Source of the DNA: an uncultured Gemmatimonadales bacterium
GTDB lineage: Bacteria > Verrucomicrobiota > Kiritimatiellia > CAXMRT01
Assembly (NCBI GenBank): GCA_964196025.1
Contig: CAXMRT010000214.1
Coordinates: 5,233 to 69,232, forward strand
Direction of reading: 5' to 3'
DNA: 64,000 nucleotides
Shown: one piece after another, positions 1 to 64,000 of the stretch
Layout of the letters: every line of letters begins with the position of its first letter
Numbering within the stretch: position 1 is the first letter of the stretch
Notes under the pieces: model-generated
Databases searched by the model: none
The model's input: the letters and a program-made list of their open reading frames with translations, nothing else
What the model was told of the DNA's origin: nothing
Program-made: the position numbers and the translations under genes

Positions 1-98
1 ACGCGCACACCCCGGCACCCATGCCTTTTAGCGCTGCGCGCCGTGTCAGATTATTTTTCTTCATAGTCCCTCTTTGGATCGCGCCTCAGCACGAGTCT

Positions 99-1154
99 CT
101 ATTGTTCTGAATGATGTTCCGTGTGATGGCGACGCAAAAGATCCGCCCCAAAATCACCATCGAACTCCCGCCATACGGCGTGAACATGATGAGCGTCGTT
201 CTGAGTGTTATCGTATTCGAATAAGTATTTTTTTGTCTGAACTCGGTAATAGTGCCCCTCGCCTTCCTTCACACTCCCCGCCCAGGCAAAGCGCATACTC
301 CCCTTATCTGCGATGGGGCCGCGCGTGTCAATGTGCGCAAGTAACGCAGGACGGTACTTTCCTGTATACACGCGAACAAGAGCCAACAACATGGCTTGCT
401 GATCGTTGTTCAAGTTTTGATAGGTGACACCCTTCGCTGGATCAAACATCCCCTTCTGGATCTGCCGGTCCTCTTTCGTGAAAATGTCTTTAGGCGCTTT
501 TTTCAAAATGATGGCGTCCGCTTTCTGTGTGTCCGTCAGTGACGTCACTAACGCTCGCGCTAGGTCCTCTTCCTCGGCCAACAACTTGAGCCCCTTCAAA
601 CGTCCCTGCTGGACGATACCTGGGTTCGACGCATAAAACGAGGGTGTGGCCGTGATTTGCTTACCGTCGACAATCGTGAGGTTGATCGATAAATGATGCC
701 CTTCAAAGCGCCACGACCAACTCGACTCCGTTGACGGCTCACCAAAAATGGACACGTAATACCAGTCTGAGTGTCGGATTGGGTTGTTTTTCTCTAAGAC
801 ATGTAACAGCTGCTCAAATGCCATGATGGTAGATGCCTGAAGGGTGCCCTCTGCACTCAAGGCCGTTCCCAGCAGGGCGTGAGCAAGCACTCGCTGCTGA
901 GGCGTCATCCGATCAATCCTCAATCCATAACGCATCCGCTCAGGTTTGATATACTTGTCGGGAACATAATGCCAGGCGTCACGCTTCGCGTCGTCCCACT
1001 TGAAATGACCCGCGGCGGCCTCCTTCTCACCTAAGGTCGCAAGGAAGCGCTGTGCGGCAGTGGCCATCAACTCGTTCGGTTCCCCAGCAAGCGCGGTCGT
1101 TACGCTCGCTAAAAGAAAAAGACCCATCCCTCTCGCCATCACAGTCGTGCGCAT
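99..1154 (-). CDS. Secreted DUF3500-family protein (signal peptide; function unknown)
   Basis: 351-aa ORF with N-terminal signal-like segment (MRTTVMARGMGLFLLASVTTALA). Sequence character typical of DUF3500 proteins common in PVC bacteria; no catalytic motif recognised. Confidence 0.55.
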   Translation of the reverse strand: MRTTVMARGMGLFLLASVTTALAGEPNELMATAAQRFLATLGEKEAAAGHFKWDDAKRDAWHYVPDKYIKPERMRYGLRIDRMTPQQRVLAHALLGTALSAEGTLQASTIMAFEQLLHVLEKNNPIRHSDWYYVSIFGEPSTESSWSWRFEGHHLSINLTIVDGKQITATPSFYASNPGIVQQGRLKGLKLLAEEEDLARALVTSLTDTQKADAIILKKAPKDIFTKEDRQIQKGMFDPAKGVTYQNLNNDQQAMLLALVRVYTGKYRPALLAHIDTRGPIADKGSMRFAWAGSVKEGEGHYYRVQTKKYLFEYDNTQNDAHHVHAVWREFDGDFGADLLRRHHTEHHSEQ

Positions 1155-1447
1155 CTATTACCTCCATAGTATGTCATCAAACGACTATAGACATCTCAAA
1201 CGAAAAAGCACTGCCATTTAGCACCTTAATGAATTCGAACGGACCCTCCTGGTTCTTCCACACCCCTCCGGCGACCGCTCACATCCAGGCTCCACACAAC
1301 CGAGCCCTTTTCGAACGATCCAGATTCCATAAACGTGCTCCCAAGATCTTGATTATCAAGAACTGGTTGCCGATTGGCTCCCGCTCTGCAAGACTCCTGA
1401 ATCGTAACCGACAAACAGATTCACAACGACACACTTAGGAAAACAGC

Positions 1448-2098
1448 ATGAGCACACCTTTTCGCCTCGCCATCGCCGGACTTCTCGCCATCAGCTTCAC
1501 TGGCTGCTCTGGGCGTACCTCCCCTGCACCTTCAGCGTCTGTCGCGCCATCGGATTCACGGTCGGTTTCGGCTTCGGCTTCGGCTTCGAGCACACGCGTC
1601 ACACTTACAACAAGCAAGGGCGATATCACTATCGAACTCGATGTTGAAAAGGCACCACTCTCGAGCGCTAACTTCTTAACCTACGCCAACGCGGGATACT
1701 ACGACGGCCTCATTTTCCATCGCGTGATCAAAGGGTTCATGATCCAAGCGGGCGCGTTCAGTCAAAATGCCGAGGGCACGCTGAACATGAAGGAGCCTGG
1801 GGCACCTATTCAAAACGAGAGCCGCAATGGACTGAAAAACGTTCGCGGATCCATCGCCATGGCACGCCGCGCTGACCCAAATAGCGCAAATTCACAATTC
1901 TTCATCAATCACGGTAACAACGGAAACCTCGATTTCCCGAGCTTCGATGGTCACGGTTATGCCGTCTTTGGCAAGGTGGTCGATGGCATGGATGTTGTCG
2001 ACGCAATAGCCACCGTCAAAACCGGGCGACAAGGCGGAATGGGTGACGTCCCCACGGAACCCATCACGATTCAGAAAACGATCGTGATAACTCCCTGA
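1448..2098 (+). CDS. Cyclophilin-type peptidyl-prolyl cis-trans isomerase, lipoprotein
   Basis: Lipobox-like N-terminus (LAISFTGCSG), Ser/Ala-rich linker, then cyclophilin core motifs (FHRVIKGFMIQAG, GSIAMAR, NSANSQFFINH). Confidence 0.85.
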   Translation: MSTPFRLAIAGLLAISFTGCSGRTSPAPSASVAPSDSRSVSASASASSTRVTLTTSKGDITIELDVEKAPLSSANFLTYANAGYYDGLIFHRVIKGFMIQAGAFSQNAEGTLNMKEPGAPIQNESRNGLKNVRGSIAMARRADPNSANSQFFINHGNNGNLDFPSFDGHGYAVFGKVVDGMDVVDAIATVKTGRQGGMGDVPTEPITIQKTIVITP

Positions 2099-2314
2099 CC
2101 CACTTGCAGCAAGCATCAGGTGTCATCCTCACACGGTGACCGACCCGGTCGCTGGCCGACCCAGAGCCTCGGTCGATAAAGACGCTGTTTGTCGGTTTTC
2201 CACCATTAACGCTACCCTGTTCTCCAGCAAATCCACGTTTTTCTATCAGGTGCGTCAGACCTTCCGGTCAACCACCGTATATGCTACCGTCAACACTTCA
2301 CCCCTAATAAGGAC

Positions 2315-5300
2315 ATGATTATGACCGGTAGACTCTCCCTCACCGCGGCACTTACATTGGCCATGATGCCCTTCTCTCTGTTTGCCAACTCGGCACAAGA
2401 GATCTCCACGGCCGCAAACTATCATGGCGGCATCGTCGTCCACCTCGATTCCAATGGCTCTACACTTTCCACAGAGCTCGCCTCACGCCCGCACACTCAA
2501 CTTCAGGTTCTTGAGTCCAACCCCGATGCCCTCGCGGCGAGTCGCACCGCACTTTTTAAGACTGGCGACTATGGTCAAGCCTCCGCAATGCGCTACGACG
2601 GAACCCACCTCCCTTACATCGACAACATGATCAACTTAATCGTCTGCACGAAGAAGTCGACCGTCCCGCACGAAGAAATCCTTCGCGTTCTCAAGCCACT
2701 CGGAACTGCCCATATCAATGGCGCGCTGATCACCAAGCCGTGGCCAGACGAGATTGATGAATGGAATCACTTTCTTCACGGACCAGACAACAATGCCGTC
2801 GCAAACGACACACGCATCAACCAACCCCGCACCATGCAATGGGTCTCCGGTCCAAAATGGGGACGCACACACGAAGGCATGGCCAGCATGAGCGCGATGG
2901 TGACGGCCCAGGGTCGCATGTTCACAATCATGGATGAGGCTCCCCTCGCGTCGATCCGCTTCAATTCCAGCTGGAACCTCGTCGCACGCGACGCTTTCAA
3001 TGGCGCGCTCTTGTGGCAACGAAAAATCCCTATTTGGAACGATCACCTGCGCCACTTCCGATCCGGCCCCGTTCACCTCCCTCGCAGACTCATCGCAATA
3101 AAGGACAAGGTCTACGTGACCCTCGGACTAGGGGCTCCGGTGAGCGAGCTCGATGCACGCTCCGGTAAAACTCTCAAAACATTTTCTGGAACCGAATTTG
3201 CAGAGGAACTCATTTACGACGAGGACGTGCTCTATATGGTTGTGGGTTCGTCGGAGGTTTATCGCCAAGGCGGCGGACTTCACGAACGCAAGGAACCCTC
3301 CGCAACCGACTTCCGCTTCATTGCCGCCTACAGCCCCACAACAGGCAAACAACTCTGGAAGCGATCTATGGAAGACGGGGACTTTCTTCTTCCACAAACA
3401 ATCGCGACCAAAGGTCGCTTCCTGTGCTACCAAAGCACCTTCGGCATGGGCTGCCTAGATGTCAAAACCGGAGAGGTCCTATGGACCCAAGCGCGCCCAT
3501 CCCCAGCAAGACGAATGGGCTTCTCTTCTCCGACCCTCGTGATGACCTCAGAGGTCGTGCTCTGCGCCGACCGCGAGGCCACGGGCGATGCCGCCGCAAA
3601 GGGCAAAGTCGTGTGGGGCGTCAATGGCTGGAACGAGAAGGGCTTCGCACGCAAACAAAGCAATATCGTTCGCGCATTCGCTCTGGAAGACGGCAAGCAA
3701 CTCTGGCAAGCCCCAGGAGGCGAAGGTTATAACTCGCCAGTCGATATTTTCGTGATCAAGAATGTGGCCTATATCAGCAAGAGCTTCACCGGTCACGACA
3801 TCAAGACCGGCAAGGTCATTAAAACAATTGATACCTCCGCACCCGGCGTGAGCATGCCCCACCCACGCTGTCACCGCTACAAAGCCACAAGCGACTTCAT
3901 CATCACCGGCCGCTCCGGCGTGGAGTACCTCGACCTGGAACAAGGAAAATGGGTCGGCAACAACAGCTGGCTGCGCGGCACCTGCCAATACGGAATCATG
4001 CCCGCTAACGGCATCGTCTATGTTCCACCCGACGCCTGCGGCTGCAATCCCACAGTCAAGGTTCCCGGCATCTTCGCCGCAGCCTCGCAGCGCACGAAGG
4101 ACGGCCACATCAACTTCCCCGACGCACCTGTTCTCGTCACCGGCCCCGCATACAAAAAGGTCACCGCTATCCCAGCCGGCAAACCAGACTGGCCCGCGTA
4201 TCGACACGATGTGCAGCGCTCCGGCACCTCACCGGTCACCATCTCCGCCAGCATAAAGAAAGCGTGGTCGACAAAGATCGGCGGCAAGCTCACCCAAGCA
4301 ACACTCGTGGGAGACTCGCTCTTCCTCGCCTCCGTCAATGCCTATACGGTCTACTCTCTCTCTCAAGCCACAGGCGACATCCAGTGGTCGTTCACCGCCA
4401 ACGCGCGGGTCGACAGCGCACCCTCTTACTATAAAGGCTACCTAATCTTCGGTTCAGCCGATGGATGGCTCTACAGCGTCGAGGCTAAAACCGGACGCCT
4501 AGCATGGAAGTTCATGGCCGCACCAGAAGAACGCCTCGTCAACGTGTACGGACGCATGGAATCTCTCTGGCCAGTCCACGGAGCCGCCCTCGTTCAAAAC
4601 GACGCGGTGTGCATCACCGCCGGCCGGTCCACCTATATGGATGGCGGCATTGTCTACTACCAGATAGATCCCATCAGCGGAAACCAACTCTCGCGCAAAG
4701 TATTTTACGACCTCGATCGGGATACCGGCGCGGAACTCACCGGCGAGAAACAAAGGTCCTTTGATATGGCCGGGACCAGCTCCGACATTTTGACGGGCGA
4801 TGGAACACGGATATACCTCAAGCACCTCGCTCTGACTCAAGCGGGTTTGCCCGCCGTCGAAGCCAACCCGCATCTCTATTCGGTCACCGGAATGCTAGAT
4901 GAAGAATGGTTCGTGCGCGCCTACTGGCGCTACGGTATCAAACACGGGGCCGGCTGGTCTAGGTGGGCGCAAGCAGGTAACGAAGTTCCCTTTGGACGCA
5001 TCTTGTGCGTCGATGGCGACAAAACATACGGCTACGGTCGCGGCAAAGTTATCGGCGGACCCAAAGGACATGAGACCGACTCCTATCAACTTTTCTCCTC
5101 CGATAGCACTCCCCCTCCTGCTGACCCACTCACACCCGAACGACATAAGGACGATGAAAAGAACGTCCGTCGGGGAAAACAACAACGAAAACCGAAGCCT
5201 CCTAGGCCAACGACACACTGGGCCAACACGAAATCCATCACCGTCAAAGCCATGGCTGTAAGTCAAACGGCCATCATCACCGCCGGACCCGTCGACGAGG

Positions 5301-5521
5301 GGAAAAAGACTGGGCATCTCGCCTTCGGCAACCCTGAAGAAGCCTTGGCGGCCTTCGAGGGGAAGAAGGACGTCTTCCTTCAGATGATCAGCAAAGAAGA
5401 CGGCCACACGCTGTTCGAACTCAAAATTGATGAGAATCCAGGCTTTGATGGTCTTTCGATCACTCAGGACAAAATTTTTGTAACCGGAATATCCGGAACC
5501 ATAAACTGCTACACACCTTGA
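2315..5521 (+). CDS. Large secreted PQQ-like (BamB/YVTN-type) beta-propeller repeat protein
   Basis: 1068-aa ORF with signal peptide and multiple PQQ-like blade repeats (e.g. GSADGWLYSVEAKTGRLAWKF). No enzyme active site recognised. Confidence 0.7.
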   Translation: MIMTGRLSLTAALTLAMMPFSLFANSAQEISTAANYHGGIVVHLDSNGSTLSTELASRPHTQLQVLESNPDALAASRTALFKTGDYGQASAMRYDGTHLPYIDNMINLIVCTKKSTVPHEEILRVLKPLGTAHINGALITKPWPDEIDEWNHFLHGPDNNAVANDTRINQPRTMQWVSGPKWGRTHEGMASMSAMVTAQGRMFTIMDEAPLASIRFNSSWNLVARDAFNGALLWQRKIPIWNDHLRHFRSGPVHLPRRLIAIKDKVYVTLGLGAPVSELDARSGKTLKTFSGTEFAEELIYDEDVLYMVVGSSEVYRQGGGLHERKEPSATDFRFIAAYSPTTGKQLWKRSMEDGDFLLPQTIATKGRFLCYQSTFGMGCLDVKTGEVLWTQARPSPARRMGFSSPTLVMTSEVVLCADREATGDAAAKGKVVWGVNGWNEKGFARKQSNIVRAFALEDGKQLWQAPGGEGYNSPVDIFVIKNVAYISKSFTGHDIKTGKVIKTIDTSAPGVSMPHPRCHRYKATSDFIITGRSGVEYLDLEQGKWVGNNSWLRGTCQYGIMPANGIVYVPPDACGCNPTVKVPGIFAAASQRTKDGHINFPDAPVLVTGPAYKKVTAIPAGKPDWPAYRHDVQRSGTSPVTISASIKKAWSTKIGGKLTQATLVGDSLFLASVNAYTVYSLSQATGDIQWSFTANARVDSAPSYYKGYLIFGSADGWLYSVEAKTGRLAWKFMAAPEERLVNVYGRMESLWPVHGAALVQNDAVCITAGRSTYMDGGIVYYQIDPISGNQLSRKVFYDLDRDTGAELTGEKQRSFDMAGTSSDILTGDGTRIYLKHLALTQAGLPAVEANPHLYSVTGMLDEEWFVRAYWRYGIKHGAGWSRWAQAGNEVPFGRILCVDGDKTYGYGRGKVIGGPKGHETDSYQLFSSDSTPPPADPLTPERHKDDEKNVRRGKQQRKPKPPRPTTHWANTKSITVKAMAVSQTAIITAGPVDEGKKTGHLAFGNPEEALAAFEGKKDVFLQMISKEDGHTLFELKIDENPGFDGLSITQDKIFVTGISGTINCYTP

Positions 5522-5609
5522 ACCAACGCGCTTCAGGCACAGAGACCGCAGGAAACACACTCGAACGCCTTGACAACACCGGGCTATTTCAATAGTTAGA
5601 GACACCCCG

Positions 5610-6443
5610 ATGAAAAAACTCTTCATACCGCTTCTAATACTAGCCTGCCTAACGATGTCCTCGTGCGTCACAACGACCCATCCTCCGCCTGAATACAAAT
5701 TAATCACCCGCGAAGGCTCTGACGCCCTCAAAGCCATCCGGGACGCTCATGGCTCCATCAGCGGGCTCGACAAACTCTTCTCTGACAAGACGCACAAAAA
5801 CGGACTCCCCTATCACCTCTGTGTGCCGCCTGAATTGAAGGCCGGCCAGGCCTACCCCCTCGTCATGTTCCTGCACGGAAATACTGACCTCTCGATCGAT
5901 ACGCACAAGGGGTTTCCGAAAGGCGTATGGACGCTTCCTGAGGTTCAGCAGGCCCATCCCCACATCGTGTTCGTTCCACGCCATCAAGTGCGCGAAAACC
6001 AGTGGAACGAACCTGTCTATCACGCCCTCACAATGAAGACTCTCGAGGACCTGATCGACGAACAGAACACAAACCCCAACACGCCCAACATCGACACCCA
6101 GCGCCTATACGTCACGGGCTTCTCCAAAGGAGGCGCGGGCACCTGGTACTTTATCCAGAAACAACCACAGACCTTCGCTGCAGCCGTCCCTCTGGCTGGA
6201 GCCCGCCAAGGACCGAAAACACGTGACGAAGCCAAACCGCTCAAACACCTCCCCATCTGGATATTCAACGGAGACCCAGCCGAACGCTCCGCCGCCTCCC
6301 ATGTGAGTTTTAAATCTCTAAGCACCGCCGGCGCCAAAACCCTCAACTTTCACGAGTACGAACATCGCGGACACGTAATCGACGATTTTGCCTATTTCAC
6401 TCCAGGGTTTTTCGACTGGCTGTTTGCGCAGCGCAAACGCTAA
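5610..6443 (+). CDS. Alpha/beta-hydrolase esterase (phospholipase/carboxylesterase-like), lipoprotein
   Basis: Lipoprotein signal (LILACLTMSSC). LVMFLHG oxyanion-region motif, GFSKGG nucleophile elbow (GxSxG), C-terminal His region. Paralog of 33177-33899. Confidence 0.65.
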   Translation: MKKLFIPLLILACLTMSSCVTTTHPPPEYKLITREGSDALKAIRDAHGSISGLDKLFSDKTHKNGLPYHLCVPPELKAGQAYPLVMFLHGNTDLSIDTHKGFPKGVWTLPEVQQAHPHIVFVPRHQVRENQWNEPVYHALTMKTLEDLIDEQNTNPNTPNIDTQRLYVTGFSKGGAGTWYFIQKQPQTFAAAVPLAGARQGPKTRDEAKPLKHLPIWIFNGDPAERSAASHVSFKSLSTAGAKTLNFHEYEHRGHVIDDFAYFTPGFFDWLFAQRKR

Positions 6444-6793
6444 CGAAGCCCCGTCCCTCTGCGCCCGACCGGTCGACAGCGGAATCCCTCATACCAACAA
6501 CAACATTTTCCCCCATTTTTCCCTAGAATGAGTCATATTCTTCTCTATTATAGGTAGGTTGAGTGGCAAGTGGTTCGCGAAGTCGCGACCTTGCCATGGA
6601 AACACTTATGCGTGTTCGCAACAGGACTCCGAGTCAGGACCACTCGGAACACCCGCACGAAGCGACAAAACAGGGCGATAGTGATACACGTGCCCTAACT
6701 GAAGATGAACACGTATCGTCGCGTGACTGGGGATCCAGCACAAACACGAGACATCGTCGACCCGCCTCACGGCATTGGAATGAAGGAAGTTGT

Positions 6794-8335
6794 ATGAAGT
6801 TTTTCAGTACCATGAGGACTAACCGCGCCCGCACGCTTGCGATCGTCGGTATCGCAACCCTACTCGCGTCTGGATGCGTCACGACCAAGGAGAAGTCCCC
6901 GTCGACTTCCGGCTCCCCAACCGAAAACGAAACACTTCCTGCGACAACGCCCGCCGTCAAAGCCGCGATTCCGGCAGCGGAAACGCTTCCCGGCTCCATC
7001 ACGAATCTAAATTTATCTGAATGTCGCGCAATCGCGTTCCAGAAAAACCGCGGACTACAAACCGCACGCAACAATCTTGCCGTCGCTCTCGCTGGCGGGC
7101 GCGTAGCTGAGGCCGAAATTTTTGCCCCGACCTTGGATGTGTCGCAAACATTCGGCGAAGACAATGATGTCGGCACCGCCCGCGCTGAAATCAACTACCT
7201 CGCCCCACTCGGCATCGAAGTCTCCAGTTTCTTAAGTACCGGTGCCGACAGCGAACGTGACCCAGAAGAGGAGTGGCACAGCAGCGCGGGCATTACACTG
7301 AAGCGCCGCTTGTTTTCTACATCTGAGCGGTGGCGCCTCCGCATGCCACTCACCCAAGCCGAACGCACGATGCTAAAAGCGGGCAACACCCTGCGCCAAA
7401 AAGAACGGGACCTCGGATACACCGTCATGCAGTCCTTCCTCACCGTACAACGCACCGAACGCAGCCTCGCGGTCCGTCAAGCGCGCGTCCTCGACGCAAA
7501 CGACTTCCTCAAGATAACGGAAGAGCGCGTGCGCAATGGCCTCTCCCCAAAGGCCGACATCGTAAATGCGGAAATCTCCCTCAACTCGGCCGAGGCAGAA
7601 GAACTCAGCCAAGAAACCACCCTACAAAGCCAGACAGAGTCGCTGCTAAACACACTCGGTGTAGCGGTCACCAATACACTGGCGATCTCTCCGTTGGCAG
7701 TGACCAATACACCCGAACAGGTCTTCAACCTTACTGCAGATACCAAAAACCTGCTCGCACATCACGAATCGCTTGTAAACAAACGACTCGATATCGCACT
7801 GGCCAAAGTCAACGTCGACATTCAGAAGGACGTTCTCTGGCCCCAAATCGATCTCGCTCTCAAGGGCGCACACCGAAGCGAGGGATCCGAGGCCTTTAAC
7901 GGTGGTACCGAATCGACTGACGACGTTTCCCTCCAGCTCACCTACACAACCGCGCTCGACTTCAAGAAGCGCGACAGGGCGCGCCTCGAGCAAATGAAGC
8001 TCGGCCTCGAGAACTCAGAGGCTGGCTTGGTTGACGAGGAAAACGCGCTCGTCCTTCGCCTGCGCAGCATTCATCGAAATATCGAGCGACTCAAAATTCA
8101 ACTCAGACTCAACGAACAGCGGCTCGCAGCAGAACGACAGAAACTAGCTGCTACGCTCGTGCGCTACGAAGATGGTGGAGTCGACAATCTGGAAGTCACG
8201 CGCGCAAAACAAACGGTTGATAACGCCGAAATCAGCGTCATCAACACCCAAATCGATCTTGTCCTCGCGTTTGAAGAATATCAGACTCTTCTCCCGCCCG
8301 ATGAACCCGTCCAAACAGAACTCACGCGCCCCTAA
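6794..8335 (+). CDS. TolC-family outer-membrane efflux protein
   Basis: The longest ORF begins at 6563, but a likely ATG at 6794 is preceded by GGAAG and followed by a signal/lipobox (LLASGC). Two coiled-coil/beta-barrel repeat halves typical of OEP/TolC (LSECRAIAFQKNRGLQTARNNL...). TAATG overlap with the next gene. Confidence 0.75.
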   Translation: MKFFSTMRTNRARTLAIVGIATLLASGCVTTKEKSPSTSGSPTENETLPATTPAVKAAIPAAETLPGSITNLNLSECRAIAFQKNRGLQTARNNLAVALAGGRVAEAEIFAPTLDVSQTFGEDNDVGTARAEINYLAPLGIEVSSFLSTGADSERDPEEEWHSSAGITLKRRLFSTSERWRLRMPLTQAERTMLKAGNTLRQKERDLGYTVMQSFLTVQRTERSLAVRQARVLDANDFLKITEERVRNGLSPKADIVNAEISLNSAEAEELSQETTLQSQTESLLNTLGVAVTNTLAISPLAVTNTPEQVFNLTADTKNLLAHHESLVNKRLDIALAKVNVDIQKDVLWPQIDLALKGAHRSEGSEAFNGGTESTDDVSLQLTYTTALDFKKRDRARLEQMKLGLENSEAGLVDEENALVLRLRSIHRNIERLKIQLRLNEQRLAAERQKLAATLVRYEDGGVDNLEVTRAKQTVDNAEISVINTQIDLVLAFEEYQTLLPPDEPVQTELTRP

Positions 8336-10905
8336 TGCAGCAGGCGCGCCTTAGCTTCCGAGTAACACCGAACCCTCTTCGTTCGGCCTGCGCCATCCTG
8401 CTGATCAGCGCCCTATCCGGCGGCTGCGGACGCGAACCTGCACCCATAGAAAGCGAACACGTGTGGACCGTCGAAGCTCCACCCGCGGCCTTAGTGCTCA
8501 CCCTCGAAGGCGCTGTCGGGAATCTCCGCGAGGAAATCGTGAAAGCACCTGTTGAACAACTGCGCTTAAAGCAACTCGCCAAAATTGGCGAGATAATGGA
8601 GCCCGGTGCGGTCGTCGTTGAGTACGACACCGACTGGCTAGATCTCTGGATCAAGAGCAACGACGAACATCTCGCGCTCATCGAACGTCGGCTACGCGCA
8701 ACAAAACTCAGTGATCAAAAACGGCGCTATGGCCTGAACGATGACATTCTCGCAAAGGAAACAACTCGAACGGCGAAGCGCCTTGAGATCGAAGAGTCAA
8801 AAACGGTCGATCATCCAGAAAGGGCGATCCTTGAGCGTAGCCTAAAACAGGCAAGAGAACGCTTAGAGACCGCTCGACTCACTCTAGAGGCGCTCAAGAA
8901 GGTCGAGGCCGTAGGAGGCGCATCGGCTGCAGAAGTCCGCACAGCTATGGTGACGTACGAACAAGCGGTCGTCGGAATCAAAATGCCAGAAGTTCGGCTC
9001 ATGGAATTCGATCGAGAGGACGGTAGCGATGACCGCGTACGCCTGGAACAAGAACTCGACTGGCTCAATCTACTCCTGAGAGACGACAAGCAATTCGGCT
9101 CCTTGCGCAGCGAGCTCTCCCGCGCCGTCGCGAAACAAGATCGCGATAAACGAGGCCTCGTGAGCGAGCACCAGCGCCTTTCGGAGGGCGCCGAAGAGGC
9201 CATCCAAGCCTCTACCAACCCCGTCTATCGGACAGAGTCAGGCGGGCTGGTCGCGCCCTCCGACAACGGAGCCGGCGTCCCGATGGTGCCCGGTGCAGCA
9301 CTCGGTGCTCGGAGGATTGTCACCATCATCTCCCCCGGCGACCCGGTCATCGAAGTCAGAGTTCCCGAAGCGATGCGGAACTCTATCCGCCTCAATGAGG
9401 GCGATCAGTGGCTGGTCCGAGTCCGTATCCCCTCACTCGGGGCCCAATGGCTACAAGGAAAACTCACATCGATCAGTCCCGTGAAGGAGTATCGACGCGG
9501 GGGCAGCCCCTACTATAGAGGAAAAGTGGTTCTGGCTTCATCCCCGACCACACTCAGCCCCGGAGTGTCCGCGGTTTGCGAATTAACCTTCCCTGTCCCA
9601 TCCACCGCGGTCGTGATCCCTAGCTGGTGGGCCACACGCGACTTCCGTCCCGTCGCACATCTGGCTTCCGGAAAAAAACAGCGCCTGGTTGCACAGCGGC
9701 TCGGCGACAATCTGCTCGTCACGCGCGGACTCTCTGTCGGGACCAAAGTATTACCCCCCAAGCCAGAGACCGAACGACCACTAATCTTCTACTCCACTGT
9801 CTACTCCTCCGAAAACGATCGCATCGTCGTAAAAGGCTCGGGCTGGGAATGGGCGATCGAAGAACTGGTCGACGATGGCACCTATGTCGAAGCTGGCCAG
9901 GTCGTCTGCCGACTCAGGCGCGTATACGGTCGAAAAGTGCGCGACAATGCCGCCGACCTCGCGAAGCTCCGCGCAGACCTCGGTCTACAGCTGAGCCGCA
10001 TGAATGCAAACGGGGCCCTCGGAGATGCCTTCATGAATTGGCAGCAGGCACTGGGCGCCACCGAAACCAAACGGCTTGCCTATTTGCGGCTTCGTACGAA
10101 AGTGAACGATGTCGCTCTCGCTCAAGCGGAGTCCGATGCCGCACTAGCCGATATCAACCACCGCCAAGTGAAGGCTGACTTCGTCCGATTTTCAGCTCCA
10201 GTCTACGCGGAACTTCGTTCTGAAAATCAACACCGTCAGGACAAGCTCAACATGCAGGTGGGTGGACTTCAATATGAGAAATCGGCCATCGCTGCTGCAG
10301 CGACCCGGCAAGCTCGCATTTGGGACAACGTCCAATACGCTCGTCAAAACTGGCGGATGGCCGCTGACAACGCCACAGTCCTTGACCATGGCTATCAACA
10401 AGCCCGTATCACCCACCGAACGAAGATCGCTAGCGCCGAAGCGAAGCATGTCGACCAAATGAGAGAGGTCGAAGAACTTATTCTCGAGGCTGGGTCACTC
10501 GAACTCACCGCGCCGGTCTCCGGCCGCCTCCACTACAATCCCAAATGTTGGCGCGCTCCCGCCATCGGCGTCACCACCTACACACCCCACCTCTTCAATA
10601 TTCCCCGAGGCACAGAGCGAGAATTTTCCATCCACGTCCCCGGACGCCTCTATCAAGTTCTCAAAGTGGGCCAAGAACTCTCTTTGTACCTGCCCGCAAA
10701 CGGCTCGAAAAAGCTCACCGGGAAAATCACGCACATCGCCGATTATTTCGAAAAACGTCGCGGCAATCGCGGGGGCCGCGGCTCCAGCGATCAAGAAGCG
10801 ACAGTCGACGACGAAAAAACCGTCAAAATTCAAGTGGCATTTTCCGCCCAAAACGAACGAACGGCTCTCCCCGGCGCCACCGTGGTCGTGGAGATCGAGC
10901 CGTGA
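8335..10905 (+). CDS. Periplasmic adaptor (MFP/HlyD-like) lipoprotein with two adaptor modules in tandem
   Basis: Lipobox (LSGGCG). Two successive units of barrel-sandwich, long coiled-coil and beta-barrel; the first ends ...LVAQRLGDNLLVTRGLSVGTKVL, the second ...LPGATVVVEIEP. Stop overlaps the next start (GTGA). Confidence 0.6.
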   Translation: MQQARLSFRVTPNPLRSACAILLISALSGGCGREPAPIESEHVWTVEAPPAALVLTLEGAVGNLREEIVKAPVEQLRLKQLAKIGEIMEPGAVVVEYDTDWLDLWIKSNDEHLALIERRLRATKLSDQKRRYGLNDDILAKETTRTAKRLEIEESKTVDHPERAILERSLKQARERLETARLTLEALKKVEAVGGASAAEVRTAMVTYEQAVVGIKMPEVRLMEFDREDGSDDRVRLEQELDWLNLLLRDDKQFGSLRSELSRAVAKQDRDKRGLVSEHQRLSEGAEEAIQASTNPVYRTESGGLVAPSDNGAGVPMVPGAALGARRIVTIISPGDPVIEVRVPEAMRNSIRLNEGDQWLVRVRIPSLGAQWLQGKLTSISPVKEYRRGGSPYYRGKVVLASSPTTLSPGVSAVCELTFPVPSTAVVIPSWWATRDFRPVAHLASGKKQRLVAQRLGDNLLVTRGLSVGTKVLPPKPETERPLIFYSTVYSSENDRIVVKGSGWEWAIEELVDDGTYVEAGQVVCRLRRVYGRKVRDNAADLAKLRADLGLQLSRMNANGALGDAFMNWQQALGATETKRLAYLRLRTKVNDVALAQAESDAALADINHRQVKADFVRFSAPVYAELRSENQHRQDKLNMQVGGLQYEKSAIAAAATRQARIWDNVQYARQNWRMAADNATVLDHGYQQARITHRTKIASAEAKHVDQMREVEELILEAGSLELTAPVSGRLHYNPKCWRAPAIGVTTYTPHLFNIPRGTEREFSIHVPGRLYQVLKVGQELSLYLPANGSKKLTGKITHIADYFEKRRGNRGGRGSSDQEATVDDEKTVKIQVAFSAQNERTALPGATVVVEIEP

Positions 10906-13904
10906 ACAAATGTTTCACCGCCCACACGTGTTTGATGGCGATGGCATTCGCAACCCACCTACTGTGTGCCGAACCAGACTCGACCCCTTTAGCCAAACCC
11001 CTCCTTTGGACGGCTCCCGATATCAGCCTCCCTGTAACCGTTCAGGTTCAAGGAAAAGTCGAAACAATCCGGTCGAGCATTGTCGAAATGCGGCCCGGCA
11101 GCCCCGACGCAATGACCGTCTGGAAATGCCCCGATGGCATGAAAGCACACATGGGTGACGCTCTTTTTCGAATGGATACAACTACCCTGCAAAATGACTA
11201 CTTCACGCTCCTCGATGACTTCGCAAGTAAACGTATGCTGCTAGAGAGGGCGCGGCTCGAGGGTGAAAAAGAACTCTTCCAGATGAAAGAAGATCTAGCC
11301 CTCGAACTCATGGTCCTCGGTGTCGCCCGCTCCACGGCGGCAGCAGCGGTTGCCGCGGACGACAGTGAAACAGAGATCTCTCGTCAGCAGATCGGGGTTG
11401 CAAAACGCAATGTCGACGTGCAAGCAGCCGAATTATCCCGCAAACGTACACTTCTCGCTCTCGGACAAGAGACGCGCATCCGAATCGAAGACCTGGAGCT
11501 CGCGCTCTCAGCCGCTCGACGCGAAATACGGGTTCGCGAACTAGCCCTCGAAGAAATTGGCGACGGGAGCGACAGAGTCGTCGCACGCCGCGCCCTTTGG
11601 GATGTCACACGACTCGAAGCGGCCTTCGGAGACGGCGCCGATTTCGAAACACTAGAAGACACGCTCGAGAATAACGAGATCGTCGACTTCCAGACAACTC
11701 TTGCTGGCGACTTAGAGAGCATCAGAGGGGGCCTACTCGCCGTTGAAGCGGAACTCCAAGAACTCGCTCGTGGCAGCTGGCCTCACGTACCTCTCCAGAA
11801 ATTGACGATCGCGAACGCCACAGGCGTGGTTCGCACACTGAGCCTCAATGCTCCGCGCGCAACAGAACTCTACAGTAAAAAACAGGGGGCCGGCTGGATC
11901 ACAGCCCCGAGCATCTATCCCTCCAGCCAAGCACTGGTCGTCCAGGGCATGGCAGCGTGGCAGTGCGACCTCCCGCCCGGAGAGTATACGCTGACCTTCA
12001 TGATAGGAGACACCGACGAATGGGGGTGCATGCTCGTGAAAGCTGCGGAGCAAGTGGTCGTAGCCCTCCATCGCTTGGAACCCGAACAAATAGAAACCCT
12101 TAGCGCCAAGGTACACGTGGGCAAGGACGGACTCCGACTCAACTTCGGCTTGCCTCAGAAATCGATCATCGCCCCCGTCGAATGCACCGTCAAAAATCAG
12201 AGCTGGAATCGCCTTGGCCAAAGGATCAGACGCAACTCGCCTGCCCTCTACATTATCCCAGACCCAAAACTAGTCGTGAAAAGCCGAGTGCATCACCTTC
12301 AGGTACCGTTTTTCGAAGGCGCAACTGGGGTCGACCTCCAGATTGAACTCCGAGACAGCAATGGCACATGGGTCCCTGCGGGGAAGGTGTCTGTTGGGGA
12401 CCAACCCATTCCATTCTTCGAAGACGAGGACGAGAGCACTAGCCACCGGCGTTCGAGACGACGCCCTCGCTCAAGTGACGGAGACGGCGAAACGGACCCC
12501 GCGGCACGCACCGCTCGCGAAGTCAGCATCACGGTGCCCAAAGAATATCGGAATGGTTTCGTGTCCGAGTCTCATGTCGACGCGCGCGTAACGGCCTCGC
12601 CTCGCTCAAACACGATCGTTGTCCCCGCGCATTTGGTTCATCAAGGAGAGGACGGTTTAAATGTCCAAGAGGCGGGAGCCACCGTTCGAGTAACCGGGAC
12701 CCGACTCGACGAACATGTGTTTGTGACGGCTGGGCTCACGACGGGAGCCACTCTCGAAATACCGACCGTCGACACGGTCAACGAAGATGCCGACCGCTTT
12801 ACCGGTGGAGTGATCGCAGGAGCCACAACCCCCATTCTCGCACGTCACGACTCCTGGGCGCGCGTCGAAACAATGTTGCCCCACGGCAGTGCAGTGAAAA
12901 AGGGCGACCTAGTCATGCAGATTTTTAGAAACAAACAAGCCGATCAATACAGAAAGGCCGACTCCTCCGCCGCCCAGTCCATCGCCAAATACAAAAAGTC
13001 AGTCGCGCGCCGCAAAGCAACCTTCGACAAACACAAGAAGACCCACGCCGATGCGGTCTACAAGGAAAAGCTCGCGGCCGACCGCGTCGCAGAACACCGC
13101 CGCCGAGACCTAGCAGTTCTGGCCTCCGCAAAAGACAAGAAACAGGAAACAGCCGAACAGCTCGAACTCGTCTCAACACGCGTGCAGGCGTTGAGCGGCC
13201 TCGACTCGTCCCGCCTTGAGCACGACTCTTATAGCAGGCAACAGGATATTCTCCTGTTAAAAACAAAACAGCATAGCCTCAACGAAGTCGCCACCTATCG
13301 GAACTCGGACTATACGGCCCAGCTGCAGGACCGCATGAACTGGGGACAGGCTCGAAAGACACTCACCCGTCGAGAGGCCGGCATCGCTCTAAACCTGAAA
13401 CAGCAGGCGCTGCAAAGCCAACAAGCCCGAAGCGTGCTAGAGCGCGGGGTCGAACAAAACATGCTAAGTAAGGACTTCGAGAGAAACCGTCGCCTGTATG
13501 CGCCCGTCGATGGTCACGTGTTCTATGGCCACGGATACAATGACCTGATGAAGCGCATGGGTCGACTCGACATCGACTTTGTGGTCTGGCAAGGCCTCAA
13601 AATCGCGGACGTACTAGACCTTTCCAACCTCTCCCTTAAAGTGAGCTTACCGGAGCGCTTCTATGATTCACTCCACCTTGACCTAGAGCTCCCCATTGAA
13701 TTAGAAGATTTGGAAGGAAGAAGTGTGCTCGGGCGAGTCATAGATAAGGGCCGAGTGCTGTACTCTCCCAGTGACAGTGAAGACGCTGAGAATGGCGTCA
13801 TTTCCGTTAGTCGCAATTTCGACGTGGTGCTGGCGTTCAGCGTGCCTGAGGATCTGGTTGGACGTATCAAACCCGGACTAAGAGGATCGGTAACCGTAAA
13901 ATGA
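10902..13904 (+). CDS. Second tandem-duplicated periplasmic adaptor (MFP/HlyD-like) with very long coiled coils
   Basis: The same-frame ORF extends upstream to 10545 (an Arg-rich, spurious-looking stretch overlapping the previous gene). A plausible start is GTG 10902 (overlapping the stop) or ATG 10935. Contains MFP C-terminal signature blocks twice (…NVQEAGATVRVTGTRLDEHVFVTAGLTTGATLEIP and …VPEDLVGRIKPGLRGSVTV). ATGA overlap with the next gene. Confidence 0.55.
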   Translation: MNKCFTAHTCLMAMAFATHLLCAEPDSTPLAKPLLWTAPDISLPVTVQVQGKVETIRSSIVEMRPGSPDAMTVWKCPDGMKAHMGDALFRMDTTTLQNDYFTLLDDFASKRMLLERARLEGEKELFQMKEDLALELMVLGVARSTAAAAVAADDSETEISRQQIGVAKRNVDVQAAELSRKRTLLALGQETRIRIEDLELALSAARREIRVRELALEEIGDGSDRVVARRALWDVTRLEAAFGDGADFETLEDTLENNEIVDFQTTLAGDLESIRGGLLAVEAELQELARGSWPHVPLQKLTIANATGVVRTLSLNAPRATELYSKKQGAGWITAPSIYPSSQALVVQGMAAWQCDLPPGEYTLTFMIGDTDEWGCMLVKAAEQVVVALHRLEPEQIETLSAKVHVGKDGLRLNFGLPQKSIIAPVECTVKNQSWNRLGQRIRRNSPALYIIPDPKLVVKSRVHHLQVPFFEGATGVDLQIELRDSNGTWVPAGKVSVGDQPIPFFEDEDESTSHRRSRRRPRSSDGDGETDPAARTAREVSITVPKEYRNGFVSESHVDARVTASPRSNTIVVPAHLVHQGEDGLNVQEAGATVRVTGTRLDEHVFVTAGLTTGATLEIPTVDTVNEDADRFTGGVIAGATTPILARHDSWARVETMLPHGSAVKKGDLVMQIFRNKQADQYRKADSSAAQSIAKYKKSVARRKATFDKHKKTHADAVYKEKLAADRVAEHRRRDLAVLASAKDKKQETAEQLELVSTRVQALSGLDSSRLEHDSYSRQQDILLLKTKQHSLNEVATYRNSDYTAQLQDRMNWGQARKTLTRREAGIALNLKQQALQSQQARSVLERGVEQNMLSKDFERNRRLYAPVDGHVFYGHGYNDLMKRMGRLDIDFVVWQGLKIADVLDLSNLSLKVSLPERFYDSLHLDLELPIELEDLEGRSVLGRVIDKGRVLYSPSDSEDAENGVISVSRNFDVVLAFSVPEDLVGRIKPGLRGSVTVK

Positions 13905-15907
13905 GAAAAATGGCCCTAGCTAGCGTGGCGTGCATCGTCGCAATCATACTCTTCGTCCTAAGCGGCCGGAACGGCGACACGGTACAAACCGAATTTCGGG
14001 CCTTCACGGTAGAACGTGGAGACGTGACAGACGCTCTGCGGACCATCGGCGAGCTAACTCCTCAAGACCCCGTCCTGCTCTACACACCCTTTTCCGGAGA
14101 CATCAATTGGATCGTAGAAGATGGCACGTGGGTAAAAAAAGGTGAACGCGTTTTCAGTCTCGACGAAAAATCCCTGGTGGAACAAGTCTCCACAATGCGA
14201 GCCAATGTCGTGGCACAACGCCAACAACTCCGTCTCGCCATCCTGCAGGCCGGACAAACAGAGCTGGCCGAACAAGAACGCCTAGAAACCATCAATCAGA
14301 CCCTGCATCTGATCAAGCTGCGACACCGCATTTTGACCACCCAACCCAAGGGCGGCAACCGCCTAGTCGAACTCGACTCTCTCGTAAAGCCAATCGAAGC
14401 GCGTCTTCAAACACTCCAGACAGAACTCGAACCCCGCGATCAACGCTACCGCGACACGCGCAGGGTCTACCTGTCCGCCCTCCAAGGATGGCAGGAAAGT
14501 CGCGGCGCTCTACTCGAACTTCAGGCCAAGTCCGACTTTGCCAAAATCACAACCGAAGAGACCATGAGTAAAGAGGTACGCGACCCTGCCGCTAAGAAAG
14601 AAGGTGAAAAAGTGGTCGCCGACCTCGCGCGTGCAAAGGAACTGGGCAATACCCTCCAAAAAGCCTTGGCGGCGGCACGCACGGACTATGACAAGGCACG
14701 CGCGCCCTATGAAGCGGCGGTCGCGGCGATCGAAAAAATTGATTCAGATGCTCAAGAACTCTACGTCGAAATCGAAATCGAAAAACGCGGCCTCTCCGCC
14801 ACCCGCCTCGCTATCGATCGCGACATTGCCAAATTGCAACTCGCCGAAGCTGATCGTAAAGTAGTCAGTGGCAAACGAGCACTTGCCGCGGGTGCTCTCT
14901 CACAAACACAAGCTGATCAACTCATCATAACCGCTAAAGCGCGACGTGATCAGCTCAAGATTCTCGGTCTCCAATACGAGATCGCCGCCCGCCCAGCAAC
15001 AGAAGACGTCGTCGCAGCATCGGAGTCCACCCTCGCAACCGCACAACGCGCAGTTGAGAATGCGCAAACGGTCTACCATCGCGAAATGGGCATCGTGAGC
15101 AACAACATCTCTGTACTAGAAGCGGAGCTGGCAAAGGGAATCGGGGAACTGGACCGCAAGGGCACGGGCTTTCCTGGCGCCATCAAGGGAAGCATCTCCA
15201 TGCTCGAGTCGGAGCTGGAACTTCTGACTGCTGTGGAAACCGAGCGCAAGAAGGAAATTGAGGCTGAACTCACTCAACTTAAAGAAGAGTACGCAGCAGC
15301 CGAAGCAAACCCCGGAAACGTTGTACTTTCACCTAGTGACGGCCTGGTTCGGCTGCGCGAACGCGAAGGTCGCGATACCGATGTCGGTGACAGCTGGAGA
15401 GAGAGAGAAACCCTGGCCATGCTCTATCCGCCGGAAAACATGTCGGTCAAAACAGGTATCAACGAAGTAAACCTTCGCTCCGTAGCCGTCGGCATGCCAT
15501 GCCGCGTTCGGGTCCCCGCTCTCGACATGGAGATTCCGAACGCCAAAGTCGCCCATGTCGCTCGGATCGGTCGCGACAAAGATCAGGACGATGGCGCATA
15601 CAGTCAGAGCACCTCTGGCGTCATAGTCTTTACCCTAACCGTCGATCTCGGCCGTGATGTAGAAGCCTTTCGACAAGGCATGACCGTACACATCGAAATC
15701 GAAACGGGACGACAAAACAATGTCCTGCATCTACCCGCCGCAGCCATTCAGACGGGACCCGACGGCTTCTCCGTCCAGCTGAACAAAAACGGTGGCGCAC
15801 GCACACACGTCGAAGGCGCTGCCTTCGGGGACGATACATTTATCATTACGAGCGGCCTCGCGCAGGGCGATGTGGTCTACCGCGAATACCCCACCTTGGA
15901 CGACTAA
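13901..15907 (+). CDS. Membrane-anchored periplasmic adaptor (HlyD/MacA-like) with ~400-aa coiled coil
   Basis: N-terminal TM anchor (ALASVACIVAIILFVL), barrel-sandwich domain, extended heptad-rich region, and canonical MFP C-terminus (…HLPAAAIQTGPDGFSVQLNKNGGARTHVEGAAFGDDTFIITSGLAQGDVV). Confidence 0.7.
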   Translation: MRKMALASVACIVAIILFVLSGRNGDTVQTEFRAFTVERGDVTDALRTIGELTPQDPVLLYTPFSGDINWIVEDGTWVKKGERVFSLDEKSLVEQVSTMRANVVAQRQQLRLAILQAGQTELAEQERLETINQTLHLIKLRHRILTTQPKGGNRLVELDSLVKPIEARLQTLQTELEPRDQRYRDTRRVYLSALQGWQESRGALLELQAKSDFAKITTEETMSKEVRDPAAKKEGEKVVADLARAKELGNTLQKALAAARTDYDKARAPYEAAVAAIEKIDSDAQELYVEIEIEKRGLSATRLAIDRDIAKLQLAEADRKVVSGKRALAAGALSQTQADQLIITAKARRDQLKILGLQYEIAARPATEDVVAASESTLATAQRAVENAQTVYHREMGIVSNNISVLEAELAKGIGELDRKGTGFPGAIKGSISMLESELELLTAVETERKKEIEAELTQLKEEYAAAEANPGNVVLSPSDGLVRLREREGRDTDVGDSWRERETLAMLYPPENMSVKTGINEVNLRSVAVGMPCRVRVPALDMEIPNAKVAHVARIGRDKDQDDGAYSQSTSGVIVFTLTVDLGRDVEAFRQGMTVHIEIETGRQNNVLHLPAAAIQTGPDGFSVQLNKNGGARTHVEGAAFGDDTFIITSGLAQGDVVYREYPTLDD

Positions 15908-15920
15908 CAGGAATGCACGA

Positions 15921-17921
15921 ATGAGTAAGCCGACGACCAAAACTGAAAACACACCGCTAATCCGTATTCGCGACCTAACGCGTCACTACCACATGGGCCA
16001 ACACACGGTACGCGCTCTCGACGGAATCGATCTCGACATCCACTCTGGCGAATTCGTCGCAATCATCGGCCCCTCCGGCAGCGGCAAGTCGTCCTTAATG
16101 TATATCCTGGGCTGCCTCGATCGTCCGACCAGCGGTCAGTACTCACTCGACGACAAGGAAGTGTCCACCGTTTCCGACCTTCAGCTCTCTCGTACTCGAA
16201 ACCGCGATATCGGCTTCATCTTTCAAGCCTACAACCTGCTCTCCGAATTGAGCGTATTGGAAAACATCGCCCTAGGCCTAGTCTATCGTGGGGCCCCCCG
16301 CCGCGAGCGGCTCGCCTCCGCCGCGGTCCTTGCCGATAGAATGGGCCTCGACGGTCGCCATGATCACCGCTCAAATGAACTCTCAGGTGGCCAGATGCAG
16401 CGCGTGGCCATCTCACGCGCGCTCGCAGGCTCTCCCCACTTGCTCCTCTGCGACGAACCCACGGGCAACCTCGACTCGGTCACCGGCCGCGAAATCATGA
16501 ACGTCTTTCACGAACTCCACGCCCAGGGCAATACGATCATCATCGTCACGCACGACCCTAAAGTGGCCGCTCAAGCCGAGCGCGTGGTTCGCATCGAAGA
16601 TGGGAAAATAGTCTCGGATGAGAAACAGGACGCCGCGAAAAAACCGGCTATGCAAGCCAAGCCCCCACAAGAGACCAAGAACGTGCACTGGCTAGATATC
16701 GCCCGTATTGCGATCAGGGAAGGACTCTTGGCTCACAAACTGAGAAGTCTTCTCACGATGCTCGGCATCGTGTTCGGTATCGCCTCGGTCATCGGCATGA
16801 CCGCTATTACAGAAGGCGGTAAACAACAACAACTTGAACAAATCCGACAGATCGGACTCAACAATATCCAACTCATCGATACAGAGCTCGATGGTCAACG
16901 CCTGAAGGACGCTCGACAACGCAACCCCTTCGGCATCAGCGATAGAGATATCGCGGCGATCCGACGCGAACTCCCCGAGGTCGACCGCCTAGCCGCCTGG
17001 AAAAGCATCAAGGCAGTCGTCACCCGCAACAGTACGCGGGCAGATGAAGCTCGCGTCATCGGTGTCCGTGGAGACTTCGAAGAGGTCGTCAACTTTTTCG
17101 TCGGCCAAGGACGCTTCCTCAACCAACGCGACGCCGACGAATACAGACGCGTCTGTGTCCTCGGCACCGACATCGCGCGCGCGCTAGAGATCGACGATGA
17201 CCCACTGGGCAAAACGGTTGTTGTCGGGGATCAACTTTTTGTGGTGGTAGGCGTGATGCAAAACCGGCCTTTCACAGCCAGCACAGTGAAGGACGTCAAC
17301 ATCGTGAACCGCAATCTCGACCTCTATCTCCCCCATGCGGTCGCCGACCGCTACTATGAGCGTGCCAAGCGCTCAGGCATCTATGAGTCGATATCAATGC
17401 GCATGACCTCAAGCGATCGGCTGCTCTCAGACTCTCATCACATCGAACGCGTCATCCGCAGCCTTCACAATGAAGCCGCCGATTTCGCGGTCTCTGTCCC
17501 ACTCGAAAACCTTCGGCAATCCCAGAAAACCAAAGAAGTCTTCAACGTCATCATCATTGTCATCGCGGGAATGTCCCTTCTCGTTGGCGGAATCGGCATC
17601 ATGAACATCATGCTCGCCAACGTCAGCGAGCGAACTCGCGAAATTGGTATTCGTCGCGCGGTGGGGGCCCCAAAAAACGAGGTCCTGAAACAGTTCCTCG
17701 CTGAAGCATGCGTCATCTCAATTCTCGGCGGTATCCTCGGAGTCTTCACCGGTGTCCTCGGCGGGGAACTCGTCGCAATCCTCTTCGCCTTTCCTGTGGC
17801 CTACAACCTCTGGATCATGGCCATCAGCGTCGGCGTTGCCATGACCGTCGGAATCGGCTTCGGTCTCTACCCCGCATGGACAGCTGCCCGCATGGATCCT
17901 GTCGACGCTCTGCGCTCGTAA
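15921..17921 (+). CDS. macB: MacB-type ABC transporter (fused ATPase plus FtsX-like permease)
   Basis: ATG at 15921 lies 14 nt after the upstream stop; the ORF tool's longer 15792 start overlaps the previous gene. Walker [10 protein letters not shown], signature LSGGQMQR, Walker [13 protein letters not shown], then TM1, a periplasmic domain and an FtsX-like 3-TM bundle (…IGIRRAVGA…DPVDALRS). Confidence 0.85.
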
Positions 17922-17987
17922 GCGAGCCTCCGCGACGACGACTTGACCCTTGAACCACGGCAGGACTCAACGTAGTCTCTGGGCACT

Positions 17988-19457
17988 ATGGTATTCAGTT
18001 CCCTTCTGTTTCTATTCTACTTTCTACCTTTTGTTCTCGCCGCATACTACTTGGCAGTCAAGGTCGGCCGCCGGCCATCTCACCTTGTTCTAACCGCTCT
18101 TAGCTATCTCTTCTACGGCTGGGCAAACCCCGCATTCGTCCTGCTGATGCTCGGCTCCACGATGGTCGACTACCTCTGCGGACTCGTGATTTCTGAACAA
18201 TGGGGAAAAACCTCCAACACCGACTCTTGCCCCGCGCTTACCCCCAAAGGCGCTCGGTCCCGCAAACAACGCTGGGCTCTCGCCCTCTCCATCATCACCA
18301 ACCTTTCTCTGTTAGGCTTCTTTAAATACTTCAACTTCGGCATGGATAGCTGGAACGCGGTCATGTCCGGCATGGGCTTCGATGGCGCAAGCTACGAAAA
18401 CTTCCTGCGCATCACGCTGCCTCTCGGTATCAGCTTTTACACATTCCAATCGATGAGCTATTCGATCGACGTCTATCGCGGCGAGGCCCGAGCCATTCGC
18501 AACCCACTCGACTTCGCCTGCTACGTCGCACTCTTCCCACAACTTGTGGCGGGCCCGATCATCCGATTTCAGGAAGTCGCAGAACAACTCCGAGAACGCA
18601 CCCACACGGTCGACAAATTCGCCCGAGGCATCACCTTCCTCATGCTCGGCTTAACCAAAAAGGTGCTGCTTGCGGATCCCTGCGGGAAGATCGCAGATGA
18701 ATGCTTCGGTGCCGCGGGGCTATACGCCATCGATGCCTGGGCCGGCATCATCGGCTACGCCTTTCAAATCTACTTTGACTTCAGCGCCTACTCGGACATG
18801 GCCATTGGACTCGGACTAATGTTCGGCTTCATCTTCCCCAAGAATTTCGATTCCCCCTACCACGCCCGCTCAATCACAGAATTCTGGCAACGATGGCACA
18901 TCTCACTTTCCACCTGGCTGCGCGACTACCTCTACATCCCACTCGGCGGCAACCGAAAGGGTGACGGGCGCACCTACGTGAACCTCGCAATGGTCATGCT
19001 TCTAGGCGGACTCTGGCACGGCTCCTCTTGGAACTTTGTGATCTGGGGCGCGATTCACGGAACAATGCTGGCCGCTGAACGCATGATGGGAAAGAACTCC
19101 TTCTACGCACGACTACCCAAACCTCTCTCCATCGGCATCACCTTCCTCGTCGTCTGTGTCGCATGGGTCTTCTTCCGCGCTGCGACGCTTGGCGACGCGA
19201 CCACCTACCTCGCCGCCATGTTCGGCATGGGGGTCGACACGACCGCCGCCGGCCTCGTCTCTGGCCTCGCCTTCACTCCCTATCACCTCGCCACTCTCGT
19301 GCTCACTGCGGTCATCGTCTGGGCGGGGCCACAAACGTGGGACTTCACACGCGTCCTGACATGGCCTAAGGCCGTCGCAATCACACTCTGCTTCATTCTC
19401 GCTTTAACGCTTCTCGCTGCCACTAGCTTTCACCCCTTCATCTACTTTATCTTCTAA
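17988..19457 (+). CDS. MBOAT-family membrane-bound O-acyltransferase (AlgI/DltB-like)
   Basis: Multi-TM protein with MBOAT signature regions (FYTFQSMSYSIDVYRG; WHISLSTWLRDYLYIPLGGNRKG; conserved His). Located 66 nt downstream of macB. Confidence 0.85.
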   Translation: MVFSSLLFLFYFLPFVLAAYYLAVKVGRRPSHLVLTALSYLFYGWANPAFVLLMLGSTMVDYLCGLVISEQWGKTSNTDSCPALTPKGARSRKQRWALALSIITNLSLLGFFKYFNFGMDSWNAVMSGMGFDGASYENFLRITLPLGISFYTFQSMSYSIDVYRGEARAIRNPLDFACYVALFPQLVAGPIIRFQEVAEQLRERTHTVDKFARGITFLMLGLTKKVLLADPCGKIADECFGAAGLYAIDAWAGIIGYAFQIYFDFSAYSDMAIGLGLMFGFIFPKNFDSPYHARSITEFWQRWHISLSTWLRDYLYIPLGGNRKGDGRTYVNLAMVMLLGGLWHGSSWNFVIWGAIHGTMLAAERMMGKNSFYARLPKPLSIGITFLVVCVAWVFFRAATLGDATTYLAAMFGMGVDTTAAGLVSGLAFTPYHLATLVLTAVIVWAGPQTWDFTRVLTWPKAVAITLCFILALTLLAATSFHPFIYFIF

Positions 19458-19458
19458 T

Positions 19459-22230
19459 ATGACATCTTCACCCACAGAGCCTAAAGAAACGCACTCGGAT
19501 CTCCGTGCAAAAAGGCCAGCTCGCGAAGAGCAGGCGTGGCAAGAAATTGGCGTCACCCGTTTCGCGCCCGGCGTACAATCATTTTTCATGGTGAGCTTCC
19601 TACTCCTTCTAGTCACAGTCCCTATCTTTCAATTCATGGTGAGAGATGACGACTACGCACGCCTGAGCGGCGCAAATCAACTGACCACAGAGGCCGCTAC
19701 CGGCACCCACATTTCAGCCATTATATCGGATCTCTCGACGCCTCCTGACTCAAACGGAGTCTACAACGACTTTCTCATGCGACTTCATCTAACCGATGTA
19801 CGCTCAGCCCTCGACCCCGCTCATCCGCGCGAATTACTGCTTGTCACAATGAGCATGCGCAACCGCATGGTCGGCCCCATCGCTCGTGCAAAACCTGGCG
19901 ATAGAATAGATGTGCATATCCAAGACTGGGACGCAGTGGCCAAGACACACAGCAGCATCAATGGGTCCACGCTCGACGAGGACCGCTTTCTCACGATGGA
20001 CGCCTACTACGGGACCGGAATCACAATCGACGGACTCAAGACCCTCCCCAGCGGCAGCGATTTCATGAAGGTGTGGGCCGGTGAAGGCTCCGCTCTGCCT
20101 TCCACCGCTCGTGAAGGAATCGTCTCTGGAATGCGCTCGGCATGGGCATCCGGCAACTCCCCGCTTGATCGTTTTCTTGCGGCCAACAGTCACCTCGCAC
20201 AACGCACGAAGCTGTATGAAGAGGCTCTCGACGATCAGGCCCTACTCAGCCTATCGCTTCGTCCCCCCATCCAAGCACTGCTCACCTCACTAGGCGTTGG
20301 GAACGAGAAGGCGACCGTGGGTCGCAAGCAATGGCTCTTTTTTACTCCCGGCATCCACTCCCTTACCGGACTAGGCTTCCTCGACCCAGCACACCTCAAG
20401 CAGCGCATTCGCAGCGGCGGTAACACCGACACCGCACCGCAACCGGATCCACGCAAGGCGATCGTTCATTTTCGCGACCAACTCGCAGAACGCGGCATCG
20501 AGCTTCTTCTCGTTCCCACGCCGATCAAGCCTAGCATTCATCCAGAATACCTTTCTGGCCGCATGACAGACGTCGACGATCCTGTCCGCAATCGATCCTA
20601 CTCATCGTTCGTCCAGGAACTCAAAAGCCTTGGCGTACACATCTACGACCCTGCCCCGCTCCTCAAAGAAAGGAGCTCGCAGTCAGCGCAATACCTCGCC
20701 ACGGATACGCACTGGCGACCCGACGCGATGACCGCAGTCGCAAAAGAACTCGCGAGCGTTGTGAAGCGCCTAGCTCCCAGTGACGTGTCTGTGGCATGGA
20801 AACAGACTGCGACCTCCCACACTCAACACGGTGACATTGCGACCATGCTCGAGCTCCCCGACTGGCAAGGGACGATCCCAACGGAAACCATCATGACCCA
20901 CTCCGTCACCGATGAGAATGGAGCCCCCTGGCAACCCGATTCAAACGCCGATGTTCTCCTGCTTGGGGATAGCTTCGCTAACATCTATAGTCTTGCAGGC
21001 ATGGGATGGGGGGCACACGGCGGCCTCGGAGAACATCTTTCCTATCACCTGAAACGACCCCTCGACCGACTATCCCGTAACGATGCCGGCGCACACACTT
21101 CCCGTCAGATGCTGGTCGATGCATTGACTCGCGATCCTAGCCGTCTGAACAATAAGCGCGTCGTCATCTGGCAATTCGCGGAGCGCGAGCTCGCCCTCGG
21201 CGATTGGAAAATCCTGCCCCTACCCACTGAGGACATGACACCGCCACCGGTCACCCCGCCCGTCGCCGCATCTACCAACAGCGCCTTCGCGCAAGTGCTT
21301 GCACAGGCTAAAGAGGCCCCGGTAATTCAAGGCGACGATGACTGGTTATTTCTCACCAAGGAACTTCTTCACCTAACCCTTCCACCGTTCTGGGGCGAAC
21401 ACGCGGAGTCGAAGGACAAGGACCCGCTGCACAGTATCGGTGATCTCCACAAAAAGCTGGCCGGCCTGGGCATCGATCTCATACTTCTGCCTGCACCTCC
21501 GCGCTCGGTCATTTATGCGGATAAACTTCTTCCAGAGACGGCCCTGAATCCCAACGGCATTCCGCGCCGAACCGATCCCAACCTTCACGCCTTCTACTCA
21601 GATCTCCGAAAAATGGGCGTCACCGTCATCGACGTGACCGATGCCTTCCTCGCCGCTCGTAAACACGACGACACTCTCGGCCCCGTCAGCTGCAAACAAG
21701 ACTCACACTGGTCGCCGCGCGGACTCAAAATTGCGGCCGATGCCGTTGTCGCCCATATCGGCAAGCCGGCGTGGATGAGTCCCGCCGAAGACCTCGTCAC
21801 CCAAAAACAAGACTCACTCAGCTATGTCGGTGATCTCGTCGCACTGATGCCCGGCCATCTCGAAACCCGCAGCACGACGACGATCACACGCATCACTTCA
21901 GACGCACCAGGCTCTTCACCGCTTGCATTTAATGATGCTAGCCCCGTACTTATCCTTGCCGATAGTCACGGCCTTGTGTTCTCGGCCGGCGCCGATATGC
22001 ACAGCACCTCCGCGGGTTTTGCTGAACATGTTTCGGCTGGCCTCGGTTTCTCCGTGGACCTAATGGCCGCCCGCGGTTCCGGTTCACAAGTCCGGCGATC
22101 CCTCGCGCGACGCTTTATCCGGAACCCTGACCAAGCCGCCCAAAAGCGAGTCCTTATCTATACCTTTGCCGCCCGAACCTTTACCGGCCCAGACGGGTGG
22201 AAAACGGTTCCGCTATCCAAATCTAAATAA
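19459..22230 (+). CDS. Membrane-anchored protein with two tandem AlgJ/AlgX-like (DHHW-type) SGNH domains
   Basis: ATG one nt after the MBOAT stop. N-terminal TM anchor. Two repeated halves each carry a D-x-H-W motif (LATDTHWRPD encoded around 20704-20715; KQDSHWSPRG around 21700-21711) like AlgJ/AlgX/DHHW partners of MBOATs. Confidence 0.6.
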   Translation: MTSSPTEPKETHSDLRAKRPAREEQAWQEIGVTRFAPGVQSFFMVSFLLLLVTVPIFQFMVRDDDYARLSGANQLTTEAATGTHISAIISDLSTPPDSNGVYNDFLMRLHLTDVRSALDPAHPRELLLVTMSMRNRMVGPIARAKPGDRIDVHIQDWDAVAKTHSSINGSTLDEDRFLTMDAYYGTGITIDGLKTLPSGSDFMKVWAGEGSALPSTAREGIVSGMRSAWASGNSPLDRFLAANSHLAQRTKLYEEALDDQALLSLSLRPPIQALLTSLGVGNEKATVGRKQWLFFTPGIHSLTGLGFLDPAHLKQRIRSGGNTDTAPQPDPRKAIVHFRDQLAERGIELLLVPTPIKPSIHPEYLSGRMTDVDDPVRNRSYSSFVQELKSLGVHIYDPAPLLKERSSQSAQYLATDTHWRPDAMTAVAKELASVVKRLAPSDVSVAWKQTATSHTQHGDIATMLELPDWQGTIPTETIMTHSVTDENGAPWQPDSNADVLLLGDSFANIYSLAGMGWGAHGGLGEHLSYHLKRPLDRLSRNDAGAHTSRQMLVDALTRDPSRLNNKRVVIWQFAERELALGDWKILPLPTEDMTPPPVTPPVAASTNSAFAQVLAQAKEAPVIQGDDDWLFLTKELLHLTLPPFWGEHAESKDKDPLHSIGDLHKKLAGLGIDLILLPAPPRSVIYADKLLPETALNPNGIPRRTDPNLHAFYSDLRKMGVTVIDVTDAFLAARKHDDTLGPVSCKQDSHWSPRGLKIAADAVVAHIGKPAWMSPAEDLVTQKQDSLSYVGDLVALMPGHLETRSTTTITRITSDAPGSSPLAFNDASPVLILADSHGLVFSAGADMHSTSAGFAEHVSAGLGFSVDLMAARGSGSQVRRSLARRFIRNPDQAAQKRVLIYTFAARTFTGPDGWKTVPLSKSK

Positions 22231-22232
22231 GG

Positions 22233-22427
22233 AAGACCCTCATCAAGCAATTCAGAACCCTCGCCGCACTGTTCATTTTCTCAGCCGTTTATGCGCTTGC
22301 CGCGGATCGCCCGAACATCATTCTTCTCATGACCGACGATCAGGGCTGGGGTGAAACCGGCTACTACAACCACCCCGTCCTTAAAACGCCCCGAATACGA
22401 GAGCGCGCTGAAGCCCAAGAAGGCTAA
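22233..22427 (+). pseudogene. Sulfatase N-terminal remnant (truncated, no start codon)
   Basis: In-frame translation KTLIKQFRTLAALFIFSAVYALAADRPNIILLMTDDQGWGETGYYNHPVLKTP… shows a signal peptide plus the sulfatase N-terminal metal-binding block. It has no ATG/GTG start and terminates after ~64 codons, before the Cys-x-Pro-x-Arg region. Confidence 0.55.
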
Positions 22428-22482
22428 GTGATAGCCAAGCTTTGGCGCTTCGCCGCCGCAATAAAGACCCACGCCTCTTCGG

Positions 22483-23880
22483 TTATCTCGGCGTCGGAAT
22501 CCTAGCGAGCAATTCGGACACGACCTCTGGGTGAGCATCTGCCACGTTTTCACCCAAGGTGAAGCCTGATTCTAGCGCATACAATTCCGGTCGCACACCC
22601 GACTTCGTCACGATTAGTCGATAGTCCTTACTGCGGATACTCACATCCCCCTTCCAGTAACTCAACGCGGCCTCGCGATACGACGACACCTTACCATCGA
22701 TCAAAGGACGCATCGTTCGCCCATCCAAGGGATATCGAGTCGCAGTGTCGGTCAGTTGACAGTAATCAATCAAGGTCGGATACAGGTCCAAGGTTTCCGC
22801 CAGCGCCGAGGTCGCCTGCGGCTTCGCACCCGGGACACGCACCATCAACACGCTTCGATTCGCTTCTTCCAAACCACTATGCTTGCCCCACAGCTGCCGG
22901 TCGCCCAGAAACCAACCGTGGTCTCCCCAAATCACCACAATCGTATTTTTGTCTAGCTTCAGCCGCTTGAGCTCGTCCAACACCTTGGACACTTGTCGGT
23001 CGACATAACGCACACAGGCCAGATAGGCGCGACGCGAATTCCGGAGCCCGTCTGAACCAAGCGGCCGCGATTTTTCATGCGTCGCGTTATACCCGTAAAA
23101 TTCTCCAGCCCGGTGCGAGTGTCGCGACGCGATCTTCTTCGCGTTCGGGGGGTCCGGAATATCGGCGCCTTCGAAAGCGTCCCAGTCTTGCTTCGGCGCA
23201 ACGAAGGGGAGGTGGGGCTTATAAAATCCGAGCCCAATAAAAAATCGTTCGCCTTTCCACTTCTTTAGCTGCTCAATGGCAGTTTCAGCCATGAGCCCAT
23301 CGGGCAAATCGGTGTCCGCCTCGACGGTGAACTGCATTAGATCCCTGTGTCCTTGCCCGTCTTCTCGATGTTCACCACCGGCATACGCAAAGAACGTTCC
23401 CCACCCTCTTTTCCACGCCCCAAAAGGTGTCGGCAACTCATCCCACGCATGTGGTAATTCTTCGTGACCATCGCCTTTTCCGTTGTAAGCAAACACACGC
23501 CCATCTGGTGAATGAGAAATCTTGCCGATACACGCCGTTTTATATCCGTTACGCCGAAACAACTCAGGCATCGTCTGGGCCGCCCCTTGGAAGTCCGCCT
23601 CCAGCAACTTACTCGCGCCGTTTCCCGAACCGCCGCTGTGGAACGGACTGCGCCCGGTTAGCAGAGCGAATCGGGAGGCACCACAAGTCGGCACCTGAAC
23701 ATAGTGTCGATCAAACACAATCGCCGAGTCCGCGAAACGATCCAGATTCGGAGTCTGTGCAGCTTCTACCCCGTAACATCCCAGCTCGGGCCGCAAGTCA
23801 TCAATGGCGATGAACAATACGTTATACGCATTCTCGGCAGTTGAGAGCCCTCTCCCACCAACCAAGAAGCCAAGGATCAA
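22483..23880 (-). CDS. S1-family sulfatase (Cys-type)
   Basis: FIAIDDLRPELGCYG metal-binding block and formylglycine motif variant CGASR (VPTCGASRFALLTGR). The start appears to be TTG at 23880, immediately after the stop of the upstream gene, and the signal peptide is weak. Confidence 0.75.
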   Translation of the reverse strand: MILGFLVGGRGLSTAENAYNVLFIAIDDLRPELGCYGVEAAQTPNLDRFADSAIVFDRHYVQVPTCGASRFALLTGRSPFHSGGSGNGASKLLEADFQGAAQTMPELFRRNGYKTACIGKISHSPDGRVFAYNGKGDGHEELPHAWDELPTPFGAWKRGWGTFFAYAGGEHREDGQGHRDLMQFTVEADTDLPDGLMAETAIEQLKKWKGERFFIGLGFYKPHLPFVAPKQDWDAFEGADIPDPPNAKKIASRHSHRAGEFYGYNATHEKSRPLGSDGLRNSRRAYLACVRYVDRQVSKVLDELKRLKLDKNTIVVIWGDHGWFLGDRQLWGKHSGLEEANRSVLMVRVPGAKPQATSALAETLDLYPTLIDYCQLTDTATRYPLDGRTMRPLIDGKVSSYREAALSYWKGDVSIRSKDYRLIVTKSGVRPELYALESGFTLGENVADAHPEVVSELLARIPTPR

Positions 23881-23910
23881 CAGGACGCTATAGAGGCCGC
23901 GACTTATAGC

Positions 23911-24726
23911 CTATTTCCCGAGCTTCATCTCAAGCGGTTGAACCCAGATGTTGCGGAATTTATTTGGGTTACCATGCGCCTGCAGCCGGATAGACCCTGT
24001 CGGACCATGCGCTTGATAAGACGCGGGCTTGCGATAGTGACTCGTGCCCTTGATCTCGTAGTTGTCATGGATCATGACGCCATTCAGATAAGCGGTGAGG
24101 TAGGCAGGGCTCTTCAGCTCTGTCCCCTCCCACACGGGCGCCTTGAAATGAAGATCATACGAGTTCCATTCACCGGGTTTTTTGCAGGCGTTGACCAAAG
24201 GAGGCCGCTGACCATAGATCGCACCCGTCATGCCGTCCGGATAGGTGCGGTTGGCCCAACAGTTCAAGACCTGGATCTCGTACTTTCCAAAAAAGAAAAC
24301 GCCGCTGTTACCTTGCTTCTGTCCCCACCCTTTTCGACCCAGTGGCGCCATCCACTCCACATGCAGCATGATGTCACCGAAGGTGTCGGTCGAGACCTGA
24401 CTCCCTTTTGCGACGGTCATTGATCCGTCGTCGCCGAGCGTCCACTTCTTATTCGTCCACTTGTCGAGATTCTTGCCATCGAACAACACGGTCGCGCCTT
24501 TCGGGGCGGCCACCGGTTTACCGTCATATTTCGGTTCTGCCACTTCTGGCTGCGGTCGATTCGGATCATGCACATGCCACTCGTCGTCCGGTGCAGGCTG
24601 TTTAGCTGTATCCGTAAACCCGCCCAAGCTCTCCTGTGCAGGATTCCGCACATTCTTCTCGGTAACCTCATAGCCCATCGCTGCCGAGCCGATCAACATT
24701 CCGCCTAGAATCCACTCCACCTTCAT
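23911..24726 (-). CDS. DUF1080 (3-keto-disaccharide hydrolase-like, LamG fold) secreted protein
   Basis: Signal peptide plus typical DUF1080 blocks (DGKNLDKWT…, …GSIRLQAHGNPNKFRNIWV). Confidence 0.7.
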   Translation of the reverse strand: MKVEWILGGMLIGSAAMGYEVTEKNVRNPAQESLGGFTDTAKQPAPDDEWHVHDPNRPQPEVAEPKYDGKPVAAPKGATVLFDGKNLDKWTNKKWTLGDDGSMTVAKGSQVSTDTFGDIMLHVEWMAPLGRKGWGQKQGNSGVFFFGKYEIQVLNCWANRTYPDGMTGAIYGQRPPLVNACKKPGEWNSYDLHFKAPVWEGTELKSPAYLTAYLNGVMIHDNYEIKGTSHYRKPASYQAHGPTGSIRLQAHGNPNKFRNIWVQPLEMKLGK

Positions 24727-25050
24727 ACTCTCTCCTTCAGGTTATAGTCAAAAATGGTGATCGGGCCCAAAATCGAGTATCCACATGCCGATCGCTCAGA
24801 CAATTATTCATATTTCGGCAGTTCTGCCAATGATCGAAACCAAAATAAACGGGCTCTACTCTTAATGAGTCGGAAAATATCCAGAAAATCCTGCCTCGCC
24901 TCACAGCTCTAGACCGAAACGTACAGAGTCACGTTGAAGTAAATACGTAAGTTGGGCCAGCGTATGACTGATTCACGAAAGTGTTTGCCAATCCCGCACA
25001 CATCCGATACATAGAGGCCTGAACACTTTATCTAACACAGGAGAATACCT

Positions 25051-25332
25051 ATGGCATCAGCAAGTGCACGTCACATTCTAGTCGATAACGAGGCTCTCTG
25101 CCTCGAACTCAAAACCCGAATCGAAGGCGGCGAAGACTTTGCTGCCGTTGCCTCCGAACACTCCTCCTGCCCCTCCGGCAGCGATGGCGGAAACCTCGGG
25201 ACGTTCAGCCCCGGACAAATGGTTAAAGAGTTTGACGAAGTCGTTTTCTCCGGTGACCTCGGTACCGTCCACGGACCCGTCGTCACACAATTCGGCTACC
25301 ACCTATTGGAAATCCAAAGCCGCACCCCATAA
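25051..25332 (+). CDS. ppiC: Parvulin-type peptidyl-prolyl isomerase (PpiC/Par10-like)
   Basis: 93-aa protein of the same size as E. coli Par10, with an architecture-wide match (HILV…C…SC…GGNLG…FGYHLLE). Confidence 0.8.
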   Translation: MASASARHILVDNEALCLELKTRIEGGEDFAAVASEHSSCPSGSDGGNLGTFSPGQMVKEFDEVVFSGDLGTVHGPVVTQFGYHLLEIQSRTP

Positions 25333-25379
25333 GGCTCCACGCACGAACTGACTCCGCATCCAACCGGCGGCGTCACCGG

Positions 25380-25420
25380 CCGCCCGTTCCAATCCGCGAA
25401 CGGGTGGCTCTTTCTCTTAT
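25380..25420 (+). terminator. Putative intrinsic terminator downstream of ppiC
   Basis: Stem CCGCCCGTTC / GAACGGGTGG (one mismatch) with an 8-nt loop, followed by a pyrimidine/T-rich stretch CTCTTTCTCTTAT. Confidence 0.35.
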
Positions 25421-25553
25421 CCCCGCCACCTAGACCATAAAGTCGGTTTGTCGGGCAGGAGACGCGCCGAGTATTGAGGCGCGCAAAATATCGCAGACTG
25501 TCGAATTCCGGCTCAAAACCCCTCTGCCACGGGTCTGCCCCCCTCAAATCGCT

Positions 25554-25582
25554 TGACCCCTCACGCCCCATGGGTCATTATC
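25554..25582 (+). promoter_or_regulatory. Candidate sigma70-like promoter for fbaA
   Basis: TTGACC (25554-25559), 17-nt spacer, CATTAT (25577-25582), about 100 nt upstream of the fbaA start. Pattern match only. Confidence 0.3.
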
Positions 25583-25687
25583 CATGCCCGAAGTAAAACG
25601 TCGAAACCGCTCTTCTGAATAACGACGAAGAGTGGAGCGCGGCATGGGTCGCTGCTCAAACTCACTAAAAACAAAGAAGGAAATGGC

Positions 25688-26722
25688 ATGCCAATAGCTG
25701 ACTACAACACCTACTGCAAGATGATTGATTCCGCACAAAAAGGCGACTACGCCTACCCCGCGATCAACGTCTCCTCTATGTCCACCGCCAACGCTGCGCT
25801 CAAGGGATTCGCAGATAAAAAGAGCGATGGCATCATTCAAGTCTCCACCGGTGGTGGTCAGTTCGCATCAGGACTCAATGTGTCCGATATGGTCATGGGC
25901 GCTATCTCCATTGCAGAACACGTACATCGCATGGCTGAAAAATACGATGTCCACATCGCGCTGCACACCGATCATTGTCAGCCGGGCAAAGTCGACAGCT
26001 TCCTGATCCCTTTGATCGAAGAAACCGAACGCCGCCGCGCCGCCGGACAGGCAAACCTCTTTAACAGCCATATGCTCGACGCCAGTGAGCTCCCGCTGAA
26101 CGAAAACATGGACCTCTCCGTTCCACTGCTCGAACGTTGCGCGAAATGTGAAATCATCCTCGAAGTCGAAGCCGGCGTTGTGGGTGGTGAAGAAGACGGC
26201 GTGGATAACGAACATCTTCCCGCTGAAAAACTTTACACCACACCTGAAGACATGGTGGAAGTCGCACGTCGCCTCGGCAGCGTAGAAGGCGGTCGCTACA
26301 TGTTCGCCGCTACCTTCGGCAATGTTCACGGCGTCTACAAGCCTGGTAACGTGAAACTCACGCCTACCATCCTCAAGGACGGTCAGGCCGCTGTGGTCAA
26401 GGAATTCGGCGAAGACGCCTACTTCGACCTCGTCTTTCATGGCGGATCCGGCTCCTCGAAAGAAGAAATTGAAGAAACACTCGGCTATGGCGTGATCAAG
26501 ATGAACGTCGATACTGACACGCAGTACGCCTTCACTCGCCCAATCGTGGAACACATGATGAAGAACTACGACGGCGTGCTTAAGATTGAAGGCGAAGTCG
26601 GCAACAAGAAGGTCTATGACCCTCGCTCCTACCTCAAGGCTGGAGAAACCGGAATGGCCAATCGCATCGGCGAAGCCTGCGATGACTTGAAGAGCTCCGG
26701 CAAGACACTCTTCGGCTCATAA
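25688..26722 (+). CDS. fbaA: Class II fructose-1,6-bisphosphate aldolase
   Basis: Strong block-wise identity to enterobacterial FbaA (HTDHC, LEVEAGVVGGEEDGVDN, FGNVHGVYKPGNVKLTPTIL, FHGGSGS, IKMNVDTDTQ). RBS AAGGAA. Confidence 0.9.
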   Translation: MPIADYNTYCKMIDSAQKGDYAYPAINVSSMSTANAALKGFADKKSDGIIQVSTGGGQFASGLNVSDMVMGAISIAEHVHRMAEKYDVHIALHTDHCQPGKVDSFLIPLIEETERRRAAGQANLFNSHMLDASELPLNENMDLSVPLLERCAKCEIILEVEAGVVGGEEDGVDNEHLPAEKLYTTPEDMVEVARRLGSVEGGRYMFAATFGNVHGVYKPGNVKLTPTILKDGQAAVVKEFGEDAYFDLVFHGGSGSSKEEIEETLGYGVIKMNVDTDTQYAFTRPIVEHMMKNYDGVLKIEGEVGNKKVYDPRSYLKAGETGMANRIGEACDDLKSSGKTLFGS

Positions 26723-26748
26723 GCAACCCGTAAGGGTCCGAGTAAAAA

Positions 26749-26778
26749 GGCGATGCCCTCAGGGCGTCGCCTTTTTTT
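26749..26778 (+). terminator. Rho-independent terminator of fbaA
   Basis: 10-bp GC-rich stem GGCGATGCCC / GGGCGTCGCC (one G·U), 3-nt loop, followed by TTTTTTT. Confidence 0.65.
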
Positions 26779-26909
26779 ATCCCCTTACCCAGTCCGGCTA
26801 TTCTATCACCCTTCGTGGCGAGGCGACAACGGGTGTCGCCAACGCGGCGCTTTTCAGCGACGCGTTCTGGCAGCGGGATTTTGATGTACTCTTCGGGCTG
26901 GAACGCCCG

Positions 26910-27563
26910 CTACTTCTGTTCGCCAAAAGTCGGCTTGGGACCGGCCTGTTTTCGGTACGTGTTCTGGCCTTCACGCAACTCATCTGGATTCACTACGTGG
27001 AACTCGCGCAATTTCTCGAAGCCATCCACATACATCATCAAACGATTGGTCCTCACGTTATACCACCAGTGCGTCTCTACCCCACTGACATGCGCGTACC
27101 CCTTCCACCGGTCGTCTGCTGACCAGCCGGGATAGAACGCAATTCTCCCCGCATCCGGTCCCTCAAATACACCATAGATCGCATCGGCCGGAATGTCGGA
27201 CTGCAGAACAATTCGTCCCTGAAGGACGTCCTCATCACGCGGCGGTCGCCCACCACGCTCCTTCGCATCCGCACGCAAAACCGCTTCGCTGACCACGTGG
27301 ACATCACGCTTGGTCACATTCATCCCCCGGCCTGCCGTGAGCGGAGTTAAAGGGGGGGCCAGAGTCAAAGGCGCATCGTCCATCGCCTGCAGGTCACTCG
27401 ACTTGAGATCCAGTTTCTGGACCAACGCACTGGCCTTTAGCAGTAACACAAAAAACACCAGTAAAATGGCCACTCTAGAGACACGGCTGCTTAGAAAACG
27501 GACCACCGGGTTGCGACGCCCATCCGCGCGGCGCTCTTCTCTACGTGTGGGTCTCTCTGTCAT
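26910..27563 (-). CDS. Hypothetical membrane-anchored protein
   Basis: 217-aa ORF with an Arg-rich N-terminus, one TM helix (VAILLVFFVLLL) and a periplasmic domain. No family recognised. Confidence 0.4.
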   Translation of the reverse strand: MTERPTRREERRADGRRNPVVRFLSSRVSRVAILLVFFVLLLKASALVQKLDLKSSDLQAMDDAPLTLAPPLTPLTAGRGMNVTKRDVHVVSEAVLRADAKERGGRPPRDEDVLQGRIVLQSDIPADAIYGVFEGPDAGRIAFYPGWSADDRWKGYAHVSGVETHWWYNVRTNRLMMYVDGFEKLREFHVVNPDELREGQNTYRKQAGPKPTFGEQK

Positions 27564-27687
27564 GACACATAACCTAACAAATCAGCCCTCACCCAGCAAT
27601 CCTTCACGAGGGGCCGTCGGTTTGGGGCAAAAAAAGAACGCCCTCTCCAACGGAGAGAGCGTTCATCAAAACTCGTGAACGTGATGC

Positions 27688-29028
27688 TCAGACCACCTTG
27701 GTTACACCCGGTGTTGGAATCGGGTAACGCCCATTCTCGTCTGGATTAGTCGGTGTCTCAGCATCCCAGGTATACGCCTTTGGAGCCAAGCTGATGTTCG
27801 AGCCGATCGCATCTTTCCATTCGATGGCTTGTCCAGAATAACACACCATACGACCCAAAATTGCGGTCATCGTGCTCTTCGCGCCATACTCGGCTTCCAT
27901 CGGCTTGTTGCCCTTATCAAGCTCGGCAATGAGGTCATACCATTCCTGCTGATGACCGCCTTGACGCATGCTACGTGGTGCCATCCAATTAGTGTCACCG
28001 GTAATCTGCGAGCGGCTGATATTGCAGTCACCCTTTGATCCGTGCGCGTGCTCAGAAACGTTGTTCGTACAGTTGCGGATATGGCGACACTGACTATACA
28101 TCCGTGTTCCATCCTTATACTCATACTGCACCGCGAAATGGTCGAAGATCTCGCCATTATCGATGCCGTCGCGTACCTGGCGGCCGCCCATACCTTCTGC
28201 GCGAACAGGGAAATCATCCTTCAACCAGTTGATCACATCCAGGTTATGAATGTGCTGCTCGAGGATATGATCCCCGCAGAGCCAGTTGAAGTAATACCAG
28301 TTACGCATCTGGTATTCCATTTCGGTCTTAGGTTGGTACTCCTCGCGAGTCCGAGTCCACACGCCACCGCTGTTCCAGTAAGCGCGGAAATAGAGCATGT
28401 CGCCAATCGCGCCATCGCGCAAACGTGAGATCGTTTCTTTATATTGGTTCTCATGATGCCGCTGAAGACCCACCGCAATCGCGGTTCCGTTCTTCTTCGC
28501 AATTTCTGCAGAGGCGAGGACGGAACGCACACCGGGCGCATCAACCGCAACCGGCTTCTCCATGAAGACATCTTTCTTTGCCTTCACGGCGTAATCCAAA
28601 TGGATAGGACGGAAACCCGGAGGGGTCGTCAGAATCACCAAATCAACACCGCTATCAATCGCGTTTTTGTAGGCGTCGAAACCAGTAAACTTGTGGTCCT
28701 CATCAACCTTAAACTGATCAGGGAACTTCTTGGTCAAGGTCGCGCAGGCTTTATCCAGCCGGTCGCGAAATGCATCTGCAACCGCAACGATTTTGACAGA
28801 CTTCTTAACCGTCATCGCCTGTGCCGCTGCACCTGTTCCACGTCCGCCACACCCAATCAAGGCAATCCGAAGCACATCACTCGATGCCGCATGCACGGCA
28901 GGAGCCGCCAATTGTGAAAGCACACTTGCGCCCGCAACGGCTGCGCCAGTGGTTCCAATAAAGTTCCGACGGTTCAGTCCGTCCTTTTTATTCGGTGCTG
29001 ATTTTTGTTCCATTTTCAGGCTCTCCAT
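27688..29028 (-). CDS. Gfo/Idh/MocA-family NAD-binding oxidoreductase with Tat signal
   Basis: Twin-arginine motif (RRNFIGTTGAAVAGASV…AVHA) and Rossmann GxGxxG (IGCGGRGTGAA). Typical of PVC glycoside-oxidising oxidoreductases. Confidence 0.8.
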   Translation of the reverse strand: MESLKMEQKSAPNKKDGLNRRNFIGTTGAAVAGASVLSQLAAPAVHAASSDVLRIALIGCGGRGTGAAAQAMTVKKSVKIVAVADAFRDRLDKACATLTKKFPDQFKVDEDHKFTGFDAYKNAIDSGVDLVILTTPPGFRPIHLDYAVKAKKDVFMEKPVAVDAPGVRSVLASAEIAKKNGTAIAVGLQRHHENQYKETISRLRDGAIGDMLYFRAYWNSGGVWTRTREEYQPKTEMEYQMRNWYYFNWLCGDHILEQHIHNLDVINWLKDDFPVRAEGMGGRQVRDGIDNGEIFDHFAVQYEYKDGTRMYSQCRHIRNCTNNVSEHAHGSKGDCNISRSQITGDTNWMAPRSMRQGGHQQEWYDLIAELDKGNKPMEAEYGAKSTMTAILGRMVCYSGQAIEWKDAIGSNISLAPKAYTWDAETPTNPDENGRYPIPTPGVTKVV

Positions 29029-29192
29029 AAAGGTGATTTTTAATCAAACGTTCTTTAACTATACGCCTCTCACTAACGAATCTGAACAGGTTTTTGATAA
29101 AAAGACAGAAAAGGGTCCGTCGGACCCCTAAATTCATTCCATTTTCGACACAATGCACGTTATAGTGGCACTCAGGCTTAAACGACTTACTT

Positions 29193-29792
29193 ATGGACAC
29201 CACTTTACACAGTTGCCACTGCTGCGGGCTCATTCAACACATGCCTTCCCCTATGGATGCGAGCATGAAGGCGTCCTGTCAACGCTGTCGCAGCCCTCTC
29301 GCGCACTCCAGCAATCGAAGTAATGCATGGACCGCAGCCCTCTCTCTCGCGGCTCTCTGCCTCTATCCCGCAGCGATGATGCTGCCGATGCTGCGCGTCG
29401 AACAGCTCGGTCACGCTCATGAAGACAGTCTCATCGCGGGCGTCATGACGATGCTGCACGGGGGATACTGGTTTGTCGGCATCATCGTTCTTCTCTTCTC
29501 AATCATTCTACCGCCCTTGAAACTAATCGCCCTCTGGCATCTGTCGCGCAGCCCCTCGGGCAGCGGCAGCCATCATCATGCAGGAGTGTATCGCGCAGTC
29601 GAACTTCTCGGAAAATGGAGCATGCTCGACGTCATGCTCGTCGCCCTCCTTGTCGCTTTTGTGAAATTGGGTGATCTCGTGGTCATCCACGCCGGTAACG
29701 GCCTGATCGCCTTCACGCTCATGGTTCTGCTCAGTCTCTGCGCAGGCCTATTCTTTAACCCCCACCATCTCTGGAAGGAGCATCGTACATGA
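29193..29792 (+). CDS. PqiA-like (paraquat-inducible protein A family) half-size membrane protein
   Basis: N-terminal Cys-rich zinc-ribbon-like segment (CHCCG…CQRC) followed by a PqiA-type TM pair. ATGA overlap with the next gene. Confidence 0.55.
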   Translation: MDTTLHSCHCCGLIQHMPSPMDASMKASCQRCRSPLAHSSNRSNAWTAALSLAALCLYPAAMMLPMLRVEQLGHAHEDSLIAGVMTMLHGGYWFVGIIVLLFSIILPPLKLIALWHLSRSPSGSGSHHHAGVYRAVELLGKWSMLDVMLVALLVAFVKLGDLVVIHAGNGLIAFTLMVLLSLCAGLFFNPHHLWKEHRT

Positions 29793-30679
29793 ACGCTGCC
29801 CATACACCCAACGCCGTTCTAAGCAAGCGAGAGAACCCTCCGCTCGCCATGCTTCTGCCCGTACTGGCCGCACTCTTTGTCGGCTGGCTCTTCTATTCGT
29901 ACAATGGCGACCAAGGCGTTCCCGTTACAATCGAGTTTGCCGAAGGACACGGCCTCAAGCCCGGTGACGCGCTCAAATACCGCGGTATCACCGTGGGTAC
30001 AGTCAGCGACGTCGTACTCGCTGCCACCCTCAACCGAGTGATCGTTCACGCACGCCTAGCATCGGAATCGATCAACATCGCGAAAGAGGGCAGTCGCTTT
30101 TGGATCGTTCGCGCTCAACTCGATTTGACCGGAACCAAAGGTCTCGAAACACTCGTCGGTGCCAACTACATCACGGTGATCCCGGGCGAAGGTCCAAACA
30201 AGCGTAGCTTCGTGGGAGTCGAAGAACCCCCTCTTCTTGATATTGTGGATCCCAAAGGACGACGTCTCGAACTGTCATCGCCAAATGCAAAAAGCATTAG
30301 CGAAGGCGCACCCATCACCTTTCGACAGGTTCAAGTCGGTGTGATTTTAAAAATCGGCTTAACCGATTCCGGTAGCCAAGCACGCCTGCAAGCTTACCTC
30401 TATCCAGATTACACCTACCTCGCTCGTGAGAAAACGGTCTTCTGGGCATCGGGCGGCGCAAGCGTGGAGGCCAATATCCTGACAGGTATCAGCGTGAACG
30501 TAGACTCAGTGGAAAGTTTGGTGCGCGGAGGCGTCAGTCTCGCACTGCCGCGAGTGCCCGGTCCCGAAACGGACGCTGACCACGTCTACACACTACACGA
30601 TGAGCCGAAAGACGTCTGGCTAGAATGGCTCGACTCAGAGTTTCCTGCAAAAGACATGGAAACACTCACATCGTTGTGA
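29789..30679 (+). CDS. MlaD/PqiB-family (MCE domain) protein
   Basis: N-terminal TM, then an MCE domain (VTIEFAEGHGLKPGDALKYRGITVGTVSDV). Paired with the PqiA-like gene. Confidence 0.65.
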   Translation: MNAAHTPNAVLSKRENPPLAMLLPVLAALFVGWLFYSYNGDQGVPVTIEFAEGHGLKPGDALKYRGITVGTVSDVVLAATLNRVIVHARLASESINIAKEGSRFWIVRAQLDLTGTKGLETLVGANYITVIPGEGPNKRSFVGVEEPPLLDIVDPKGRRLELSSPNAKSISEGAPITFRQVQVGVILKIGLTDSGSQARLQAYLYPDYTYLAREKTVFWASGGASVEANILTGISVNVDSVESLVRGGVSLALPRVPGPETDADHVYTLHDEPKDVWLEWLDSEFPAKDMETLTSL

Positions 30680-31067
30680 TGTTGATCTGACCCAAACCCA
30701 CCTCGGCGCAGGTATCCAAAACCCGCATCAGCTGACCGTGTCGGGATTGCCGATCGCAGGTCAACACAATGTGCTGGTCCGCATCCAGACTCGCCATCTT
30801 TCCAAGAAAGTGGTTGAGCTGCGCAAAACTACGATGGCGGTCATTCACAAAAATCCGGTCCCGGGAATCAATGAGGATCGTCAACGGCTCGACGACAATA
30901 TCAGGCGGCTCATCCGGCGGCATGGGGCGCATCGCATCCAAATGCCCGAGGATATCCATCGGCTGGATGGCAAAGATGAAAAAGATCAGCAGTTGAAACA
31001 CCACGTCGATCATGGGAGTCATCTCAATGCCGGGCGAGTCCTGTTCCCTACGGTTCTGTCGCTTCAT
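30666..31067 (-). CDS. exbD: ExbD/TolR-family biopolymer transport protein
   Basis: ExbD signature (EMTPMIDVVFQLLIFFIF). ATG 31067 is preceded by AGGAGGG; the ORF tool's longer GTG start at 31100 is less likely. No exbB or tonB in the window. Confidence 0.65.
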   Translation of the reverse strand: MKRQNRREQDSPGIEMTPMIDVVFQLLIFFIFAIQPMDILGHLDAMRPMPPDEPPDIVVEPLTILIDSRDRIFVNDRHRSFAQLNHFLGKMASLDADQHIVLTCDRQSRHGQLMRVLDTCAEVGLGQINITTM

Positions 31068-31133
31068 ACCCAACCCTCCTATGCAACTGAGACGTTGCAC
31101 AGAGGTCAGGTCTTAGAAAAACGTGTCGCCGCG

Positions 31134-33044
31134 TTAGGCGCGCGTCATTAAGTTGCTAACAAGACGGGTGAAGCCCAAAGGATCCTTAACCGCAGAGCCC
31201 TCAGTCAACAAAGCCTGACCATGCAACAGGCGAATGTAATCGCCCAAAAGCTCGTCGTCCTTGTTCGCATCGAAGAGCTCTTTCATCTTGGTCAAAACAG
31301 GATGTGACGGATTCAACTCAAGGATTCGCTTGTTGGCCAAGGTTTCCTGATTCATCGCCTTCATGATCCGCTCCATGTTCGCATTCATCCCCATCGGATC
31401 CGCCACTAAACAGCAGGCCGACTCGGTGAGGCGATTCGAGAGCTTCACTTCTTTGACGTCGTCTTTCAACGCTTCCTTAATATGCTCGAGCAAGTCCTTG
31501 TACTCTTTAGCCGACGCTTCGCGCTCTTCCGCTTTCTCTTCTTTTTCTTCGTCGGTATCGAGTTCCAGATCGCCACGGTCGGCCGCCACAAGCGGCTTCT
31601 CAGCAAACTGCGGCATGCTCTGAATGACCCACTCATCGATCGGGTCGACCATAAACAAGACTTCATAGTCCTTGCCCGCAAGCGCTTCGAGATGCGGCGA
31701 ACTCTTTGCCGCCGCCAAACTATCGGCCGCCATAAAGTAGATGTCGGTCTGCCCGTCCACCATGCGATCGACATAGTCCTGCATGCTGATCGGTGTTTCG
31801 CCATCGGTCTTGCTGGTGTGAAAGAGCAACAAGTTCTGAAGCTTCTCAGCATTTTCGAAATCGATATGCGCACCCTCTTTCAGCACCGCACCAAAATGCG
31901 TGTAGAAGGTCTGGTAGTCAGCAGCGTTCTGCTCTTTGAGATCCTTCAAGGTGCCCAACACCTTGCTCACAACGCTCTTCCGAATCACGCTGATGATATG
32001 ATCATCCTGCAACATCTCACGAGATACGTTGAGCGGAAGATCACTCGACTCCACGACACCCTTAACAAAGCGCAAGTAGTCCGGAATCAACTCTTTGCAG
32101 TCATCCGTAATAAACACACCGCGAACAAACAACTGCAAGCTCTTCACGGTATCGCGCATAAACAGGTCCATCGGGGCCTGACTAGGGATAAACATCAAGG
32201 CGCGGAACTCGGTTGCTCCCTCGGCCACATAATGGATGGTTTTGAGCGGATCCGTAAAGTCCTTCGCAATGTGCTGATAAAATTTGGTGTAGTCCTCATC
32301 CGTAATTTCGCTCTTCGGACGCTTCCACAATGCCTTCATGGAGTTCAAGGTTTCTTCTTCAATCGTCACCGTCGGCTCGCCACCCTCTTCTTCGGCTGGC
32401 TCGCTACGCTCGATATCCATGACAACCGGGTAAGAGATATAGTCAGAGTAGCTCTTGACTGTTTTACGAATTTCCCACTCTTCCAGAAACTCGTCCATGC
32501 CGTCGCGCAAGTGCAGCGTAACCTCTGTCCCCGGCTCATCTTTCTCGGCTTCCTCAAGCGTGTAGTCGCCCGCACCTTCCGACACCCAACGAATCGCGGT
32601 CTGTCCTTCGCCTGCACGCTTGGTCAACACAGACACTTTATCTGCCACCATGAACGACGCGTAGAATCCAACACCAAACTGCCCAATCATTTCGGCGTCG
32701 CCGCCACCCTCAGACTCTGCCATTGACGCCATAAACGACTTGGTGCCAGAACTGGCGATCGTACCAATGTTCGCCTCCACCTCGTCGGCGTTCATGCCAA
32801 TACCCGTATCAGAGATGACGATGGTCTTGGCCTCTTTGTCCGGCGTAATTTTGATTTTGTACTCGGGGTCGTCGGCAATGAGAGACGGGTCCGTCAAGGC
32901 TTCAAACTTTCGACGATCCATTGCGTCTGAAGAGTTCGACACCAACTCCCGCAAATAGATCTCTTTTTTCGAATACAAAGAGTGGATAACGAGATCGAGC
33001 AACTGTTGAACTTCGGTCTTAAATTTCTTCGTCTTTTTTGCCAT
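31134..33044 (-). CDS. htpG: Hsp90-family molecular chaperone HtpG
   Basis: N-terminal GHKL ATPase block (LRELVSNSSDAMDRRKFEALTD…), a middle domain and a C-terminal dimerisation domain. 636 aa. Confidence 0.9.
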   Translation of the reverse strand: MAKKTKKFKTEVQQLLDLVIHSLYSKKEIYLRELVSNSSDAMDRRKFEALTDPSLIADDPEYKIKITPDKEAKTIVISDTGIGMNADEVEANIGTIASSGTKSFMASMAESEGGGDAEMIGQFGVGFYASFMVADKVSVLTKRAGEGQTAIRWVSEGAGDYTLEEAEKDEPGTEVTLHLRDGMDEFLEEWEIRKTVKSYSDYISYPVVMDIERSEPAEEEGGEPTVTIEEETLNSMKALWKRPKSEITDEDYTKFYQHIAKDFTDPLKTIHYVAEGATEFRALMFIPSQAPMDLFMRDTVKSLQLFVRGVFITDDCKELIPDYLRFVKGVVESSDLPLNVSREMLQDDHIISVIRKSVVSKVLGTLKDLKEQNAADYQTFYTHFGAVLKEGAHIDFENAEKLQNLLLFHTSKTDGETPISMQDYVDRMVDGQTDIYFMAADSLAAAKSSPHLEALAGKDYEVLFMVDPIDEWVIQSMPQFAEKPLVAADRGDLELDTDEEKEEKAEEREASAKEYKDLLEHIKEALKDDVKEVKLSNRLTESACCLVADPMGMNANMERIMKAMNQETLANKRILELNPSHPVLTKMKELFDANKDDELLGDYIRLLHGQALLTEGSAVKDPLGFTRLVSNLMTRA

Positions 33045-33176
33045 AACAAGGTTCCTCTAACATCCTTAACTGTGTACCATCCAACGAAATAGGGCTGAAA
33101 CTAATACCCAAACTCGGCTCAGGGGTCAAGCCTTTGTAGCCGCAGCCCTCAAGAAGCATCACTGAGGAGCAACTGG

Positions 33177-33899
33177 ATGACAAAACTGCGGATAACACTG
33201 CTTATTCTGATTGGATCAATGATGACGACTCACGCGGCCCCACATACCACGCTATTCACCCCGAAAACCCACACCTCCAAGCTCGGTTCGCTCCCGTATC
33301 AAGTTATGGCTCCCGCTGACTACGTCAAAACGACCCGCTACCCACTCGTTATCTTCCTACACGGCGCAGGCGAACGCGGCTCGGAAAATACCCGTCAGCT
33401 CAAACACGGTTGCGCAGAATTCGCGACACCCCATAATCGCAACACCCATCCCGCTGTCGTGATCGCCCCGCAGTGCCCAAAAAATGAATGGTGGTCAGGG
33501 GATAACCTGAAGATGGTCTTCGAATTGATTGATACGGCGGAGAAAGAATATTCGATCGACAAAAAACGGATCTATATCACCGGACTTTCTATGGGTGGCT
33601 TCGGCACATGGAGCGCTCTCACCCACGACAGCAGTCGCTTCGCGGCCGCCATCCCTATCTGCGGCGGCGGCAATCCCGCTACGGCCAAGAAGATGACCCA
33701 GGTTCCCATCTGGGTCTTCCACGGCGATGCCGACACGACTGTAAAACCCGAAAAATCGAGAGCAATGGTCGAGGCTCTCAAGACGCTCAAGGGAATGGTT
33801 ACCTACACGGAATACCCCGGTGTGAAACACAATTCCTGGAGTCGGACCTACAAAGATCAAAAAGTCATCGACTGGCTATTCGAACAGAAAAAACGCTAA
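33177..33899 (+). CDS. Alpha/beta-hydrolase esterase (paralog of 5610-6443)
   Basis: Signal peptide, LVIFLHGAGERG, nucleophile elbow GLSMGG, and VFHGDADTTV. Same domain order as the 5.6-kb gene. Confidence 0.65.
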   Translation: MTKLRITLLILIGSMMTTHAAPHTTLFTPKTHTSKLGSLPYQVMAPADYVKTTRYPLVIFLHGAGERGSENTRQLKHGCAEFATPHNRNTHPAVVIAPQCPKNEWWSGDNLKMVFELIDTAEKEYSIDKKRIYITGLSMGGFGTWSALTHDSSRFAAAIPICGGGNPATAKKMTQVPIWVFHGDADTTVKPEKSRAMVEALKTLKGMVTYTEYPGVKHNSWSRTYKDQKVIDWLFEQKKR

Positions 33900-33903
33900 T
33901 CTG

Positions 33904-35157
33904 TTATTTCCCGACCGAAATCACAGACGTCCACGTGCGGAAGTAAAGTCGGCCACCCGCAACCGCCGGCGTGCAAAACGAACGGTCTCCCAAAGAGCTC
34001 CTCCCGACCAAGGTATAGCTGTCCGCCGCCTTGATGACACTGAGTTCGCCCGCCTCACTCAGAAGATACACGTTATCCCCCACAACAATGGGAGAGGCTG
34101 AAAAGTTTCCACCCACACGCTCTGTCCAAAGAACCTTTCCGCTGCCTGCATCTAGACACATCGCCAGACCCCCTTTGTCAGAAATCGTATACAAGCGACC
34201 CTTGTGAAACACGGGTGTGGGCACATAGGGCGCGGACCTATCAATGGTATACGCAAGGTGAGTGGTCGTCACATCACCCGATCCGCCAACCCGAACGCCA
34301 CATAACCGGTTGCCACCACCGCCCGACCCACTGGAGCCAATCATCAAGTCGCCCGCCAGTACTGGCGAGGACACGGCACGTTTATTCAAAACCTTGGCCT
34401 CCCATACCATCTTCCCCGTCGCGGCATCCAAGCCGTAGAGCCCGTGCATCAAACCCGTACTCAACAACACATTCTTCCCATCAATTTGTGTCAAACACGG
34501 AGTCGAATATGCCGCCTTTGGACCCGACTCCAACTGCGTACGCCAAACCGGTTCGCCATCGGACCGACGCAAGGCAACCACGACACTCTTCGCCTCAGGG
34601 CCCGCACCCTCTGTGGCTTGCTCGCTCTGCAAAATCACATGCTCACCGCTTATCATCGGCGAGGGTCCAAACCCATGACTGCTGTAGTACCGCCCGAGAT
34701 CTCTTCGCCAGACCTCCTTGCCCTCATGCGTCAAGCACACCATGAACACGCCCTCACTGCTCGCAAAGGCCACGAACAACTCGTTCTCTGCCAAGGCGGG
34801 CGTTGCGCATGCAAAGTTGTTCTTCTTGTGTACGCGATACGGTGTAGCAGCAAATGAGGTGTTCCACAGGATGTTGCCCGTGTCCGCATCAAGACAAATG
34901 ACGTGTCGGCTAGCTCCATCTTCCCCACCCGAGGTCACAAACACTTTTTTTCCCCAGAGCACGGGGTGCGAGTAGCCGCTCCCCGGAACGTCAACCTTCC
35001 AGTTGTAATCCGCATCCGTAAACGCTGTCGGCACACCCTTGGCATCAGACACGCCTTGCCCGTTAGGGCCCCTGAATCGCGCCCATTCCTGAGCATGGAG
35101 CGATCCACACACCGTCATCCAACACACGAGACCTAACCACACACCGTTTTTCGTCAT
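33904..35157 (-). CDS. PQQ-like beta-propeller repeat protein, secreted
   Basis: ATG 35157 gives MTKNGVWLGLVCWMTVCGSLHA as signal peptide, followed by WARFRGPNGQGV and repeated PQQ-like blades. Confidence 0.65.
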   Translation of the reverse strand: MTKNGVWLGLVCWMTVCGSLHAQEWARFRGPNGQGVSDAKGVPTAFTDADYNWKVDVPGSGYSHPVLWGKKVFVTSGGEDGASRHVICLDADTGNILWNTSFAATPYRVHKKNNFACATPALAENELFVAFASSEGVFMVCLTHEGKEVWRRDLGRYYSSHGFGPSPMISGEHVILQSEQATEGAGPEAKSVVVALRRSDGEPVWRTQLESGPKAAYSTPCLTQIDGKNVLLSTGLMHGLYGLDAATGKMVWEAKVLNKRAVSSPVLAGDLMIGSSGSGGGGNRLCGVRVGGSGDVTTTHLAYTIDRSAPYVPTPVFHKGRLYTISDKGGLAMCLDAGSGKVLWTERVGGNFSASPIVVGDNVYLLSEAGELSVIKAADSYTLVGRSSLGDRSFCTPAVAGGRLYFRTWTSVISVGK

Positions 35158-35170
35158 CCTCTCTACTCCC

Positions 35171-35908
35171 TCACACAACAAAACGCTGAACGAGGCTCGT
35201 CGCCAGACCAATCAATCCACCGAACACTCCACCCCATACCACCAACCAACCCAAATGCTTGCGGATCATTTCCTGAATGATCTCCTTGACCATTTGAGGC
35301 GTCAACTCATCCAAACGCGCGACCACAATCCCTTTTACTTTTTCGTGCAAAACGTCGGGATCCATAGCCGAGCTCATAGAAGACATCAGGGCCTCCCGAA
35401 ACGACACACTCGACGCAATGTCTCTGAACACTTTTTTCATCCGCTCTTCAAATGGCGCCTTCAAGGGCTCAAGCGCTGCATCCCCGCCGAACATGCCGAG
35501 CATGCCTCCGAACGACGACTCTTTGACCACCGCCACCAGCTGCGCAAAGATCGTGGAAAAGTCGATCCCCGCCGTCGCCTTCTCAACATCAACACCGGCT
35601 GCGTCAGGCGGCTCCTCAAAAAATCGCGAAATGTTTTCAGCCGTGAAAAACTGATCCATGATCAATCGCTCAATACCCAATTTAAAATCTTCGAAATGCA
35701 TAGGGATCACACCAGACCCCACCAAGCCCGGCACACGCTCAAACAACATATACACCGCGAGCCAATTCGTCACTGCACCCGATACCGCAAACATCCCCGT
35801 CATCAATACCGGCTCACGCCAAGGAGCAGGCACGCAAAAGCCCACTGCCACCACCGCAATCGAAACGCCATTCGTTATCACACTCTTGTTCACATTAAAC
35901 CTCTGCAA
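35171..35908 (-). CDS. DUF445-family membrane protein
   Basis: N- and C-terminal TM segments with a C-terminal GWLVVWGGVFGGLIG block characteristic of DUF445/YjiN-like proteins. Confidence 0.5.
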   Translation of the reverse strand: MQRFNVNKSVITNGVSIAVVAVGFCVPAPWREPVLMTGMFAVSGAVTNWLAVYMLFERVPGLVGSGVIPMHFEDFKLGIERLIMDQFFTAENISRFFEEPPDAAGVDVEKATAGIDFSTIFAQLVAVVKESSFGGMLGMFGGDAALEPLKAPFEERMKKVFRDIASSVSFREALMSSMSSAMDPDVLHEKVKGIVVARLDELTPQMVKEIIQEMIRKHLGWLVVWGGVFGGLIGLATSLVQRFVV

Positions 35909-36099
35909 TCATGCCTACACGCACGCTCTGCGCAACATCTATGCCCACGAGCTGCTCGACGAGCGCTAGGGCAAAGTCACTCTTTTTAAATCCATCATCT
36001 AGCGGAAGCAAGACCGGCTTCGTCATGCTCAAGCCACCACCCGTTTCACATCATCATTAAGCGGGAGAGTCTCCCAGAATACGTCGCTGGATACAAGGT

Positions 36100-37044
36100 T
36101 CAGCGGGACCGATTCGCCGTAGCCGGCGCCCCCTGATTCCTGCGAATTCCGATATGGGTCGCCACGGGCCGTTCACGCATCGGGATCCGCGTATGAAAAG
36201 GGGCGTTCATCACTCTCGCCTCTCCCCCGTCCGTCACCACCATCGTGCTCGATCCTCCCCCATCCATGTTCAAGGCACAGTCAATATCCATACCCGCGAG
36301 CAAATCCGCAAACCCGAACAGCGTCAACCCTTCGCTATAGCCCTTTTGCCGACCATCAACCACAACCAGATAAAGAGTCGTCCCCTTGGCGTCCAAGGCA
36401 ACCGCTGTCCGGGGCTGCCGCGCGCCGCCCGCTTTCGTGACCACAGCCTCACCATTCTCCACCAACATCGTCTGTCCAGAAAGCGCACAGCGCGCACCCG
36501 CGACAGGTCCGTCACGCCGAATCCACGCTCGTGACGCATCAACAGAAAATACCGGCCAAGGCACCGTGTTCGTGGCGTACAGCCGGCCCTCGGAAATGCC
36601 GATGCCAAAAATATCCACGGGGTCCCCCTCCTTCGGGTAATAATCCCACGGGCTTTCCGACCAAAACGGCTCAAAAAAACTTCCGTTAATCGCTGCCACC
36701 GCTCCGTAGCCACTCAGAAAGTCAGATGTCCGTAATCCAGCATGCGCTCGCGGGCTGAGTGGATCAGGCCGAGTAGTGATCACGCGGATAGCCGGATCCA
36801 TCAAATTAACCTGAACCACATGTATCATTACCGGCGTCGGCCCGAGCAGTGTGTAGCGCGCGTATGAGACCCCCTCGGCGATCACCCGCTCGGCAATGTC
36901 GCCGCTCGGACGCGCATTCAATCGGTCTTGCCACCACAGCCCACCCCCCATGCCAACGGCCAAACAGAGCATGAGCATTGAGATCAGAACGCGAGCGAGA
37001 ATCTGTTGTCCGCGTGTGCGCTGCCGCCTAAGCCGCTTACTCAC
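36100..37044 (-). CDS. Phosphodiester glycosidase-family (NAGPA-like, DUF2233) protein
   Basis: N-terminal TM anchor, plus LNMDGGGSST and AINGSFF blocks typical of the N-acetylglucosamine-1-phosphodiester glycosidase-like family. Confidence 0.6.
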   Translation of the reverse strand: MSKRLRRQRTRGQQILARVLISMLMLCLAVGMGGGLWWQDRLNARPSGDIAERVIAEGVSYARYTLLGPTPVMIHVVQVNLMDPAIRVITTRPDPLSPRAHAGLRTSDFLSGYGAVAAINGSFFEPFWSESPWDYYPKEGDPVDIFGIGISEGRLYATNTVPWPVFSVDASRAWIRRDGPVAGARCALSGQTMLVENGEAVVTKAGGARQPRTAVALDAKGTTLYLVVVDGRQKGYSEGLTLFGFADLLAGMDIDCALNMDGGGSSTMVVTDGGEARVMNAPFHTRIPMRERPVATHIGIRRNQGAPATANRSR

Positions 37045-37451
37045 ATCGTGCCAGCAGCCGGCAAGGTGAACGAATCCAAAAAGGTGTTCACCCGCTGGAT
37101 ATTCATCACCAAGACACCCACCTGAACCAATAGTGCGAGAACCACCAAACCCGCCCAGGCAAACGCAGCGCGGCGGACTGGGAGAGAGAATAGGTGCCGC
37201 AACAACAGGATATCCACCACCACAAAAACAACTGGAATCACAACCAGCCAGAGGCCTCCGGAAAAAGGATCCTCCATCACAGGGCCCTCAGCAGCTTTTC
37301 CCGCGTGTTCGGCTAGCAACGCCGCCATCTCCGCCGACAAGGTAGACAAACGACCGTAGAGCAAGACGACCCACGCGAGTAACGACACATGCAAGAGCCA
37401 CGAAACCCGAACCGCTTTCTTTGCCTTCGCCTCTGTACCGTCTCCACTCAT
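37041..37451 (-). CDS. Small hypothetical membrane protein
   Basis: 136-aa ORF with 3-4 hydrophobic helices. ATGA overlap with the downstream glycosidase gene. Confidence 0.35.
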   Translation of the reverse strand: MSGDGTEAKAKKAVRVSWLLHVSLLAWVVLLYGRLSTLSAEMAALLAEHAGKAAEGPVMEDPFSGGLWLVVIPVVFVVVDILLLRHLFSLPVRRAAFAWAGLVVLALLVQVGVLVMNIQRVNTFLDSFTLPAAGTM

Positions 37452-37606
37452 CCAGAAAACCTACCATGCAGCCTGCACGCACGCCAGCTACGAGTCGGAC
37501 AATCGACCCGCTCATTCACGAACCCGCACACCAGCCCACGTGCAATAATCTTGCGGTTTTTCCTGACCTTGGATACACCTTGATGCGCGGCACAACAGGG
37601 GATGAC

Positions 37607-38458
37607 ATGACACAAGTAGATCAATTCGAGAGCGTCTTCCGATCAGCAGTCGGAAACCCCTTTGTCTTCGACAGACCGGAGTATGCGTCCGTCCTCATCA
37701 TCGCAGATCTCGACGGTGACCCCGCATCCGCCTACGCAGCCAACGTCAAACGCTTCCTCGCCGTAATCGAGCCCGCCCAATGGTCCATCATCGAAGGCAA
37801 GGCCTTCTCAACAACCGAAGACCTCAGCGCTCTGGTATCCGAGCGTAAGCCCGACCTGATTGTCACCTACCGAAACCTACACTCCTCGGCATGGAAATCG
37901 GCCCACAGTCTCGGCACCCATGTCGATGTCCTGATTCAACAAAGCGAGGTTCCTGTTCTGCTCACTCCCAATCCGCGCGCGGACTACCAGAGCAGTCATG
38001 CGATGGAGGACACCAACTCCGTTACCGCGGTAACGGACCACCTCCTCAACGATCACCGCCTCGTGAACGCCGGCGCACGCTTTACCCAGAAGGATGGAAC
38101 GCTGCACCTCATGCACATTGAGGATGATGCCACCTACGACCGCTATATCGACGCCATCTCAAAAATACCGACCATCAACACCGATCAGGCCCGCAAGGTC
38201 ATTGGCGAACAACTTCTCAAGGAACCCGCACGTTACATTTCGGAGTGCACACGCGTCCTAAAAGAAGAAGGCCTCTCCATCTCCCTCACTTCATGCGTCG
38301 AGTTCGGTCACCTTCTCAAAGCGTTCGAAGCCCATATCTCGGACTACAAAACAGATCTCCTAGTCATGAACACAAAGGACGAGGATCAACTCGCCATGCA
38401 TGGACTCGCCTACCCCTTAGCGGTTGAGCTACGTCACATCGCGATCCTCATGCTCTGA
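37607..38458 (+). CDS. Universal stress protein family protein (tandem USP domains)
   Basis: The likely start ATG 37607 (MTQVD…) follows GGGGA; the longest ORF begins at 37421. Two USP-like halves (…DLIVTYRNLHS…VPVLL / …DLLVMNTKDED…). ATGA overlap with the transporter. Confidence 0.55.
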   Translation: MTQVDQFESVFRSAVGNPFVFDRPEYASVLIIADLDGDPASAYAANVKRFLAVIEPAQWSIIEGKAFSTTEDLSALVSERKPDLIVTYRNLHSSAWKSAHSLGTHVDVLIQQSEVPVLLTPNPRADYQSSHAMEDTNSVTAVTDHLLNDHRLVNAGARFTQKDGTLHLMHIEDDATYDRYIDAISKIPTINTDQARKVIGEQLLKEPARYISECTRVLKEEGLSISLTSCVEFGHLLKAFEAHISDYKTDLLVMNTKDEDQLAMHGLAYPLAVELRHIAILML

Positions 38459-39876
38459 TGGAACACAGCACCACAAACCAGCTGGCCGCGATCGCGGAGC
38501 ACGCAAGCCACGGCGGCCCCTCTATGGCTATTACAGGGGTCTTCACCGCTATCCTCGTGGCGATGATCCTTTGTCTCGCCCTCGAAGAAAAGATTCACGC
38601 CAAAAAGTCCCTCATCGTCGCCGTCTTCGCTTGCGGCTGCCTATTCCTTGGCACCATGCTGCATATCATCCCCTTCGGGCCCGTCATCCTGCCCGGCGGA
38701 CACTCCATTCATATGCCCGTCTACATCCCCGCCATCGACTGGGGTGTCATTGCCATCATTATCGGCTCCAGTCTCTTTGTGGATGTCACCTCGCGCTCTG
38801 GACTCTTTACATGGATCGCAATCAAACTAACCAAGGCATCCAATGGCGATCCGGTGAAACTTCTATGGTACTACGGCCTGATGACCGTCACCTTTTCGGC
38901 AGTGCTCAACAATGTCACCGCCATGATCATCGTCGGCTCGCTAACCGCTGTGTCGCTCGGCAAACTCGGCATTCGCGACAAACTACTCGGATTTCTAATG
39001 ATTGAAGCACTGCTGACGAATATCGGCGGACTGCTCACGCTCATCAGCTCGGTCCCTAACATCATTGTCGGCAACGCCGCCAACATCTCCTTCGTCACCT
39101 TTTTCATCAAGGCCAGCCCCTATGTCGCTGTCGCCACAGTCATCACACTCCTCATGGGCGCGAAGCTGTTTAAGATCACGGCGCTCGCCAGTGACGAAGC
39201 CCGTGCAGATGCGCAACGCCTGATCGCAAGCTTCGACGAGAACGATGGCATCAAGAGCAAAGGGTTTTTCTGGTTCTCCTGCATTGTCTTGGTGCTCTTC
39301 ATCCTCACCATCGCCACCACCTCCGTGCTACCAATTATTAGAGAACTCGAAATGGGCTTCGTCGCCCTCGCCTTCTCCGTCATTATGCTCACGCGCTATA
39401 AACACGAGGTCGACGAATTTTACCGAGGCATCGACTGGGACCTGATCATCTTTTTCATGTGCCTCTTTATCGTCATCAACGTCATGGAACACGCCGCCGT
39501 GCTCACCCTAATCGGCAAGGGCATCGCCATGATCATCGGGCCCGAAGAAAACGCTCTCGGTACCGGCGCCCTGCTTGTGTCCTCTGCGGGCTTCAGCTCC
39601 GTCACCGACAACATCCCCTTGGCCGCCATGCTATCGAAGATCCTCGTGACTCAGGGCACGCCTGAGAGCTCTCCCCTTTGGTGGTCCGTCGTCTTCGGCG
39701 CCAACCTAGGTGGCAACCTGACCCCCATCGGCTCGGCATCCACCCTCGTGGCCGTCACCATCATCCACAAAAACAAACTTTCCATGTCTTTCGGAAAATT
39801 CATCAAAATGGCCATCCCATTCACCGCCGTCCAAATCGTGATCGCGATCGCCTACGTCCTGCTCGTGCTCCGCTAA
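38458..39876 (+). CDS. ArsB/NhaD-superfamily ion transporter permease
   Basis: 472-aa polytopic membrane protein with an internal repeat architecture typical of NhaD/ArsB/SLC13-like permeases. Translationally coupled to the USP gene. Confidence 0.65.
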   Translation: MEHSTTNQLAAIAEHASHGGPSMAITGVFTAILVAMILCLALEEKIHAKKSLIVAVFACGCLFLGTMLHIIPFGPVILPGGHSIHMPVYIPAIDWGVIAIIIGSSLFVDVTSRSGLFTWIAIKLTKASNGDPVKLLWYYGLMTVTFSAVLNNVTAMIIVGSLTAVSLGKLGIRDKLLGFLMIEALLTNIGGLLTLISSVPNIIVGNAANISFVTFFIKASPYVAVATVITLLMGAKLFKITALASDEARADAQRLIASFDENDGIKSKGFFWFSCIVLVLFILTIATTSVLPIIRELEMGFVALAFSVIMLTRYKHEVDEFYRGIDWDLIIFFMCLFIVINVMEHAAVLTLIGKGIAMIIGPEENALGTGALLVSSAGFSSVTDNIPLAAMLSKILVTQGTPESSPLWWSVVFGANLGGNLTPIGSASTLVAVTIIHKNKLSMSFGKFIKMAIPFTAVQIVIAIAYVLLVLR

Positions 39877-39972
39877 GGCCCCAAATCACCCCGCACGGGC
39901 ACGGAAAATTCGTCGCTCAAATCTCGTTTTTACTTGTACCTTACGCCCCCGCGGTGTAGTCGATAAGGCGCT

Positions 39973-40890
39973 ATGTCAACAAACATGAAATATCGACGGT
40001 TGGGACGTACCGGACTTCAGGTCTCGGTCGTGGGGTTAGGCACCTGGCAATACGGCAACGAGCAGTGGGGACAGACCTTCACCCAAGATGACGTAAGTGC
40101 GATTGTATCACGCGCCTACGACCTCGGCGTGAACCTCATCGACACCGCTGCATGCTACGGCGATCATGTCGCAGAAACCTTTATTGGTGAAGCGGTTAAG
40201 GAAGACCGTGGCGATTGGATCCTTGCTACAAAATGCGGCCACAACCGCTGCAACGATAAGTCAGAGGAAGAAAATTGGCATCCCGACGAGATCTCCGCGC
40301 AGCTCGAGAAGTCACTTGAAGCCCTTCAAACCGACTACGTGGATATCCTACAATGCCACTCGCCCTCCCTCGCCACATTTCAGAATGACGAACTTTGGTC
40401 CCGTCTCAACACCTTTGTCGAAGAAGGCACCGTCAAACATCTCGGCCTCTCAGTCAGCGGATCCATCGAAGATGCGGCAGCCCAGCTCGAAACGGCTCCG
40501 AACTACAACGTCGACGTCGCCCAACTTCGTTACAACCGCCTCGAAACAGACGCGGAAGAAGACCTTCTCGAAATCTGCCAAGAACACGGACTAGGCGTCC
40601 TTGCACGCGAGCCACTCGCCAGCGGATTCCTGACCGGTAAATATCCCGTCGGCTCCCGCTGGGAAGCGCCGGATATACGTGCCGACCTGAATCCAGACGA
40701 TATCGATGCAAAACTCGCCGAAGTCGAAGCCTTCAAAGCCGAGGTTCCCGAGGGCACCGATATGGGCGCATGGGCACTCGCATGGGTTCTCGAGAACGCA
40801 GCCGTGTCATCCGTGATTCCGGGATCAAAATCAGTCGAGCAGCTCGAACAGAACATCGCCTGCTTAAACGCACTCAACACCGACTACTAA
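39973..40890 (+). CDS. Aldo/keto reductase
   Basis: AKR N-terminal block (YRRLGRTGLQVSVVGLGTW…DLGVNLIDTAACYG) and 305-aa length. Confidence 0.85.
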   Translation: MSTNMKYRRLGRTGLQVSVVGLGTWQYGNEQWGQTFTQDDVSAIVSRAYDLGVNLIDTAACYGDHVAETFIGEAVKEDRGDWILATKCGHNRCNDKSEEENWHPDEISAQLEKSLEALQTDYVDILQCHSPSLATFQNDELWSRLNTFVEEGTVKHLGLSVSGSIEDAAAQLETAPNYNVDVAQLRYNRLETDAEEDLLEICQEHGLGVLAREPLASGFLTGKYPVGSRWEAPDIRADLNPDDIDAKLAEVEAFKAEVPEGTDMGAWALAWVLENAAVSSVIPGSKSVEQLEQNIACLNALNTDY

Positions 40891-41004
40891 TCGAGGGCAT
40901 CACGCTCACTCGAGTTAGGCCAAGGCTAGTGTGATGCCGCACCGAACCCCTGCCATGAACCGAATTCCGTTCTGGCTTCAGTGTGGCTCGCCACTCTCCC
41001 GGGC

Positions 41005-42471
41005 CTAGCGAAACTCGTTTAAGGTATAATGCACCGAGTCATGCAGCAGCAGCTCGCCATCTTTCGATGTGAGTGCTGGTAAATGAAGAACATGCACGTT
41101 GCCTTTCACGCGGCCGTCAACGACCAGGTCGATCGACTTTCCGTCTTGCCCAATCGTGACGGATTGAATCACCGGCTCCGACTTGTCGACCTCAGGGCTA
41201 CCGTAACCACTCTTATAAATATAGGTATGGCTGGTCATCAACATTTTCGTCACGTCCGCAACAGACGCTGGATCGATCTCTTTGGTAAAGGTCAGCTTCC
41301 ACCCCTTCTTTGAGAGCCGCATAGTGAAAATTTCAAACGGTAATTTTCCTGTCCAGTTCGCGCGCTCCAAGCGAAACGAGTGCGGCCCCTTCGAGCCCCA
41401 ACCGCGCTCGGTGCCACCAACGAACAAGGCGCCGTCTGGCGACATGCGCACCGAGACGCTTCCCGACCCGAAACCGCTCAAGAATGGAATCGCTGCACCC
41501 TGATACACACCGTTCACAACTTCTAGGTCGCAACGCGTGATATTCGAAAAACCCTGATCCAACACCAGCAACTGACCTGCGAACGGACCAAAGTTTCCCT
41601 TCGACGAATCCGGCTCAATGCCACTCGATGATTTTCCTAACTTTCCATGTGTCAAAATGATCGCGGGTGGCACGAACTCAGGTATGCGCTTGCGCTCAAT
41701 CTCAATTCGGCTATCACTCACCGGATCCGCTGGCCGCTTCCCGATCGCATCCGTCAGGTCATAGTAAATATTCCCACTCGGGTTCCCCTGGAAGGACCCC
41801 ACTTTCAAATGCTTCAAGCAGGACGATCCGTTCCACAAACCCTGATTGTCACAATAGAACATGTCACCATTGATGTTGTTTCCAATCCCGCCTGGCGACC
41901 GAATACCACTTGTCGTGGGAATCATCTTACCGTCTTTGCTGACCCTCAAGCACCACCCACGGAAATCACTTTTCGCACCGCCTGAGCCGGTCAGACACAT
42001 CACCAACCACATGTTACCGTCTTTGTCATGCCGTGAGCCAAAGGCATACTCATGATAGTCCCCGTTGATCCCCCAATCGCTGCTCATGCTATCAAAGACA
42101 TCCGCGCGACCATCACCCGTCACATCCTTCATGCGGGTCACCTCGCAACGCTGTGCCGTCCACAGGTAGCCATCGTAGTACGACAAGCCAATTGGCTCAT
42201 GCAAGCCCTGTGCGAACGGCGTCCAAACCGTCTCTTTCGCCGGCGTCTCCCAGGCATTCTTTATGGTGTAGATGTCACCACGCCGCGAACAGACCGCAAG
42301 AGTCTTGTCAGGCATCAACTCAATCCCGACCGCCTCTAATACCACACCCTCCGGAACCGGCACTTCGGTAATGGTGTAATAGTCTGACTCTTTGGCTTTG
42401 GTCGCGGCCATCACCGTCGACGCCACCAGCATGCTCGTAACCATCCCTGCTAAAATCTGTTTCATTTCCAT
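41005..42471 (-). CDS. Secreted beta-propeller protein, glucose/sorbosone-dehydrogenase-like (PVC membrane-bound-dehydrogenase-type domain)
   Basis: Signal peptide. The blade-like repeats and overall composition resemble the N-terminal propeller of large PVC dehydrogenase/heme-binding proteins. Overlaps the upstream gene by 10 nt (same operon). Assignment by resemblance only. Confidence 0.45.
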   Translation of the reverse strand: MEMKQILAGMVTSMLVASTVMAATKAKESDYYTITEVPVPEGVVLEAVGIELMPDKTLAVCSRRGDIYTIKNAWETPAKETVWTPFAQGLHEPIGLSYYDGYLWTAQRCEVTRMKDVTGDGRADVFDSMSSDWGINGDYHEYAFGSRHDKDGNMWLVMCLTGSGGAKSDFRGWCLRVSKDGKMIPTTSGIRSPGGIGNNINGDMFYCDNQGLWNGSSCLKHLKVGSFQGNPSGNIYYDLTDAIGKRPADPVSDSRIEIERKRIPEFVPPAIILTHGKLGKSSSGIEPDSSKGNFGPFAGQLLVLDQGFSNITRCDLEVVNGVYQGAAIPFLSGFGSGSVSVRMSPDGALFVGGTERGWGSKGPHSFRLERANWTGKLPFEIFTMRLSKKGWKLTFTKEIDPASVADVTKMLMTSHTYIYKSGYGSPEVDKSEPVIQSVTIGQDGKSIDLVVDGRVKGNVHVLHLPALTSKDGELLLHDSVHYTLNEFR

Positions 42472-44240
42472 GTCAACACCTGCTCAATCGTTGCGTTATC
42501 ACCCTCGAACTCAATCGGGACAATCAGCTCTGTTGTGTCCCCGACCTTCCGCAACAGCGGCTTACAGCCTGCGAGAGTCATCGTCAACTCTGTCCCAGCC
42601 AGCTGATACCCCCCTCCAGCTTCCGTCAGGTCCCCGCGTGCGAGTAGAAAACATAGCGTCCCCGGCGGCTTCTTTCCCGACACCACAATCGTTCGTCGAA
42701 TGCCTTTCTCCTCACCCTTCACGGCCGGCACGAAGGTGTCAGTCACCTCCAAGCCATGGAACTCGTAGCGAAAGGTCGGGATCCGCTGCTCATTTAACAT
42801 GTAGCCCTTAAAGATGAACGGCTGGGTCCGCATGGTGCTCTTTGCACGAAAGTCGGTACGCGGCCACGTCGTCACGGCCACATCATCCAACACCGCGAAA
42901 GGCACCTCGTCCACAAAGGTAACCACCCGGTCGCCCTCGGGAGGCTGACTCCCTGATCCACGCCCCACCCAATGCTTACCGCCCGACATGAATGCACCCG
43001 TCCACGCCAAGGCCAAACGCATATTATCCGCATCCCAGGCGACGTTCACGCCACCCGGCAACCCTACGCCAATCGCCCGCACGCCGGCACCACTAATGAA
43101 ATTCCGGTACATCACCGCTTCCGTCTCTGTCGGCTCAATCGGAATCGACACCGAGGGCCGCTTCCTCCGCCCCCCCGAGCGAGCGGTGTCCGACAATGGC
43201 AAGGGGCGCTTCATTCCCGGCCCGCTGAGCGCCAGCGACAAACTATGCTGACCGCTTTTATCAAAATAGCCGACTTTCAACGCATGCGGACCCTTCGTCA
43301 ACTCGACAGCACCCTTCTTCATCGTGTCCGCATGAACACCGTCGTTATCCACAACCGTCTTACCGTCGATGACAAGCTGCGACCCGTCATCCGATGACAA
43401 GTGAAAGGTATAGTTACCCTCTACCGGAATCGTCACGGTTCCTTCATACAAGACCGCGGTCCCAGGCTTCACGCCTGCTGTCTTCGTACTGATTTTGCCG
43501 CTCTTCAAGGGGCCCTCTCGCAACACCTTCATCGTAGTGAAATCGGGCACTTTATCACCCTTATACGCATAGCTCTTAAACGTCAGGCCGCTCAACAACG
43601 AGCCACTACCCACCGTCATCGTGCCCTTCATCAAAGCCGCATGTCCCGGCACAGAACACACATACGGGTAGGCACCCGTCTTCGCCGGCGCTTTGAAGAA
43701 AACAGACTGTGACTCGTTCTGAAGCAAGAGCGCGGTGTTCACGAACAACTTGTCGTGCTTCGGAATGTAGCCCATGTCCAAACCCTTATCGCCCAGCGCC
43801 CACGCAGCTTGCGCAACGGCCATACCCAGTTTCGCATCACCTTTCTGACAAATCAGTAAGTTGTGCGCCATCTCATCACGATTGATAAACAGTAGTCGCA
43901 CGGCCTGATTAGGCGCGACCTTAAATGCCGTCACGTCATACAACATTTTTTGCGGAACCGTCGAAATTAGAATCGTCTTTTGAGCGCTGCCAAAACCCTT
44001 CGGGGCCGCATTTTTCTTCGCCCACGTCTCCGCTTTCTTGCGAGCCCCTGCCGACAACGCAGTCAAGGCCGTCGCGGTCCGTTTCGCCTTCGGGTCCGAT
44101 AGATCCACGAGAACCAAGCCCTGCTTATTCACATCATAGATATGACCCGACAAACGCTTCCCGTCCTTCAGCTCCCACGTCAATCCAGAAGCCCCAGCGA
44201 CAGAGGCCCCCAACACCAAACTCAACATCAAACTCTTCAT
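42462..44240 (-). CDS. Secreted azurin-like cupredoxin plus PA14-domain protein
   Basis: ATG 44240 is preceded by GGAGGG, giving signal MKSLMLSLVLGASVAGASG. Type-1 copper motif YPYVCSVPGHAALMKGTMTV (azurin-like C…H…M). PA14-like block GNYTFHLSSDDGSQLVIDGKTVVDNDG. C-terminal ~230 aa unassigned. Confidence 0.6.
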   Translation of the reverse strand: MKSLMLSLVLGASVAGASGLTWELKDGKRLSGHIYDVNKQGLVLVDLSDPKAKRTATALTALSAGARKKAETWAKKNAAPKGFGSAQKTILISTVPQKMLYDVTAFKVAPNQAVRLLFINRDEMAHNLLICQKGDAKLGMAVAQAAWALGDKGLDMGYIPKHDKLFVNTALLLQNESQSVFFKAPAKTGAYPYVCSVPGHAALMKGTMTVGSGSLLSGLTFKSYAYKGDKVPDFTTMKVLREGPLKSGKISTKTAGVKPGTAVLYEGTVTIPVEGNYTFHLSSDDGSQLVIDGKTVVDNDGVHADTMKKGAVELTKGPHALKVGYFDKSGQHSLSLALSGPGMKRPLPLSDTARSGGRRKRPSVSIPIEPTETEAVMYRNFISGAGVRAIGVGLPGGVNVAWDADNMRLALAWTGAFMSGGKHWVGRGSGSQPPEGDRVVTFVDEVPFAVLDDVAVTTWPRTDFRAKSTMRTQPFIFKGYMLNEQRIPTFRYEFHGLEVTDTFVPAVKGEEKGIRRTIVVSGKKPPGTLCFLLARGDLTEAGGGYQLAGTELTMTLAGCKPLLRKVGDTTELIVPIEFEGDNATIEQVLTWK

Positions 44241-44326
44241 AAACCCTCCATAAGTAAAAGACATGCGACAATATACTCGCCCATGACCCACATCACAACG
44301 TCAGATCCCATATCCAGATAATCGCC

Positions 44327-44408
44327 GGGTAAGACGCACTACACAAGATCCACCACCACACGAATACTCTTTGCTAACCTACGGGTGCTGGTGTAGTGCG
44401 TGTGACCC
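44327..44408. repeat. Palindromic intergenic element, copy 1 (21-bp inverted arms)
   Basis: GGGTAAGACGCACTACACAAG (44327-44347) and CTGGTGTAGTGCGTGTGACCC (44388-44408) flank a 40-nt spacer. Followed by a conserved tail …TCTTGACGAAGGAGGACAGGGCTCGCGCCCCCGC (to about 44458). Confidence 0.7.
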
Positions 44409-44495
44409 AGTCTATCCGCCGGAGTCTTGACGAAGGAGGACAGGGCTCGCGCCCCCGCAACCAAATCCCTCATGCAGAGTGAGCGCCTTCCCGCT

Positions 44496-44579
44496 GGGTA
44501 AGACGCACTACACAAGAGCCACCGCCACCGGAATACTTGTTTTGTTAATCTATGGGTGCTTGTGTAGTGCGTGTGACCC
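44496..44579. repeat. Palindromic intergenic element, copy 2
   Basis: Identical left arm (44496-44516) and near-identical right arm CTTGTGTAGTGCGTGTGACCC (44559-44579). Spacer ~80% identical to copy 1. Followed by the GGGCTCGCGCCCCCGC tail. Confidence 0.7.
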
Positions 44580-44681
44580 GTAGGGCTCGCGCCCCCGCTT
44601 ACCCAATCACGCAACCCACGTGAGCCGCTCCCCGCTAGCCTACAAACGGTGCTCCACACGCTCCAGCCAGCGTGCTAGTAT

Positions 44682-45560
44682 ATGCCTATGCACCTTATCA
44701 AATGCGCGATCATCCCCGCTCTGATTCTCCAGCTTCTATGTTCGGGTTGCCAGTACGGCCCGAAACGGGACCAAGGCTCTTTCAAAAGCACAGCACTCAT
44801 GCAGAAAAGCGCCATCGTGGCCTTCACCTACCACGACCTCATCTACCGGCCGGCACAAGGCATGTCGGCATTTCCTGATGGAGGCATTCCAAAATATTTG
44901 AACGACGGCTCCGTGCTCTGCATCTATGATCGCAAACAAGGGAAACTCCAGACATTAATGGATGAAGAGAATACGCTCTGGAGCCACGGTAGTGGTGCGC
45001 TGTACATCGTGACCGCCCGCGGTAACGCCATGGTCGTCAGCCAGTCCGGACAACTGCGAAAAGATCTCGCGACCATCTATACCCGCCATCATATCCTTAA
45101 CATCGCAACGAAGGCCCATGACACCTTTGACCTCAGCGACGACCTGCTTATGCACGGCCGCAAACCGGGTCCGCTCTATCTTGCTGATGACAACGGGACC
45201 CTCGTGATCATCACAAAGGCTCAGGACGCGGAATCTGGCAACAAGGCTATCCCCCAAATATGGGTAAGGCACATGGGGGGAGAGTATCTGCACGCCGGCA
45301 CATCCGCGCACTACCAGAAAACCCTAGGACGGGATGTCATCTACTGGAATCCCTCCGACCGGCAGTACTATGCCTTTCATATGGACGACAAAACCACCCG
45401 CCGCCTTGAGGGTTACCGGCCGCCTACAATGACACAGGTGACCGAAGGCGCTCGCGTCGGTTCGTTAGGCACCACGGTGGATGTGGGCATCCGGACCCAA
45501 GGCACCTGGCACTATCAACCGCTACCCATCACGCCCGACGATGTCAGAAAGAGTGATTGA
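44682..45560 (+). CDS. Hypothetical lipoprotein
   Basis: 292-aa ORF with lipoprotein-like signal (ALILQLLCSGCQ). No recognisable domain. Confidence 0.45.
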   Translation: MPMHLIKCAIIPALILQLLCSGCQYGPKRDQGSFKSTALMQKSAIVAFTYHDLIYRPAQGMSAFPDGGIPKYLNDGSVLCIYDRKQGKLQTLMDEENTLWSHGSGALYIVTARGNAMVVSQSGQLRKDLATIYTRHHILNIATKAHDTFDLSDDLLMHGRKPGPLYLADDNGTLVIITKAQDAESGNKAIPQIWVRHMGGEYLHAGTSAHYQKTLGRDVIYWNPSDRQYYAFHMDDKTTRRLEGYRPPTMTQVTEGARVGSLGTTVDVGIRTQGTWHYQPLPITPDDVRKSD

Positions 45561-45679
45561 TGACTGAAGGAGCTGAAACAGCTCTTTGACAGGCTCACTC
45601 TTCATGCGGACGTAGCGGGTGCATAAAACACACAGATAACCATTGCGGACATCAAGGTCTTTAACATAACCTTATCGGC

Positions 45680-46150
45680 GTGAGTATTCTATCCAAGACG
45701 TGTCTGTACGGATTGCGGGCGATGATTTATCTAGCCGCATCCGAAGACCATAATGATCAGGAATTCGTTTCAGTCCGGAAAATTGCGGATGAATTGGATA
45801 TTTCCTTTCATTTTCTCACCAAAATTTTCCAAACATTGAACAAAGAAGAACTCGTGATCTCCTGCAGGGGCCCAAAAGGAGGCGTCGCGCTTGGTCGCCC
45901 CGCTAAAGATATCGACCTTCTTGACATCATTGAAAAAATCGATGGCTCGCAACGCCTCGACTCCTGTCTGATGGGGCTGCCAACGTGCAGCGATGAGTCC
46001 CCCTGCCCCCTCCACGACCAGTGGAAGGAAAACAGAAAGGGGCTCAAAAAGCTCTTCACTGAATCCAATCTAGGGGAGCTAGTCAGCAACATGAAATCGT
46101 CGAATATCCGGATAAACGAGACGGGTATCATTTCACTGGGCGATGACTAG
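45680..46150 (+). CDS. nsrR: Rrf2-family transcriptional regulator (NsrR/IscR-like, Fe-S cysteines present)
   Basis: N-terminal wHTH (MSILSKTCLYGLRAMIYLA…VSVRKIADELDIS) and three clustered Cys (CLMGLPTCSDESPC). Sits immediately upstream of nirK. Confidence 0.7.
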   Translation: MSILSKTCLYGLRAMIYLAASEDHNDQEFVSVRKIADELDISFHFLTKIFQTLNKEELVISCRGPKGGVALGRPAKDIDLLDIIEKIDGSQRLDSCLMGLPTCSDESPCPLHDQWKENRKGLKKLFTESNLGELVSNMKSSNIRINETGIISLGDD

Positions 46151-46180
46151 AAAAACTCTCTTTTTTCCAACCAATACGGA

Positions 46181-46224
46181 TTGACATTTGACCCATTCTA
46201 GACTAATTAAGATATAAGAGTCTT
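46181..46224 (+). promoter_or_regulatory. Candidate nirK promoter with overlapping palindromic operator
   Basis: TTGACA (46181-46186), 17-nt spacer, TAATTA (46204-46209). The imperfect palindrome AAGATATAAGAGTCTT (46209-46224) overlaps the -10/+1, a position consistent with an Rrf2 repressor site. Pattern match only. Confidence 0.3.
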
Positions 46225-46340
46225 TTATCGGTAATAGTCCTTTCCGCTGGTGGATGGGGCCTGACCCGAAAAACCGAAAAACAGGAGAATCAAACGGCCG
46301 GCACATCCCTGATGTACCGACTGGGAGAGGAAATGGAGTC

Positions 46341-47777
46341 ATGAAAACACGACACTATAAACCAGTAATATTGACCTTGGCCGCTATAATGAGCCTTGGT
46401 TTTGGACTGCAGACCGCAGACGCCCAAATAAAGGGCACAGAAAAGGCCGTTCTATTGAAGGCCCCTCAGGTTCCGCCCGTGATCACGCGAACACACGCCA
46501 CCAAAGTGATCGTTGAGATGGAAGTGAAGGAATATGTCGATAGACTCGCTGATGGTGTTGAGTACACGTTCTGGGGCTTTGGCGGCTTTGTTCCGGGCCC
46601 GTTTATCCGTGTCCGCGAAGGCGATCATGTCGAGTTTCACCTAAACAATCATCCAGATAATAAACTACCGCATAACATCGACCTGCATGCGGTGACTGGA
46701 CCAGGCGGTGGCGCGGCCTCTTCCTTTACCGCTCCCGGGCACAGCTCGACCTTCTCATTCAAGGTCCTCAATCCAGGCGTGTATGTTTACCATTGTGCGA
46801 CTGCACCCGTGGGCATGCATATTGCCAATGGCATGTATGGCCTGATTCAGGTACAGCCCAAGGAAGGCCTGCCTAAGGTTGATAAAGAATACTATGTCAT
46901 GCAGAGCGAATTCTATACAGCAGGCCGCTATGGCGAAAAGGGTCATCAGCCTTTCTCTATGGAAAAAGCGCTGGATGAACGTCCCGACTACGTCGTGTTC
47001 AACGGTTCTGTCGGTGCCTTGGTTGGCGACAATGCCATTAACGCCAAAGTTGGCGAAAACGTGCGCCTGTACGTCGGTAATGGCGGTCCAAACCTTGTCT
47101 CCTCTTTCCATGTGATTGGAGAGATTTTCGACAAAGTGAACATTGAAGGCGGCGACCTGGTGAACAAGAACGTTCAGACAACACTTGTCCCTGCCGGTGG
47201 AGCTGCCGTGGTGGAATTTAAGGTTGATGTTCCTGGAACGTTCATTATTGTGGATCACTCCATCTTCCGGACATTCAACAAGGGCTCCCTAGGCATGTTG
47301 AAAGTGACTGGAAAGGCTAACCCAGATCTGTATTCCGGAAAAACCGAGGACAGCGTCTATCAGCCTGAAGGTCAGCCAACGCTTACTACGCCACCTGCTA
47401 AGGTCCAGAAAATGACCAAGGCAGAACGCATAAAAACCGGCGAAAGGCTGTACAACACCAGCTGCTTTGCCTGCCATCAGTCCAACGGGAAAGGATTACC
47501 CAAGATTTTCCCTCCTCTGGCAAAATCCGATTACCTGCTCGCGGATGTTGATCGCGCGATCAGCGGAATTATCTATGGACAAAAAGGTCCTATGAAGGTA
47601 AATGGTGAACCGTACAACATGATCATGACACCCGTAAATCTCACAGATGACGAGATCGCAAGTGTCATGACCTTCGTCCTCAACAACTGGGGCAACAGTG
47701 GAGACGCGGTCACACCCGAGCGCGTGACGAAGATCCGCAAAAAAGGCCCTGCAAAAAATGCAGTAACGTCGAAATAG
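46341..47777 (+). CDS. nirK: Copper-containing nitrite reductase NirK with C-terminal cytochrome c domain
   Basis: ATG 46341 follows GAGAGG and gives signal [28 protein letters not shown]. Type-1/type-2 Cu blocks (…[10 protein letters not shown]…, [21 protein letters not shown]). C-terminal CxxCH (CFACHQ, ~47464-47478) marks a fused class I cytochrome c. Confidence 0.85.
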
Positions 47778-47787
47778 GGAGAAGAGC

Positions 47788-48603
47788 TTGAACCTCAGTC
47801 GGTCAATAGTCGCACTTGTTTTATTGACTGCTGGGGCGGCGGGCGCGGGTGATCTACCCGCACCGCCGAAAGCGCCTCTGGGAATGGTCTACATTGCTCC
47901 CGGCGAATATGAACCCCTTTTTAAATCAGAAGGAAAGAAAGCGGTCTCCGCTTTCTTCATGGACCGCCACCCCGTAACGAACGCCGAGTATCTCGACTTT
48001 GTAAAAGTAAATCCAAAGTGGCGAAAGTCACGTGTCAGACGCATTTTCGCGGACCACTCCTACCTAACCAAATGGGTGTCCGACGACACGCCAGGTCCAG
48101 ATCCTGAAAAATCACTAAACAGTCCTGTTGTTCATATCTCATGGCACGCCGCTCGTGCTTACGCCAAATGGAAGGGCAAGCGAATCCCCTCTCAGGCAGA
48201 ATGGGAGTATGCGGCTTCTGCCAGCAAAACGAAGCCCAACGGAAAAGAAGATCCTGACCATTACCGCTATATCCTCGATTGGTATTCACGCCCTACGCCT
48301 AAAGTAATGCCCGCGGTGGGCTCCACCTATAAAAACTACTGGGGGCTTTACGACATGCATGGCCTAGTCTGGGAGTGGGTGTCCGATTTCAACACCGCTC
48401 TAGTCACAGGAGAGTCACGGGGAGATGCCGGCTTGGAGCGTCAACTTTTTTGCGGGAGCGGCTCGGTCGGCGCCTCTGACTTCAAAGATTACGCCGCCTT
48501 CATGCGCTACGCTCTACGCAGTAGCTTAGAAGCTGATTTTACCACGGCCAATCTCGGTTTTCGTTGTGCAAAAAGTATCAACATACCCAAAAAGAAAGAC
48601 TAA
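47788..48603 (+). CDS. nirV: NirV (formylglycine-generating-enzyme/SUMF1-family protein)
   Basis: TTG start after a GGGAG RBS, 10 nt past nirK. FGE-sulfatase fold blocks (…VHISWHAARAYAKWKGKRIPSQAEWEYAA…, YWGLYDMHGLVWEWV). The nirK-nirV arrangement is well known. Confidence 0.65.
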   Translation: MNLSRSIVALVLLTAGAAGAGDLPAPPKAPLGMVYIAPGEYEPLFKSEGKKAVSAFFMDRHPVTNAEYLDFVKVNPKWRKSRVRRIFADHSYLTKWVSDDTPGPDPEKSLNSPVVHISWHAARAYAKWKGKRIPSQAEWEYAASASKTKPNGKEDPDHYRYILDWYSRPTPKVMPAVGSTYKNYWGLYDMHGLVWEWVSDFNTALVTGESRGDAGLERQLFCGSGSVGASDFKDYAAFMRYALRSSLEADFTTANLGFRCAKSINIPKKKD

Positions 48604-48605
48604 CC

Positions 48606-49232
48606 ATGAAACACGTTATCCCTTTTTCTCTCATCGCACTCGCCTTGGGGTGCACCTCATGCTCGACCATCCCACAAGAAGCAGCCTGCTGCAAGGCGCC
48701 ACTAGAAAGCGTCCAAAATGCACCGCTCTCACAGGAGTCGCTCTATCACCTGGAATCAACCTGGACGAGTCAGGAGGCCAAGACCATTTCACTGGATCAC
48801 TTCAAAGGCTCGCCAGTTTTGCTGACCATGTTCTTCAGCAATTGCGAATATGCCTGCCCGATTCTGGTTGAAAAAATGCGGTCAACCGTGGAGCAGCTGT
48901 CAGCGGATGACGCCTCACAACTACAGAAGGTCCTCATTTCTTTTGATGTGGAACGAGACACCCCTGCCGTTTTGAAAAAACACGCGATTGATCGCGGCTT
49001 AAGCAACACCGACTGGACCCTGCTGCACGGTAGCGCGGATGATGTCCTTGAAATCGCGGCGGTTCTGGGCATTCGTTATCGCCAAGAAAAGAATGGCAGT
49101 TTCGCCCATTCCAATATCATCACCCTGCTGGATAGAGATGGGTCCATCGCCTATCAGTTGAAAGGTCTAGAGTCCGAGTCCGAAGACTTACTCAAGGCCA
49201 TTAAAGAGGTCTGCGCGGATTCGAAACGCTGA
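48606..49232 (+). CDS. SCO1/SenC-family copper chaperone (thioredoxin fold), lipoprotein
   Basis: ATG 48606 lies 2 nt after the nirV stop. Lipobox (LALGCTSCS) and CxxxC copper site (MFFSNCEYACP). Confidence 0.7.
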   Translation: MKHVIPFSLIALALGCTSCSTIPQEAACCKAPLESVQNAPLSQESLYHLESTWTSQEAKTISLDHFKGSPVLLTMFFSNCEYACPILVEKMRSTVEQLSADDASQLQKVLISFDVERDTPAVLKKHAIDRGLSNTDWTLLHGSADDVLEIAAVLGIRYRQEKNGSFAHSNIITLLDRDGSIAYQLKGLESESEDLLKAIKEVCADSKR

Positions 49233-51260
49233 TCAGTCACTCGGTTCGTGACTCTTGGGTGCATCGGGATCCTGCACACCTCGCCCATCATAATCAAACA
49301 GCACAATCTCCCCCGCGCGGACCTGCAACTCATTGTCATATAAAACGCGTGGCTCGGTCACACCATCAACGATAAGAAGCGCGCGGACATCATGGGTCCC
49401 CGGCTCAAGCTCCAGGTCATGACCAAACAAGACAAGTCGACCATCACGGCGAGGCTTCAAATGCTCACGCAAGGCCTCCTGTCCGTCTAGCTCGAGTAGC
49501 AAGGTATAATCAATCGGAACGCGAACGACTTTTTGAGGTAGCCGCATATGGGCAGGAGTCGAACTCAACTCTTCCTCGGTCCATGCCCGCGCAGACTCAA
49601 CACCGTTTCCCGGTAACTCAAGCATCAGTCTGAAAACGCCTTCTGTGGGCGCTGTCCCCAAGTCCTTCATACTCATGGCCGCGATCGCCAGTACGATGAC
49701 AGAATGCGCAATAGTGGTTCGCACAATAGACGACCAGCGCGCGGTCGGTGTTAAGGCTCCGCTCCCCGACTCCGCTGATTTTTCAAGCAAGCCTCTCACA
49801 TGGGTCTCTATCAGGCCATACTCAGAACCCGCAGCGGAGATCAGCTGTATGCGCGTAAGATCCGTATCTTGCGACAAATGCGGGCCCGCTCTCCCCAACA
49901 ATCGCCCCAGCGCAAGTTCATGGCCGCGCCGATTCACACAATTTTCCTCCGGACAGGACACCACTAGAACCGATGGGACTTTTTTCATGAGATGCTCAAC
50001 CGCGTAGGCATGCACGCTGCCTGTACAGGCCACCGCATAAGGACTTATTGAAGGATATCGGAGCGACAATTTGTGAACCGTATTCTGCATGCTGCGATTC
50101 GACTCACAATAGATCAGGCATAACTCCGGGATTTTCTCACCCAAGGCATCAAGATAGCGCTCAGCTGCCTGCAGTTGATCATCACCCTTGCGGCCCGGGG
50201 GACCCACATTATAATCGTCACAACTACCCGCACACAGACCGCAACTGACACACTTGGCGGGATTGACCATCGCAAATTGACGACGACTGCCATCGTCCCG
50301 CTTCAGCATATCAATGGCCTCAAACGGACAATCTTTATAACACTGCATGCAACCAGCACAGGCGTCCGTATCTACCGTAGATTTGCGTTCCGGCCGCCGG
50401 ACACGCCACCACCAAGGCACCATCAGAAGCCCCAGTGAGCATACAGTAAAACCCACGGCAACAACGCCCGGCCCCCAACGGTCCAACAGCGGCAACCAGA
50501 AACCGGAAAATAAATCCGTTGGAAGCCGTCCAGTTAAAGCCTGCAGATCGGCTTTTGGTAAAAGTGGGGCCGAGATCAGAACCGAGCAAATAAGCAATAC
50601 AACCAACAAGGGCACAAACACACTATTCATCGGCAGCCAACGCGCACGATTAAGCCGCGCGGTATGTATCCAGATACCGGTAACCATCACAAGGGGTATC
50701 GCCACATGCAGAAACAGGTTCATAAAGAAAAATGACCCCGTAAGAGGTTCTGCCCCGCTGAACGTACGCATAATCTGGTGATTAAGAAAGGGCGCCAAGG
50801 CGATCATTCTAGCGCCGGCATTTGCCAGCCATTGCCCATGGGTGTCCCACGCCATGACATACCCGGTCCACGTCGACAACATCAACGCAAACAATAAAAC
50901 CGACCCACTGATCCAGGCCAATACACGTGGCCCCCAAGTCCGCCCCTGTATCATCATTTGCACAACATGAAAAACAACCGCCACGATGGCGATATCCGTA
51001 GCATAACGATGCATCGCCCGAATCCAACGGCCGAGATAGGCCTGATCATGGATGCGTTGCAACGACTCATACGGGTGTGACACGCTGTAAAAAAAGACTA
51101 GATATAGTCCCGTAACAAGGAGGAGCAGGAGCATCCCGACAGCCAAGGTTCCGCTACGATAAAGTGGGTTGTAGGCCGAACGGTACAGCGTGTCAAATAA
51201 ACGGATCAGCGGTGCAGTTAGGCCTTCAAGCAGGCGTTGAAGGATCGTACGTTGTTTCAT
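49233..51260 (-). CDS. Membrane fusion protein: cytochrome b N-terminal-like domain + 2x[4Fe-4S] ferredoxin domain + C-terminal domain of unknown function
   Basis: About five TM helices with conserved His pairs (…RAMHRYATDIAIVAVVFHV…; …FLHVAIPLV…). Two Cys clusters (CAGCMQCYKDCP…, CVSCGLCAGSCDD), then a ~300-aa soluble domain. Its stop codon abuts the stop of the convergent sco gene (shared TGATCA). Confidence 0.55.
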   Translation of the reverse strand: MKQRTILQRLLEGLTAPLIRLFDTLYRSAYNPLYRSGTLAVGMLLLLLVTGLYLVFFYSVSHPYESLQRIHDQAYLGRWIRAMHRYATDIAIVAVVFHVVQMMIQGRTWGPRVLAWISGSVLLFALMLSTWTGYVMAWDTHGQWLANAGARMIALAPFLNHQIMRTFSGAEPLTGSFFFMNLFLHVAIPLVMVTGIWIHTARLNRARWLPMNSVFVPLLVVLLICSVLISAPLLPKADLQALTGRLPTDLFSGFWLPLLDRWGPGVVAVGFTVCSLGLLMVPWWWRVRRPERKSTVDTDACAGCMQCYKDCPFEAIDMLKRDDGSRRQFAMVNPAKCVSCGLCAGSCDDYNVGPPGRKGDDQLQAAERYLDALGEKIPELCLIYCESNRSMQNTVHKLSLRYPSISPYAVACTGSVHAYAVEHLMKKVPSVLVVSCPEENCVNRRGHELALGRLLGRAGPHLSQDTDLTRIQLISAAGSEYGLIETHVRGLLEKSAESGSGALTPTARWSSIVRTTIAHSVIVLAIAAMSMKDLGTAPTEGVFRLMLELPGNGVESARAWTEEELSSTPAHMRLPQKVVRVPIDYTLLLELDGQEALREHLKPRRDGRLVLFGHDLELEPGTHDVRALLIVDGVTEPRVLYDNELQVRAGEIVLFDYDGRGVQDPDAPKSHEPSD

Positions 51261-51265
51261 GTGGT

Positions 51266-52156
51266 TCAGTTCTCGCTTTCAAGTCTTCGGACGGCATCCG
51301 TTAACCATTGTACCCCTGGACTGTTAAAGGTATACGCGATGCGCCCTTGCGCATCCAATACATAGACCATCGGCGGATGATAAACATCCCCGTTCTGTTC
51401 ATTGCGACTAATCGGTACCTTGTACTCCCTTAGCACATTCAGTACCTCGTCAATCTCACCGGTATAAAATCGTGTTAACGGCCCCATTTCCCATTTCCCA
51501 GCAAACGATGTCATTTCGGTTTGACGGTCGCGCCAAGGGTCGAGCGACACCACCAGCATGGGCGTGTTATCATTAAGCTCCTCAGACGCTTCCTTCAGAT
51601 CATTAAGTAATGCCGGGCAAACAGTCGTACAATGCGAAAAGGCAAAGGTTAAAATAAGCGGACGCCCCTTGAAATCTGCAGGCCCGGTCACCTCTCCATG
51701 TTGATCATGCAGTCGGAAGTTAAATGCCGGATCCTGGGTCCGCAGATAATGCTCCGGTAACGGCTCTGTGTTACCGGACCCGTAATCGGCCCGCGCAAGT
51801 GCCAGGCCGACGGTCACCCGCTCAGACACCCATACCGCTTCAGTCGACACGCCAAGCACGCACAAAAGAATGGCGACCTTGCCAAGCCACGACCCATAGA
51901 GGGCTGCGCCCCCACTCTTCAACTCATCACGATAGACGAGGATAAGGGCCAGCAACAAGCTGAGCGGACTGCCAATCAGGACCGTCCAGCCGTAGGGCTC
52001 CGGTAAGCCTGACTCCGTGCGGCCGAAGCAGGCAGTCTGAGCCTGTAGCATCCACTCAGGGGTGGACTCCGGCATGCTGAAGAAGGCAAACCCCCAGAGA
52101 ACCATCGTGGCCGCTAGCCAGCCGGCCACAAGAAACATAGACGCTAGAGGGGGCAT
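51266..52156 (-). CDS. SCO1/SenC-family copper chaperone with N-terminal membrane domain
   Basis: Three N-terminal TM helices, then a thioredoxin-fold domain with FAFSHCTTVCP (CxxxC). Confidence 0.65.
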   Translation of the reverse strand: MPPLASMFLVAGWLAATMVLWGFAFFSMPESTPEWMLQAQTACFGRTESGLPEPYGWTVLIGSPLSLLLALILVYRDELKSGGAALYGSWLGKVAILLCVLGVSTEAVWVSERVTVGLALARADYGSGNTEPLPEHYLRTQDPAFNFRLHDQHGEVTGPADFKGRPLILTFAFSHCTTVCPALLNDLKEASEELNDNTPMLVVSLDPWRDRQTEMTSFAGKWEMGPLTRFYTGEIDEVLNVLREYKVPISRNEQNGDVYHPPMVYVLDAQGRIAYTFNSPGVQWLTDAVRRLESEN

Positions 52157-52165
52157 GACAAGCGC

Positions 52166-53896
52166 TTACCCAATCTTCCAGAGCTGCGCCAGCATTTTCC
52201 AGTTTACAAAGTAATAGAGGACAAAGAAGAACAGGAAGATCATAACCAGAATGAACGTACCTGGAGCACCCTTCTTATGAACAGCCTCGACCTCTGGACC
52301 CTCATGCACCTGAGCCGGCAAGGAAAGGACTCCTGGTGGCACGTGGCCGCGGGCGGCTTCAAGAGTCTCGCCATCAAACTTACGACCAAAAAATACAGAG
52401 GCCACAGTAATCAGCACATAGGAGACTAATCCGGTCACCGCAAGAATTCCGCCAATTCCCATACCCGCCTGCATAAGAGCAACGGCAGGGTTAAATTCAA
52501 CCTGGAACAGTGCGTCCGCGAAACTGGAGTCATAATGTCGGCGAGGGACACCGAACAGTCCCATAAAGGTCATGCTCACCGACATGAGCGTAATTCCGAC
52601 ACCGAATAGATACGGCTGAATCCGCGCCAGCTTATACATACGAATCTGCTTCTGAAAAATAAGCGGAATCAGATAGTAGGTCACCGCCATAAAGGACAAG
52701 GCGGTCCCCCCCACCACAGTTACATGGAAGTGGCCAGGAATTCTCATGGTGTTGTGGGCCATGATGTTGATCTGTTCCGTTCCGAGTGTCACACCGGTAA
52801 TTCCTCCAAGGAATCCGAAGATCACGAGCGAAAGAAACATTCCGGAAAAGCCTGGATCGCCCCAAGGCGCTTTCCGCAGCCACTCAAACGTGCCGTTAGT
52901 GTAGCCCCTTAAGCGCTGTCCCATTTCAATACCGGCGGGAACAGTAAAGCCATGAATCATGCTGGCAAGAACAGCCAAGTACATCGCGTAGCTGGTATTC
53001 CAAATTTTCCACGCTGGCCCCATACCAGGATCAACCAGAAGGTGATGCGCAGACGCCATGGAGATGAAGAGAATGTAGAGGAAAAAAGCCATACGACTGA
53101 TCTTCTCATTCAAGACGACCCCGCCGACGGTCAACCCAGCCAGCAGGTACCAAATCGACACCATTGCAGCCATGTTAATCTGCTGCGAGCAGTGACCCAG
53201 TCCCCAGAAAAGAAGACGGTAAACTTGCGGGTCGATCTCCATCAATCCCAGCGACCAGAGAAAGGTCGGAATGAAAATCAATGCGCCATGAACAAGCGTC
53301 ACCACGGCAATGATCGCCGCTGTCAGTGCGCCAAACGTAACCAACGGCATGCTGCCCGGATACGTCTTCTCTTTCTTGGCTACTAATATCGTGGCTATAA
53401 ACAGGGACGACCCTATTAATGCACCAACCGCAAAAAGAATAATTCCCAGATAATAAAGAGGGTGTGCTTTAAGAGGCGGGTAGGAGGTAAACGTCACATC
53501 AGCTCGGCCAGAGAAGACCATGATCTCCACCATGATAGCGCCCACCAGCATCAGGGCAAAAGCCACCCATCCCAATTTGGGTGCCGGTAATCGACAATTT
53601 AATATGATCGGTCCCGCAAAGTATAAAACCGACATCTCAAAAAAGATGATAAAGAATATCAACATATTGAGACCGTGAGCGGTCAACAGACGGTAATACC
53701 ACACCGGCGGCAGCAGATGCACAGCCTCCCAGCGGGTTAACACGAGTAATAGAGCAGAAATACCACCGATCAAAAGACAAACGACCGCGACAACCGCATT
53801 CCACTTGATTAGGGACTCTGCCTGGCTGTCGATCTTCAGACCTGACACCGGACATTGCCGGAATTTTCCGACGATTTTTTTTGTTAACTCACTCAC
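52166..53896 (-). CDS. Heme-copper oxidoreductase superfamily subunit I, divergent (active-site Tyr absent; candidate NO reductase)
   Basis: 12-TM protein. Helix-II heme His (LTAHGLNMLIFFIIFF), CuB His in WGLGHCSQQ (canonical W-x-G-HPEVY, here HCSQQ: Tyr replaced by Gln; encoded ~53180-53207), HH pair (SAHHLLVDPG), and helix-X H-x-H (GHFHVTVVGGT). Confidence 0.8.
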   Translation of the reverse strand: MSELTKKIVGKFRQCPVSGLKIDSQAESLIKWNAVVAVVCLLIGGISALLLVLTRWEAVHLLPPVWYYRLLTAHGLNMLIFFIIFFEMSVLYFAGPIILNCRLPAPKLGWVAFALMLVGAIMVEIMVFSGRADVTFTSYPPLKAHPLYYLGIILFAVGALIGSSLFIATILVAKKEKTYPGSMPLVTFGALTAAIIAVVTLVHGALIFIPTFLWSLGLMEIDPQVYRLLFWGLGHCSQQINMAAMVSIWYLLAGLTVGGVVLNEKISRMAFFLYILFISMASAHHLLVDPGMGPAWKIWNTSYAMYLAVLASMIHGFTVPAGIEMGQRLRGYTNGTFEWLRKAPWGDPGFSGMFLSLVIFGFLGGITGVTLGTEQINIMAHNTMRIPGHFHVTVVGGTALSFMAVTYYLIPLIFQKQIRMYKLARIQPYLFGVGITLMSVSMTFMGLFGVPRRHYDSSFADALFQVEFNPAVALMQAGMGIGGILAVTGLVSYVLITVASVFFGRKFDGETLEAARGHVPPGVLSLPAQVHEGPEVEAVHKKGAPGTFILVMIFLFFFVLYYFVNWKMLAQLWKIG

Positions 53897-53905
53897 TGTA
53901 GCCTC

Positions 53906-54454
53906 CTACTCTTCCACAATGACTTTGCCAACCATCAAATGATGACCCAGTCCGCAGAACTCGTTACAAATAATTTTATACTCACCAACATCATTGGGCG
54001 TCATCTTCAACCCGTAGTCATAGCCGGGAACAACTTGAATATTGACGTTCACAGGAAACAGACTAAATCCGTGATTCAAATCTGAACTCGAAAGATGAAT
54101 CGTATATTCGGCTCCCTTTTTGAGCTTCAGAATAGGTGTCCACTGCCACATCCTGCCGAGAAGATACACATCACTCCCTGGTGGCGGTTCGACAATTGGA
54201 ATTCCCTGCTCTTCTCCGACTTTGTACTCTTCCGTGAACGCCATAACTCTCTCGACGAATTTCGCCGGTTCGACTTTGGCTCGGATGCCGGTTGGGTTCT
54301 GGCCACCCAAGAGATGCCAGATAGGCATCATCGCAAAAAGCACCAGACACCAAATAAAGGATATGGTCACCCATATCTTTTCCTGCTTGGCTGCGGGCTT
54401 CCACCACACTCCCTCTGGGGGAACTATCCCAGAATGCATTTTTCTATCAGACAT
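53906..54454 (-). CDS. Heme-copper oxidase subunit II-like cupredoxin with intact CuA motif
   Basis: N-terminal TM helix, then a cupredoxin domain with H…C-x-E-x-C-G-x2-H-x2-M (SDLNHGFS…ICNEFCGLGHHLMVGK). Confidence 0.7.
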   Translation of the reverse strand: MSDRKMHSGIVPPEGVWWKPAAKQEKIWVTISFIWCLVLFAMMPIWHLLGGQNPTGIRAKVEPAKFVERVMAFTEEYKVGEEQGIPIVEPPPGSDVYLLGRMWQWTPILKLKKGAEYTIHLSSSDLNHGFSLFPVNVNIQVVPGYDYGLKMTPNDVGEYKIICNEFCGLGHHLMVGKVIVEE

Positions 54455-54469
54455 ATTAACTCCTTAGAA

Positions 54470-54619
54470 TCAGGGTAGTTTCGCCTCTGGAAGGCTTAAA
54501 ATTTCAACCATTCCCCAAATGGTGTAAAACGCAAACATCACCACCATTCCCAACACCAGCAAGAGGATGGGCTTCTCCATCATGCGCTGCCCGAAGGGTA
54601 TTTCTTCATTATCCGACAT
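54470..54619 (-). CDS. Unannotated 49-aa single-TM peptide, first gene of the oxidase-like operon
   Basis: ATG (54619) follows GGGGA. Translation MSDNEEIPFGQRMMEKPILLLVLGMVVMFAFYTIWGMVEILSLPEAKLP. Ends 15 nt before the subunit II start. Below the 60-aa cutoff of the ORF track. Confidence 0.4.
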   Translation of the reverse strand: MSDNEEIPFGQRMMEKPILLLVLGMVVMFAFYTIWGMVEILSLPEAKLP

Positions 54620-54804
54620 TTCATCCCCTTTGCTTATTTCCTAGTTTCATACCTTTTTATCTTAAATTAGCCCTAAGTCAACAAAATGTCTCAATAAAAA
54701 TGATTTTTGCGCCCGAATGACGCTTCGGGGCTCCTCGGAAACGAGAGCACCGACATTCACCAGGGCCAGCCCCCCAGAAGTTACTCTCTTCTGACCAACA
54801 GATG

Positions 54805-54874
54805 CTTGTGTAGTGCGTATGACCCAGTCTATCCGCCGGCGTCTTGACGAAGGAGGAAAGGGCTCGCGCCCCCA
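54805..54874. repeat. Palindromic intergenic element, copy 3 (truncated: right arm + tail only)
   Basis: CTTGTGTAGTGCGTATGACCC (54805-54825) plus a tail AGTCTATCCGCCGGCGTCTTGACGAAGGAGGAAAGGGCTCGCGCCCCC that is ~90% identical to 44409-44455. Confidence 0.7.
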
Positions 54875-54933
54875 TTTACCAAATGAACTCACCAGGGACG
54901 CCCCCGAAGACCCTACCAAAAAGGTGCCCTAGC

Positions 54934-54975
54934 TGTTCGATGTTCGATGTTCAACGTTCGATGTTCAACGTTCAA
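54934..54975. repeat. Tandem heptamer array YGTTCRA x6
   Basis: TGTTCGA TGTTCGA TGTTCAA CGTTCGA TGTTCAA CGTTCAA, read directly from the sequence. Confidence 0.8.
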
Positions 54976-55024
54976 CCGTCATCCCCTCCTCTCTGTACCG
55001 CTCGAAAGGACGCGTCAAACAGTC

Positions 55025-56539
55025 CTACTCCAACTCGTACTCTTTCCGTAAGGTCGCGAGCTTTCCCTTCATCAACTCGAACTGAGCCTGATATTCCGGG
55101 TTTCGGGAGAGGTCAGATACTTCGGTGGGATCCGTTTGTAGGTCAAACAAGTTGTATCCATCATCGGAATAGAAGTTGATCAGCTTGTAGCGCTCATCTC
55201 GCACCCCTTCATGCCGCGGCACGCCATGCTCACCTCCGTGCTCATAGTAGTGATAATACACCGCATCCCGCCACGGTGCTTTCACATCCGCAAAGAGGGG
55301 AAGCAGGCTCTCCCCTTGCACGTCTTCCGGAATGTCCAAACCCGCAGCATCAAGAAAGGTTGGCGCATAATCGATGTTCTGGATCAACTGTTCATACCGA
55401 GTCCCTGCGTTGATTCGCTCCGGCCACCGAATCAAAAACGGCATCTTCATGGACTCTTCAAACATCCACCGCTTGTCGTACCACCCATGTTCTCCCAGAT
55501 AAAACCCCTGGTCAGAACTATAAATAACAATCGTGTTCTCTTTCAATCCGTTCTCATCAAGATAGCTCAGCACACGGCCCACGTTCTCATCAACGGAATC
55601 AATACAACGCAAATAGTTCTTCACGTAACGCTGATACTTCCAGCGAAGGAGATCCTTGCCGGTCGGGGCCTCCTCAAGGAATGCGTTGTTGCGCGGTATC
55701 CAAACAGCATCCCATGCCTTCTGCTGCTCAGGATTCATTCGGAGATATTCGTAGTCCTTCTTTCGTCGCTCCCAGCGGCTAGCAAACGGAACCTTCTGCC
55801 GCACCCGCAGGTCATAGCTATAGTAGAGATACTTATCGAGCGACATTCTGTTTTTCTTGAGCGTCTTGCTCCGATTGCTGTAATCATCAAACAAAGTCGC
55901 GGGCTCGGGAATATCCACACCTTCATACTTCGCTAGATGCTTCAGGTCCGGCGCCCACGTACGATGCGGCGCCTTATACTGACAAAGAAGCAAGAATGGC
56001 TTTTCCTCATCCCGCTCATCCAACCACTTCAAACTCATGTCCGTCACCAGCGTCGTCGAGTAACCCGTGTATCTGGTCTGGCTTGTCGCGGTCATAAAGA
56101 CAGGGTTATAGTAGGAACCCTGATCAGGAAAAACTTCCCACGAGTCGAAACCCGTCGGCTCAGACTTTAGATGCCACTTGCCAAACACGCCGGTTTGATA
56201 ACCGCCCTTTTGCAAGGCTTGCGGGAAAGTGAACTGCGTATTATCGAATGAGGCCTTACCGAGATTGCCATAATAGTGGTTCTTGTGACTCATTTTACCC
56301 GTCACCACACTTGCTCGACTCGGGCCGCATATGGAATTGTTACAAAACGAGTTGATGAACACCGCACCTTCATCAGCCAGTCGATCAATATTCGGCGTCT
56401 TGTTTATTTTCGACCCATACGCACCAATCGATTGACAGGCATGATCATCGGTAAAAATGAAAAGAATATTCGGCTGCTTCCCAAATGAAACCAACGCGAA
56501 AAACGCCCCCACAATCATCAACAAACATCTAACCCACAT
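55025..56539 (-). CDS. S1-family sulfatase (Cys-type), secreted
   Basis: Signal peptide, ILFIFTDDHA, and formylglycine motif CGPSR (SICGPSRASVVTGK). Confidence 0.8.
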   Translation of the reverse strand: MWVRCLLMIVGAFFALVSFGKQPNILFIFTDDHACQSIGAYGSKINKTPNIDRLADEGAVFINSFCNNSICGPSRASVVTGKMSHKNHYYGNLGKASFDNTQFTFPQALQKGGYQTGVFGKWHLKSEPTGFDSWEVFPDQGSYYNPVFMTATSQTRYTGYSTTLVTDMSLKWLDERDEEKPFLLLCQYKAPHRTWAPDLKHLAKYEGVDIPEPATLFDDYSNRSKTLKKNRMSLDKYLYYSYDLRVRQKVPFASRWERRKKDYEYLRMNPEQQKAWDAVWIPRNNAFLEEAPTGKDLLRWKYQRYVKNYLRCIDSVDENVGRVLSYLDENGLKENTIVIYSSDQGFYLGEHGWYDKRWMFEESMKMPFLIRWPERINAGTRYEQLIQNIDYAPTFLDAAGLDIPEDVQGESLLPLFADVKAPWRDAVYYHYYEHGGEHGVPRHEGVRDERYKLINFYSDDGYNLFDLQTDPTEVSDLSRNPEYQAQFELMKGKLATLRKEYELE

Positions 56540-56684
56540 CTCTCACCTCCCAAAAACGATCCCAAACACTACCTCCCCATAGGAACAAGGGCAAGTGATC
56601 AGTCGCCTCCCCCCACTCCCGACGAGTTCTGGTCAGGTCCGAGACACCACGAAGGTCCCGCAGCGCGGCCGCCGACCGCGTCGT

Positions 56685-57077
56685 TTAGATCGAAGCGACA
56701 ATCATCGCGCCGATAGTGAGGCTCCACATACTCAACACATTCACCAGTGGAACAATCCAAGCGATGTGCCATGGCTTACGTTTTGGGAAAAAATAGACCC
56801 CCAGAATCCCCCAGGCCACACACCCATAGAGAATGATATATCCACTCAGCATCATTTCTTCGTCAGCGCTGTCTCCCACAAGGAAAAGACTCACCGGCCA
56901 GAACAAGCCCATCAACGCAATCACTGTCAACACGGGATGAAATACCGTTCGCCTCAACTGCAAAACAATCGACGTCCCCAACAACACAACCGTAAGCCCC
57001 AAACCCACCAGCCCAAAAAGCAAGTACCCATCATACCCCGCATAAATATGCGCAGGCCACATAAGCTCATCAATCAT
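56685..57077 (-). CDS. Hypothetical integral membrane protein
   Basis: 130-aa ORF with four hydrophobic helices. No family recognised. Confidence 0.4.
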   Translation of the reverse strand: MIDELMWPAHIYAGYDGYLLFGLVGLGLTVVLLGTSIVLQLRRTVFHPVLTVIALMGLFWPVSLFLVGDSADEEMMLSGYIILYGCVAWGILGVYFFPKRKPWHIAWIVPLVNVLSMWSLTIGAMIVASI

Positions 57078-57093
57078 TCATCCCACCTCCCGG

Positions 57094-57160
57094 TCAGTAT
57101 TCAGTGGTCAGTATTCAGTGGCCAGTATTCAGTGGCCAGTAAACAGTAATCAGTAATCAG
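57094..57160. repeat. 14-bp tandem repeat (YCAGTATTCAGTGG-like) about 4.8 copies
   Basis: TCAGTATTCAGTGG x2, CCAGTATTCAGTGG, CCAGTAAACAGTAA, TCAGTAATCAG. Confidence 0.8.
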
Positions 57161-57162
57161 AG

Positions 57163-57500
57163 CCGTCCGCACAACCCAAGCTAACGCATAACCCAATCCA
57201 GCTCGCCCACACACAGGCGAGCTCCTCCCGTGTTTTACGTCCGCCCAAAGGCGAGCGTAAATCGTGCCCCTTATGGGTGGCGCTTCGCGTCCCGCAGGGA
57301 TTTGTATTTCATGGGGCGGTGTTGTATTAGCTCCAAGCTTGCCACGCCGAACCGTCCGCACAACCCAAGCTAACGCATAACCCAAATCCAGCTCGCCCAA
57401 ACTCAGGCGAGCTCCTCCCGTGTTTTACGTCCGCCCAAAGGCGAGCGTAAATCGTGCCCCCTATGGGTGGCGCTTCGCGTCCCGCAGGGATTTTTTGTTG
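57163..57500. repeat. 189-bp period direct tandem duplication (two near-identical ~150-bp units) with internal hairpins
   Basis: Unit 1 spans 57163-57351 and unit 2 runs from 57352 to ~57500; over 95% identical across CCGTCCGCACAACCCAAGCTAACGCATAACCCAA…GGGTGGCGCTTCGCGTCCCGCAGGGATTT. Each unit contains the hairpin AGCTCGCC-(8 nt)-GGCGAGCT. A partial third copy sits at ~57633-57680. Confidence 0.8.
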
Positions 57501-57676
57501 GGGAGCCTGTGTTGCGTCAGATCCAAGGCGCTGATTGAATCGCTGCACTGGTGTGCGCGTTTCAGTCTGCAACGCAGGAGATGATGTGACACAGGCTCCC
57601 CAATAAAAAACGAAGCGCCACCCATTCGTGACCCAAGCCCCCACCCAAGCTAACGCAGAACCCAAGCTCTACGCCC

Positions 57677-58129
57677 TCAAGCGCCAACGGCCCGCGACAT
57701 TAGGTAGTGCTCACCAATCGTCGGTATCTCAAACGCCTCACCATGCGTCTCAAACCCCGCGCCCACATAGAAACCCTGCGCCGCCACCCGCGCATTGCAC
57801 CACAAGCGCGTCGCTCCAGCCTCAACCACATGCGCAACACAAGCCTCCAACACCGCTCGTCCAATACCCTGCCCTTGCAACTCCAAATCTACCGCCATGC
57901 CCCGCAAGCGCCAGACATCGGCCCCTGCAAACTGCTCATGCTCCTCACCAAACACCGAGCCGACGCCTACCAAATCATCATCCATCCACGCGCCAACATG
58001 CATCGCGCGCGCAGCATAATCATTGGGAAACACACTCTCCGACTCGGGCAAGCCTGGTCGCAAAATCTCACATCGCAAAGGGAGCGTCTGCTCAACCGTA
58101 ATCTGGGTAACCATCACTGAGCGACTCAT
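57677..58129 (-). CDS. GNAT-family N-acetyltransferase
   Basis: Acetyl-CoA binding block (RLRGMAVDLELQGQGIGRAVL). ATGA overlap with the upstream sulfatase-family gene. Confidence 0.7.
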   Translation of the reverse strand: MSRSVMVTQITVEQTLPLRCEILRPGLPESESVFPNDYAARAMHVGAWMDDDLVGVGSVFGEEHEQFAGADVWRLRGMAVDLELQGQGIGRAVLEACVAHVVEAGATRLWCNARVAAQGFYVGAGFETHGEAFEIPTIGEHYLMSRAVGA

Positions 58130-59589
58130 GCAAACGCTTCCGGATACTTCTCGACCAACAAGTCGGCGGAGTCACCGCGCCCCGTAACACGCAGACGCTC
58201 CACGTAGGGAGGCAAGTGCTCTAGCCGAGCATGATAAGGACCGCCCTCAGCCATGACTGACACCATCGGATCAATCCCGTCTGGTACCGACGCTAACTGC
58301 TCACGCGTCCAACTCTCCAACATTCCCGCGGCTGTCGCACATACATCTGGCATGGTTTTCGCCAAGTCCACCTGCTCATGTGGATCCTCAACAATATTGA
58401 AAAGCATTTCTTCGGGAAACAGATGATAGCCGTCATGCCAGGTACGCATATACAAGTAGTCATCAAACCGCACGCTGCGCTGACAGACATGCGCAAACTG
58501 TCCCATCACTAAAAATTCTTGGCCCTGCGACACGTCTTCTGTCACCGTGCCCGCATAACTCGACCCATCCCACTGGGGATGATGCGATTGCCCCAACAAG
58601 TCCGCCAGCGTCGGCAACCAGTCGATGTGATAATGCAAATCTTTATCGCTGGCGCCCTGCCGTCCACCCGGCCACTTCACAATCATCGGCACTCGACACG
58701 TCGCCTGGTCCGCCGTCGCATGCTCAGAATAAAGCCCGAGCTCGCCCTGATTCTCACCATGGTCAGCCGACACCACAATCACAGTGTCCTCATAAACCCC
58801 AAGCTCTTTCAATTTCGCAACGACCATCCCGATATGCTGATCCGCATACGCAACCCCGCAATCATAGCCATCAATATGTCGCTTCAGATCGGCCATATCC
58901 TTCAGCGCACCTAGATGCCGCGGATAATCATCAAACTCGTCGCTGTTGTACATGGTGATCTCTTGAGCCGTATGCGGCCCAGGCATCATGCGATGTTTCT
59001 CGAAGGTCTCCGGAGTCAACCACTCGGGGATCGGGTCGTCTTCAAAAGGATTGCCAAATTCTTCGGGCGCACGGAAGAAGGTGTGCGGATCCCAGTAATT
59101 CACGTGCATGTACCAGTTCTCTTCGGTACCGCGCTCATCCAAAAATTTCAGTACCCCCGGCGTCACATCTTCCGCCGACTCCATTCCACCCTTACCCGTG
59201 TTGTGGATCTCATTGAATCCCGCATAGAATTGGAACGCGGAATGACGCTCCGCAAACGGACTGAATAACGCTGTGTGACACCCAGCTCGACGCGCAATGG
59301 TCGCCAAGGCAGCCTTCTCGTTATCGCTCTGAAACCGGCGCGTAGCACCCTGCACCCGCAGATCAGCAGCGGCACCGCCATGACCCACCGCCCCGTTCTT
59401 AATACCGAAGGTGCCGGTTGTGATCGCGGTGCGACTAGGCAAGCACGGTGCGTCGGTCACATAATAGTTATCATAACGCACGCCCTCTTCAGCAATCGCG
59501 TCGATTTCTGGTGAGGTGTTGCGGTGATAGCCATAACAGCCCAAATGATCAGGCCGCAAGGAATCAACATCTATATAGACAATTCGCAT
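58126..59589 (-). CDS. Sulfatase-family (alkaline-phosphatase superfamily) hydrolase lacking a signal peptide
   Basis: The sulfatase metal-binding/formylglycine region is present (VDSLRPDHLGCYG…, DAPCLPSRTAITTG), but the protein begins directly with the catalytic domain (MRIVYIDVDS…). Confidence 0.75.
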   Translation of the reverse strand: MRIVYIDVDSLRPDHLGCYGYHRNTSPEIDAIAEEGVRYDNYYVTDAPCLPSRTAITTGTFGIKNGAVGHGGAAADLRVQGATRRFQSDNEKAALATIARRAGCHTALFSPFAERHSAFQFYAGFNEIHNTGKGGMESAEDVTPGVLKFLDERGTEENWYMHVNYWDPHTFFRAPEEFGNPFEDDPIPEWLTPETFEKHRMMPGPHTAQEITMYNSDEFDDYPRHLGALKDMADLKRHIDGYDCGVAYADQHIGMVVAKLKELGVYEDTVIVVSADHGENQGELGLYSEHATADQATCRVPMIVKWPGGRQGASDKDLHYHIDWLPTLADLLGQSHHPQWDGSSYAGTVTEDVSQGQEFLVMGQFAHVCQRSVRFDDYLYMRTWHDGYHLFPEEMLFNIVEDPHEQVDLAKTMPDVCATAAGMLESWTREQLASVPDGIDPMVSVMAEGGPYHARLEHLPPYVERLRVTGRGDSADLLVEKYPEAFA

Positions 59590-59683
59590 CGGGAAAACCT
59601 ATCAGTCTACGGCGCCTTCCACAAGATTACTTCTGTGGAAGCGCCTCCGAAAATTTACGCGCGCATCAAGACCTGTCGCGTAC

Positions 59684-60361
59684 TCAGTCTAAGATTTTAA
59701 TCTTAATGTTTTTGTATGACACGTCCGCATTGTGATCCTGCAGGCCAATATGCCCCTTCGCAGTTTCGCCATAGCCTTTTGCCTTGCTCCACTTACTGCC
59801 CGCAATGCGCTTCTTCCAGTCATCGCTGCCAATCTTATAGGAGTATATTTTCTTGTCGTTGAACCAGTGGGTCGCTTCACCATCCACGATCCGGATGCGA
59901 ACCGAGTTCCACTCGCGTGGATGAAACACTTTCTCGCCTTCCACTTCGTAAAGATCATATAAGCTAGCCAAGGACTTAGGACCTTTTCCGATAAGCCGCT
60001 CGACCTGCATCTCTGGTGCTACCCTAAAAATAGGGCCCGTGAGGCTTGAATCTACGCGAATGAAAATTCCGCTATTACCGGTCGTCTTCCAGTCAATTTT
60101 GAGCTCATAATTCTCGTAAGCCTCAGCCGTATATGCATCCCCAGCACCCTTGGCTACGCGGCTCAACGCACCATCCTTCACAACCCAGCCACCCTCAGTC
60201 AACGGCTTCTTCGTCTTCCAGGCATTCCACCCCTTCATGGTCTTCCCATCAAAGAGCAACTTCCAGCCGTCCTTCGCCTCTTGCGGACTCAACGTATTAT
60301 CTTCCTCAGCCCCAACCGAAACACCCAACAACAACACAAGCGCAATAATCAAACTCTTCAT
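59684..60361 (-). CDS. DUF1080 (3-keto-disaccharide hydrolase-like) secreted protein
   Basis: Signal peptide; DGWKLLFDGKTMKGW and GHIGLQDHNADVSYKNIKI blocks. Confidence 0.7.
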   Translation of the reverse strand: MKSLIIALVLLLGVSVGAEEDNTLSPQEAKDGWKLLFDGKTMKGWNAWKTKKPLTEGGWVVKDGALSRVAKGAGDAYTAEAYENYELKIDWKTTGNSGIFIRVDSSLTGPIFRVAPEMQVERLIGKGPKSLASLYDLYEVEGEKVFHPREWNSVRIRIVDGEATHWFNDKKIYSYKIGSDDWKKRIAGSKWSKAKGYGETAKGHIGLQDHNADVSYKNIKIKILD

Positions 60362-60526
60362 CTCATTCTCCTATAAATGTCCAAAACAAAAACCCTACCT
60401 ATCCCAGCCCCCAAGCGCAAGACACAAGCCCCCACCGTCAAACTCCCCTCACTTGGACATTGGGCATTCCGTGTTGGATATTGGATATTGATTTCCCATC
60501 TCCCAAAAACACCCCGTGAGGCCCCG

Positions 60527-60565
60527 TCCACTTCTCCAGCTCTCCAGCTCTTCAGTTCTTCACTT
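60527..60565. repeat. CCCGTCCACTTC + TCCAGCTC octamer tandem array
   Basis: GTCCACTTC TCCAGCTC TCCAGCTC TTCAGTTC TTCACTTC. Related to the array at 63236-63287. Confidence 0.7.
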
Positions 60566-62140
60566 CCCCAGCGCCGGCACCTTATAAAGCACCCGCAATC
60601 GTTCCAGCTCTTTCTTCAGATCCACAACCTTCGTCGCAAGCTCCGGATTGCCGTACTGGTTATTCATCTCATTCGGGTCGTTCTTCAGGTCATACAATTC
60701 GAACTCTTCTCCGTCAGGAACATTCTTGCCGTAAAACTTGATCAGCTTGTAGCGCTCACCGGCAACACCTTCATGCAGTCGCACACTATGACCGCCAGGA
60801 TACTCGTAATAGTGATAGTACAAACTCTTGCGCCAATCATCCGGACGCTTGCCCTTAAGGAGCGGAACCAGACTCTTCCCTTGCATATCGTCGGGAATCG
60901 GCGCATCAGCAAGATCAAGGAAGGTCTCGGCGAAATCAATGTTCTGAACAAGATCCTTATTACGAGTACCCGCCTTAATTACTCCTGGCCACATAGCTAG
61001 AAGCGGGGTGCCAAAAGATTCCTCGTACATAAATCGCTTATCAAACCAGCCATGCTCACCTAAGTAGAAACCCTGATCGGAGGAATACATCACGATGGTG
61101 TTCTTCTCGAGACCGCTCTCTTTCAGGTAATCAAGAATGATGCCGACGCTTTCGTCAATGCTCTTGGCGCAGCGCAGGTAGTCTTTGACGTAGCGCTGAT
61201 ACTTCCACTGCACAATCTCTTTCTCGGTCATTGATTTTTCTTTTTCGAAAAAGGCCTTATTGCGCGGATCATAGGCCGCATCCCAACTCCTGCGGGCGTC
61301 AGGAGTCATGCGAAAATAGGCTCCCGGTTCACCTCTCGGCAATTGTGTTGATTTCGCATAACGCTTGAAACCCGCATCCTTATTGGCCTGATCCCGAATC
61401 TTCAAATCCGCATCGCGCCGCATCGTTTTAGAAATCGTCATGGTTTGACCATGAGCCGCCACACCGCGCGTTGCGTAATCGTCGAACAGGTTGACCGGTT
61501 CCGGAATCGTCACATCATCAAACAAACCCACATGCCGAGGCGCGGCCTTCCAGGTTCGATGAGTCGCTTTGTGATGCACCATCAGCATAAAGGGCTTATC
61601 CTTTTTTCGTCCGGGTGACTTCAACCACTCCAAGGCGCGATCCGTCACAACATCCCCCACATATCCCGTATACTGAGTCGTGCCTTCTTCGGTAATAAAG
61701 GTGGGTTGATAATACGCGCCCTGCCCGGGAAGCACCTCCCAGTAGTCAAAGCCTTGCATCTTTCCAGGCAGATGAATCTTTCCGATCATCACCGTCTGAT
61801 AGCCCGCTTTCTGGAGCAACTTAGGAAAAGTCTGTTGGTCTTGATTAAACGGCCCGCGGTTATCTCTTTTGCCATGTACGTGACTATGCTTGCCCGTAAG
61901 CAAGGTCGCCCGACTAGGAGCGCAAATCGAATTCCCAACATAACAGCGTTCAAAGAGCATGCCCTTCTCAGCCAGTCGATCAATGTTCGGCGTAGGATTC
62001 AGCTTTGCCAATCGACTCCCATAAGCACCGATCGCCTGACGAGTATGATCGTCCGAAAAGATCCAAACAATATTAGGCCGCTCAGCCACCGCAGACCCAG
62101 CCATCCAAAGAAACGAAAAAACCAAGCAAATCACTCTCAT
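60560..62140 (-). CDS. S1-family sulfatase (Cys-type), secreted
   Basis: ATG 62140 is preceded by AAGGGGA and gives signal MRVICLVFSFLWMAGSAVA. The longer ORF to 62326 runs into a repeat element. IVWIFSDDH and CAPSR (SICAPSRATLLTGK). Confidence 0.8.
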   Translation of the reverse strand: MRVICLVFSFLWMAGSAVAERPNIVWIFSDDHTRQAIGAYGSRLAKLNPTPNIDRLAEKGMLFERCYVGNSICAPSRATLLTGKHSHVHGKRDNRGPFNQDQQTFPKLLQKAGYQTVMIGKIHLPGKMQGFDYWEVLPGQGAYYQPTFITEEGTTQYTGYVGDVVTDRALEWLKSPGRKKDKPFMLMVHHKATHRTWKAAPRHVGLFDDVTIPEPVNLFDDYATRGVAAHGQTMTISKTMRRDADLKIRDQANKDAGFKRYAKSTQLPRGEPGAYFRMTPDARRSWDAAYDPRNKAFFEKEKSMTEKEIVQWKYQRYVKDYLRCAKSIDESVGIILDYLKESGLEKNTIVMYSSDQGFYLGEHGWFDKRFMYEESFGTPLLAMWPGVIKAGTRNKDLVQNIDFAETFLDLADAPIPDDMQGKSLVPLLKGKRPDDWRKSLYYHYYEYPGGHSVRLHEGVAGERYKLIKFYGKNVPDGEEFELYDLKNDPNEMNNQYGNPELATKVVDLKKELERLRVLYKVPALGK

Positions 62141-62278
62141 ACAAATCCCCTTAAGTTGAAGAATCACAGTACACACCACCCTCCCAACATTCAACCCCAT
62201 CATACAACCCGCACCCAAACCCGCGTTTACCACAACGCAACCGAGAATACACCCTAACCGCGTGGGCTGCTTCCCTAC

Positions 62279-62361
62279 GGGTAAGCCGCAACTACACCAA
62301 ACCCAACAGCACAGATATGCTCTCATCTAACCTACGGATGCTTGTGTAGTGCGTCTGACCC
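62279..62361. repeat. Palindromic intergenic element, copy 4
   Basis: GGGTAAGCCGCAACTACACCAA (62279-62300) and CTTGTGTAGTGCGTCTGACCC (62341-62361) flank a 40-nt spacer ending …TCTAACCTACGGATG (compare copy 1 …GCTAACCTACGGGTG). Confidence 0.65.
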
Positions 62362-62414
62362 AACGGGCAGGCGCCCACGCCACCCAGTCCTCTTCCCAAA
62401 CAAAACACCTTAGA

Positions 62415-62442
62415 TGTTCGAAGTTCGATGTTCGACGTTCAA
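62415..62442. repeat. Tandem heptamer array YGTTCRA x4
   Basis: TGTTCGA AGTTCGA TGTTCGA CGTTCAA. Confidence 0.75.
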
Positions 62443-62591
62443 TTCTCATCTTCCCGCGCGCCACCCTTGACGCCACCACGGTCACTGCTACACACTCACA
62501 AGGCACAACCCACTCAAGGAGAGAGCCGATCGACAAACCACCCGACAGCGTTGAAGCCCCCGCGGGATTCAAAAAAAATCTGGGCATTTTA

Positions 62592-63065
62592 ATGGACTCT
62601 TGTCTAGCGATAGTACCTCTCGGCATGATCGTCTGCGTCCTTTTTTTGGCCGCTCTTTTCGCAGTTCTTTCCGGATGCGGGATGATCTGGTCGGAGCCGG
62701 GAGTTGGCGCCCTCTTAATCCTGCTCGTCACGCCTATCATCGGATCAGCCGTTTATGTCGGGTCCAAGATTTTACAGGTTCTGCTGCGGTGCATGTCCCT
62801 AGATCCGTCATGCCCTGCCAGTCGCAAACAACGGCGATCGCGGGTAACCTGGCTCATCGTCCTCGTGTCGGGGAACACCATTCTCGGCCTCCTGCTCGTC
62901 GCCATGAGAAATCCTATCCCGCCTATCTTCGTCACGTGGTTCCTAGGCGGACCCAGCGTCACCGCGATCCGCCACCTACTCCTCATCTACCTCGCCCGTT
63001 GCCGCGAAGAATCCGCCGGCATAGACCTAGAGGTCCAAGACGCGAACTCCCCACCAGCGCCCTAA
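62592..63065 (+). CDS. Hypothetical small integral membrane protein
   Basis: In-frame ATG 62592 gives a 157-aa protein with four hydrophobic helices. The longer ORF from 62349 starts inside repeat DNA. Weak call. Confidence 0.3.
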   Translation: MDSCLAIVPLGMIVCVLFLAALFAVLSGCGMIWSEPGVGALLILLVTPIIGSAVYVGSKILQVLLRCMSLDPSCPASRKQRRSRVTWLIVLVSGNTILGLLLVAMRNPIPPIFVTWFLGGPSVTAIRHLLLIYLARCREESAGIDLEVQDANSPPAP

Positions 63066-63235
63066 CCCCACCCCTCTCCCAGATACGCCGCGCGACGCCC
63101 CGCTTGTCCGCCATAGCTTCATGCGAAGGCGGGTCCACATCACCAATCACCAATCCTCAGTTCATCAATCCCCAGCTCACCAATCATCTGTCCGTCTATC
63201 CCTCATCTCCCCCCTAACAAACCCCGCCGCGCGAC

Positions 63236-63335
63236 GCCCCGTCCACTTCCTCAGCTCCTCAGCTCCTCAGTTCTTCAGCTCTTCAGCTATCCAAAAAACA
63301 CCTCAGACGTTCGACGTTCAACGTTCGACGTTCAA
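63236..63335. repeat. Composite repeat: CCCCGTCCACTTCC + TCAGCTCY octamer array + CGTTCRA heptamer array
   Basis: 63251-63286 TCAGCTCC TCAGCTCC TCAGTTCT TCAGCTCT TCAGCT; 63308-63335 CGTTCGA CGTTCAA CGTTCGA CGTTCAA. Confidence 0.75.
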
Positions 63336-63365
63336 AGCTCCCGCCCAACCGGGCCCCCTCGCTCA

Positions 63366-64000
63366 TCATCGAGGATGCAGCCACCCCGGAAGATGTTTAT
63401 ACGGATCGGTCACAACCGTCTCATCCATCGGCACGCCATGCTTGCGCAAGGTCTCAGCAATCTCGCCGGCTTTCAGGCCATCAAACAAATCGGTGCATCC
63501 GCCAAGAAACTCACCCTTCACGAAAATCTGAGGGAAGGTGTTCCACGTGGTTTTGTTTCGCAGGGCCACTCTCAGTTTCCCGCCGCGATTGTTCTCCTGG
63601 TAGTCAACCGAGTCGAGGTCAATAGATCGAAAAGGAATGCCGTACTCTGCGAGCACCTTTCTTACCGACCAACAAAACTCACACCACTCCAACGCAAACA
63701 TAACCAGGTCATTACTGTCGGCCCCAACAATCTCCTCCACTTCGCGAACCGCGTCCTCATCAAGTTCCGGCGGCTCCTCAGGCGCTGCGGTTGGAGCCGA
63801 CACATCAAATCGATAGCCAGGTGTGGAACAGGACATCCCCACTTCTTTTTCCGTCATCTCGACGGCAACGTCCTCAAACAAAGGCGTCGTTAAGTAACGC
63901 TCACCCGTGTCTGGCAACATGCACAGAATAGTCGTCCCTTCAGGCACCGTTTTCGCCAAGTTAAGCGCACCGGCAAGGGTTGCACCCGCGGTTACTCCAA
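63366..64000 (-). CDS. Cysteine synthase (CysK/CysM-like) C-terminus fused to a glutaredoxin-like domain; 5' end beyond the window
   Basis: Translation continues in frame to the window edge (…GVTAGATLAGALNLAKTVPEGTTILCMLPDTGERYLTTPLF, the CysK C-terminal block). This is followed by a Glu/Pro-rich linker and a glutaredoxin domain (CEFC active site; TFPQIFVKGEFLGGCTDL). Confidence 0.6.
   Translation of the reverse strand, partial: GVTAGATLAGALNLAKTVPEGTTILCMLPDTGERYLTTPLFEDVAVEMTEKEVGMSCSTPGYRFDVSAPTAAPEEPPELDEDAVREVEEIVGADSNDLVMFALEWCEFCWSVRKVLAEYGIPFRSIDLDSVDYQENNRGGKLRVALRNKTTWNTFPQIFVKGEFLGGCTDLFDGLKAGEIAETLRKHGVPMDETVVTDPYKHLPGWLHPR

What the first reader, a model, noticed from the sequence alone, without database searches (positions are those of the whole stretch)
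8335..15907. Internally duplicated (tandem) membrane-fusion proteins with extremely long coiled coils
The 856-aa and ~1000-aa proteins each contain two complete adaptor units (barrel-sandwich, hairpin, beta-barrel, with the MFP C-terminal signature seen twice). The 668-aa protein has a single unit with a coiled-coil region of about 400 aa. That gives about five adaptor modules in three genes. Covalently linked adaptor dimers are rare. The very long hairpins would suit an unusually wide periplasm, as proposed for PVC bacteria.
Basis: seen in the sequence. Interest (0 to 1): 0.7.

Follow-up and report, generated by a model that had tools for sequence, protein, structure and literature searches.

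The report
Tandem efflux-pump adaptors in PVC bacteria
Three neighbouring genes encode the periplasmic "adaptor" parts of a MacB-type efflux pump; two of them are natural head-to-tail fusions of two complete adaptors and the third carries a helical arm twice as long as the others, an arrangement conserved in Planctomycetota and Kiritimatiellia and not found in the literature searched here.

Summary
Window 8335-15907 holds three translationally coupled genes: A (856 aa), B (1000 aa, true start GTG 10902) and C (668 aa). They lie between a TolC-like outer-membrane factor and a MacB-type ABC transporter.

With a 47-member family profile, the two halves of A align over 351 columns (hhalign E=6e-28; reversed or shuffled controls E>=0.018). 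B is a collinear paralogue of A (N halves 1e-37, C halves 4e-39) and its halves also match each other. Its first unit carries an extra ~115-aa beta domain. Only the first units have a membrane-proximal domain. C is a single MacA-like unit whose helical insert is 386 aa.

Helical lengths are tightly conserved: about 194-204 residues in all four A/B hairpins and 386-391 in C. The OMF-A-B-C-MacB operon recurs in Planctomycetota and Kiritimatiellia at ~20% identity.

Fused adaptors (DSY0927) and two-adaptor pumps (TriABC) are known. A triad with two tandem adaptors and a MacB pump did not turn up in my literature searches. I rate it a new variant of a known kind.

Stoichiometry, the topology of C's helical domain, the substrate and the "wide periplasm" idea remain untested. 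Both AlphaFold models were of low confidence.

The parts
6794..8335 (+). Outer-membrane factor (TolC/OprM-like). Probable start is ATG 6794 (513 aa) with lipobox LLASGC. The stop overlaps the A start (TAATG).
   Evidence: Pfam OEP E=2e-32 in two stretches; TIGR01844 2e-26. Start and length; junction. Orthologues are 500-525 aa and sit upstream of A in L002, L003, L007 and L010.
8335..10905 (+). Gene A, 856 aa: a lipoprotein (signal peptide, Cys31) made of two adaptor units in tandem.
   Evidence: Lipobox-type Cys found by a strict pattern in 27 of 47 family members; several others, including the window protein (SGGC), have similar motifs the pattern missed.
8494..9768 (+). A unit 1 (aa 54-478): lipoyl N-half, hairpin (aa 98-296, tip G194), lipoyl C-half, beta-barrel, membrane-proximal domain (about aa 419-478).
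   Evidence: hhalign against unit 2. HlyD_3 at 327-393. A 398-486 aligns to AcrA 278-373 and MexA 240-323. Tip and length.
9778..10902 (+). A unit 2 (aa 482-856): beta-barrel strand, lipoyl N-half, hairpin (aa 528-726, tip P622..S629), lipoyl C-half, beta-barrel. No membrane-proximal domain.
   Evidence: HlyD_3 at 724-811. MexJ 122-238 aligns to profile positions 686-806, and MacA chimera 4dk1 18-126 to 468-574.
10902..13904 (+). Gene B, 1000 aa (GTG start overlapping A's stop): signal peptide without a conserved Cys, then two adaptor units in tandem. Paralogue of A.
11004..12770 (+). B unit 1 (aa 35-623): lipoyl N-half, hairpin (aa 91-294, tip G188), inserted beta domain, lipoyl C-half (KSIIAPVECTV 419-429), beta-barrel with charged low-complexity loop (aa 505-535), membrane-proximal domain.
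   Evidence: A-N against B-N E=1e-37 over A 43-477 and B 35-623. B 407-558 matches B 851-994 at E=7e-7. Alignment.
11799..12155 (+). Inserted beta-rich domain in B (about aa 300-418), conserved in all 9 B-family sequences (motifs RGxGW and W.C.lP.G.Y.v..G.GD..dW). Fold unassigned.
   Evidence: Pfam gives only a weak hint: AGA-YXIM galactose-binding-like, E=0.007, in one orthologue.
12798..13901 (+). B unit 2 (aa 633-1000): lipoyl N-half, hairpin (aa 674-866), lipoyl C-half (LYAPVDGHV), beta-barrel. No membrane-proximal domain.
   Evidence: A-C against B-C E=3.6e-39. TIGR01730 at 798-945, E=1.7e-3.
13901..15907 (+). Gene C, 668 aa (ATGA overlap with B's stop): N-terminal TM helix and a single MacA-like adaptor unit with a 386-residue helical insert.
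14162..15319 (+). C helical region (aa 88-473). Conserved breaks: P149/G152, P164, indel loop 221-239, P269, EIEKRG 292-297, G324, G331, P365, FP 424-425. Topology unresolved.
15320..15889 (+). C lipoyl C-half, beta-barrel and membrane-proximal domain (aa 474-663).
   Evidence: MacA 4dk0 114-350 aligns to C 435-663. TIGR01730 at 455-659, E=4e-14.
15921..17921 (+). MacB-type ABC transporter (NBD, 4 TM helices and periplasmic core domain), 666 aa from ATG 15921.
   Evidence: Pfam ABC_tran, MacB_PCD and FtsX. NF007826 MacB E=1.6e-137 but 459 bits, below the 966-bit cutoff. Start.

Best explanation
The region encodes the adaptor layer of a MacB-type (ABC) tripartite envelope-spanning exporter. That layer is built from three different, co-translated adaptor proteins instead of one.

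A is a lipoprotein and B is a signal-peptide protein with no conserved anchor. Each is a natural covalent dimer of adaptor units. The first unit has all four domains: lipoyl, roughly 95-residue-per-arm alpha-hairpin, beta-barrel and membrane-proximal. The second has all but the membrane-proximal domain. C is TM-anchored and MacA-like. It is a single unit whose helical arm region is twice as long.

Shown: the domain composition, the internal duplication, the A/B paralogy, the operon, and the conservation of the operon and of the helical lengths.

Inferred: the three proteins co-assemble around one MacB dimer beneath one trimeric outer-membrane factor. A and B each supply a side-by-side 'dimer unit' of the kind proposed for AcrA and TriA/TriB.

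My preferred guess is a pseudo-two-fold hexamer A1:B1:C2. Each MacB protomer would face three adaptor units, the first-unit hairpin tips (RLS-like consensus in the family) would engage the outer-membrane factor, and C's double-length arm would extend further. The substrate is unknown.
For: Pump context: OEP, MacB_PCD/FtsX/ABC_tran and MacB NF007826.

Coupled genes: TAATG, GTGA and ATGA junctions.

Adaptor identity:
- HlyD_3 twice in A.
- PDB profile hits to MexC, MexJ, AcrA, the TriA-TriB fusion 6vej, MexA, MacA and EmrA, with the barrel of one PDB chain aligning to both units.
- C matches MacA 4dk0 at E=3e-8.
- Foldseek with the low-confidence A model returns almost only adaptors among its top 50 hits.

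Duplication: E=6.4e-28 with clean controls. Single-unit MFPs match either half.

Conservation:
- About 45 full-length family clusters at 17-42% identity.
- The A-B-C-MacB gene order is complete in L001, L003, L007, L009 and L010, and A-B-C is seen on the truncated contig L012. In L013 the B homologue is split into two ORFs.
- Helical insert lengths are 199+-2, 201+-2, 204+-1 and 194+-0.5, and 386-391 for C. Tips sit at the midpoints in A and B.

RLS-like tip consensus R186-x3-L190-x3-G194-x2-S197 in unit 1 of the A family. The motif is defined in PMC3391258.

Precedents for dimer units come from PMC4446572 and PMC4338810.
Against: - No structural or biochemical evidence for co-assembly or stoichiometry. 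Both AlphaFold2 models are low confidence (pLDDT 48 and 36.5).
- 2+2+1 units do not make six without a second C, while translational coupling would suggest equimolar synthesis.
- The window's own A lacks the Arg and Leu of the RLS motif (A186, V190).
- B has no Pfam hit at all. All three proteins score far below the TIGR01730 cutoff.
- Arms of about 95 and about 180-190 residues are hard to fit into one symmetric tube.
Confidence: 0.8

Rival explanations
1. Periplasm-ruler reading. The long, length-conserved hairpins exist because PVC bacteria have an unusually wide periplasm that the pump must span. The tandem fusion is incidental.
For: Named family members are Planctomycetota, Phycisphaeraceae and Kiritimatiellia. 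Helical lengths are held to within a few residues at about 20% identity, as expected for a ruler. A/B helical inserts (194-204 residues) exceed EmrA's 168 residues / 127 A (PMC4158417).
Against: - Two very different arm lengths coexist in one operon.
- The outer-membrane factor is of ordinary size at 513 aa.
- No other adaptor of the same genome could be compared, since none is in the window.
- Periplasm width was not measured, and one contig is binned as Burkholderiales.
Confidence: 0.35
2. Alternative-adaptor reading. A, B and C do not co-assemble. Each forms its own oligomer (A3, B3 as trimers of fused dimers, C6) with the same MacB and outer-membrane factor, giving three pumps with different substrates or conditions.
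For: A trimer of fused dimers gives exactly six units and matches functional engineered AcrA-AcrA fusions (PMC4446572). A and B have diverged to roughly 19% identity.
Against: The triad is strictly co-conserved in fixed order with overlapping stop/start codons across deep divergence. Only C has a TM anchor like MacA, and B has no conserved anchor.
Confidence: 0.15
3. Six-hairpin heterotrimer. C's helical region holds two or three hairpin equivalents rather than one long hairpin. One copy each of A, B and C would then supply 2+2+2 hairpins to a six-membered alpha-tube above only five beta-scaffolds, leaving a lateral gap.
For: C's helical insert (386-391 residues) is almost exactly twice the A/B value of 194-204. 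There is no conserved Gly/Pro at C's midpoint, but several fully conserved breaks lie elsewhere. An up-down count of helices between the breaks balances to within about 6 residues for a three-hairpin fold (my arithmetic). Coupled translation suggests 1:1:1.
Against: - No internal repeat in C's helical region (E>=0.023).
- No conserved turn at the positions (about 184 and 375) expected for two hairpins of 95-residue arms.
- A single hairpin with arms of 181 and 175 residues and a 28-residue cap (P269-G297) also balances.
- A five-membered lipoyl/barrel ring is unprecedented.
Confidence: 0.12
4. Artefact: the long proteins are two adjacent adaptor genes merged by assembly or frameshift error.
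For: In one MAG (L013) the B homologue is split into two ORFs at the inter-unit linker.
Against: Uninterrupted 800-930-aa A-type and 1000-1095-aa B-type ORFs occur in dozens of independent assemblies from NCBI, JGI, ENA and Logan. In L013 the second ORF would lack a signal peptide, so that is the likelier error.
Confidence: 0.02

Closest known systems
MacAB-TolC (ABC-type tripartite efflux pump; MacA6:MacB2:TolC3)
   Same: Same transporter type: fused NBD, FtsX-like 4-TM and periplasmic core domain. There is a TolC-like outer-membrane factor. C is a TM-anchored MacA-like adaptor with lipoyl, hairpin, barrel and membrane-proximal domains.
   Different: - Three different adaptor genes instead of one, two of them tandem fusions.
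- Helical inserts of 194-204 and 386 residues, against MacA's 67 A hairpin (PMC4158417).
- MacB scores 459 bits against the 966-bit equivalog cutoff.
DSY0927 of Desulfitobacterium hafniense (natural fused dimeric adaptor of an ABC transporter)
   Same: One polypeptide holds two different adaptor units and is associated with an ABC transporter (PMC4338810, PMC4446572).
   Different: DSY0927 is from a Gram-positive organism and its N-terminal half has no coiled coil (PMC4338810). Here both halves carry hairpins of about 200 residues, there are two such proteins plus a third adaptor, and an outer-membrane factor is present. Sequence relationship not tested.
TriABC-OpmH of Pseudomonas aeruginosa (two different adaptors, TriA and TriB, both required) and engineered AcrA-AcrA / TriA-TriB fusions
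   Same: Hetero-oligomeric adaptor layer with non-equivalent protomers. Fused dimers are functional, which supports a 'trimer of dimers'. The TriA-TriB fusion chain 6vej_P is among the PDB hits (PMC4338810).
   Different: TriABC uses an RND transporter, its adaptors are separate genes in nature, and its hairpins are short. Here the fusion is natural, the transporter is MacB-type, and there are three adaptor genes.
EmrA (MFS adaptor) and HlyD (type I secretion adaptor), the long-hairpin adaptors
   Same: Very long two-stranded coiled-coil hairpins (EmrA: 168 residues, 127 A). EmrA also lacks the membrane-proximal domain, as the second units do here (PMC4158417). EmrA is among the PDB and Foldseek hits.
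   Different: EmrA and HlyD are single-unit proteins forming homo-oligomers. C's helical region is 2.3 times EmrA's.

Membership tests
Periplasmic adaptor / membrane fusion protein (HlyD family) | Lipoyl (barrel-sandwich) domain split by an alpha-helical hairpin, present in each proposed unit | tested here: met
   Lipoyl N-halves of A units 1 and 2 align at E=7e-11. Helical regions lie between the lipoyl halves. PDB chains MexC/MexJ/AcrA align to unit 1's N-half and MacA chimera 4dk1 to unit 2's N-half. B follows by homology to A. C matches MacA.
Periplasmic adaptor / membrane fusion protein (HlyD family) | Beta-barrel domain after the second lipoyl half | tested here: met
   Pfam HlyD_3 at A 327-393 and 724-811. 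Beta parts of the two units align at E=9e-18. The MexJ barrel aligns to both units. B 407-558 matches B 851-994. 29 of 47 family members hit HlyD_3.
Periplasmic adaptor / membrane fusion protein (HlyD family) | Membrane-proximal domain (present in RND and MacB adaptors) | tested here: inconclusive
   Present in A unit 1 (A 398-486 aligns to AcrA 278-373), in B unit 1 by homology, and in C (MacA up to residue 350). Absent from the second units, where the proteins end right after the barrel. EmrA also lacks it (PMC4158417).
Periplasmic adaptor / membrane fusion protein (HlyD family) | Score above curated family thresholds | tested here: inconclusive
   A passes Pfam HlyD_3 (36.7 against 22.2 bits). 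B has no Pfam hit and C has no HlyD hit. TIGR01730 gives 27.7, 17.4 and 52.4 bits against a 94.9 cutoff. Membership rests on profile-profile and PDB-profile matches.
Periplasmic adaptor / membrane fusion protein (HlyD family) | RLS (RxxxLxxxxxxS) motif at the hairpin tip that binds the outer-membrane factor | tested here: inconclusive
   The family consensus of A unit 1 has R-x3-L-x3-G-x2-S exactly at the midpoint tip, but the window protein has A186, V190, G194, S197. B unit 1 has R180, L184, G188, T191. Unit 2 tips and C differ. Motif defined in PMC3391258.
Periplasmic adaptor / membrane fusion protein (HlyD family) | Encoded with an inner-membrane transporter and an outer-membrane factor | tested here: met
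   OMF-A-B-C-MacB operon, conserved in relatives.
MacAB-TolC-type pump | MacB architecture: N-terminal NBD, 4 TM helices, large periplasmic core domain | tested here: met
   ABC_tran at 76-224, MacB_PCD at 319-522, FtsX at 589-703. NF007826 covers 54-707 at E=1.6e-137, but below the equivalog cutoff.
MacAB-TolC-type pump | A single adaptor species forming a homohexamer | tested here: not met
   Three distinct adaptor genes, two of them tandem. Oligomeric state itself is not testable with these tools.
Natural fused dimeric adaptor (DSY0927 type) | Two adaptor units in one polypeptide | tested here: met
Natural fused dimeric adaptor (DSY0927 type) | N-terminal half without a coiled coil; Gram-positive host (as described in PMC4338810) | tested here: not met
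   Both halves of A and B carry helical inserts of about 194-204 residues. The operon has an outer-membrane factor and the hosts are PVC bacteria.
Natural fused dimeric adaptor (DSY0927 type) | Sequence homology to DSY0927 beyond general adaptor similarity | not tested
TriABC-type two-adaptor pump | RND inner-membrane transporter with two separate, individually required adaptors | tested here: not met
   The transporter is MacB-type ABC. The requirement for each adaptor is not testable here.

The most novel reading that the evidence does not exclude
The operon specifies an obligate asymmetric adaptor machine in which single copies of A, B and C co-assemble. The four ~95-residue-arm hairpins of A and B, plus a helical domain in C holding exactly twice as many residues, would form a six-hairpin duct, or a four-plus-two duct with C's arm running on along the outer-membrane factor towards the outer membrane. 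This would sit above an incomplete five-membered beta-domain ring. It would be a genetically hard-wired stoichiometry and a lateral opening never seen in tripartite pumps, and a PVC-specific solution for spanning their envelope.
Probability: 0.15. Interest if true: 0.85.

Novelty: new variant of a known kind. Interest (0 to 1): 0.62.

Why it matters
How many adaptor protomers a tripartite pump uses, and whether the functional unit is a dimer, has been argued from engineered fusions and from one two-adaptor pump. Here nature has fixed the answer in the gene structure. There are two different covalent adaptor dimers plus a third adaptor, all length-locked and conserved across two PVC lineages.

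That gives a system where protomer positions are non-equivalent by construction. The roles of individual positions (outer-membrane-factor contact, transporter contact, presence or absence of the membrane-proximal domain) can therefore be dissected genetically and structurally.

It also offers a handle on envelope dimensions and export in Planctomycetota and Kiritimatiellia, whose envelope biology is still debated. The family is currently annotated only as 'hypothetical' or 'biotin/lipoyl-containing protein'.

Tried and rejected
- BLASTP self-comparison found no internal repeat. hhalign with 3-4-sequence profiles gave only E=0.056. Taken alone these would have wrongly refuted the finding; a deeper family profile was needed.
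- AlphaFold2 of A (4-sequence alignment, pLDDT 48) and of B (2 sequences, pLDDT 36.5) was too poor for fold or topology claims. I used only secondary structure.
- Foldseek with the B model gave no hit at E<=1e-3, only generic coiled coils. The afdb50 library was unavailable.
- The word-indexed homologue search returned only 4, 2 and 5 proteins, even with the 47-sequence profile. The exhaustive search was what revealed the family.
- The search for related loci failed with the diverse alignment. With a subgroup alignment it gave only 5 loci.
- Pfam on B's inserted domain gave no significant family.
- An internal-repeat test on C's helical region, and alignment of it to the A/B hairpins, were not significant. 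C's tip and topology therefore stay unresolved.
- A regex for a literal RLS motif in the window proteins found none in A or C.
- No other adaptor gene is in the window for a within-genome comparison of hairpin lengths.
- The V. cholerae VarABCDEF paper was read as a possible multi-adaptor MacB system. It has one adaptor plus a 40-aa remnant.
- The artefact (gene-merger) explanation was rejected on the number of independent assemblies.


Full report
**What is at the coordinates**

The interval 8335-15907 is filled by three + strand genes.
- Gene A is 8335-10905 (856 aa).
- Gene B is listed mechanically as ORF 10545-13904. Its first 119 codons are the alternative frame of the end of A. The plausible start is GTG 10902, which overlaps A's stop as GTGA and gives 1000 aa. 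Orthologues are 1004-1095 aa.
- Gene C is 13901-15907 (668 aa), overlapping B's stop as ATGA.

Upstream, with a TAATG overlap, lies a TolC/OprM-like outer-membrane factor: Pfam OEP E=2e-32, probable start 6794, 513 aa, lipobox LLASGC.

Fourteen bases downstream of C starts a MacB-type ABC transporter, 15921-17921. It has ABC_tran, MacB_PCD and FtsX. NF007826 MacB gives E=1.6e-137 but 459 bits against a 966-bit cutoff.

So the three genes are the adaptor genes of a MacB-type tripartite exporter.

**Is the internal duplication real?**

Direct tests on the single sequences fail. BLASTP finds no self-hit. Profiles of 3-4 close orthologues give only E=0.056 between the halves of A.

Library scans give partial support.
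- Pfam HlyD_3 hits A twice, at 327-393 and 724-811.
- B has no Pfam hit and only a weak TIGR01730 match in its second half. C matches TIGR01730 at 455-659.
- The word-indexed homologue search found almost nothing.

The exhaustive HMMER search of 1.84 billion representatives with the A profile found 104 proteins. About 45 are full-length 770-930-aa relatives at 17-42% identity. It also found ordinary single-unit adaptors of 420-570 aa. These match either A 19-477 (P0081, P0085, P0091) or A 480-807 (P0053, P0064, P0090, P0096).

With a 47-sequence family alignment, the N half (A 54-418) and C half (A 482-855) align collinearly over 351 columns at probability 99.8%, E=6.4e-28.

Controls:
- The reversed C half gives E=0.018 and three column-shuffled versions give E=0.43-0.58.
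- The non-helical parts alone remain significant: lipoyl C-half plus barrel E=9e-18, and lipoyl N-halves E=7e-11.
- The helical parts alone give only E=1.4e-4.

The signal is therefore not coiled-coil bias.

A profile search of PDB sequences returns only adaptors: MexC, MexJ, AcrA, the engineered TriA-TriB fusion 6vej, MexA, MacA, EmrA and ZneB. The MexJ barrel aligns to both unit 1 (348-461) and unit 2 (686-806), and a MacA chimera aligns to the start of unit 2. A 398-486 aligns to the barrel end and membrane-proximal domain of AcrA/MexA.

**B and C**

B is a collinear paralogue of A: N halves E=1e-37 (A 43-477 with B 35-623) and C halves E=3.6e-39. Cross-matches (A-N with B-C at 2e-18; B-N with B-C in two pieces at about 1e-6) show that the duplication predates the A/B split.

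B's first unit has an extra conserved beta-rich domain of about 115 aa between the hairpin and the canonical 'IxAPxxG' start of the second lipoyl half (KSIIAPVECTV 419-429). It also has a charged low-complexity loop in the barrel (505-535). Pfam gives only a weak galactose-binding-like hint for the insert.

In both A and B the second unit ends right after the barrel, so only the first units have a membrane-proximal domain.

C aligns to MacA (4dk0, E=3e-8) as 32-128 with 7-103 and 435-663 with 114-350. It is therefore one MacA-like unit with a very large helical insertion.

Anchors differ. A has a lipobox Cys; a strict pattern finds one in 27 of 47 family members, and others carry close variants. 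B has a signal peptide with no conserved Cys. C has an N-terminal TM helix.

**Structure prediction**

AlphaFold2 with the shallow permitted alignments gave low-confidence models: A pLDDT 48 and B pLDDT 36.5. I use only their secondary structure, which is alpha (about 190 aa), beta, alpha (about 180-200 aa), beta. Foldseek with the A model nevertheless returned almost only adaptor structures among its top 50 hits. The B model gave nothing significant.

**Lengths**

I measured between conserved lipoyl anchor columns.

| Helical insert | Length in residues | Sequences |
|---|---|---|
| A unit 1 | 199+-2 | 47 |
| A unit 2 | 201+-1.7 | 47 |
| B unit 1 | 204+-1 | 9 |
| B unit 2 | 194+-0.5 | 9 |
| C | 386-391 | 6 |

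In A and B a conserved Gly/Pro or indel sits at the exact midpoint (offsets 93-97), so the arms are about 95 residues.

On the EmrA scale (168 residues = 127 A, called exceptionally long; MacA 67 A, AcrA 58 A; PMC4158417), the A/B hairpins would be about 145-150 A. C would be about 270-290 A if it is one two-stranded hairpin.

C has no conserved breaker at its midpoint, but it has fully conserved breaks elsewhere: P149/G152, P164, G297 in EIEKRG, P365 and P425. Two readings both balance arithmetically:
- one hairpin with arms of 181 and 175 residues and a 28-residue cap;
- a three-hairpin up-down bundle.

Repeat tests and alignment to the A/B hairpins are not significant. The topology of C is unresolved.

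The A-family unit-1 tip has an RLS-like consensus (R-x3-L-x3-G-x2-S), the motif that binds TolC (PMC3391258). The window protein itself keeps only G194 and S197. Unit-2 tips differ (P622..S629).

**Distribution**

The gene order A-B-C-MacB recurs in close relatives (L001, L003) and in loci whose A protein is only about 21-23% identical (L007, L009, L010). The outer-membrane factor is adjacent upstream in L003, L007 and L010, is cut by the contig end in L001, and is absent from L009. L012 is a truncated contig showing A-B-C only.

Source names, where present, are Kiritimatiellia, Planctomycetota and Phycisphaeraceae MAGs. One 8-kb contig is binned as Burkholderiales.

Flanking genes are not conserved, so no cargo can be inferred. 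The MBOAT/AlgX pair downstream in the window is absent from the other loci.

Source names, where any exist, are mostly 'hypothetical protein' or 'biotin/lipoyl-containing protein'.

**Interpretation**

Shown: two natural tandem adaptors and one long-armed single adaptor, in a conserved, translationally coupled MacB-type operon.

Inferred: they co-assemble. Fused and paired adaptors have precedents, all taken as evidence that the functional unit is a dimer (PMC4446572, PMC4338810):
- DSY0927, a natural fusion whose N half lacks a coiled coil, from a Gram-positive;
- TriA/TriB;
- functional engineered AcrA-AcrA fusions.

By analogy, A and B would each be a side-by-side dimer unit. With MacA6:MacB2:TolC3 as the template, A1:B1:C2 gives six units with pseudo-two-fold symmetry. 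That is my preferred but untested guess.

Alternatives are separate A3, B3 and C6 assemblies, or a 1:1:1 complex in which C's double-size helical domain supplies two hairpin equivalents.

It is untested, and it does not by itself explain two arm lengths in one operon.

**Novelty and verdict**

My literature searches found no description of a pump with three adaptors of which two are tandem fusions, nor of this PVC family.

It is built from known parts and works within a known kind of machine, so I rate it a new variant of a known kind, with moderately high interest.

Noticed in passing
L013:11465-14630 (Planctomycetota MAG JBBROQ010000002.1): The B homologue is split into two ORFs exactly at the inter-unit linker, with a GTGA stop/start overlap. 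The second ORF would start 'MTASFAGEVVAG' and lack a signal peptide. This is either a 1-nt assembly error or a genuine unfused variant.
   Followed up: partly
window 11799-12155 (B aa ~300-418): A conserved beta-rich domain is inserted between the hairpin and the second lipoyl half of B's first unit (motifs RGxGW and W.C.lP.G.Y.v..G.GD..dW). The only hint is a weak galactose-binding-like match (E=0.007) in one orthologue. It could be a carbohydrate- or peptidoglycan-binding module.
   Followed up: partly
window 12414-12506 (B aa 505-535): A charged low-complexity loop (FFEDEDESTSHRRSRRRPRSSDGDGETDP) sits inside the first beta-barrel of B. At the same place distant orthologues carry longer Arg/Gly/Pro/Ala-rich insertions of variable length.
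   Followed up: no
window 17988-22230: Directly downstream of MacB lie an MBOAT (AlgI-like) acyltransferase and a 923-aa protein with two AlgX-type SGNH stretches. Together they form a polysaccharide O-acetylation pair. They are not adjacent to the operon in L001, L003, L007 or L010.
   Followed up: partly
window 2315-5521: A 1068-aa PQQ-like/BamB-type beta-propeller protein lies upstream. A 1042-aa homologous architecture also sits upstream of the outer-membrane factor in the close relative L002.
   Followed up: no
window 10545-10901: The 119-codon N-terminal extension of the mechanical ORF 10545-13904 is Arg/Pro/Ser-rich. It is simply the +1 frame of the end of gene A and is not part of B.
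   Followed up: yes
window 1-64000: GC skew is negative in every 2-kb window (-0.005 to -0.28). AT skew is strongly positive over the adaptor genes (0.17-0.25), which fits their Ala/Glu/Arg/Gln-rich helical coding.
   Followed up: no
L012 (MAG binned as Burkholderiales, JBBSCX010000167.1): This is the only family member not attributed to PVC bacteria, on a 7.9-kb contig with the same A-B-C order. It is probably mis-binned, but lateral transfer is not excluded.
   Followed up: no

What the first reader, a model, noticed from the sequence alone, without database searches (positions are those of the whole stretch)
17988..22230. MBOAT followed by a 923-aa protein with two DxHW (AlgJ/AlgX/DHHW-like) domains
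MBOAT plus a periplasmic SGNH/AlgX-like partner is the standard two-component O-acyl transfer module (AlgI/AlgJ, PatA/PatB, DltB/DltD). Here the partner is duplicated in one polypeptide with motifs DTHW and DSHW, and the pair is embedded in an efflux operon. That arrangement could couple acylation to export of the substrate.
Basis: partly seen in the sequence, partly recalled or inferred. Interest (0 to 1): 0.6.

Follow-up and report, generated by a model that had tools for sequence, protein, structure and literature searches.

The report
MBOAT plus fused AlgJ/AlgX-like acetyltransferase
This is a two-gene sugar-polymer O-acetylation module in which two partner enzymes that are usually separate genes are joined into one protein; it sits next to an efflux pump operon, but relatives give no sign that the two are linked.

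Summary
ORF 17988-19457 is an MBOAT. ORF 19459-22230 (923 aa) carries two AlgX-family (PF16822) SGNH-like domains, each with an intact Asp-x-His-Trp and Ser.

The interpretation needs two corrections. First, the large protein is not an internal duplication. Its halves are 25% identical to each other. Each half is 37-59% identical to one of two separate, usually adjacent genes elsewhere: a membrane-anchored "A" gene and a secreted "B" gene. It is therefore a gene fusion, comparable to joining AlgJ and AlgX. A third, OB-like domain sits at the C-terminus of split A proteins but has moved to the N-terminal side here.

Second, the efflux link is not conserved. None of 86 related MBOAT loci has the pump. 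The one close relative of the pump operon (60-82% identity, same five genes) has unrelated genes after MacB.

The MBOAT ends in FIYFIF, the FXYXXF acyl-shuttle motif. The likely mechanism is acetyl-CoA to MBOAT-Tyr to the Ser of A and/or B to an unknown extracytoplasmic glycan.

The family is large (583 or more species genomes, over ten phyla) and uncharacterised. Fusions arose repeatedly. Verdict: a new architectural variant of a known kind, of modest interest.

The parts
17988..19457 (+). MBOAT acyltransferase gene (489 aa), polytopic membrane protein
   Evidence: Pfam PF03062 at E 3e-35. Aligns to DltB structures 8jem/6bug at E 1e-28. Several hydrophobic segments. An MBOAT gene lies directly upstream of the A-type gene in 83 of 86 related loci.
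19011..19031 (+). LWHGSSW block containing the MBOAT invariant catalytic His (His344)
   Evidence: Aligned to the 'WHG' His of DltB. The role of this His in PatA and DltB is described in PMC12148441.
19437..19454 (+). C-terminal hexapeptide FIYFIF, matching the FXYXXF acyl-shuttle motif (Tyr486)
   Evidence: Sequence. All 88 orthologous MBOATs end in FIYFxF. The motif and the acetyl-Tyr intermediate were shown experimentally for PatA in PMC12148441.
19459..22230 (+). 923-aa fusion protein. Domain order: cytoplasmic tail, one TM helix, OB-like domain, helical linker, ALGX domain A, Pro-rich linker, ALGX domain B.
   Evidence: AlphaFold2 model has mean pLDDT 81.3.
19519..19557 (+). Conserved N-terminal motif (A)REEQAWQEIGVT, just before the TM helix
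   Evidence: Invariant or near-invariant R22, E23, A26, E29, G31, T33 in 20 fused and split homologs. The cytoplasmic location is inferred from the AlgJ-like type II topology.
19558..19647 (+). Single transmembrane anchor (aa 34-63)
   Evidence: It is the only hydrophobic segment found by a Kyte-Doolittle scan. The AF2 model has a helix at aa 39-60.
19705..20028 (+). 'SMALL' five-stranded OB-like beta-barrel domain (aa ~83-190). It is homologous to the C-terminal domain of split A proteins, so its position is permuted here.
   Evidence: BLASTP to P0054 aa 463-554. Alignment A5. AF2 model pLDDT 90, pTM 0.83. The best PDB matches are all OB folds, but they are weak: E 0.03-0.3, TM 0.4-0.5. No Pfam hit. 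Position statistics.
20311..21228 (+). ALGX domain A (aa ~285-590), ortholog of the membrane-anchored AlgJ-like gene
   Evidence: PF16822 at E 3.6e-30. 46% identity to P0054. The A-family profile matches AlgJ 4o8v at E 1e-16. pLDDT is mostly 87-96.
20518..20535 (+). TPIKPS: the P-x-K signature of AlgJ (P355, K357)
   Evidence: Invariant in A1 and A3. Aligned to AlgJ 'vPaKa'. AlgJ P132/K134 are signature residues (PMC4148444).
20704..20715 (+). DTHW: catalytic Asp416 and His418 of domain A
   Evidence: Invariant. Aligned to AlgJ TDTHW, D190/H192.
20965..20973 (+). GDS: putative nucleophile Ser505 of domain A
   Evidence: G503, D504 and S505 are invariant. It aligns with ADS of domain B, and the B block aligns with AlgJ GTS Ser288. 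The direct HMM alignment of A to AlgJ does not cover this block.
21229..21267 (+). Pro-rich flexible linker (aa 591-603, ...TPPPVTPPVAAS) at the fusion junction. It replaces the signal peptide of stand-alone B proteins.
   Evidence: pLDDT < 50 for aa 592-602. The stand-alone Desulfonatronum B protein has a hydrophobic N-terminus before the homologous region.
21268..22227 (+). ALGX domain B (aa ~604-923), ortholog of the secreted AlgJ/AlgX-like gene that usually follows the A gene
   Evidence: PF16822 at E 1.7e-24. 37% identity to the Desulfonatronum 377-aa gene. 54-59% identity to stand-alone B proteins. The B-family profile matches AlgJ at E 8e-20.
21700..21711 (+). DSHW: catalytic Asp748 and His750 of domain B
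   Evidence: Invariant D, H and W in A2. Aligned to AlgJ D190/H192.
21958..21966 (+). ADS: putative nucleophile Ser836 of domain B
   Evidence: Invariant D and S in A2. Aligned to the AlgJ GTS block containing Ser288.
6563..17921 (+). Neighbouring unit, probably not part of the system: an efflux operon. Genes: OEP 6563-8335; HlyD-like 8335-10905, 10902-13904 and 13901-15907; MacB 15912-17921.
   Evidence: Pfam and NCBIfam hits. Same five genes in the same order in L095 without the MBOAT cassette.

Best explanation
The two genes form a self-contained MBOAT/SGNH-like O-acyl (most likely O-acetyl) transfer module for an extracytoplasmic glycan, of the AlgI/AlgJ/AlgX type.

Proposed path. The MBOAT takes an acyl group from a cytoplasmic acyl-CoA, using His344. 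It loads the group onto Tyr486 of its C-terminal FIYFIF shuttle peptide at the outer face of the membrane. The 923-aa protein is anchored by one N-terminal helix and lies otherwise in the periplasm. It takes the acyl group onto the Ser of an AlgX-type Asp-His-Ser triad and passes it to the polymer.

The protein is a fusion of two old paralogs that are separate, adjacent genes in most relatives: A (membrane-anchored, like AlgJ) and B (secreted, like AlgX). The most likely order is a relay from MBOAT-Tyr to A-Ser505 to B-Ser836 to the glycan. The covalent linker would do what the adaptor AlgF does in Pseudomonas. The OB-like domain is a candidate polymer- or partner-binding module.

Shown: the domain families, conserved catalytic residues, the shuttle motif, the fusion origin, the conserved MBOAT-A(-B) gene order and the non-conserved efflux neighbourhood.

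Inferred: acetyl as the group transferred, the order of transfer, the role of the OB-like domain, and a glycan as target. The polymer itself is unknown.
For: MBOAT: PF03062. The catalytic His aligns to DltB. FIYFIF matches FXYXXF and is present in 88/88 orthologs. The motif's function was shown for PatA (PMC12148441).

Both ALGX halves score above the Pfam threshold. The full-length AF2 model matches AlgJ 4o8v (E 2.5e-15, TM 0.76 on the target), AlgX 4knc/7ula (E 3e-12) and PatB1 (E 7e-7). D-x-H-W and D-S are invariant in both families and align to AlgJ D190/H192/S288.

Fusion origin. Of 86 related loci, 83 have the MBOAT directly upstream; 37 have A and B as adjacent genes; 11 have A and B fused, in two different domain orders. 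In an NJ tree the window type forms one clade, while the A-SMALL-B fusions are scattered among split genes. This indicates repeated fusion and therefore joint function. Among the best 150 cluster representatives, 49 are A-(SMALL)-B fusions and 4 have the window's order.

Precedent: AlgJ does not bind polymer and AlgX does (PMC4148444). AlgF bridges AlgJ and AlgX (PMC10641220).

Glycan context in some relatives: GT2, GT4, epimerase and DegT genes beside the cassette.
Against: No biochemical data exist for any member of this family.

The window holds no glycosyltransferase, polymerase or exporter for a polysaccharide in 64 kb. The neighbours of the cassette vary widely, so the substrate is unidentified.

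The oxyanion Tyr of AlgJ/AlgX (Y348/Y328) is not conserved: it is Glu577 in A and Thr907 in B. The P-x-K lysine is Arg682 in domain B.

24 of 86 loci have A but no B within 10 kb, and a B gene can be an orphan. So A alone may suffice as a transferase, and the relay order is not established.

The inter-domain geometry of the model is uncertain (pTM 0.53).
Confidence: 0.65

Rival explanations
1. Parallel action rather than a relay. Both ALGX domains take the acyl group directly from the MBOAT shuttle peptide and act as terminal transferases, either on two positions (as O2 and O3 in alginate) or on two different polymers.
For: Both domains keep complete triads. 24 of 86 loci have A only, and B can be an orphan gene, which suggests each can work alone. 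Proteins with three ALGX domains exist.
Against: In the one studied system, AlgJ and AlgX are non-redundant and only AlgX acetylates the polymer (PMC4148444). A and B are distinct, anciently diverged families with fixed topologies, one anchored and one secreted.
Confidence: 0.22
2. The cassette is functionally part of the MacB/HlyD/OEP operon, and it acylates the molecule that the pump exports (or the pump exports the acylated product).
For: Same strand, with a 66-nt gap after MacB and no terminator-like site between them. Coupling of acetylation to export has a precedent in the alginate AlgKX complex (PMC9734138; PDB 7ula found).
Against: 0 of 86 related cassette loci carry OEP or HlyD homologs, and MacB-like genes are only sporadic and distant. 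Six contexts of fused relatives annotated with Pfam show no efflux genes. The only close relative of the operon (L095, 60-82% identity, five genes in order) has unrelated genes after MacB. A sulfatase gene remnant abuts the 3' end of the cassette, which points to a local rearrangement. Caveat: the operon side of the test rests on a single relative.
Confidence: 0.07
3. One of the two domains is an O-acetyl esterase that trims or regulates the modification, as Ape1 does next to PatA/PatB, and is not a transferase.
For: AlgJ and AlgX both show acetylesterase activity in vitro (PMC4148444). The oxyanion Tyr is replaced in both domains. GDSL-type esterase genes occur near the cassette in only about 7 of 86 loci, so a built-in esterase is conceivable.
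Against: The closest sequence and structure relatives are transferases, not Ape-type GDSL esterases. The A and B genes are co-inherited with the MBOAT as a unit.
Confidence: 0.08
4. The 923-aa ORF is a recent internal tandem duplication, or an assembly or frameshift artefact that merges two genes.
For: Two copies of one Pfam domain lie in one ORF. One relative (L015) has the fused gene broken into two ORFs.
Against: The halves are only 25% identical. Each half is closer to a different gene family. The same SMALL-A-B architecture with a Pro-rich linker is found in at least 12 independent assemblies at 41-57% identity, and these form one clade.
Confidence: 0.02

Closest known systems
Alginate O-acetylation machinery AlgI / AlgJ / AlgF / AlgX of Pseudomonas (structures 4o8v, 4knc, 7ula)
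   Same: An MBOAT gene is followed by AlgX-family, circularly permuted SGNH-like proteins. One is membrane-anchored (like AlgJ) and one soluble periplasmic (like AlgX). The D-x-H-W and Ser triad and the P-x-K signature are present. AlgJ and AlgX are the best sequence and structure matches.
   Different: The two SGNH-like proteins are fused into one chain. There is no AlgF. There is no C-terminal CBM on the AlgX-like part; instead an OB-like domain is attached to the AlgJ-like part. The oxyanion Tyr is not conserved. No alginate synthesis or export genes are present (alg8, alg44, algK, algE, algG, algL). Sequence identity to AlgJ and AlgX is only 14-23%.
PatA / PatB peptidoglycan O-acetyltransferase of Gram-negative bacteria (PMC12148441)
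   Same: An MBOAT with a C-terminal FXYXXF acyl-shuttle Tyr is paired with a periplasmic Ser-His-Asp transferase. It is a stand-alone small cassette not embedded in a polymer-synthesis operon.
   Different: PatB is described in PMC12148441 as an SGNH-family protein, and no PatB structure appeared among my sequence or fold matches, so it was not compared directly. No Ape1-type esterase gene is adjacent here. There are two transferase-like domains instead of one.
Bacillus cereus PatA1/PatB1 and the DHHW family (5v8d/5v8e, 4nzk)
   Same: An MBOAT partner with a permuted SGNH-like fold and a D-x-H-W block. It is a detectable structural relative (E 7e-7 to 2e-5). In PatB1 an Arg contributes to the oxyanion hole, and an invariant Arg lies at the analogous block here.
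   Different: No DHHW Pfam or NCBIfam hit. The block motifs are GDS/ADS and DTHW/DSHW, not KDS and TDHHW (PMC9487903). The DHHW family is described from Bacilli and Clostridia.
Cellulose acetylation WssF/G/H/I (Pseudomonas fluorescens) and CcsH/I (Clostridia)
   Same: An MBOAT (WssH, CcsH) plus an AlgJ-like transferase (WssI, CcsI) acting on a secreted glycan (PMC10302187, PMC7710045; listed).
   Different: Those genes are embedded in cellulose synthase operons. No bcs or wss genes are present here. They contain a single AlgJ-like domain.
The uncharacterised three-gene cassette MBOAT / A-SMALL / B (e.g. Desulfonatronum lacustre KI912608.1; NCBI name 'alginate O-acetyltransferase AlgX-related protein')
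   Same: These are direct orthologs: MBOAT 62%, A 46% and B 37% identity, with the same order and tight spacing.
   Different: A and B are separate genes, B has its own signal peptide, and the OB-like domain is at the C-terminus of A. In the window protein it precedes A, and B is joined through a Pro-rich linker.

Membership tests
AlgX family of SGNH-like proteins (Pfam ALGX, PF16822) | Profile HMM score above the curated gathering threshold (26.5 bits), for each half separately | tested here: met
   First half 106 bits (E 3.6e-30). Second half 87.4 bits (E 1.7e-24).
AlgX family of SGNH-like proteins (Pfam ALGX, PF16822) | Circularly permuted block order: the D-x-H block precedes the nucleophile Ser block | tested here: met
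   D416/H418 come before S505, and D748/H750 before S836. The permuted order is defined in PMC4148444 and PMC9487903.
AlgX family of SGNH-like proteins (Pfam ALGX, PF16822) | Asp-His-Ser triad aligned with AlgJ D190/H192/S288 | tested here: met
   Domain B: all three residues align in the profile-to-4o8v alignment. Domain A: D and H align. Ser505 is placed by invariance and by the colinear A/B alignment of GDS with ADS; the direct alignment of this block to AlgJ was not obtained.
AlgX family of SGNH-like proteins (Pfam ALGX, PF16822) | Block III Tyr as oxyanion-hole donor (AlgJ Y348, AlgX Y328) | tested here: not met
   AlgJ FPERYL aligns with FAEREL in A (Glu577) and FAARTF in B (Thr907). The preceding Arg is invariant.
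AlgX family of SGNH-like proteins (Pfam ALGX, PF16822) | Fold similarity to solved AlgJ and AlgX structures | tested here: met
   Foldseek: 4o8v E 2.5e-15 with TM 0.76 on the target; 7ula and 4knc E ~3e-12. The model has pLDDT 81. Which of the two domains gave each match is not reported.
AlgJ (alginate system), orthology | N-terminal membrane anchor, gene directly after the MBOAT gene, P-x-K signature | tested here: met
   One TM helix at aa 34-63. A 1-nt gap after the MBOAT gene. P355 and K357 are invariant. These are resemblances of the A part, not proof of orthology.
AlgJ / AlgX (alginate system), membership in an alginate locus | Located within an alginate biosynthesis operon (alg8, alg44, algK, algE, algG, algL, algF) | tested here: not met
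   No such genes were found among the ORFs of 200 aa or more that were scanned across the 64-kb window. None appear in the Pfam-annotated contexts of relatives.
AlgX (alginate system) | C-terminal carbohydrate-binding module after the SGNH-like domain | tested here: not met
   Domain B runs to the C-terminus at aa 923. The only extra domain is the OB-like SMALL domain, which is N-terminal here.
DHHW family (Pfam DHHW; B. cereus PatB1, 4nzk) | Profile HMM match and the block motifs KDS and TDHHW | tested here: not met
   No DHHW hit in Pfam at E <= 1 for either half, and none in NCBIfam. The motifs are GDS/ADS and DTHW/DSHW. The structural match is only distant: PatB1 E 7e-7, 4nzk E 2e-5.
Bacterial polymer-acylating MBOAT (AlgI / PatA / WssH type) | MBOAT profile match and the invariant catalytic His | tested here: met
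   PF03062 at 122.5 bits against a cut-off of 27. His344 aligns with the DltB WHG His.
Bacterial polymer-acylating MBOAT (AlgI / PatA / WssH type) | C-terminal FXYXXF acyl-shuttle hexapeptide on an extension absent from DltB | tested here: met
   The protein ends in FIYFIF, as do 88 of 88 orthologs. Homology to DltB ends at aa ~362 of 489. The motif is defined in PMC12148441.
DltB / DltD D-alanylation system | DltB equivalog score, plus DltA, DltC, DltX and DltD partners | tested here: not met
   TIGR04091 scores 165 bits against a cut-off of 375. No Dlt partner genes are present near the pair.
   0 of 86 cassette loci have HlyD or OEP homologs. The syntenic pump operon in L095 lacks the cassette.
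Any of the above | Demonstrated O-acetyl transfer to a defined polymer | not testable with these tools
   This needs genetics and biochemistry. No characterised member of this subfamily was found in the literature searches.

The most novel reading that the evidence does not exclude
In this lineage the MBOAT/fused-ALGX cassette may have been captured behind the three-adaptor MacB pump and be co-transcribed with it. An envelope glycolipid or polymer handled by the pump would then be O-acylated in the periplasm as it is exported. That would be a non-canonical counterpart of the AlgKX modification-secretion coupling, built on an ABC tripartite pump. The evidence argues against a conserved link but cannot exclude a lineage-specific one.
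Probability: 0.07. Interest if true: 0.7.

Novelty: new variant of a known kind. Interest (0 to 1): 0.35.

Why it matters
MBOAT plus SGNH-like O-acetylation of envelope polymers is well understood only in a few pathogens (alginate, peptidoglycan, cellulose, secondary cell-wall polysaccharide). In the alginate system it is still unclear why two SGNH-like proteins are needed and in what order the acetyl group passes.

This window belongs to a large uncharacterised branch of that machinery. It is found in at least 583 species-level genomes across Verrucomicrobiota, Kiritimatiellota, Lentisphaerota, Planctomycetota, Acidobacteriota, Desulfobacterota, Armatimonadota and others. In this branch the AlgJ-like and AlgX-like partners have fused repeatedly and no AlgF is present.

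Such natural single-chain versions are evidence that the two enzymes work side by side. They would also be convenient objects for structural and biochemical tests of the relay model.

The practical result for this finding is more sober. The module is an ordinary polymer-acetylation cassette of unknown target, and the attractive idea of acylation coupled to a MacB pump is not supported by comparative genomics.

Tried and rejected
1. DHHW membership. There was no Pfam or NCBIfam hit, so it was rejected.

2. Internal duplication. Rejected by reciprocal comparisons.

3. Efflux linkage. Tested from both sides and not supported. My first HlyD2 query (10910-13904) was out of frame and gave a misleading weak hit. 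The true start is GTG 10902. After redoing it, L095 HlyD2 is 60% identical, and there is still no hit in the cassette loci.

4. Looking for the substrate through conserved neighbours. All-against-all clustering of ORFs from 87 loci found no partner beyond MBOAT, A and B. The best recurrent families were present in 11 loci or fewer: an HZS_alpha/FGE-sulfatase or LamG-type protein, an epimerase, GT2, GDSL, and a hexapeptide acetyltransferase. This was inconclusive.

5. Charge of domains A and B as a clue to an anionic substrate. There was no trend.

6. A large mixed alignment (A4) for structure prediction. MAFFT placed the A family on the B half, so it was discarded.

8. Promoter and terminator scan between MacB and the MBOAT gene, and after the cassette. 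Nothing informative was found.

9. The source contig of the window protein is not on record. The organism is inferred only from relatives labelled Verrucomicrobia.

10. Franklin et al. 2004, on lateral transfer of the algI/algJ cassette, is not held in the library.

Full report
**Observation**

- ORF 17988-19457 (+) encodes a 489-aa polytopic protein that matches Pfam MBOAT (E 3e-35).
- ORF 19459-22230 (+) starts 1 nt after the MBOAT stop codon and encodes 923 aa. It matches Pfam ALGX (PF16822) twice. Scanned separately, residues 289-605 score 106 bits and residues 606-923 score 87 bits, against a threshold of 26.5 bits.
- The first 288 residues match nothing in Pfam.
- The motifs are DTHW (416-419) with GDS (503-505), and DSHW (748-751) with ADS (834-836).
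- No DHHW-family model matches.

Upstream on the same strand lie:
- an outer-membrane efflux protein (6563-8335);
- three long HlyD-like adaptors (8335-10905; 10902-13904, starting at a GTG that overlaps the preceding stop; 13901-15907);
- a fused MacB ATPase-permease (ATG 15912-17921).

Downstream, the next full gene is a sulfatase on the opposite strand.

**What the 923-aa protein is**

A search of 5.8 billion proteins returned two groups:
- about a dozen full-length relatives of 917-937 aa, at 41-57% identity;
- a very large set of ~570-aa proteins that cover only about 40% of the query.

In Desulfonatronum lacustre the locus reads MBOAT (489 aa), ALGX protein (569 aa), ALGX protein (377 aa), as three tightly spaced genes. 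The pairwise identities are:

| Window region | Desulfonatronum 569-aa protein | Desulfonatronum 377-aa protein |
|---|---|---|
| aa 238-600 (A half) | 46% | 30% |
| aa 605-920 (B half) | 27% | 37% |

Stand-alone B-type proteins reach 54-59% identity to the second half. The two halves of the window protein are only 25% identical to each other.

The protein is therefore a fusion of two anciently diverged paralogs. I call them A (membrane-anchored) and B (secreted). It is not an internal duplication. At the junction, the signal peptide of free B proteins is replaced by a Pro-rich linker that the model leaves disordered (aa 591-603).

**A third domain, and its changed position**

Residues ~83-190 are homologous to the C-terminal ~100 residues of the split A proteins.
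- This "SMALL" domain has no Pfam model.
- It is predicted with high confidence (pLDDT 90) as a five-stranded barrel.
- Its best PDB neighbours are all OB folds, but only weakly (E 0.03-0.3, TM 0.4-0.5).

Among the 120 first-search homologs that carry it:
- it is C-terminal in 99 (split A proteins);
- it lies between A and B in 8 (simple end-to-end fusions, "type 2");
- it is N-terminal in 13, all of them the window's architecture ("type 1": TM, SMALL, A, B).

**How widespread, and how the architecture varies**

A scan of one genome per species found at least 583 genomes with a relative. They span Verrucomicrobiota, Kiritimatiellota, Lentisphaerota, Planctomycetota, Acidobacteriota, Desulfobacterota, Armatimonadota, Abditibacteriota, Myxococcota, Thioalkalivibrio and others. 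The best match (57%) is labelled as an uncultured Verrucomicrobia bacterium.

In 86 non-redundant loci, the MBOAT gene lies directly upstream of the A gene in 83. Two of the three exceptions are at contig ends. The architectures are:

| Architecture | Loci |
|---|---|
| A and B as adjacent genes | 37 |
| B nearby but not adjacent | 5 |
| A only (no B in the locus) | 24 |
| Type-1 fusion (window type) | 8 |
| Type-2 fusion | 3 |
| A-A' fusion | 2 |
| Cut by a contig end | 7 |

Further points:
- An exhaustive HMMER search of 1.84 billion cluster representatives found 3023 relatives, 1021 of them at E <= 1e-30. Among the best 150 there are 81 split A-SMALL proteins, 49 type-2 fusions, 4 type-1 fusions, and a few proteins with three ALGX domains.
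- In a neighbour-joining tree of A domains, type-1 proteins form one clade while type-2 fusions are scattered among split genes (no support values). Fusion of A and B has therefore happened repeatedly. This is classical evidence that the two proteins work together.
- A B-type gene can also be an orphan far from any MBOAT.

**Catalytic equipment**

MBOAT:
- His344 aligns with the invariant catalytic His of DltB.
- The protein ends in FIYFIF. All 88 orthologs end in FIYFxF.
- This matches the FXYXXF "acyl shuttle" hexapeptide. For PatA it was shown to be auto-acetylated on its Tyr from acetyl-CoA and to donate the acetyl group to the periplasmic partner (PMC12148441).

ALGX domains:
- A profile of B proteins aligns to AlgJ (4o8v) at E 8e-20. 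D-x-H-W aligns with D190/H192, and D-S with the GTS block containing Ser288.
- A profile of A proteins aligns at E 1e-16 over the P-x-K and DTHW blocks.
- The invariant GDS of A aligns with ADS of B in the colinear A/B comparison.
- The full-length AlphaFold2 model (pLDDT 81) matches AlgJ (E 2.5e-15, TM 0.76 on the target), AlgX (E 3e-12), B. cereus PatB1 (E 7e-7) and the DHHW protein 4nzk (E 2e-5).

Differences from AlgJ and AlgX:
- The oxyanion Tyr (AlgJ Y348, AlgX Y328) is Glu577 in A and Thr907 in B. An invariant Arg precedes that position.
- The P-x-K lysine is Arg in the B half.

It is not met: both halves look catalytically competent.

**The efflux neighbourhood**

I tested the proposed coupling from both sides.

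From the cassette side:
- None of the 86 related loci contains a homolog of the window's OEP or of any of its three adaptors. MacB-like ABC genes are sporadic and distant.
- The Pfam-annotated contexts of six fused relatives show variable neighbours and no efflux genes. The neighbours include three GT4 genes, DegT, LamG proteins, an extra ALGX plus a GDSL protein, and housekeeping genes.

From the pump side:
- A metagenome scan with the third adaptor found one relative, L095.
- It carries OEP (71%), adaptor 1 (67%), adaptor 2 (60%), adaptor 3 (70%) and MacB (82%) in the same order.
- The two genes that follow MacB after a similar short gap are a GH5/3-keto-disaccharide-hydrolase protein and a DUF6288/PDZ protein, not the cassette.

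At the 3' edge of the cassette:
- The frame that opens right after its stop codon encodes the signal peptide and first motif of a sulfatase (RPNIILLMTDDQGWGE).
- This frame has no start codon and has a stop after ~65 codons. I read it as a gene remnant that marks a rearrangement at this point.

The pump operon and the cassette therefore look like two independent units that happen to be adjacent in this lineage. Co-transcription across the 66-nt gap cannot be excluded, because no terminator-like site was detected. The pump side of the test also rests on a single relative.

**Most likely mechanism**

This is reasoned by analogy with PatA/PatB and AlgI/J/F/X.
1. Acetyl-CoA (inferred) is used by the MBOAT to acylate Tyr486 of its C-terminal shuttle.
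2. The anchored fusion protein takes the group onto a Ser and transfers it to hydroxyls of an extracytoplasmic glycan.

In Pseudomonas, AlgJ has esterase activity but does not bind polymer, and AlgX is the terminal transferase (PMC4148444). AlgF bridges the two (PMC10641220). On that basis the favoured order is MBOAT-Tyr to A-Ser505 to B-Ser836 to polymer, with the covalent linker replacing an AlgF-type adaptor. No AlgF homolog appears in any annotated context. The OB-like domain may bind the polymer or a partner protein.

The domain identities, catalytic residues, shuttle motif and gene linkage are shown. The acyl group, the order of transfer and the acceptor are inferred.

The main rival is that A and B act in parallel on two positions or two polymers. 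It is supported by the many A-only loci and by orphan B genes.

The target polymer is unknown. The 64-kb window has no polysaccharide synthesis or export genes, and the cassette's neighbours elsewhere are inconsistent. Such a free-standing cassette would fit a housekeeping envelope polymer made elsewhere in the genome, but that is speculation.

**Comparison with known systems and novelty**

The module works like AlgI/AlgJ/AlgX and PatA/PatB. Its SGNH-like domains are members of the Pfam AlgX family. It is not an alginate system, not a Dlt system and not a DHHW/PatB1 system (see the membership table).

Public annotations call relatives "AlgX-related" or "AlgJ". I found no paper that describes this subfamily, its fusions or the OB-like domain, but the library is limited.

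I rate it a new variant of a known kind. The fusion itself is not rare in the family. The window's domain order is a minority form.

**Verdict**

Interest is 0.35. The finding is a solid, ordinary polymer-acetylation cassette. Its added value is the repeated natural fusion of the AlgJ-like and AlgX-like partners and the size of the uncharacterised family.

Noticed in passing
window 6563-17921 (+): A five-gene efflux operon has three different, very long HlyD-like adaptors (856, 1000 and 668 aa; the middle one has no Pfam hit) in front of one fused MacB. The same five genes occur in the same order at 60-82% identity in metagenome contig PVBE010069630.1 (L095). Three adaptors for one MacB pump is unusual, and its substrate is unknown.
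   Followed up: partly
window 22233-22427 (+): There is a remnant of a sulfatase gene: signal peptide plus RPNIILLMTDDQGWGE. It has no start codon, opens right after the stop of the 923-aa gene and ends after about 65 codons. It aligns to the N-terminus of the sulfatase at 55025-56539 (E 2e-7). It probably marks a rearrangement at the 3' edge of the cassette.
   Followed up: partly
window 19519-19557 (aa 21-33 of the 923-aa protein); alignment A1: The motif R-E-E-x-A-x-x-E-[IV]-G-x-T just before the single TM helix is nearly invariant in all A-type proteins, split or fused. It may contact the MBOAT or a regulator. Its cytoplasmic location is inferred.
   Followed up: no
proteins P0154 (1647 aa), P0194 (1473 aa), P0197 (1333 aa), P0204 (1342 aa): These relatives have three ALGX-type domains in one chain (e.g. 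A-SMALL-B-A, A-B-B).
   Followed up: no
P0168 (641 aa), P0188, P0014: These proteins have the window's N-terminal SMALL position but no B domain. P0168 may be an unfused relative of the type-1 architecture, which would bear on the order of the rearrangement and the fusion. The other two look truncated.
   Followed up: no
L003 12811-15194: In one fused relative, the fused gene is followed directly by a third, weakly ALGX-like protein (583 aa, E 1e-5) and a GDSL_2-type protein (207 aa). The latter is a possible accessory transferase or esterase.
   Followed up: no
L093 10001-11050 (P0121): A stand-alone B-type gene, 56% identical to the B half, lies among housekeeping genes with no MBOAT or A gene within 10 kb.
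   Followed up: partly
L045 9140-12574 (-), L001 12839-15013, L003 6401-8383 and about 8 further loci: Large secreted proteins recur next to the cassette in about 11 of 86 loci. They carry HZS_alpha plus FGE-sulfatase domains, or LamG/Tricorn_N-like domains. Any relation to the acetylation target is unknown.
   Followed up: partly
L016 9692-12514 and L017 9704-12454 (Abditibacteriaceae): A different tandem protein occurs here (~920-940 aa): an A domain followed by a second domain that scores better as A than as B (29-33% identity). L016 has no MBOAT within 10 kb, while the same MAG has a B / MBOAT / A locus elsewhere (L092).
   Followed up: no
window 22483-23880, 55025-56539, 58126-59589, 60560-62326 (all -); 23911-24726 and 59684-60361 (-); 47788-48603 (+): The window carries four sulfatases, two 3-keto-disaccharide-hydrolase-domain proteins and an FGE-sulfatase-domain protein. 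This gene content is typical of marine polysaccharide-degrading PVC bacteria and agrees with the Verrucomicrobia labels of the closest relatives.
   Followed up: no

Follow-up and report, generated by a model that had tools for sequence, protein, structure and literature searches.

Probable GTAG-tagged REP dimers arranged as BIMEs in an uncultured bacterium of the PVC group

Within a 64-kb stretch of DNA from an uncultured PVC-group bacterium, called the window, we found a family of palindromic intergenic elements which are probably (a probability of roughly 0.7) GTAG-tagged REP dimers arranged as BIMEs or REPINs. The sequence family is new, whereas its kind, REP/BIME/REPIN, is known, and GTAG-tagged REPs are already on record from Opitutus terrae, a member of the PVC group. 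The repeats are of the ordinary selfish or domesticated kind.

Architecture of the elements

A first-pass annotation of the window had described four copies of a palindrome of about 82 bp with 21-bp inverted arms and a conserved tail. The four copies and their common orientation were confirmed; the arm motif GTGTAGTGCGTNTGACCC occurred six times with at most three mismatches, compared to 0.12 matches expected, and none of 100 shuffles reached six. The arms are located at 44327-44344 (-) and 44391-44408 (+) in copy 1, at 44496-44513 (-) and 44562-44579 (+) in copy 2, and at 62279-62297 (-, with a 1-nt insertion) and 62344-62361 (+) in copy 4, while copy 3 has only one recognisable arm at 54808-54825 (+). 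Because copies 1 and 2 form a single contiguous, BIME-like cluster of four units (44296-44594), the four elements represent only three independent loci. The palindrome had been correctly seen, but intact elements are longer than 82 bp and reach about 113 nt, as in the unit pairs at 44481-44594 and 62264-62376. Copy 3 had been regarded as truncated; its left arm is indeed lost, but it is decayed rather than simply truncated, with a degenerated arm and a spacer that can be aligned to about 54757. The extra sequence noticed in two copies is a 34-nt block at 44409-44442 (copy 1) and 54826-54859 (copy 3), and it is included in a 92-nt stretch that these copies have in common with 89% identity.

The repeating module is a REP-like unit of ~33 nt, in which GTGTAG is followed by a single base and the first strand of a 7-bp stem; after a bulged A come CCC, a loop and GGG, and then the strand that closes the stem. 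Read on the strand with GTAG, the unit folds into a hairpin whose 7 bp are separated by the bulged A from 3 G-C pairs, and GTAG stays single-stranded on the 5′ side. The arms and tail described before had been misparsed and are parts of such units. Each 21-bp arm is the 5′ half, with GTAG, of one unit, the two units of an element lying on opposite strands; the GGGCTCGCGCCCCC tail comes from the plus-strand unit, as the 3′ half of its hairpin, and the 34-nt block is a long-loop variant of this hairpin. In the DNA fold of the copy 1 plus-strand unit, the stem extends through the 34-nt insert and the tail provides the 3′ strand of the hairpin. The tail is present as an exact AGGGCTCGCGCCCCC at 44442, 44582, and 54859; copy 4 instead carries GGGCAGGCGCCCAC. 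Sequence conservation runs past the arm ends into the 3′ halves of the hairpins.

Two subtypes were distinguished in the window, Y on the plus strand and Z on the minus strand, which differ at stem positions 5 and 7 (Table 1). Three dimers consist of Z and Y with their GTAG ends pointing inward, separated by a 46-48-nt spacer, which puts the two GTAG tetranucleotides about 50 nt apart and is conserved within the source genome according to an alignment of four copies. Y and Z facing each other across this spacer give rise to the 21-bp arms and the 82-bp palindrome, and the two stem differences between the subtypes make this long palindrome of a heterodimer imperfect. The defective or decayed units are Z1 and Z3. 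When a covariance model of the unit was run over the 64 kb with filters off, exactly 7 units were matched, and the next-best match scored 14.6 bits. All 7 units are extragenic, lying inside three intergenic regions within 18 kb (44-62 kb), and the relatives on other contigs are intergenic as well.

Table 1. Repeat units, spacers, and linker of the GTAG-tagged family in the window
Feature	Coordinates	Strand	Basis
Z-type REP-like unit, copy 1, defective; 5′ half GTGTAGTGCGTCTTACCC intact (44327-44344), matching 3′ half absent	44296..44344	-	covariance model 20.9 bits only; 1 mismatch to motif
Conserved spacer, dimer 1, between inward-facing GTAG tags; ends partly complementary	44345..44390	.	repeat family D1; four-copy alignment
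Y-type REP-like unit, copy 1, long loop: GTGTAG-T-GCGTGTG-A-CCC, 34-nt insert, GGG-CTCGCGC	44391..44454	+	covariance model 40.4 bits, E 1.2e-7
Linker of 26 nt from Y1 body to Z2 body, joining two dimers	44455..44480	.	sequence inspection
Z-type REP-like unit, copy 2, complete: GTGTAG-T-GCGTCTT-A-CCC-AGC-GGG-AAGGCGC	44481..44513	-	covariance model 49.7 bits, E 6.9e-10
Conserved spacer, dimer 2	44514..44561	.	repeat comparison; four-copy alignment
Y-type REP-like unit, copy 2, short loop GTA	44562..44594	+	covariance model 50.7 bits, E 4e-10
Decayed Z arm and spacer, copy 3; arm CTGGTGAAT... in place of CTTGTGTAG	54757..54807	.	D1, 65% identity; D4, 89% over 92 nt to copy 1; four-copy alignment
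Y-type REP-like unit, copy 3, long-loop variant as in copy 1	54808..54871	+	covariance model 38.3 bits, E 3.7e-7; family D4
Z-type REP-like unit, copy 4: GTGTAG-TT-GCGGCTT-A-CCC-GTA-GGG-AAGCAGC	62264..62297	-	covariance model 47.1 bits, E 2.9e-9
Conserved spacer, dimer 4	62298..62343	.	D1, 79% identity; four-copy alignment
Y-type REP-like unit, copy 4: GCGTCTG-A-CCC-AAC-GGG-CAGGCGC	62344..62376	+	covariance model 50.2 bits, E 5.3e-10

Pairing of the units and placement of their relatives

In an alignment of 13 units, taken from the window and from four contigs of metagenomic or MAG origin, 94.2% of the cells were paired, compared to 81.8% in shuffles, and none of 500 shuffles was as high; when the 3′ partner was shifted by 1-3 columns, pairing fell to 31-56%. 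Compensatory changes were found in three of the ten pairs (U.G/G-C, C-G/G-C, G-C/U-A), and the copy 4 Y unit has a C-G pair where copies 1 and 2 have G-C. GTAG was present in 12 of the 13 units, the exception being the Z unit of contig L092 with GCAG, and was located one base 5′ of the palindrome, or two bases in three Z-type units.

REPs are known as 20-50-nt palindromes preceded by GTAG, and a REP, an inverted REP, and a linker often occur in tandem (PMC8266576). The ~33-nt unit, a stem-loop with an interrupted 10-bp stem of -5.9 to -8.1 kcal/mol, falls into this size range. In DNA folds of all four short-loop units, the GTAG strand was more stable than its complement by 1.4-2.1 kcal/mol (copy 2, Z -7.1 vs -5.0 and Y -5.9 vs -4.5; copy 4, Z -6.6 vs -5.2 and Y -8.1 vs -6.7 kcal/mol). 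A G.T wobble is present on the GTAG strand in Y as well as in Z, and GTAG was unpaired in every GTAG-strand fold.

The window, a Verrucomicrobiota MAG (L022), and two unclassified metagenomic contigs (L080, L097) have an identical 20-mer core, from which L051 and L092 differ by one base. GTAG lies inside the dimer in the window and in L092 and outside in L022, L080, L097, and L051; L051 and L092 belong to the same loop subfamily and represent opposite dimer types. Taken together, the window and its relatives contain paired inverted units, heterodimers, a tandem cluster, and both pairing orientations, which is the organisation of BIMEs and REPINs. A scan of genome species representatives, a set to which the source genome does not belong, gave single matches only, and L022 has a single dimer in 8 kb.

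The elements precede minus-strand genes by 87 nt (copy 1) and 256 nt (copy 2; gene start 44240), 186 nt (copy 3; 54619), and 139 nt (copy 4; 62140). The claim that they always lie upstream of minus-strand operons thus holds in the window, but it does not describe a property of the family, as relatives with GTAG outside occur downstream of genes or, in L022, in the interval separating queA from tgt. The L051 units lie 20 nt past the stop codon of a folD-like gene, the L092 units follow a gene end, and some relatives are codirectional with the downstream gene. In the window, minus-strand genes are the majority around the three loci, two of which are divergent intergenic regions and therefore equally upstream of a plus-strand gene. 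The downstream genes (a PA14/azurin protein, an oxidase operon, and a sulfatase) are functionally unrelated.

Alternative explanations

The reading preferred in the first-pass annotation, a cis-regulatory structured 5′ leader or small RNA transcribed with the minus-strand operons, would agree with the uniform orientation 87-256 nt upstream of gene starts, with a GNRA-type tetraloop hairpin (GGGC-GCGA-GCCC) formed by the minus-strand tail of copies 1-3, and with RNA fold z-scores of -2 to -3 for copies 2 and 4. These scores were, however, similar on either strand, and since the Y and Z hairpins are each optimal on their own GTAG strand, no single transcript has both in optimal form. No Rfam family was matched in the whole window at gathering score or at an E-value threshold, and the region 44200-44700 gave only chance-level miRNA or snoRNA matches (E >= 0.7). 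Half of one hairpin is missing in copy 1 and one arm in copy 3, and the relatives occur downstream of genes, codirectionally with the downstream gene, and in permuted arrangement. The sole sigma-70-like site (44298-44270, minus strand) is located between copy 1 and its gene and would place the element upstream of the promoter, though as evidence it is weak (1 vs 0.5 expected). As the pattern moreover comes from three loci in a minus-strand-dominated region, we consider a leader RNA improbable. The suggestion of a MITE family came closer in assuming a mobile, non-autonomous repeat, although the type indicated here is REP/REPIN, with a Y1 transposase acting via single-stranded DNA. A classical, non-autonomous MITE of 82-113 bp, ending in 21-bp inverted repeats and mobilised by a DDE transposase on double-stranded DNA, could account for the long inverted arms, the conserved interior, the several dispersed copies, and the stretch common to copies 1 and 3. 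This too is unlikely, as conservation extends outside the supposed terminal repeats, each arm is half of a local hairpin with covariation, and the arms point apart in relatives, which is impossible for such an element. Target-site duplications or other flanking direct repeats were absent at both candidate boundaries, the arms (CGCC/AGTC, CGCT/GTAG, CTAC/AACG) and the 113-nt units. Pfam scans of 20 selected window ORFs revealed no transposase gene. Likewise, no RAYT was detected in the window and related loci by tblastn with E. coli RayT, and an HMM of 25 RAYTs gave a best E-value of 0.36 against the six-frame ORFs of the window.

Some observations count against a REP/REPIN identity. There is no RAYT in the window, and only 7 units were found, all within 18 kb, whereas REPs are typically dispersed through a genome in more than 100 copies. 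The three loci are promoter-side and two are divergent, whereas most REPs are found where neighbouring genes are unidirectional or convergent (PMC3733652). The dimers with conserved spacer have GTAG inside, whereas by the rule of thumb of Di Nocera conserved spacers accompany the other dimer type (PMC3733652). It is conceivable, though very unlikely, that the family does not serve, or has ceased to serve, as a RAYT substrate and is instead a low-copy architectural module near promoters in a deep PVC lineage, in which the conserved ~50-nt spacer and two strand-specific GTAG hairpins recruit a nucleoid or regulatory protein or extrude as a cruciform, thereby setting adjacent, often divergent promoters of respiratory and sulfatase genes. 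If so, the 20-nt core common to another Verrucomicrobiota MAG would reflect a host function. About equally unlikely are operator or architectural sites, in which a regulator or nucleoid protein binds the inverted 18-bp motif at these promoters. The promoter-proximal locations, two of three between divergent genes, the highly conserved inverted motif, and the spacer conserved within the genome would be in line with such sites, and the binding of IHF and gyrase by E. coli BIMEs is a precedent (PMC8266576). On the other hand, the downstream genes have no common function, relatives adjoin tgt/queA and folD-like genes, and the half-sites are 50 nt apart and inverse in order in relatives. The IHF consensus is WATCAANNNNTTR, and no match to it was seen by eye in the spacers. 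A protein-binding role would in any case be secondary to a REP identity and compatible with it.

Relation to known REP systems

If the elements are REP dimers, the units would be acted upon by a REP-associated tyrosine (Y1/HuH) transposase, RAYT/TnpA_REP, whose gene (PF01797), in a REPtron single-copy and flanked by the same REPs, would lie elsewhere in the genome. This enzyme would recognise the folded single-stranded hairpin together with the bulge and GTAG; in group-2 REPs, which are long and bulge-interrupted, the bulge is required for TnpA_REP activity (PMC8266576). The copied unit may be the dimer plus spacer, which fits the stretch common to copies 1 and 3 with its long-loop variant, and effects on adjacent genes would be a by-product. 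REPINs are defined in the same way, as inverted REP pairs plus spacer (PMC3337134, PMC3116915).

The closest similarity in organisation is to known GTAG-tagged systems. E. coli REPs and BIMEs with the group-2 TnpA_REP (RayT/YafM) likewise have GTAG 5′ of a long, imperfect, bulge-interrupted palindrome, at least two subtypes (y/z), alternating-orientation heterodimers, head and tail linkers, and tandem clusters (PMC8266576, PMC3479197). E. coli REPs are recognised as single-stranded DNA in a strand-specific manner (PMC8266576, PMC3479197), which would also apply to the window family. The window sequence is unrelated, has a single bulged A after 7 bp instead of the two mismatches of E. coli, and its copies lie on the 5′ side of genes. 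Pseudomonas fluorescens REPINs (Bertels and Rainey 2011) also combine two inverted REPs and a spacer into a long hairpin; this combination is regarded as the unit of replication, and REPs that occur singly or as defective halves as its decay products (PMC3116915, PMC3337134). Pseudomonas REPs are, however, short, nearly perfect (group 3), and present in hundreds of copies, in contrast to the bulged stems and 3 intact or partial dimers documented per 64 kb here.

In the PVC superphylum, the families GTAG-17 to GTAG-20 of Opitutus terrae (Verrucomicrobia) and the GTAG families of Rhodopirellula baltica (Di Nocera et al. 2013) are GTAG-tagged hairpin repeats as well (PMC3733652). Their dimers are of the head-head and tail-tail types, and a single genome can contain several of the families (PMC3733652); heterodimers, 20-100-bp spacers, variable long loops, and G-T pairing have also been described, Opitutus terrae included (PMC3733652). 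The O. terrae families differ from the window unit in stem sequence and in their dimer spacers of 1-2 bp compared to about 50 nt, and the peptides encoded by their intragenic copies, such as GTGVPPV and VGPALAAG, do not match it. Three Opitutus-like RAYT loci that we examined were flanked by a different, short, and perfect REP of the GTAGGGTCGGCGCttGCGCCGACC type. IS200/IS605 ends and palindrome-associated derivatives have subterminal hairpins recognised as single strands by a Y1 HuH transposase and cause no target-site duplication (PMC8266576, PMC6006769), and the window elements agree with this in their hairpins and the lack of such duplications. They differ in consisting of symmetric GTAG-tagged units with no such gene nearby, whereas in IS200/IS605 elements the left and right ends are unlike each other and include guide and cleavage sequences, and tnpA and/or tnpB are usually present.

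The window family makes no long-standing question newly testable, and its main value is for annotation: the palindromes, the tail, and the insert are explained as one REP/BIME-type family, and this identification prevents the elements from being catalogued as a riboswitch-like leader. The PVC superphylum gains a bulged, group-2-like GTAG REP family, and if a cognate RAYT is found, it would provide an extra data point on the persistence time and the breadth of distribution of REPIN-RAYT systems.

Organization of the repeat unit

The first-pass annotation described a family of ~82-bp palindromes with 21-bp inverted arms and a conserved tail. When the sequence was re-read, the four copies were found at the positions reported (see table). 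The arm motif GTGTAGTGCGTNTGACCC matched six times in the window with up to three mismatches, against 0.12 matches expected, and all six matches fell at the annotated sites. The tail AGGGCTCGCGCCCCC was present without mismatch at 44442, 44582, and 54859, and copies 1 and 3 shared the extra block AGTCTATCC...GGAGGA, which lies within a 92-nt stretch of 89% identity between them (repeat family D4). Copy 3, which had been called truncated, is not a clean truncation but a decayed copy, its spacer being alignable to ~54757 and its left arm having degenerated. As copies 1 and 2 are contiguous, the four copies represent three independent loci.

The parsing as one palindrome with a tail had to be abandoned. 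Relatives obtained by pattern scans made the actual repeating unit recognizable: in a Verrucomicrobiota MAG (L022, JAUXCB01) and in the metagenomic contigs L080, L097, and L051, the paired "arms" face outward and the complementary strand of each follows after the arm, which identifies a hairpin module of ~33 nt as the true repeat. The module consists of GTGTAG, one base, a 7-bp stem, a bulged A, CCC, a 3- to 6-nt loop, GGG, and the closing strand, and the hairpin pattern of the window family is GTGTAGTGCG...CCC/GGG. Each 21-bp arm is the GTAG-bearing 5′ half of one unit, and the two units of a pair are located on opposite strands, here called Y (plus) and Z (minus). The stretch described as the "GGGCTCGCGCCCCC tail" closes the Y hairpin on its 3′ side, and GGGAAGGCGC and GGGAAGCAGC, found left of copies 2 and 4, do so for the Z hairpins. 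The 34-nt block of copies 1 and 3 is an insertion into the Y loop, which lengthened the stem in DNA folding. Conservation continues for about 12 nt past the Y hairpin on its 3′ side (CCCC-RY-TTACCMAAT); this stretch resembles a piece of the Z 5′ half and may be part of a linker motif or the remnant of an additional unit.

Coordinates of the repeats and of the RAYT (REP-associated Y1 transposase) genes
Feature	Sequence	Coordinates	Organization
Copy 1	window	44327-44408	
Copy 2	window	44496-44579	
Copy 3	window	54805-54874	
Copy 4	window	62279-62361	
Small BIME	window	44296-44594	defective Z, spacer, long-loop Y, 26-nt linker, Z, spacer, Y
Clean dimer	window	62264-62376	113 nt
Conserved stretch past Y	window	44456-44467, 44596-44607, 54873-54884	
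Tandem arrays	window	54934-54976, 57092-57160, 60527-60571, 62413-62440, 63139-63186, 63248-63288, 63306-63335	
Opitutus-like RAYT gene	L100	2932-3626	
Opitutus-like RAYT gene	L102	2967-3575	
Opitutus-like RAYT gene	L104	2881-3711	

Relatives, pairing, and strand preference

Exact-pattern scans with GTGTAGTGCGTNTKACCC were performed in collections of genome, viral, and metagenome contigs. The genome contigs gave 37 single matches, nearly all inside a coding motif of an aminotransferase-like gene, with L022 as the only relative; the viral contigs gave none; and the metagenome contigs gave 59 single matches, including L051, L080, L092, and L097. The true relatives thus reside on five contigs. 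L046, L048, L062, and L085 were not accepted, as they lack the 3′ half of the hairpin. The 18-nt core of the unit coincides with a conserved aminotransferase-like coding motif present in many phyla (many loci among L001-L097), and exact-pattern scans therefore yield mainly coding false positives. Searching the literature for the core sequence yielded nothing but primers and unrelated matches. L051 and L092 have the loop GCAGCG[G/A]AGCGA in common, and both dimer polarities occur within this one subfamily. In L097 (1-1571) and L080, a dimer is located exactly at a duplication junction, the order being the tgt upstream region with a truncated 5′ part of the gene, the dimer, and then that upstream region and tgt again; this represents either a REP-associated rearrangement or an assembly artifact.

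In an alignment of 13 units, a small set in which pairing cells count sequences and not events, the proposed helix paired in 94.2% of cells compared to 81.8% after shuffling, and none of 500 shuffles attained the level of the native alignment. When the 3′ partner was shifted by 1 to 3 columns, pairing fell to 31 to 56%. Covariation, which had been proposed as a check, was visible in the unit hairpin as both-sided changes at 3 of 10 pairs (U.G/G-C, C-G/G-C, and G-C/U-A). As judged from the aligned units, the pairing signal is coherent across genomes. With filters switched off, a covariance model of the unit scored the six complete units of the window at 38 to 51 bits and the defective Z unit of copy 1 (Z1) at 20.9 bits, and nothing else in the window exceeded 14.6 bits. 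Among 97 fetched loci, the model detected units in the five related contigs only, plus a weak pair in L050/L086.

The hairpin has a preferred strand. In DNA folding, each of the four short-loop units was more stable on its GTAG strand than on the complement (−5.9/−4.5, −8.1/−6.7, −7.1/−5.0, and −6.6/−5.2 kcal/mol). The difference arises at stem position 4, where the GTAG strand has a G.T wobble and the complement a C.A mismatch.

Gene context and alternative readings

The copies had been suggested to act as a cis-regulatory element or structured 5′-leader RNA, as they precede minus-strand operons. In the window this location holds true, with distances of 87 to 256 nt to the starts of the PA14/azurin gene (44240), the oxidase operon (54619), and the sulfatase gene (62140). 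As a pattern it is weak, since it is based on three loci from a region with mostly minus-strand genes, since two of these loci are divergent regions and hence equally upstream of a plus-strand gene, and since the relatives follow the ends of genes (L051, L092) or occupy the interval between queA and tgt (L022). The leader-RNA reading is not supported by the further evidence either: no Rfam family matched the whole window at the gathering threshold or 44200-44700 at an E-value threshold, RNA fold z-scores favored neither strand, and the one promoter-like site, between copy 1 and its gene, is at chance level. Moreover, because Y and Z are on opposite strands, a single transcript cannot hold both in their better form.

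The alternative suggestion of a MITE family was close in spirit, but the repeats are of the REP/REPIN type rather than a MITE with terminal inverted repeats (TIRs). No target-site duplication was visible in the window sequence at either candidate boundary, which fits mobilization of the Y1 type and not of the DDE type. With respect to protein binding, inspection of the spacer by eye showed no convincing match to the IHF consensus. Readings as attC, CRISPR, or tRNA-like elements were dropped, as their signatures are absent from the sequence.

Host, mobility, and class assignment

The host belongs to the PVC group and has no close database relatives: its HtpG shares 62% identity with a protein from Kiritimatiellia and 60% with one from Verrucomicrobia, and the nearest homolog of its PA14/azurin protein is only 42% identical. 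Several tandem arrays of 7- to 8-nt units (GTTCGAT/GTTCAAC, GGTCAGT/ATTCAGT, TCCAGTTC/TCCTCAGC, and ATCACCA) also occur in intergenic DNA, every one of them in the final 10 kb of the window; some have common flanks (AAAACACCTYAGA), and two are located 37 to 60 nt from a dimer. TTCAAGT-type heptamers occur ~40 nt from the dimer of L022 (5495-5525). The arrays are reminiscent of cyanobacterial heptamer STRR repeats. The noncoding region 57160-57665 comprises a ~190-nt tandem duplication (57160-57337 and 57349-57527, 88% identical), followed by a long inverted repeat (~57463-57625) and a third 37-nt head motif (57629-57665); Rfam gave no matching family there, only hairpin-type chance matches on both strands. 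In an independent assembly of the same organism, the Logan contig L038 (run ERR13301387) starts inside the spacer of copy 1 (~44364). This break is compatible with the repeat or hairpin upsetting assembly, and since hairpins alone can break assemblies, it was not taken as evidence for copy number.

At least 92 nt were copied between two loci separated by 10 kb. The folded single-stranded unit would be recognized, via GTAG and the bulge, by a single-copy RAYT encoded outside the window, which would mediate its spread; effects on neighboring genes, if any, would be secondary. The window itself contains no RAYT gene detectable by tblastn with E. coli RayT or by HMM search. Using an Opitutus terrae RAYT query rebuilt from the supplement of PMC3733652, three homologs were inspected (L100, L102, and L104); each gene has a short, perfect GTAG REP on one side and the inverted copy of this REP on the other, e.g., GTAGGGTCGGCGCttGCGCCGACC. 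These REPs belong to a different family from that of the window, but the three loci are textbook REPtrons, and classical REPtrons thus exist in such genomes.

The window units agree with the published definition of REPs (repetitive extragenic palindromes) and their higher-order arrangements. A REP and an inverted REP across a linker, often in tandem, form BIMEs, and the REP class associated with group-2 TnpA_REP has long, bulge-interrupted stems, the bulge being required for activity of the transposase on single-stranded REP DNA (PMC8266576; structure in PMC3479197). The survey of Di Nocera and colleagues describes dimers with GTAG ends inside or outside, spacers of 20 to 100 bp whose ends are in some cases complementary, loops that are long and structured, G-T pairing, heterodimer mismatches that may protect long palindromes, and several GTAG REP families in the PVC species Opitutus terrae and Rhodopirellula baltica (PMC3733652). 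Bertels and Rainey term the inverted pair with its spacer a REPIN and view it as the replicating unit (PMC3116915, PMC3337134). We put the probability at about 0.7 that the repeats of this uncultured PVC bacterium are GTAG-tagged REPs of a new sequence family, organized as dimers of the BIME/REPIN type; the remainder is shared by a regulatory RNA, a MITE of the TIR type, and a site for protein binding. The family is slightly unusual in its promoter-side sites, in the conserved ~50-nt spacer between inward-facing GTAG tags, and in a 20-nt core common to other contigs.
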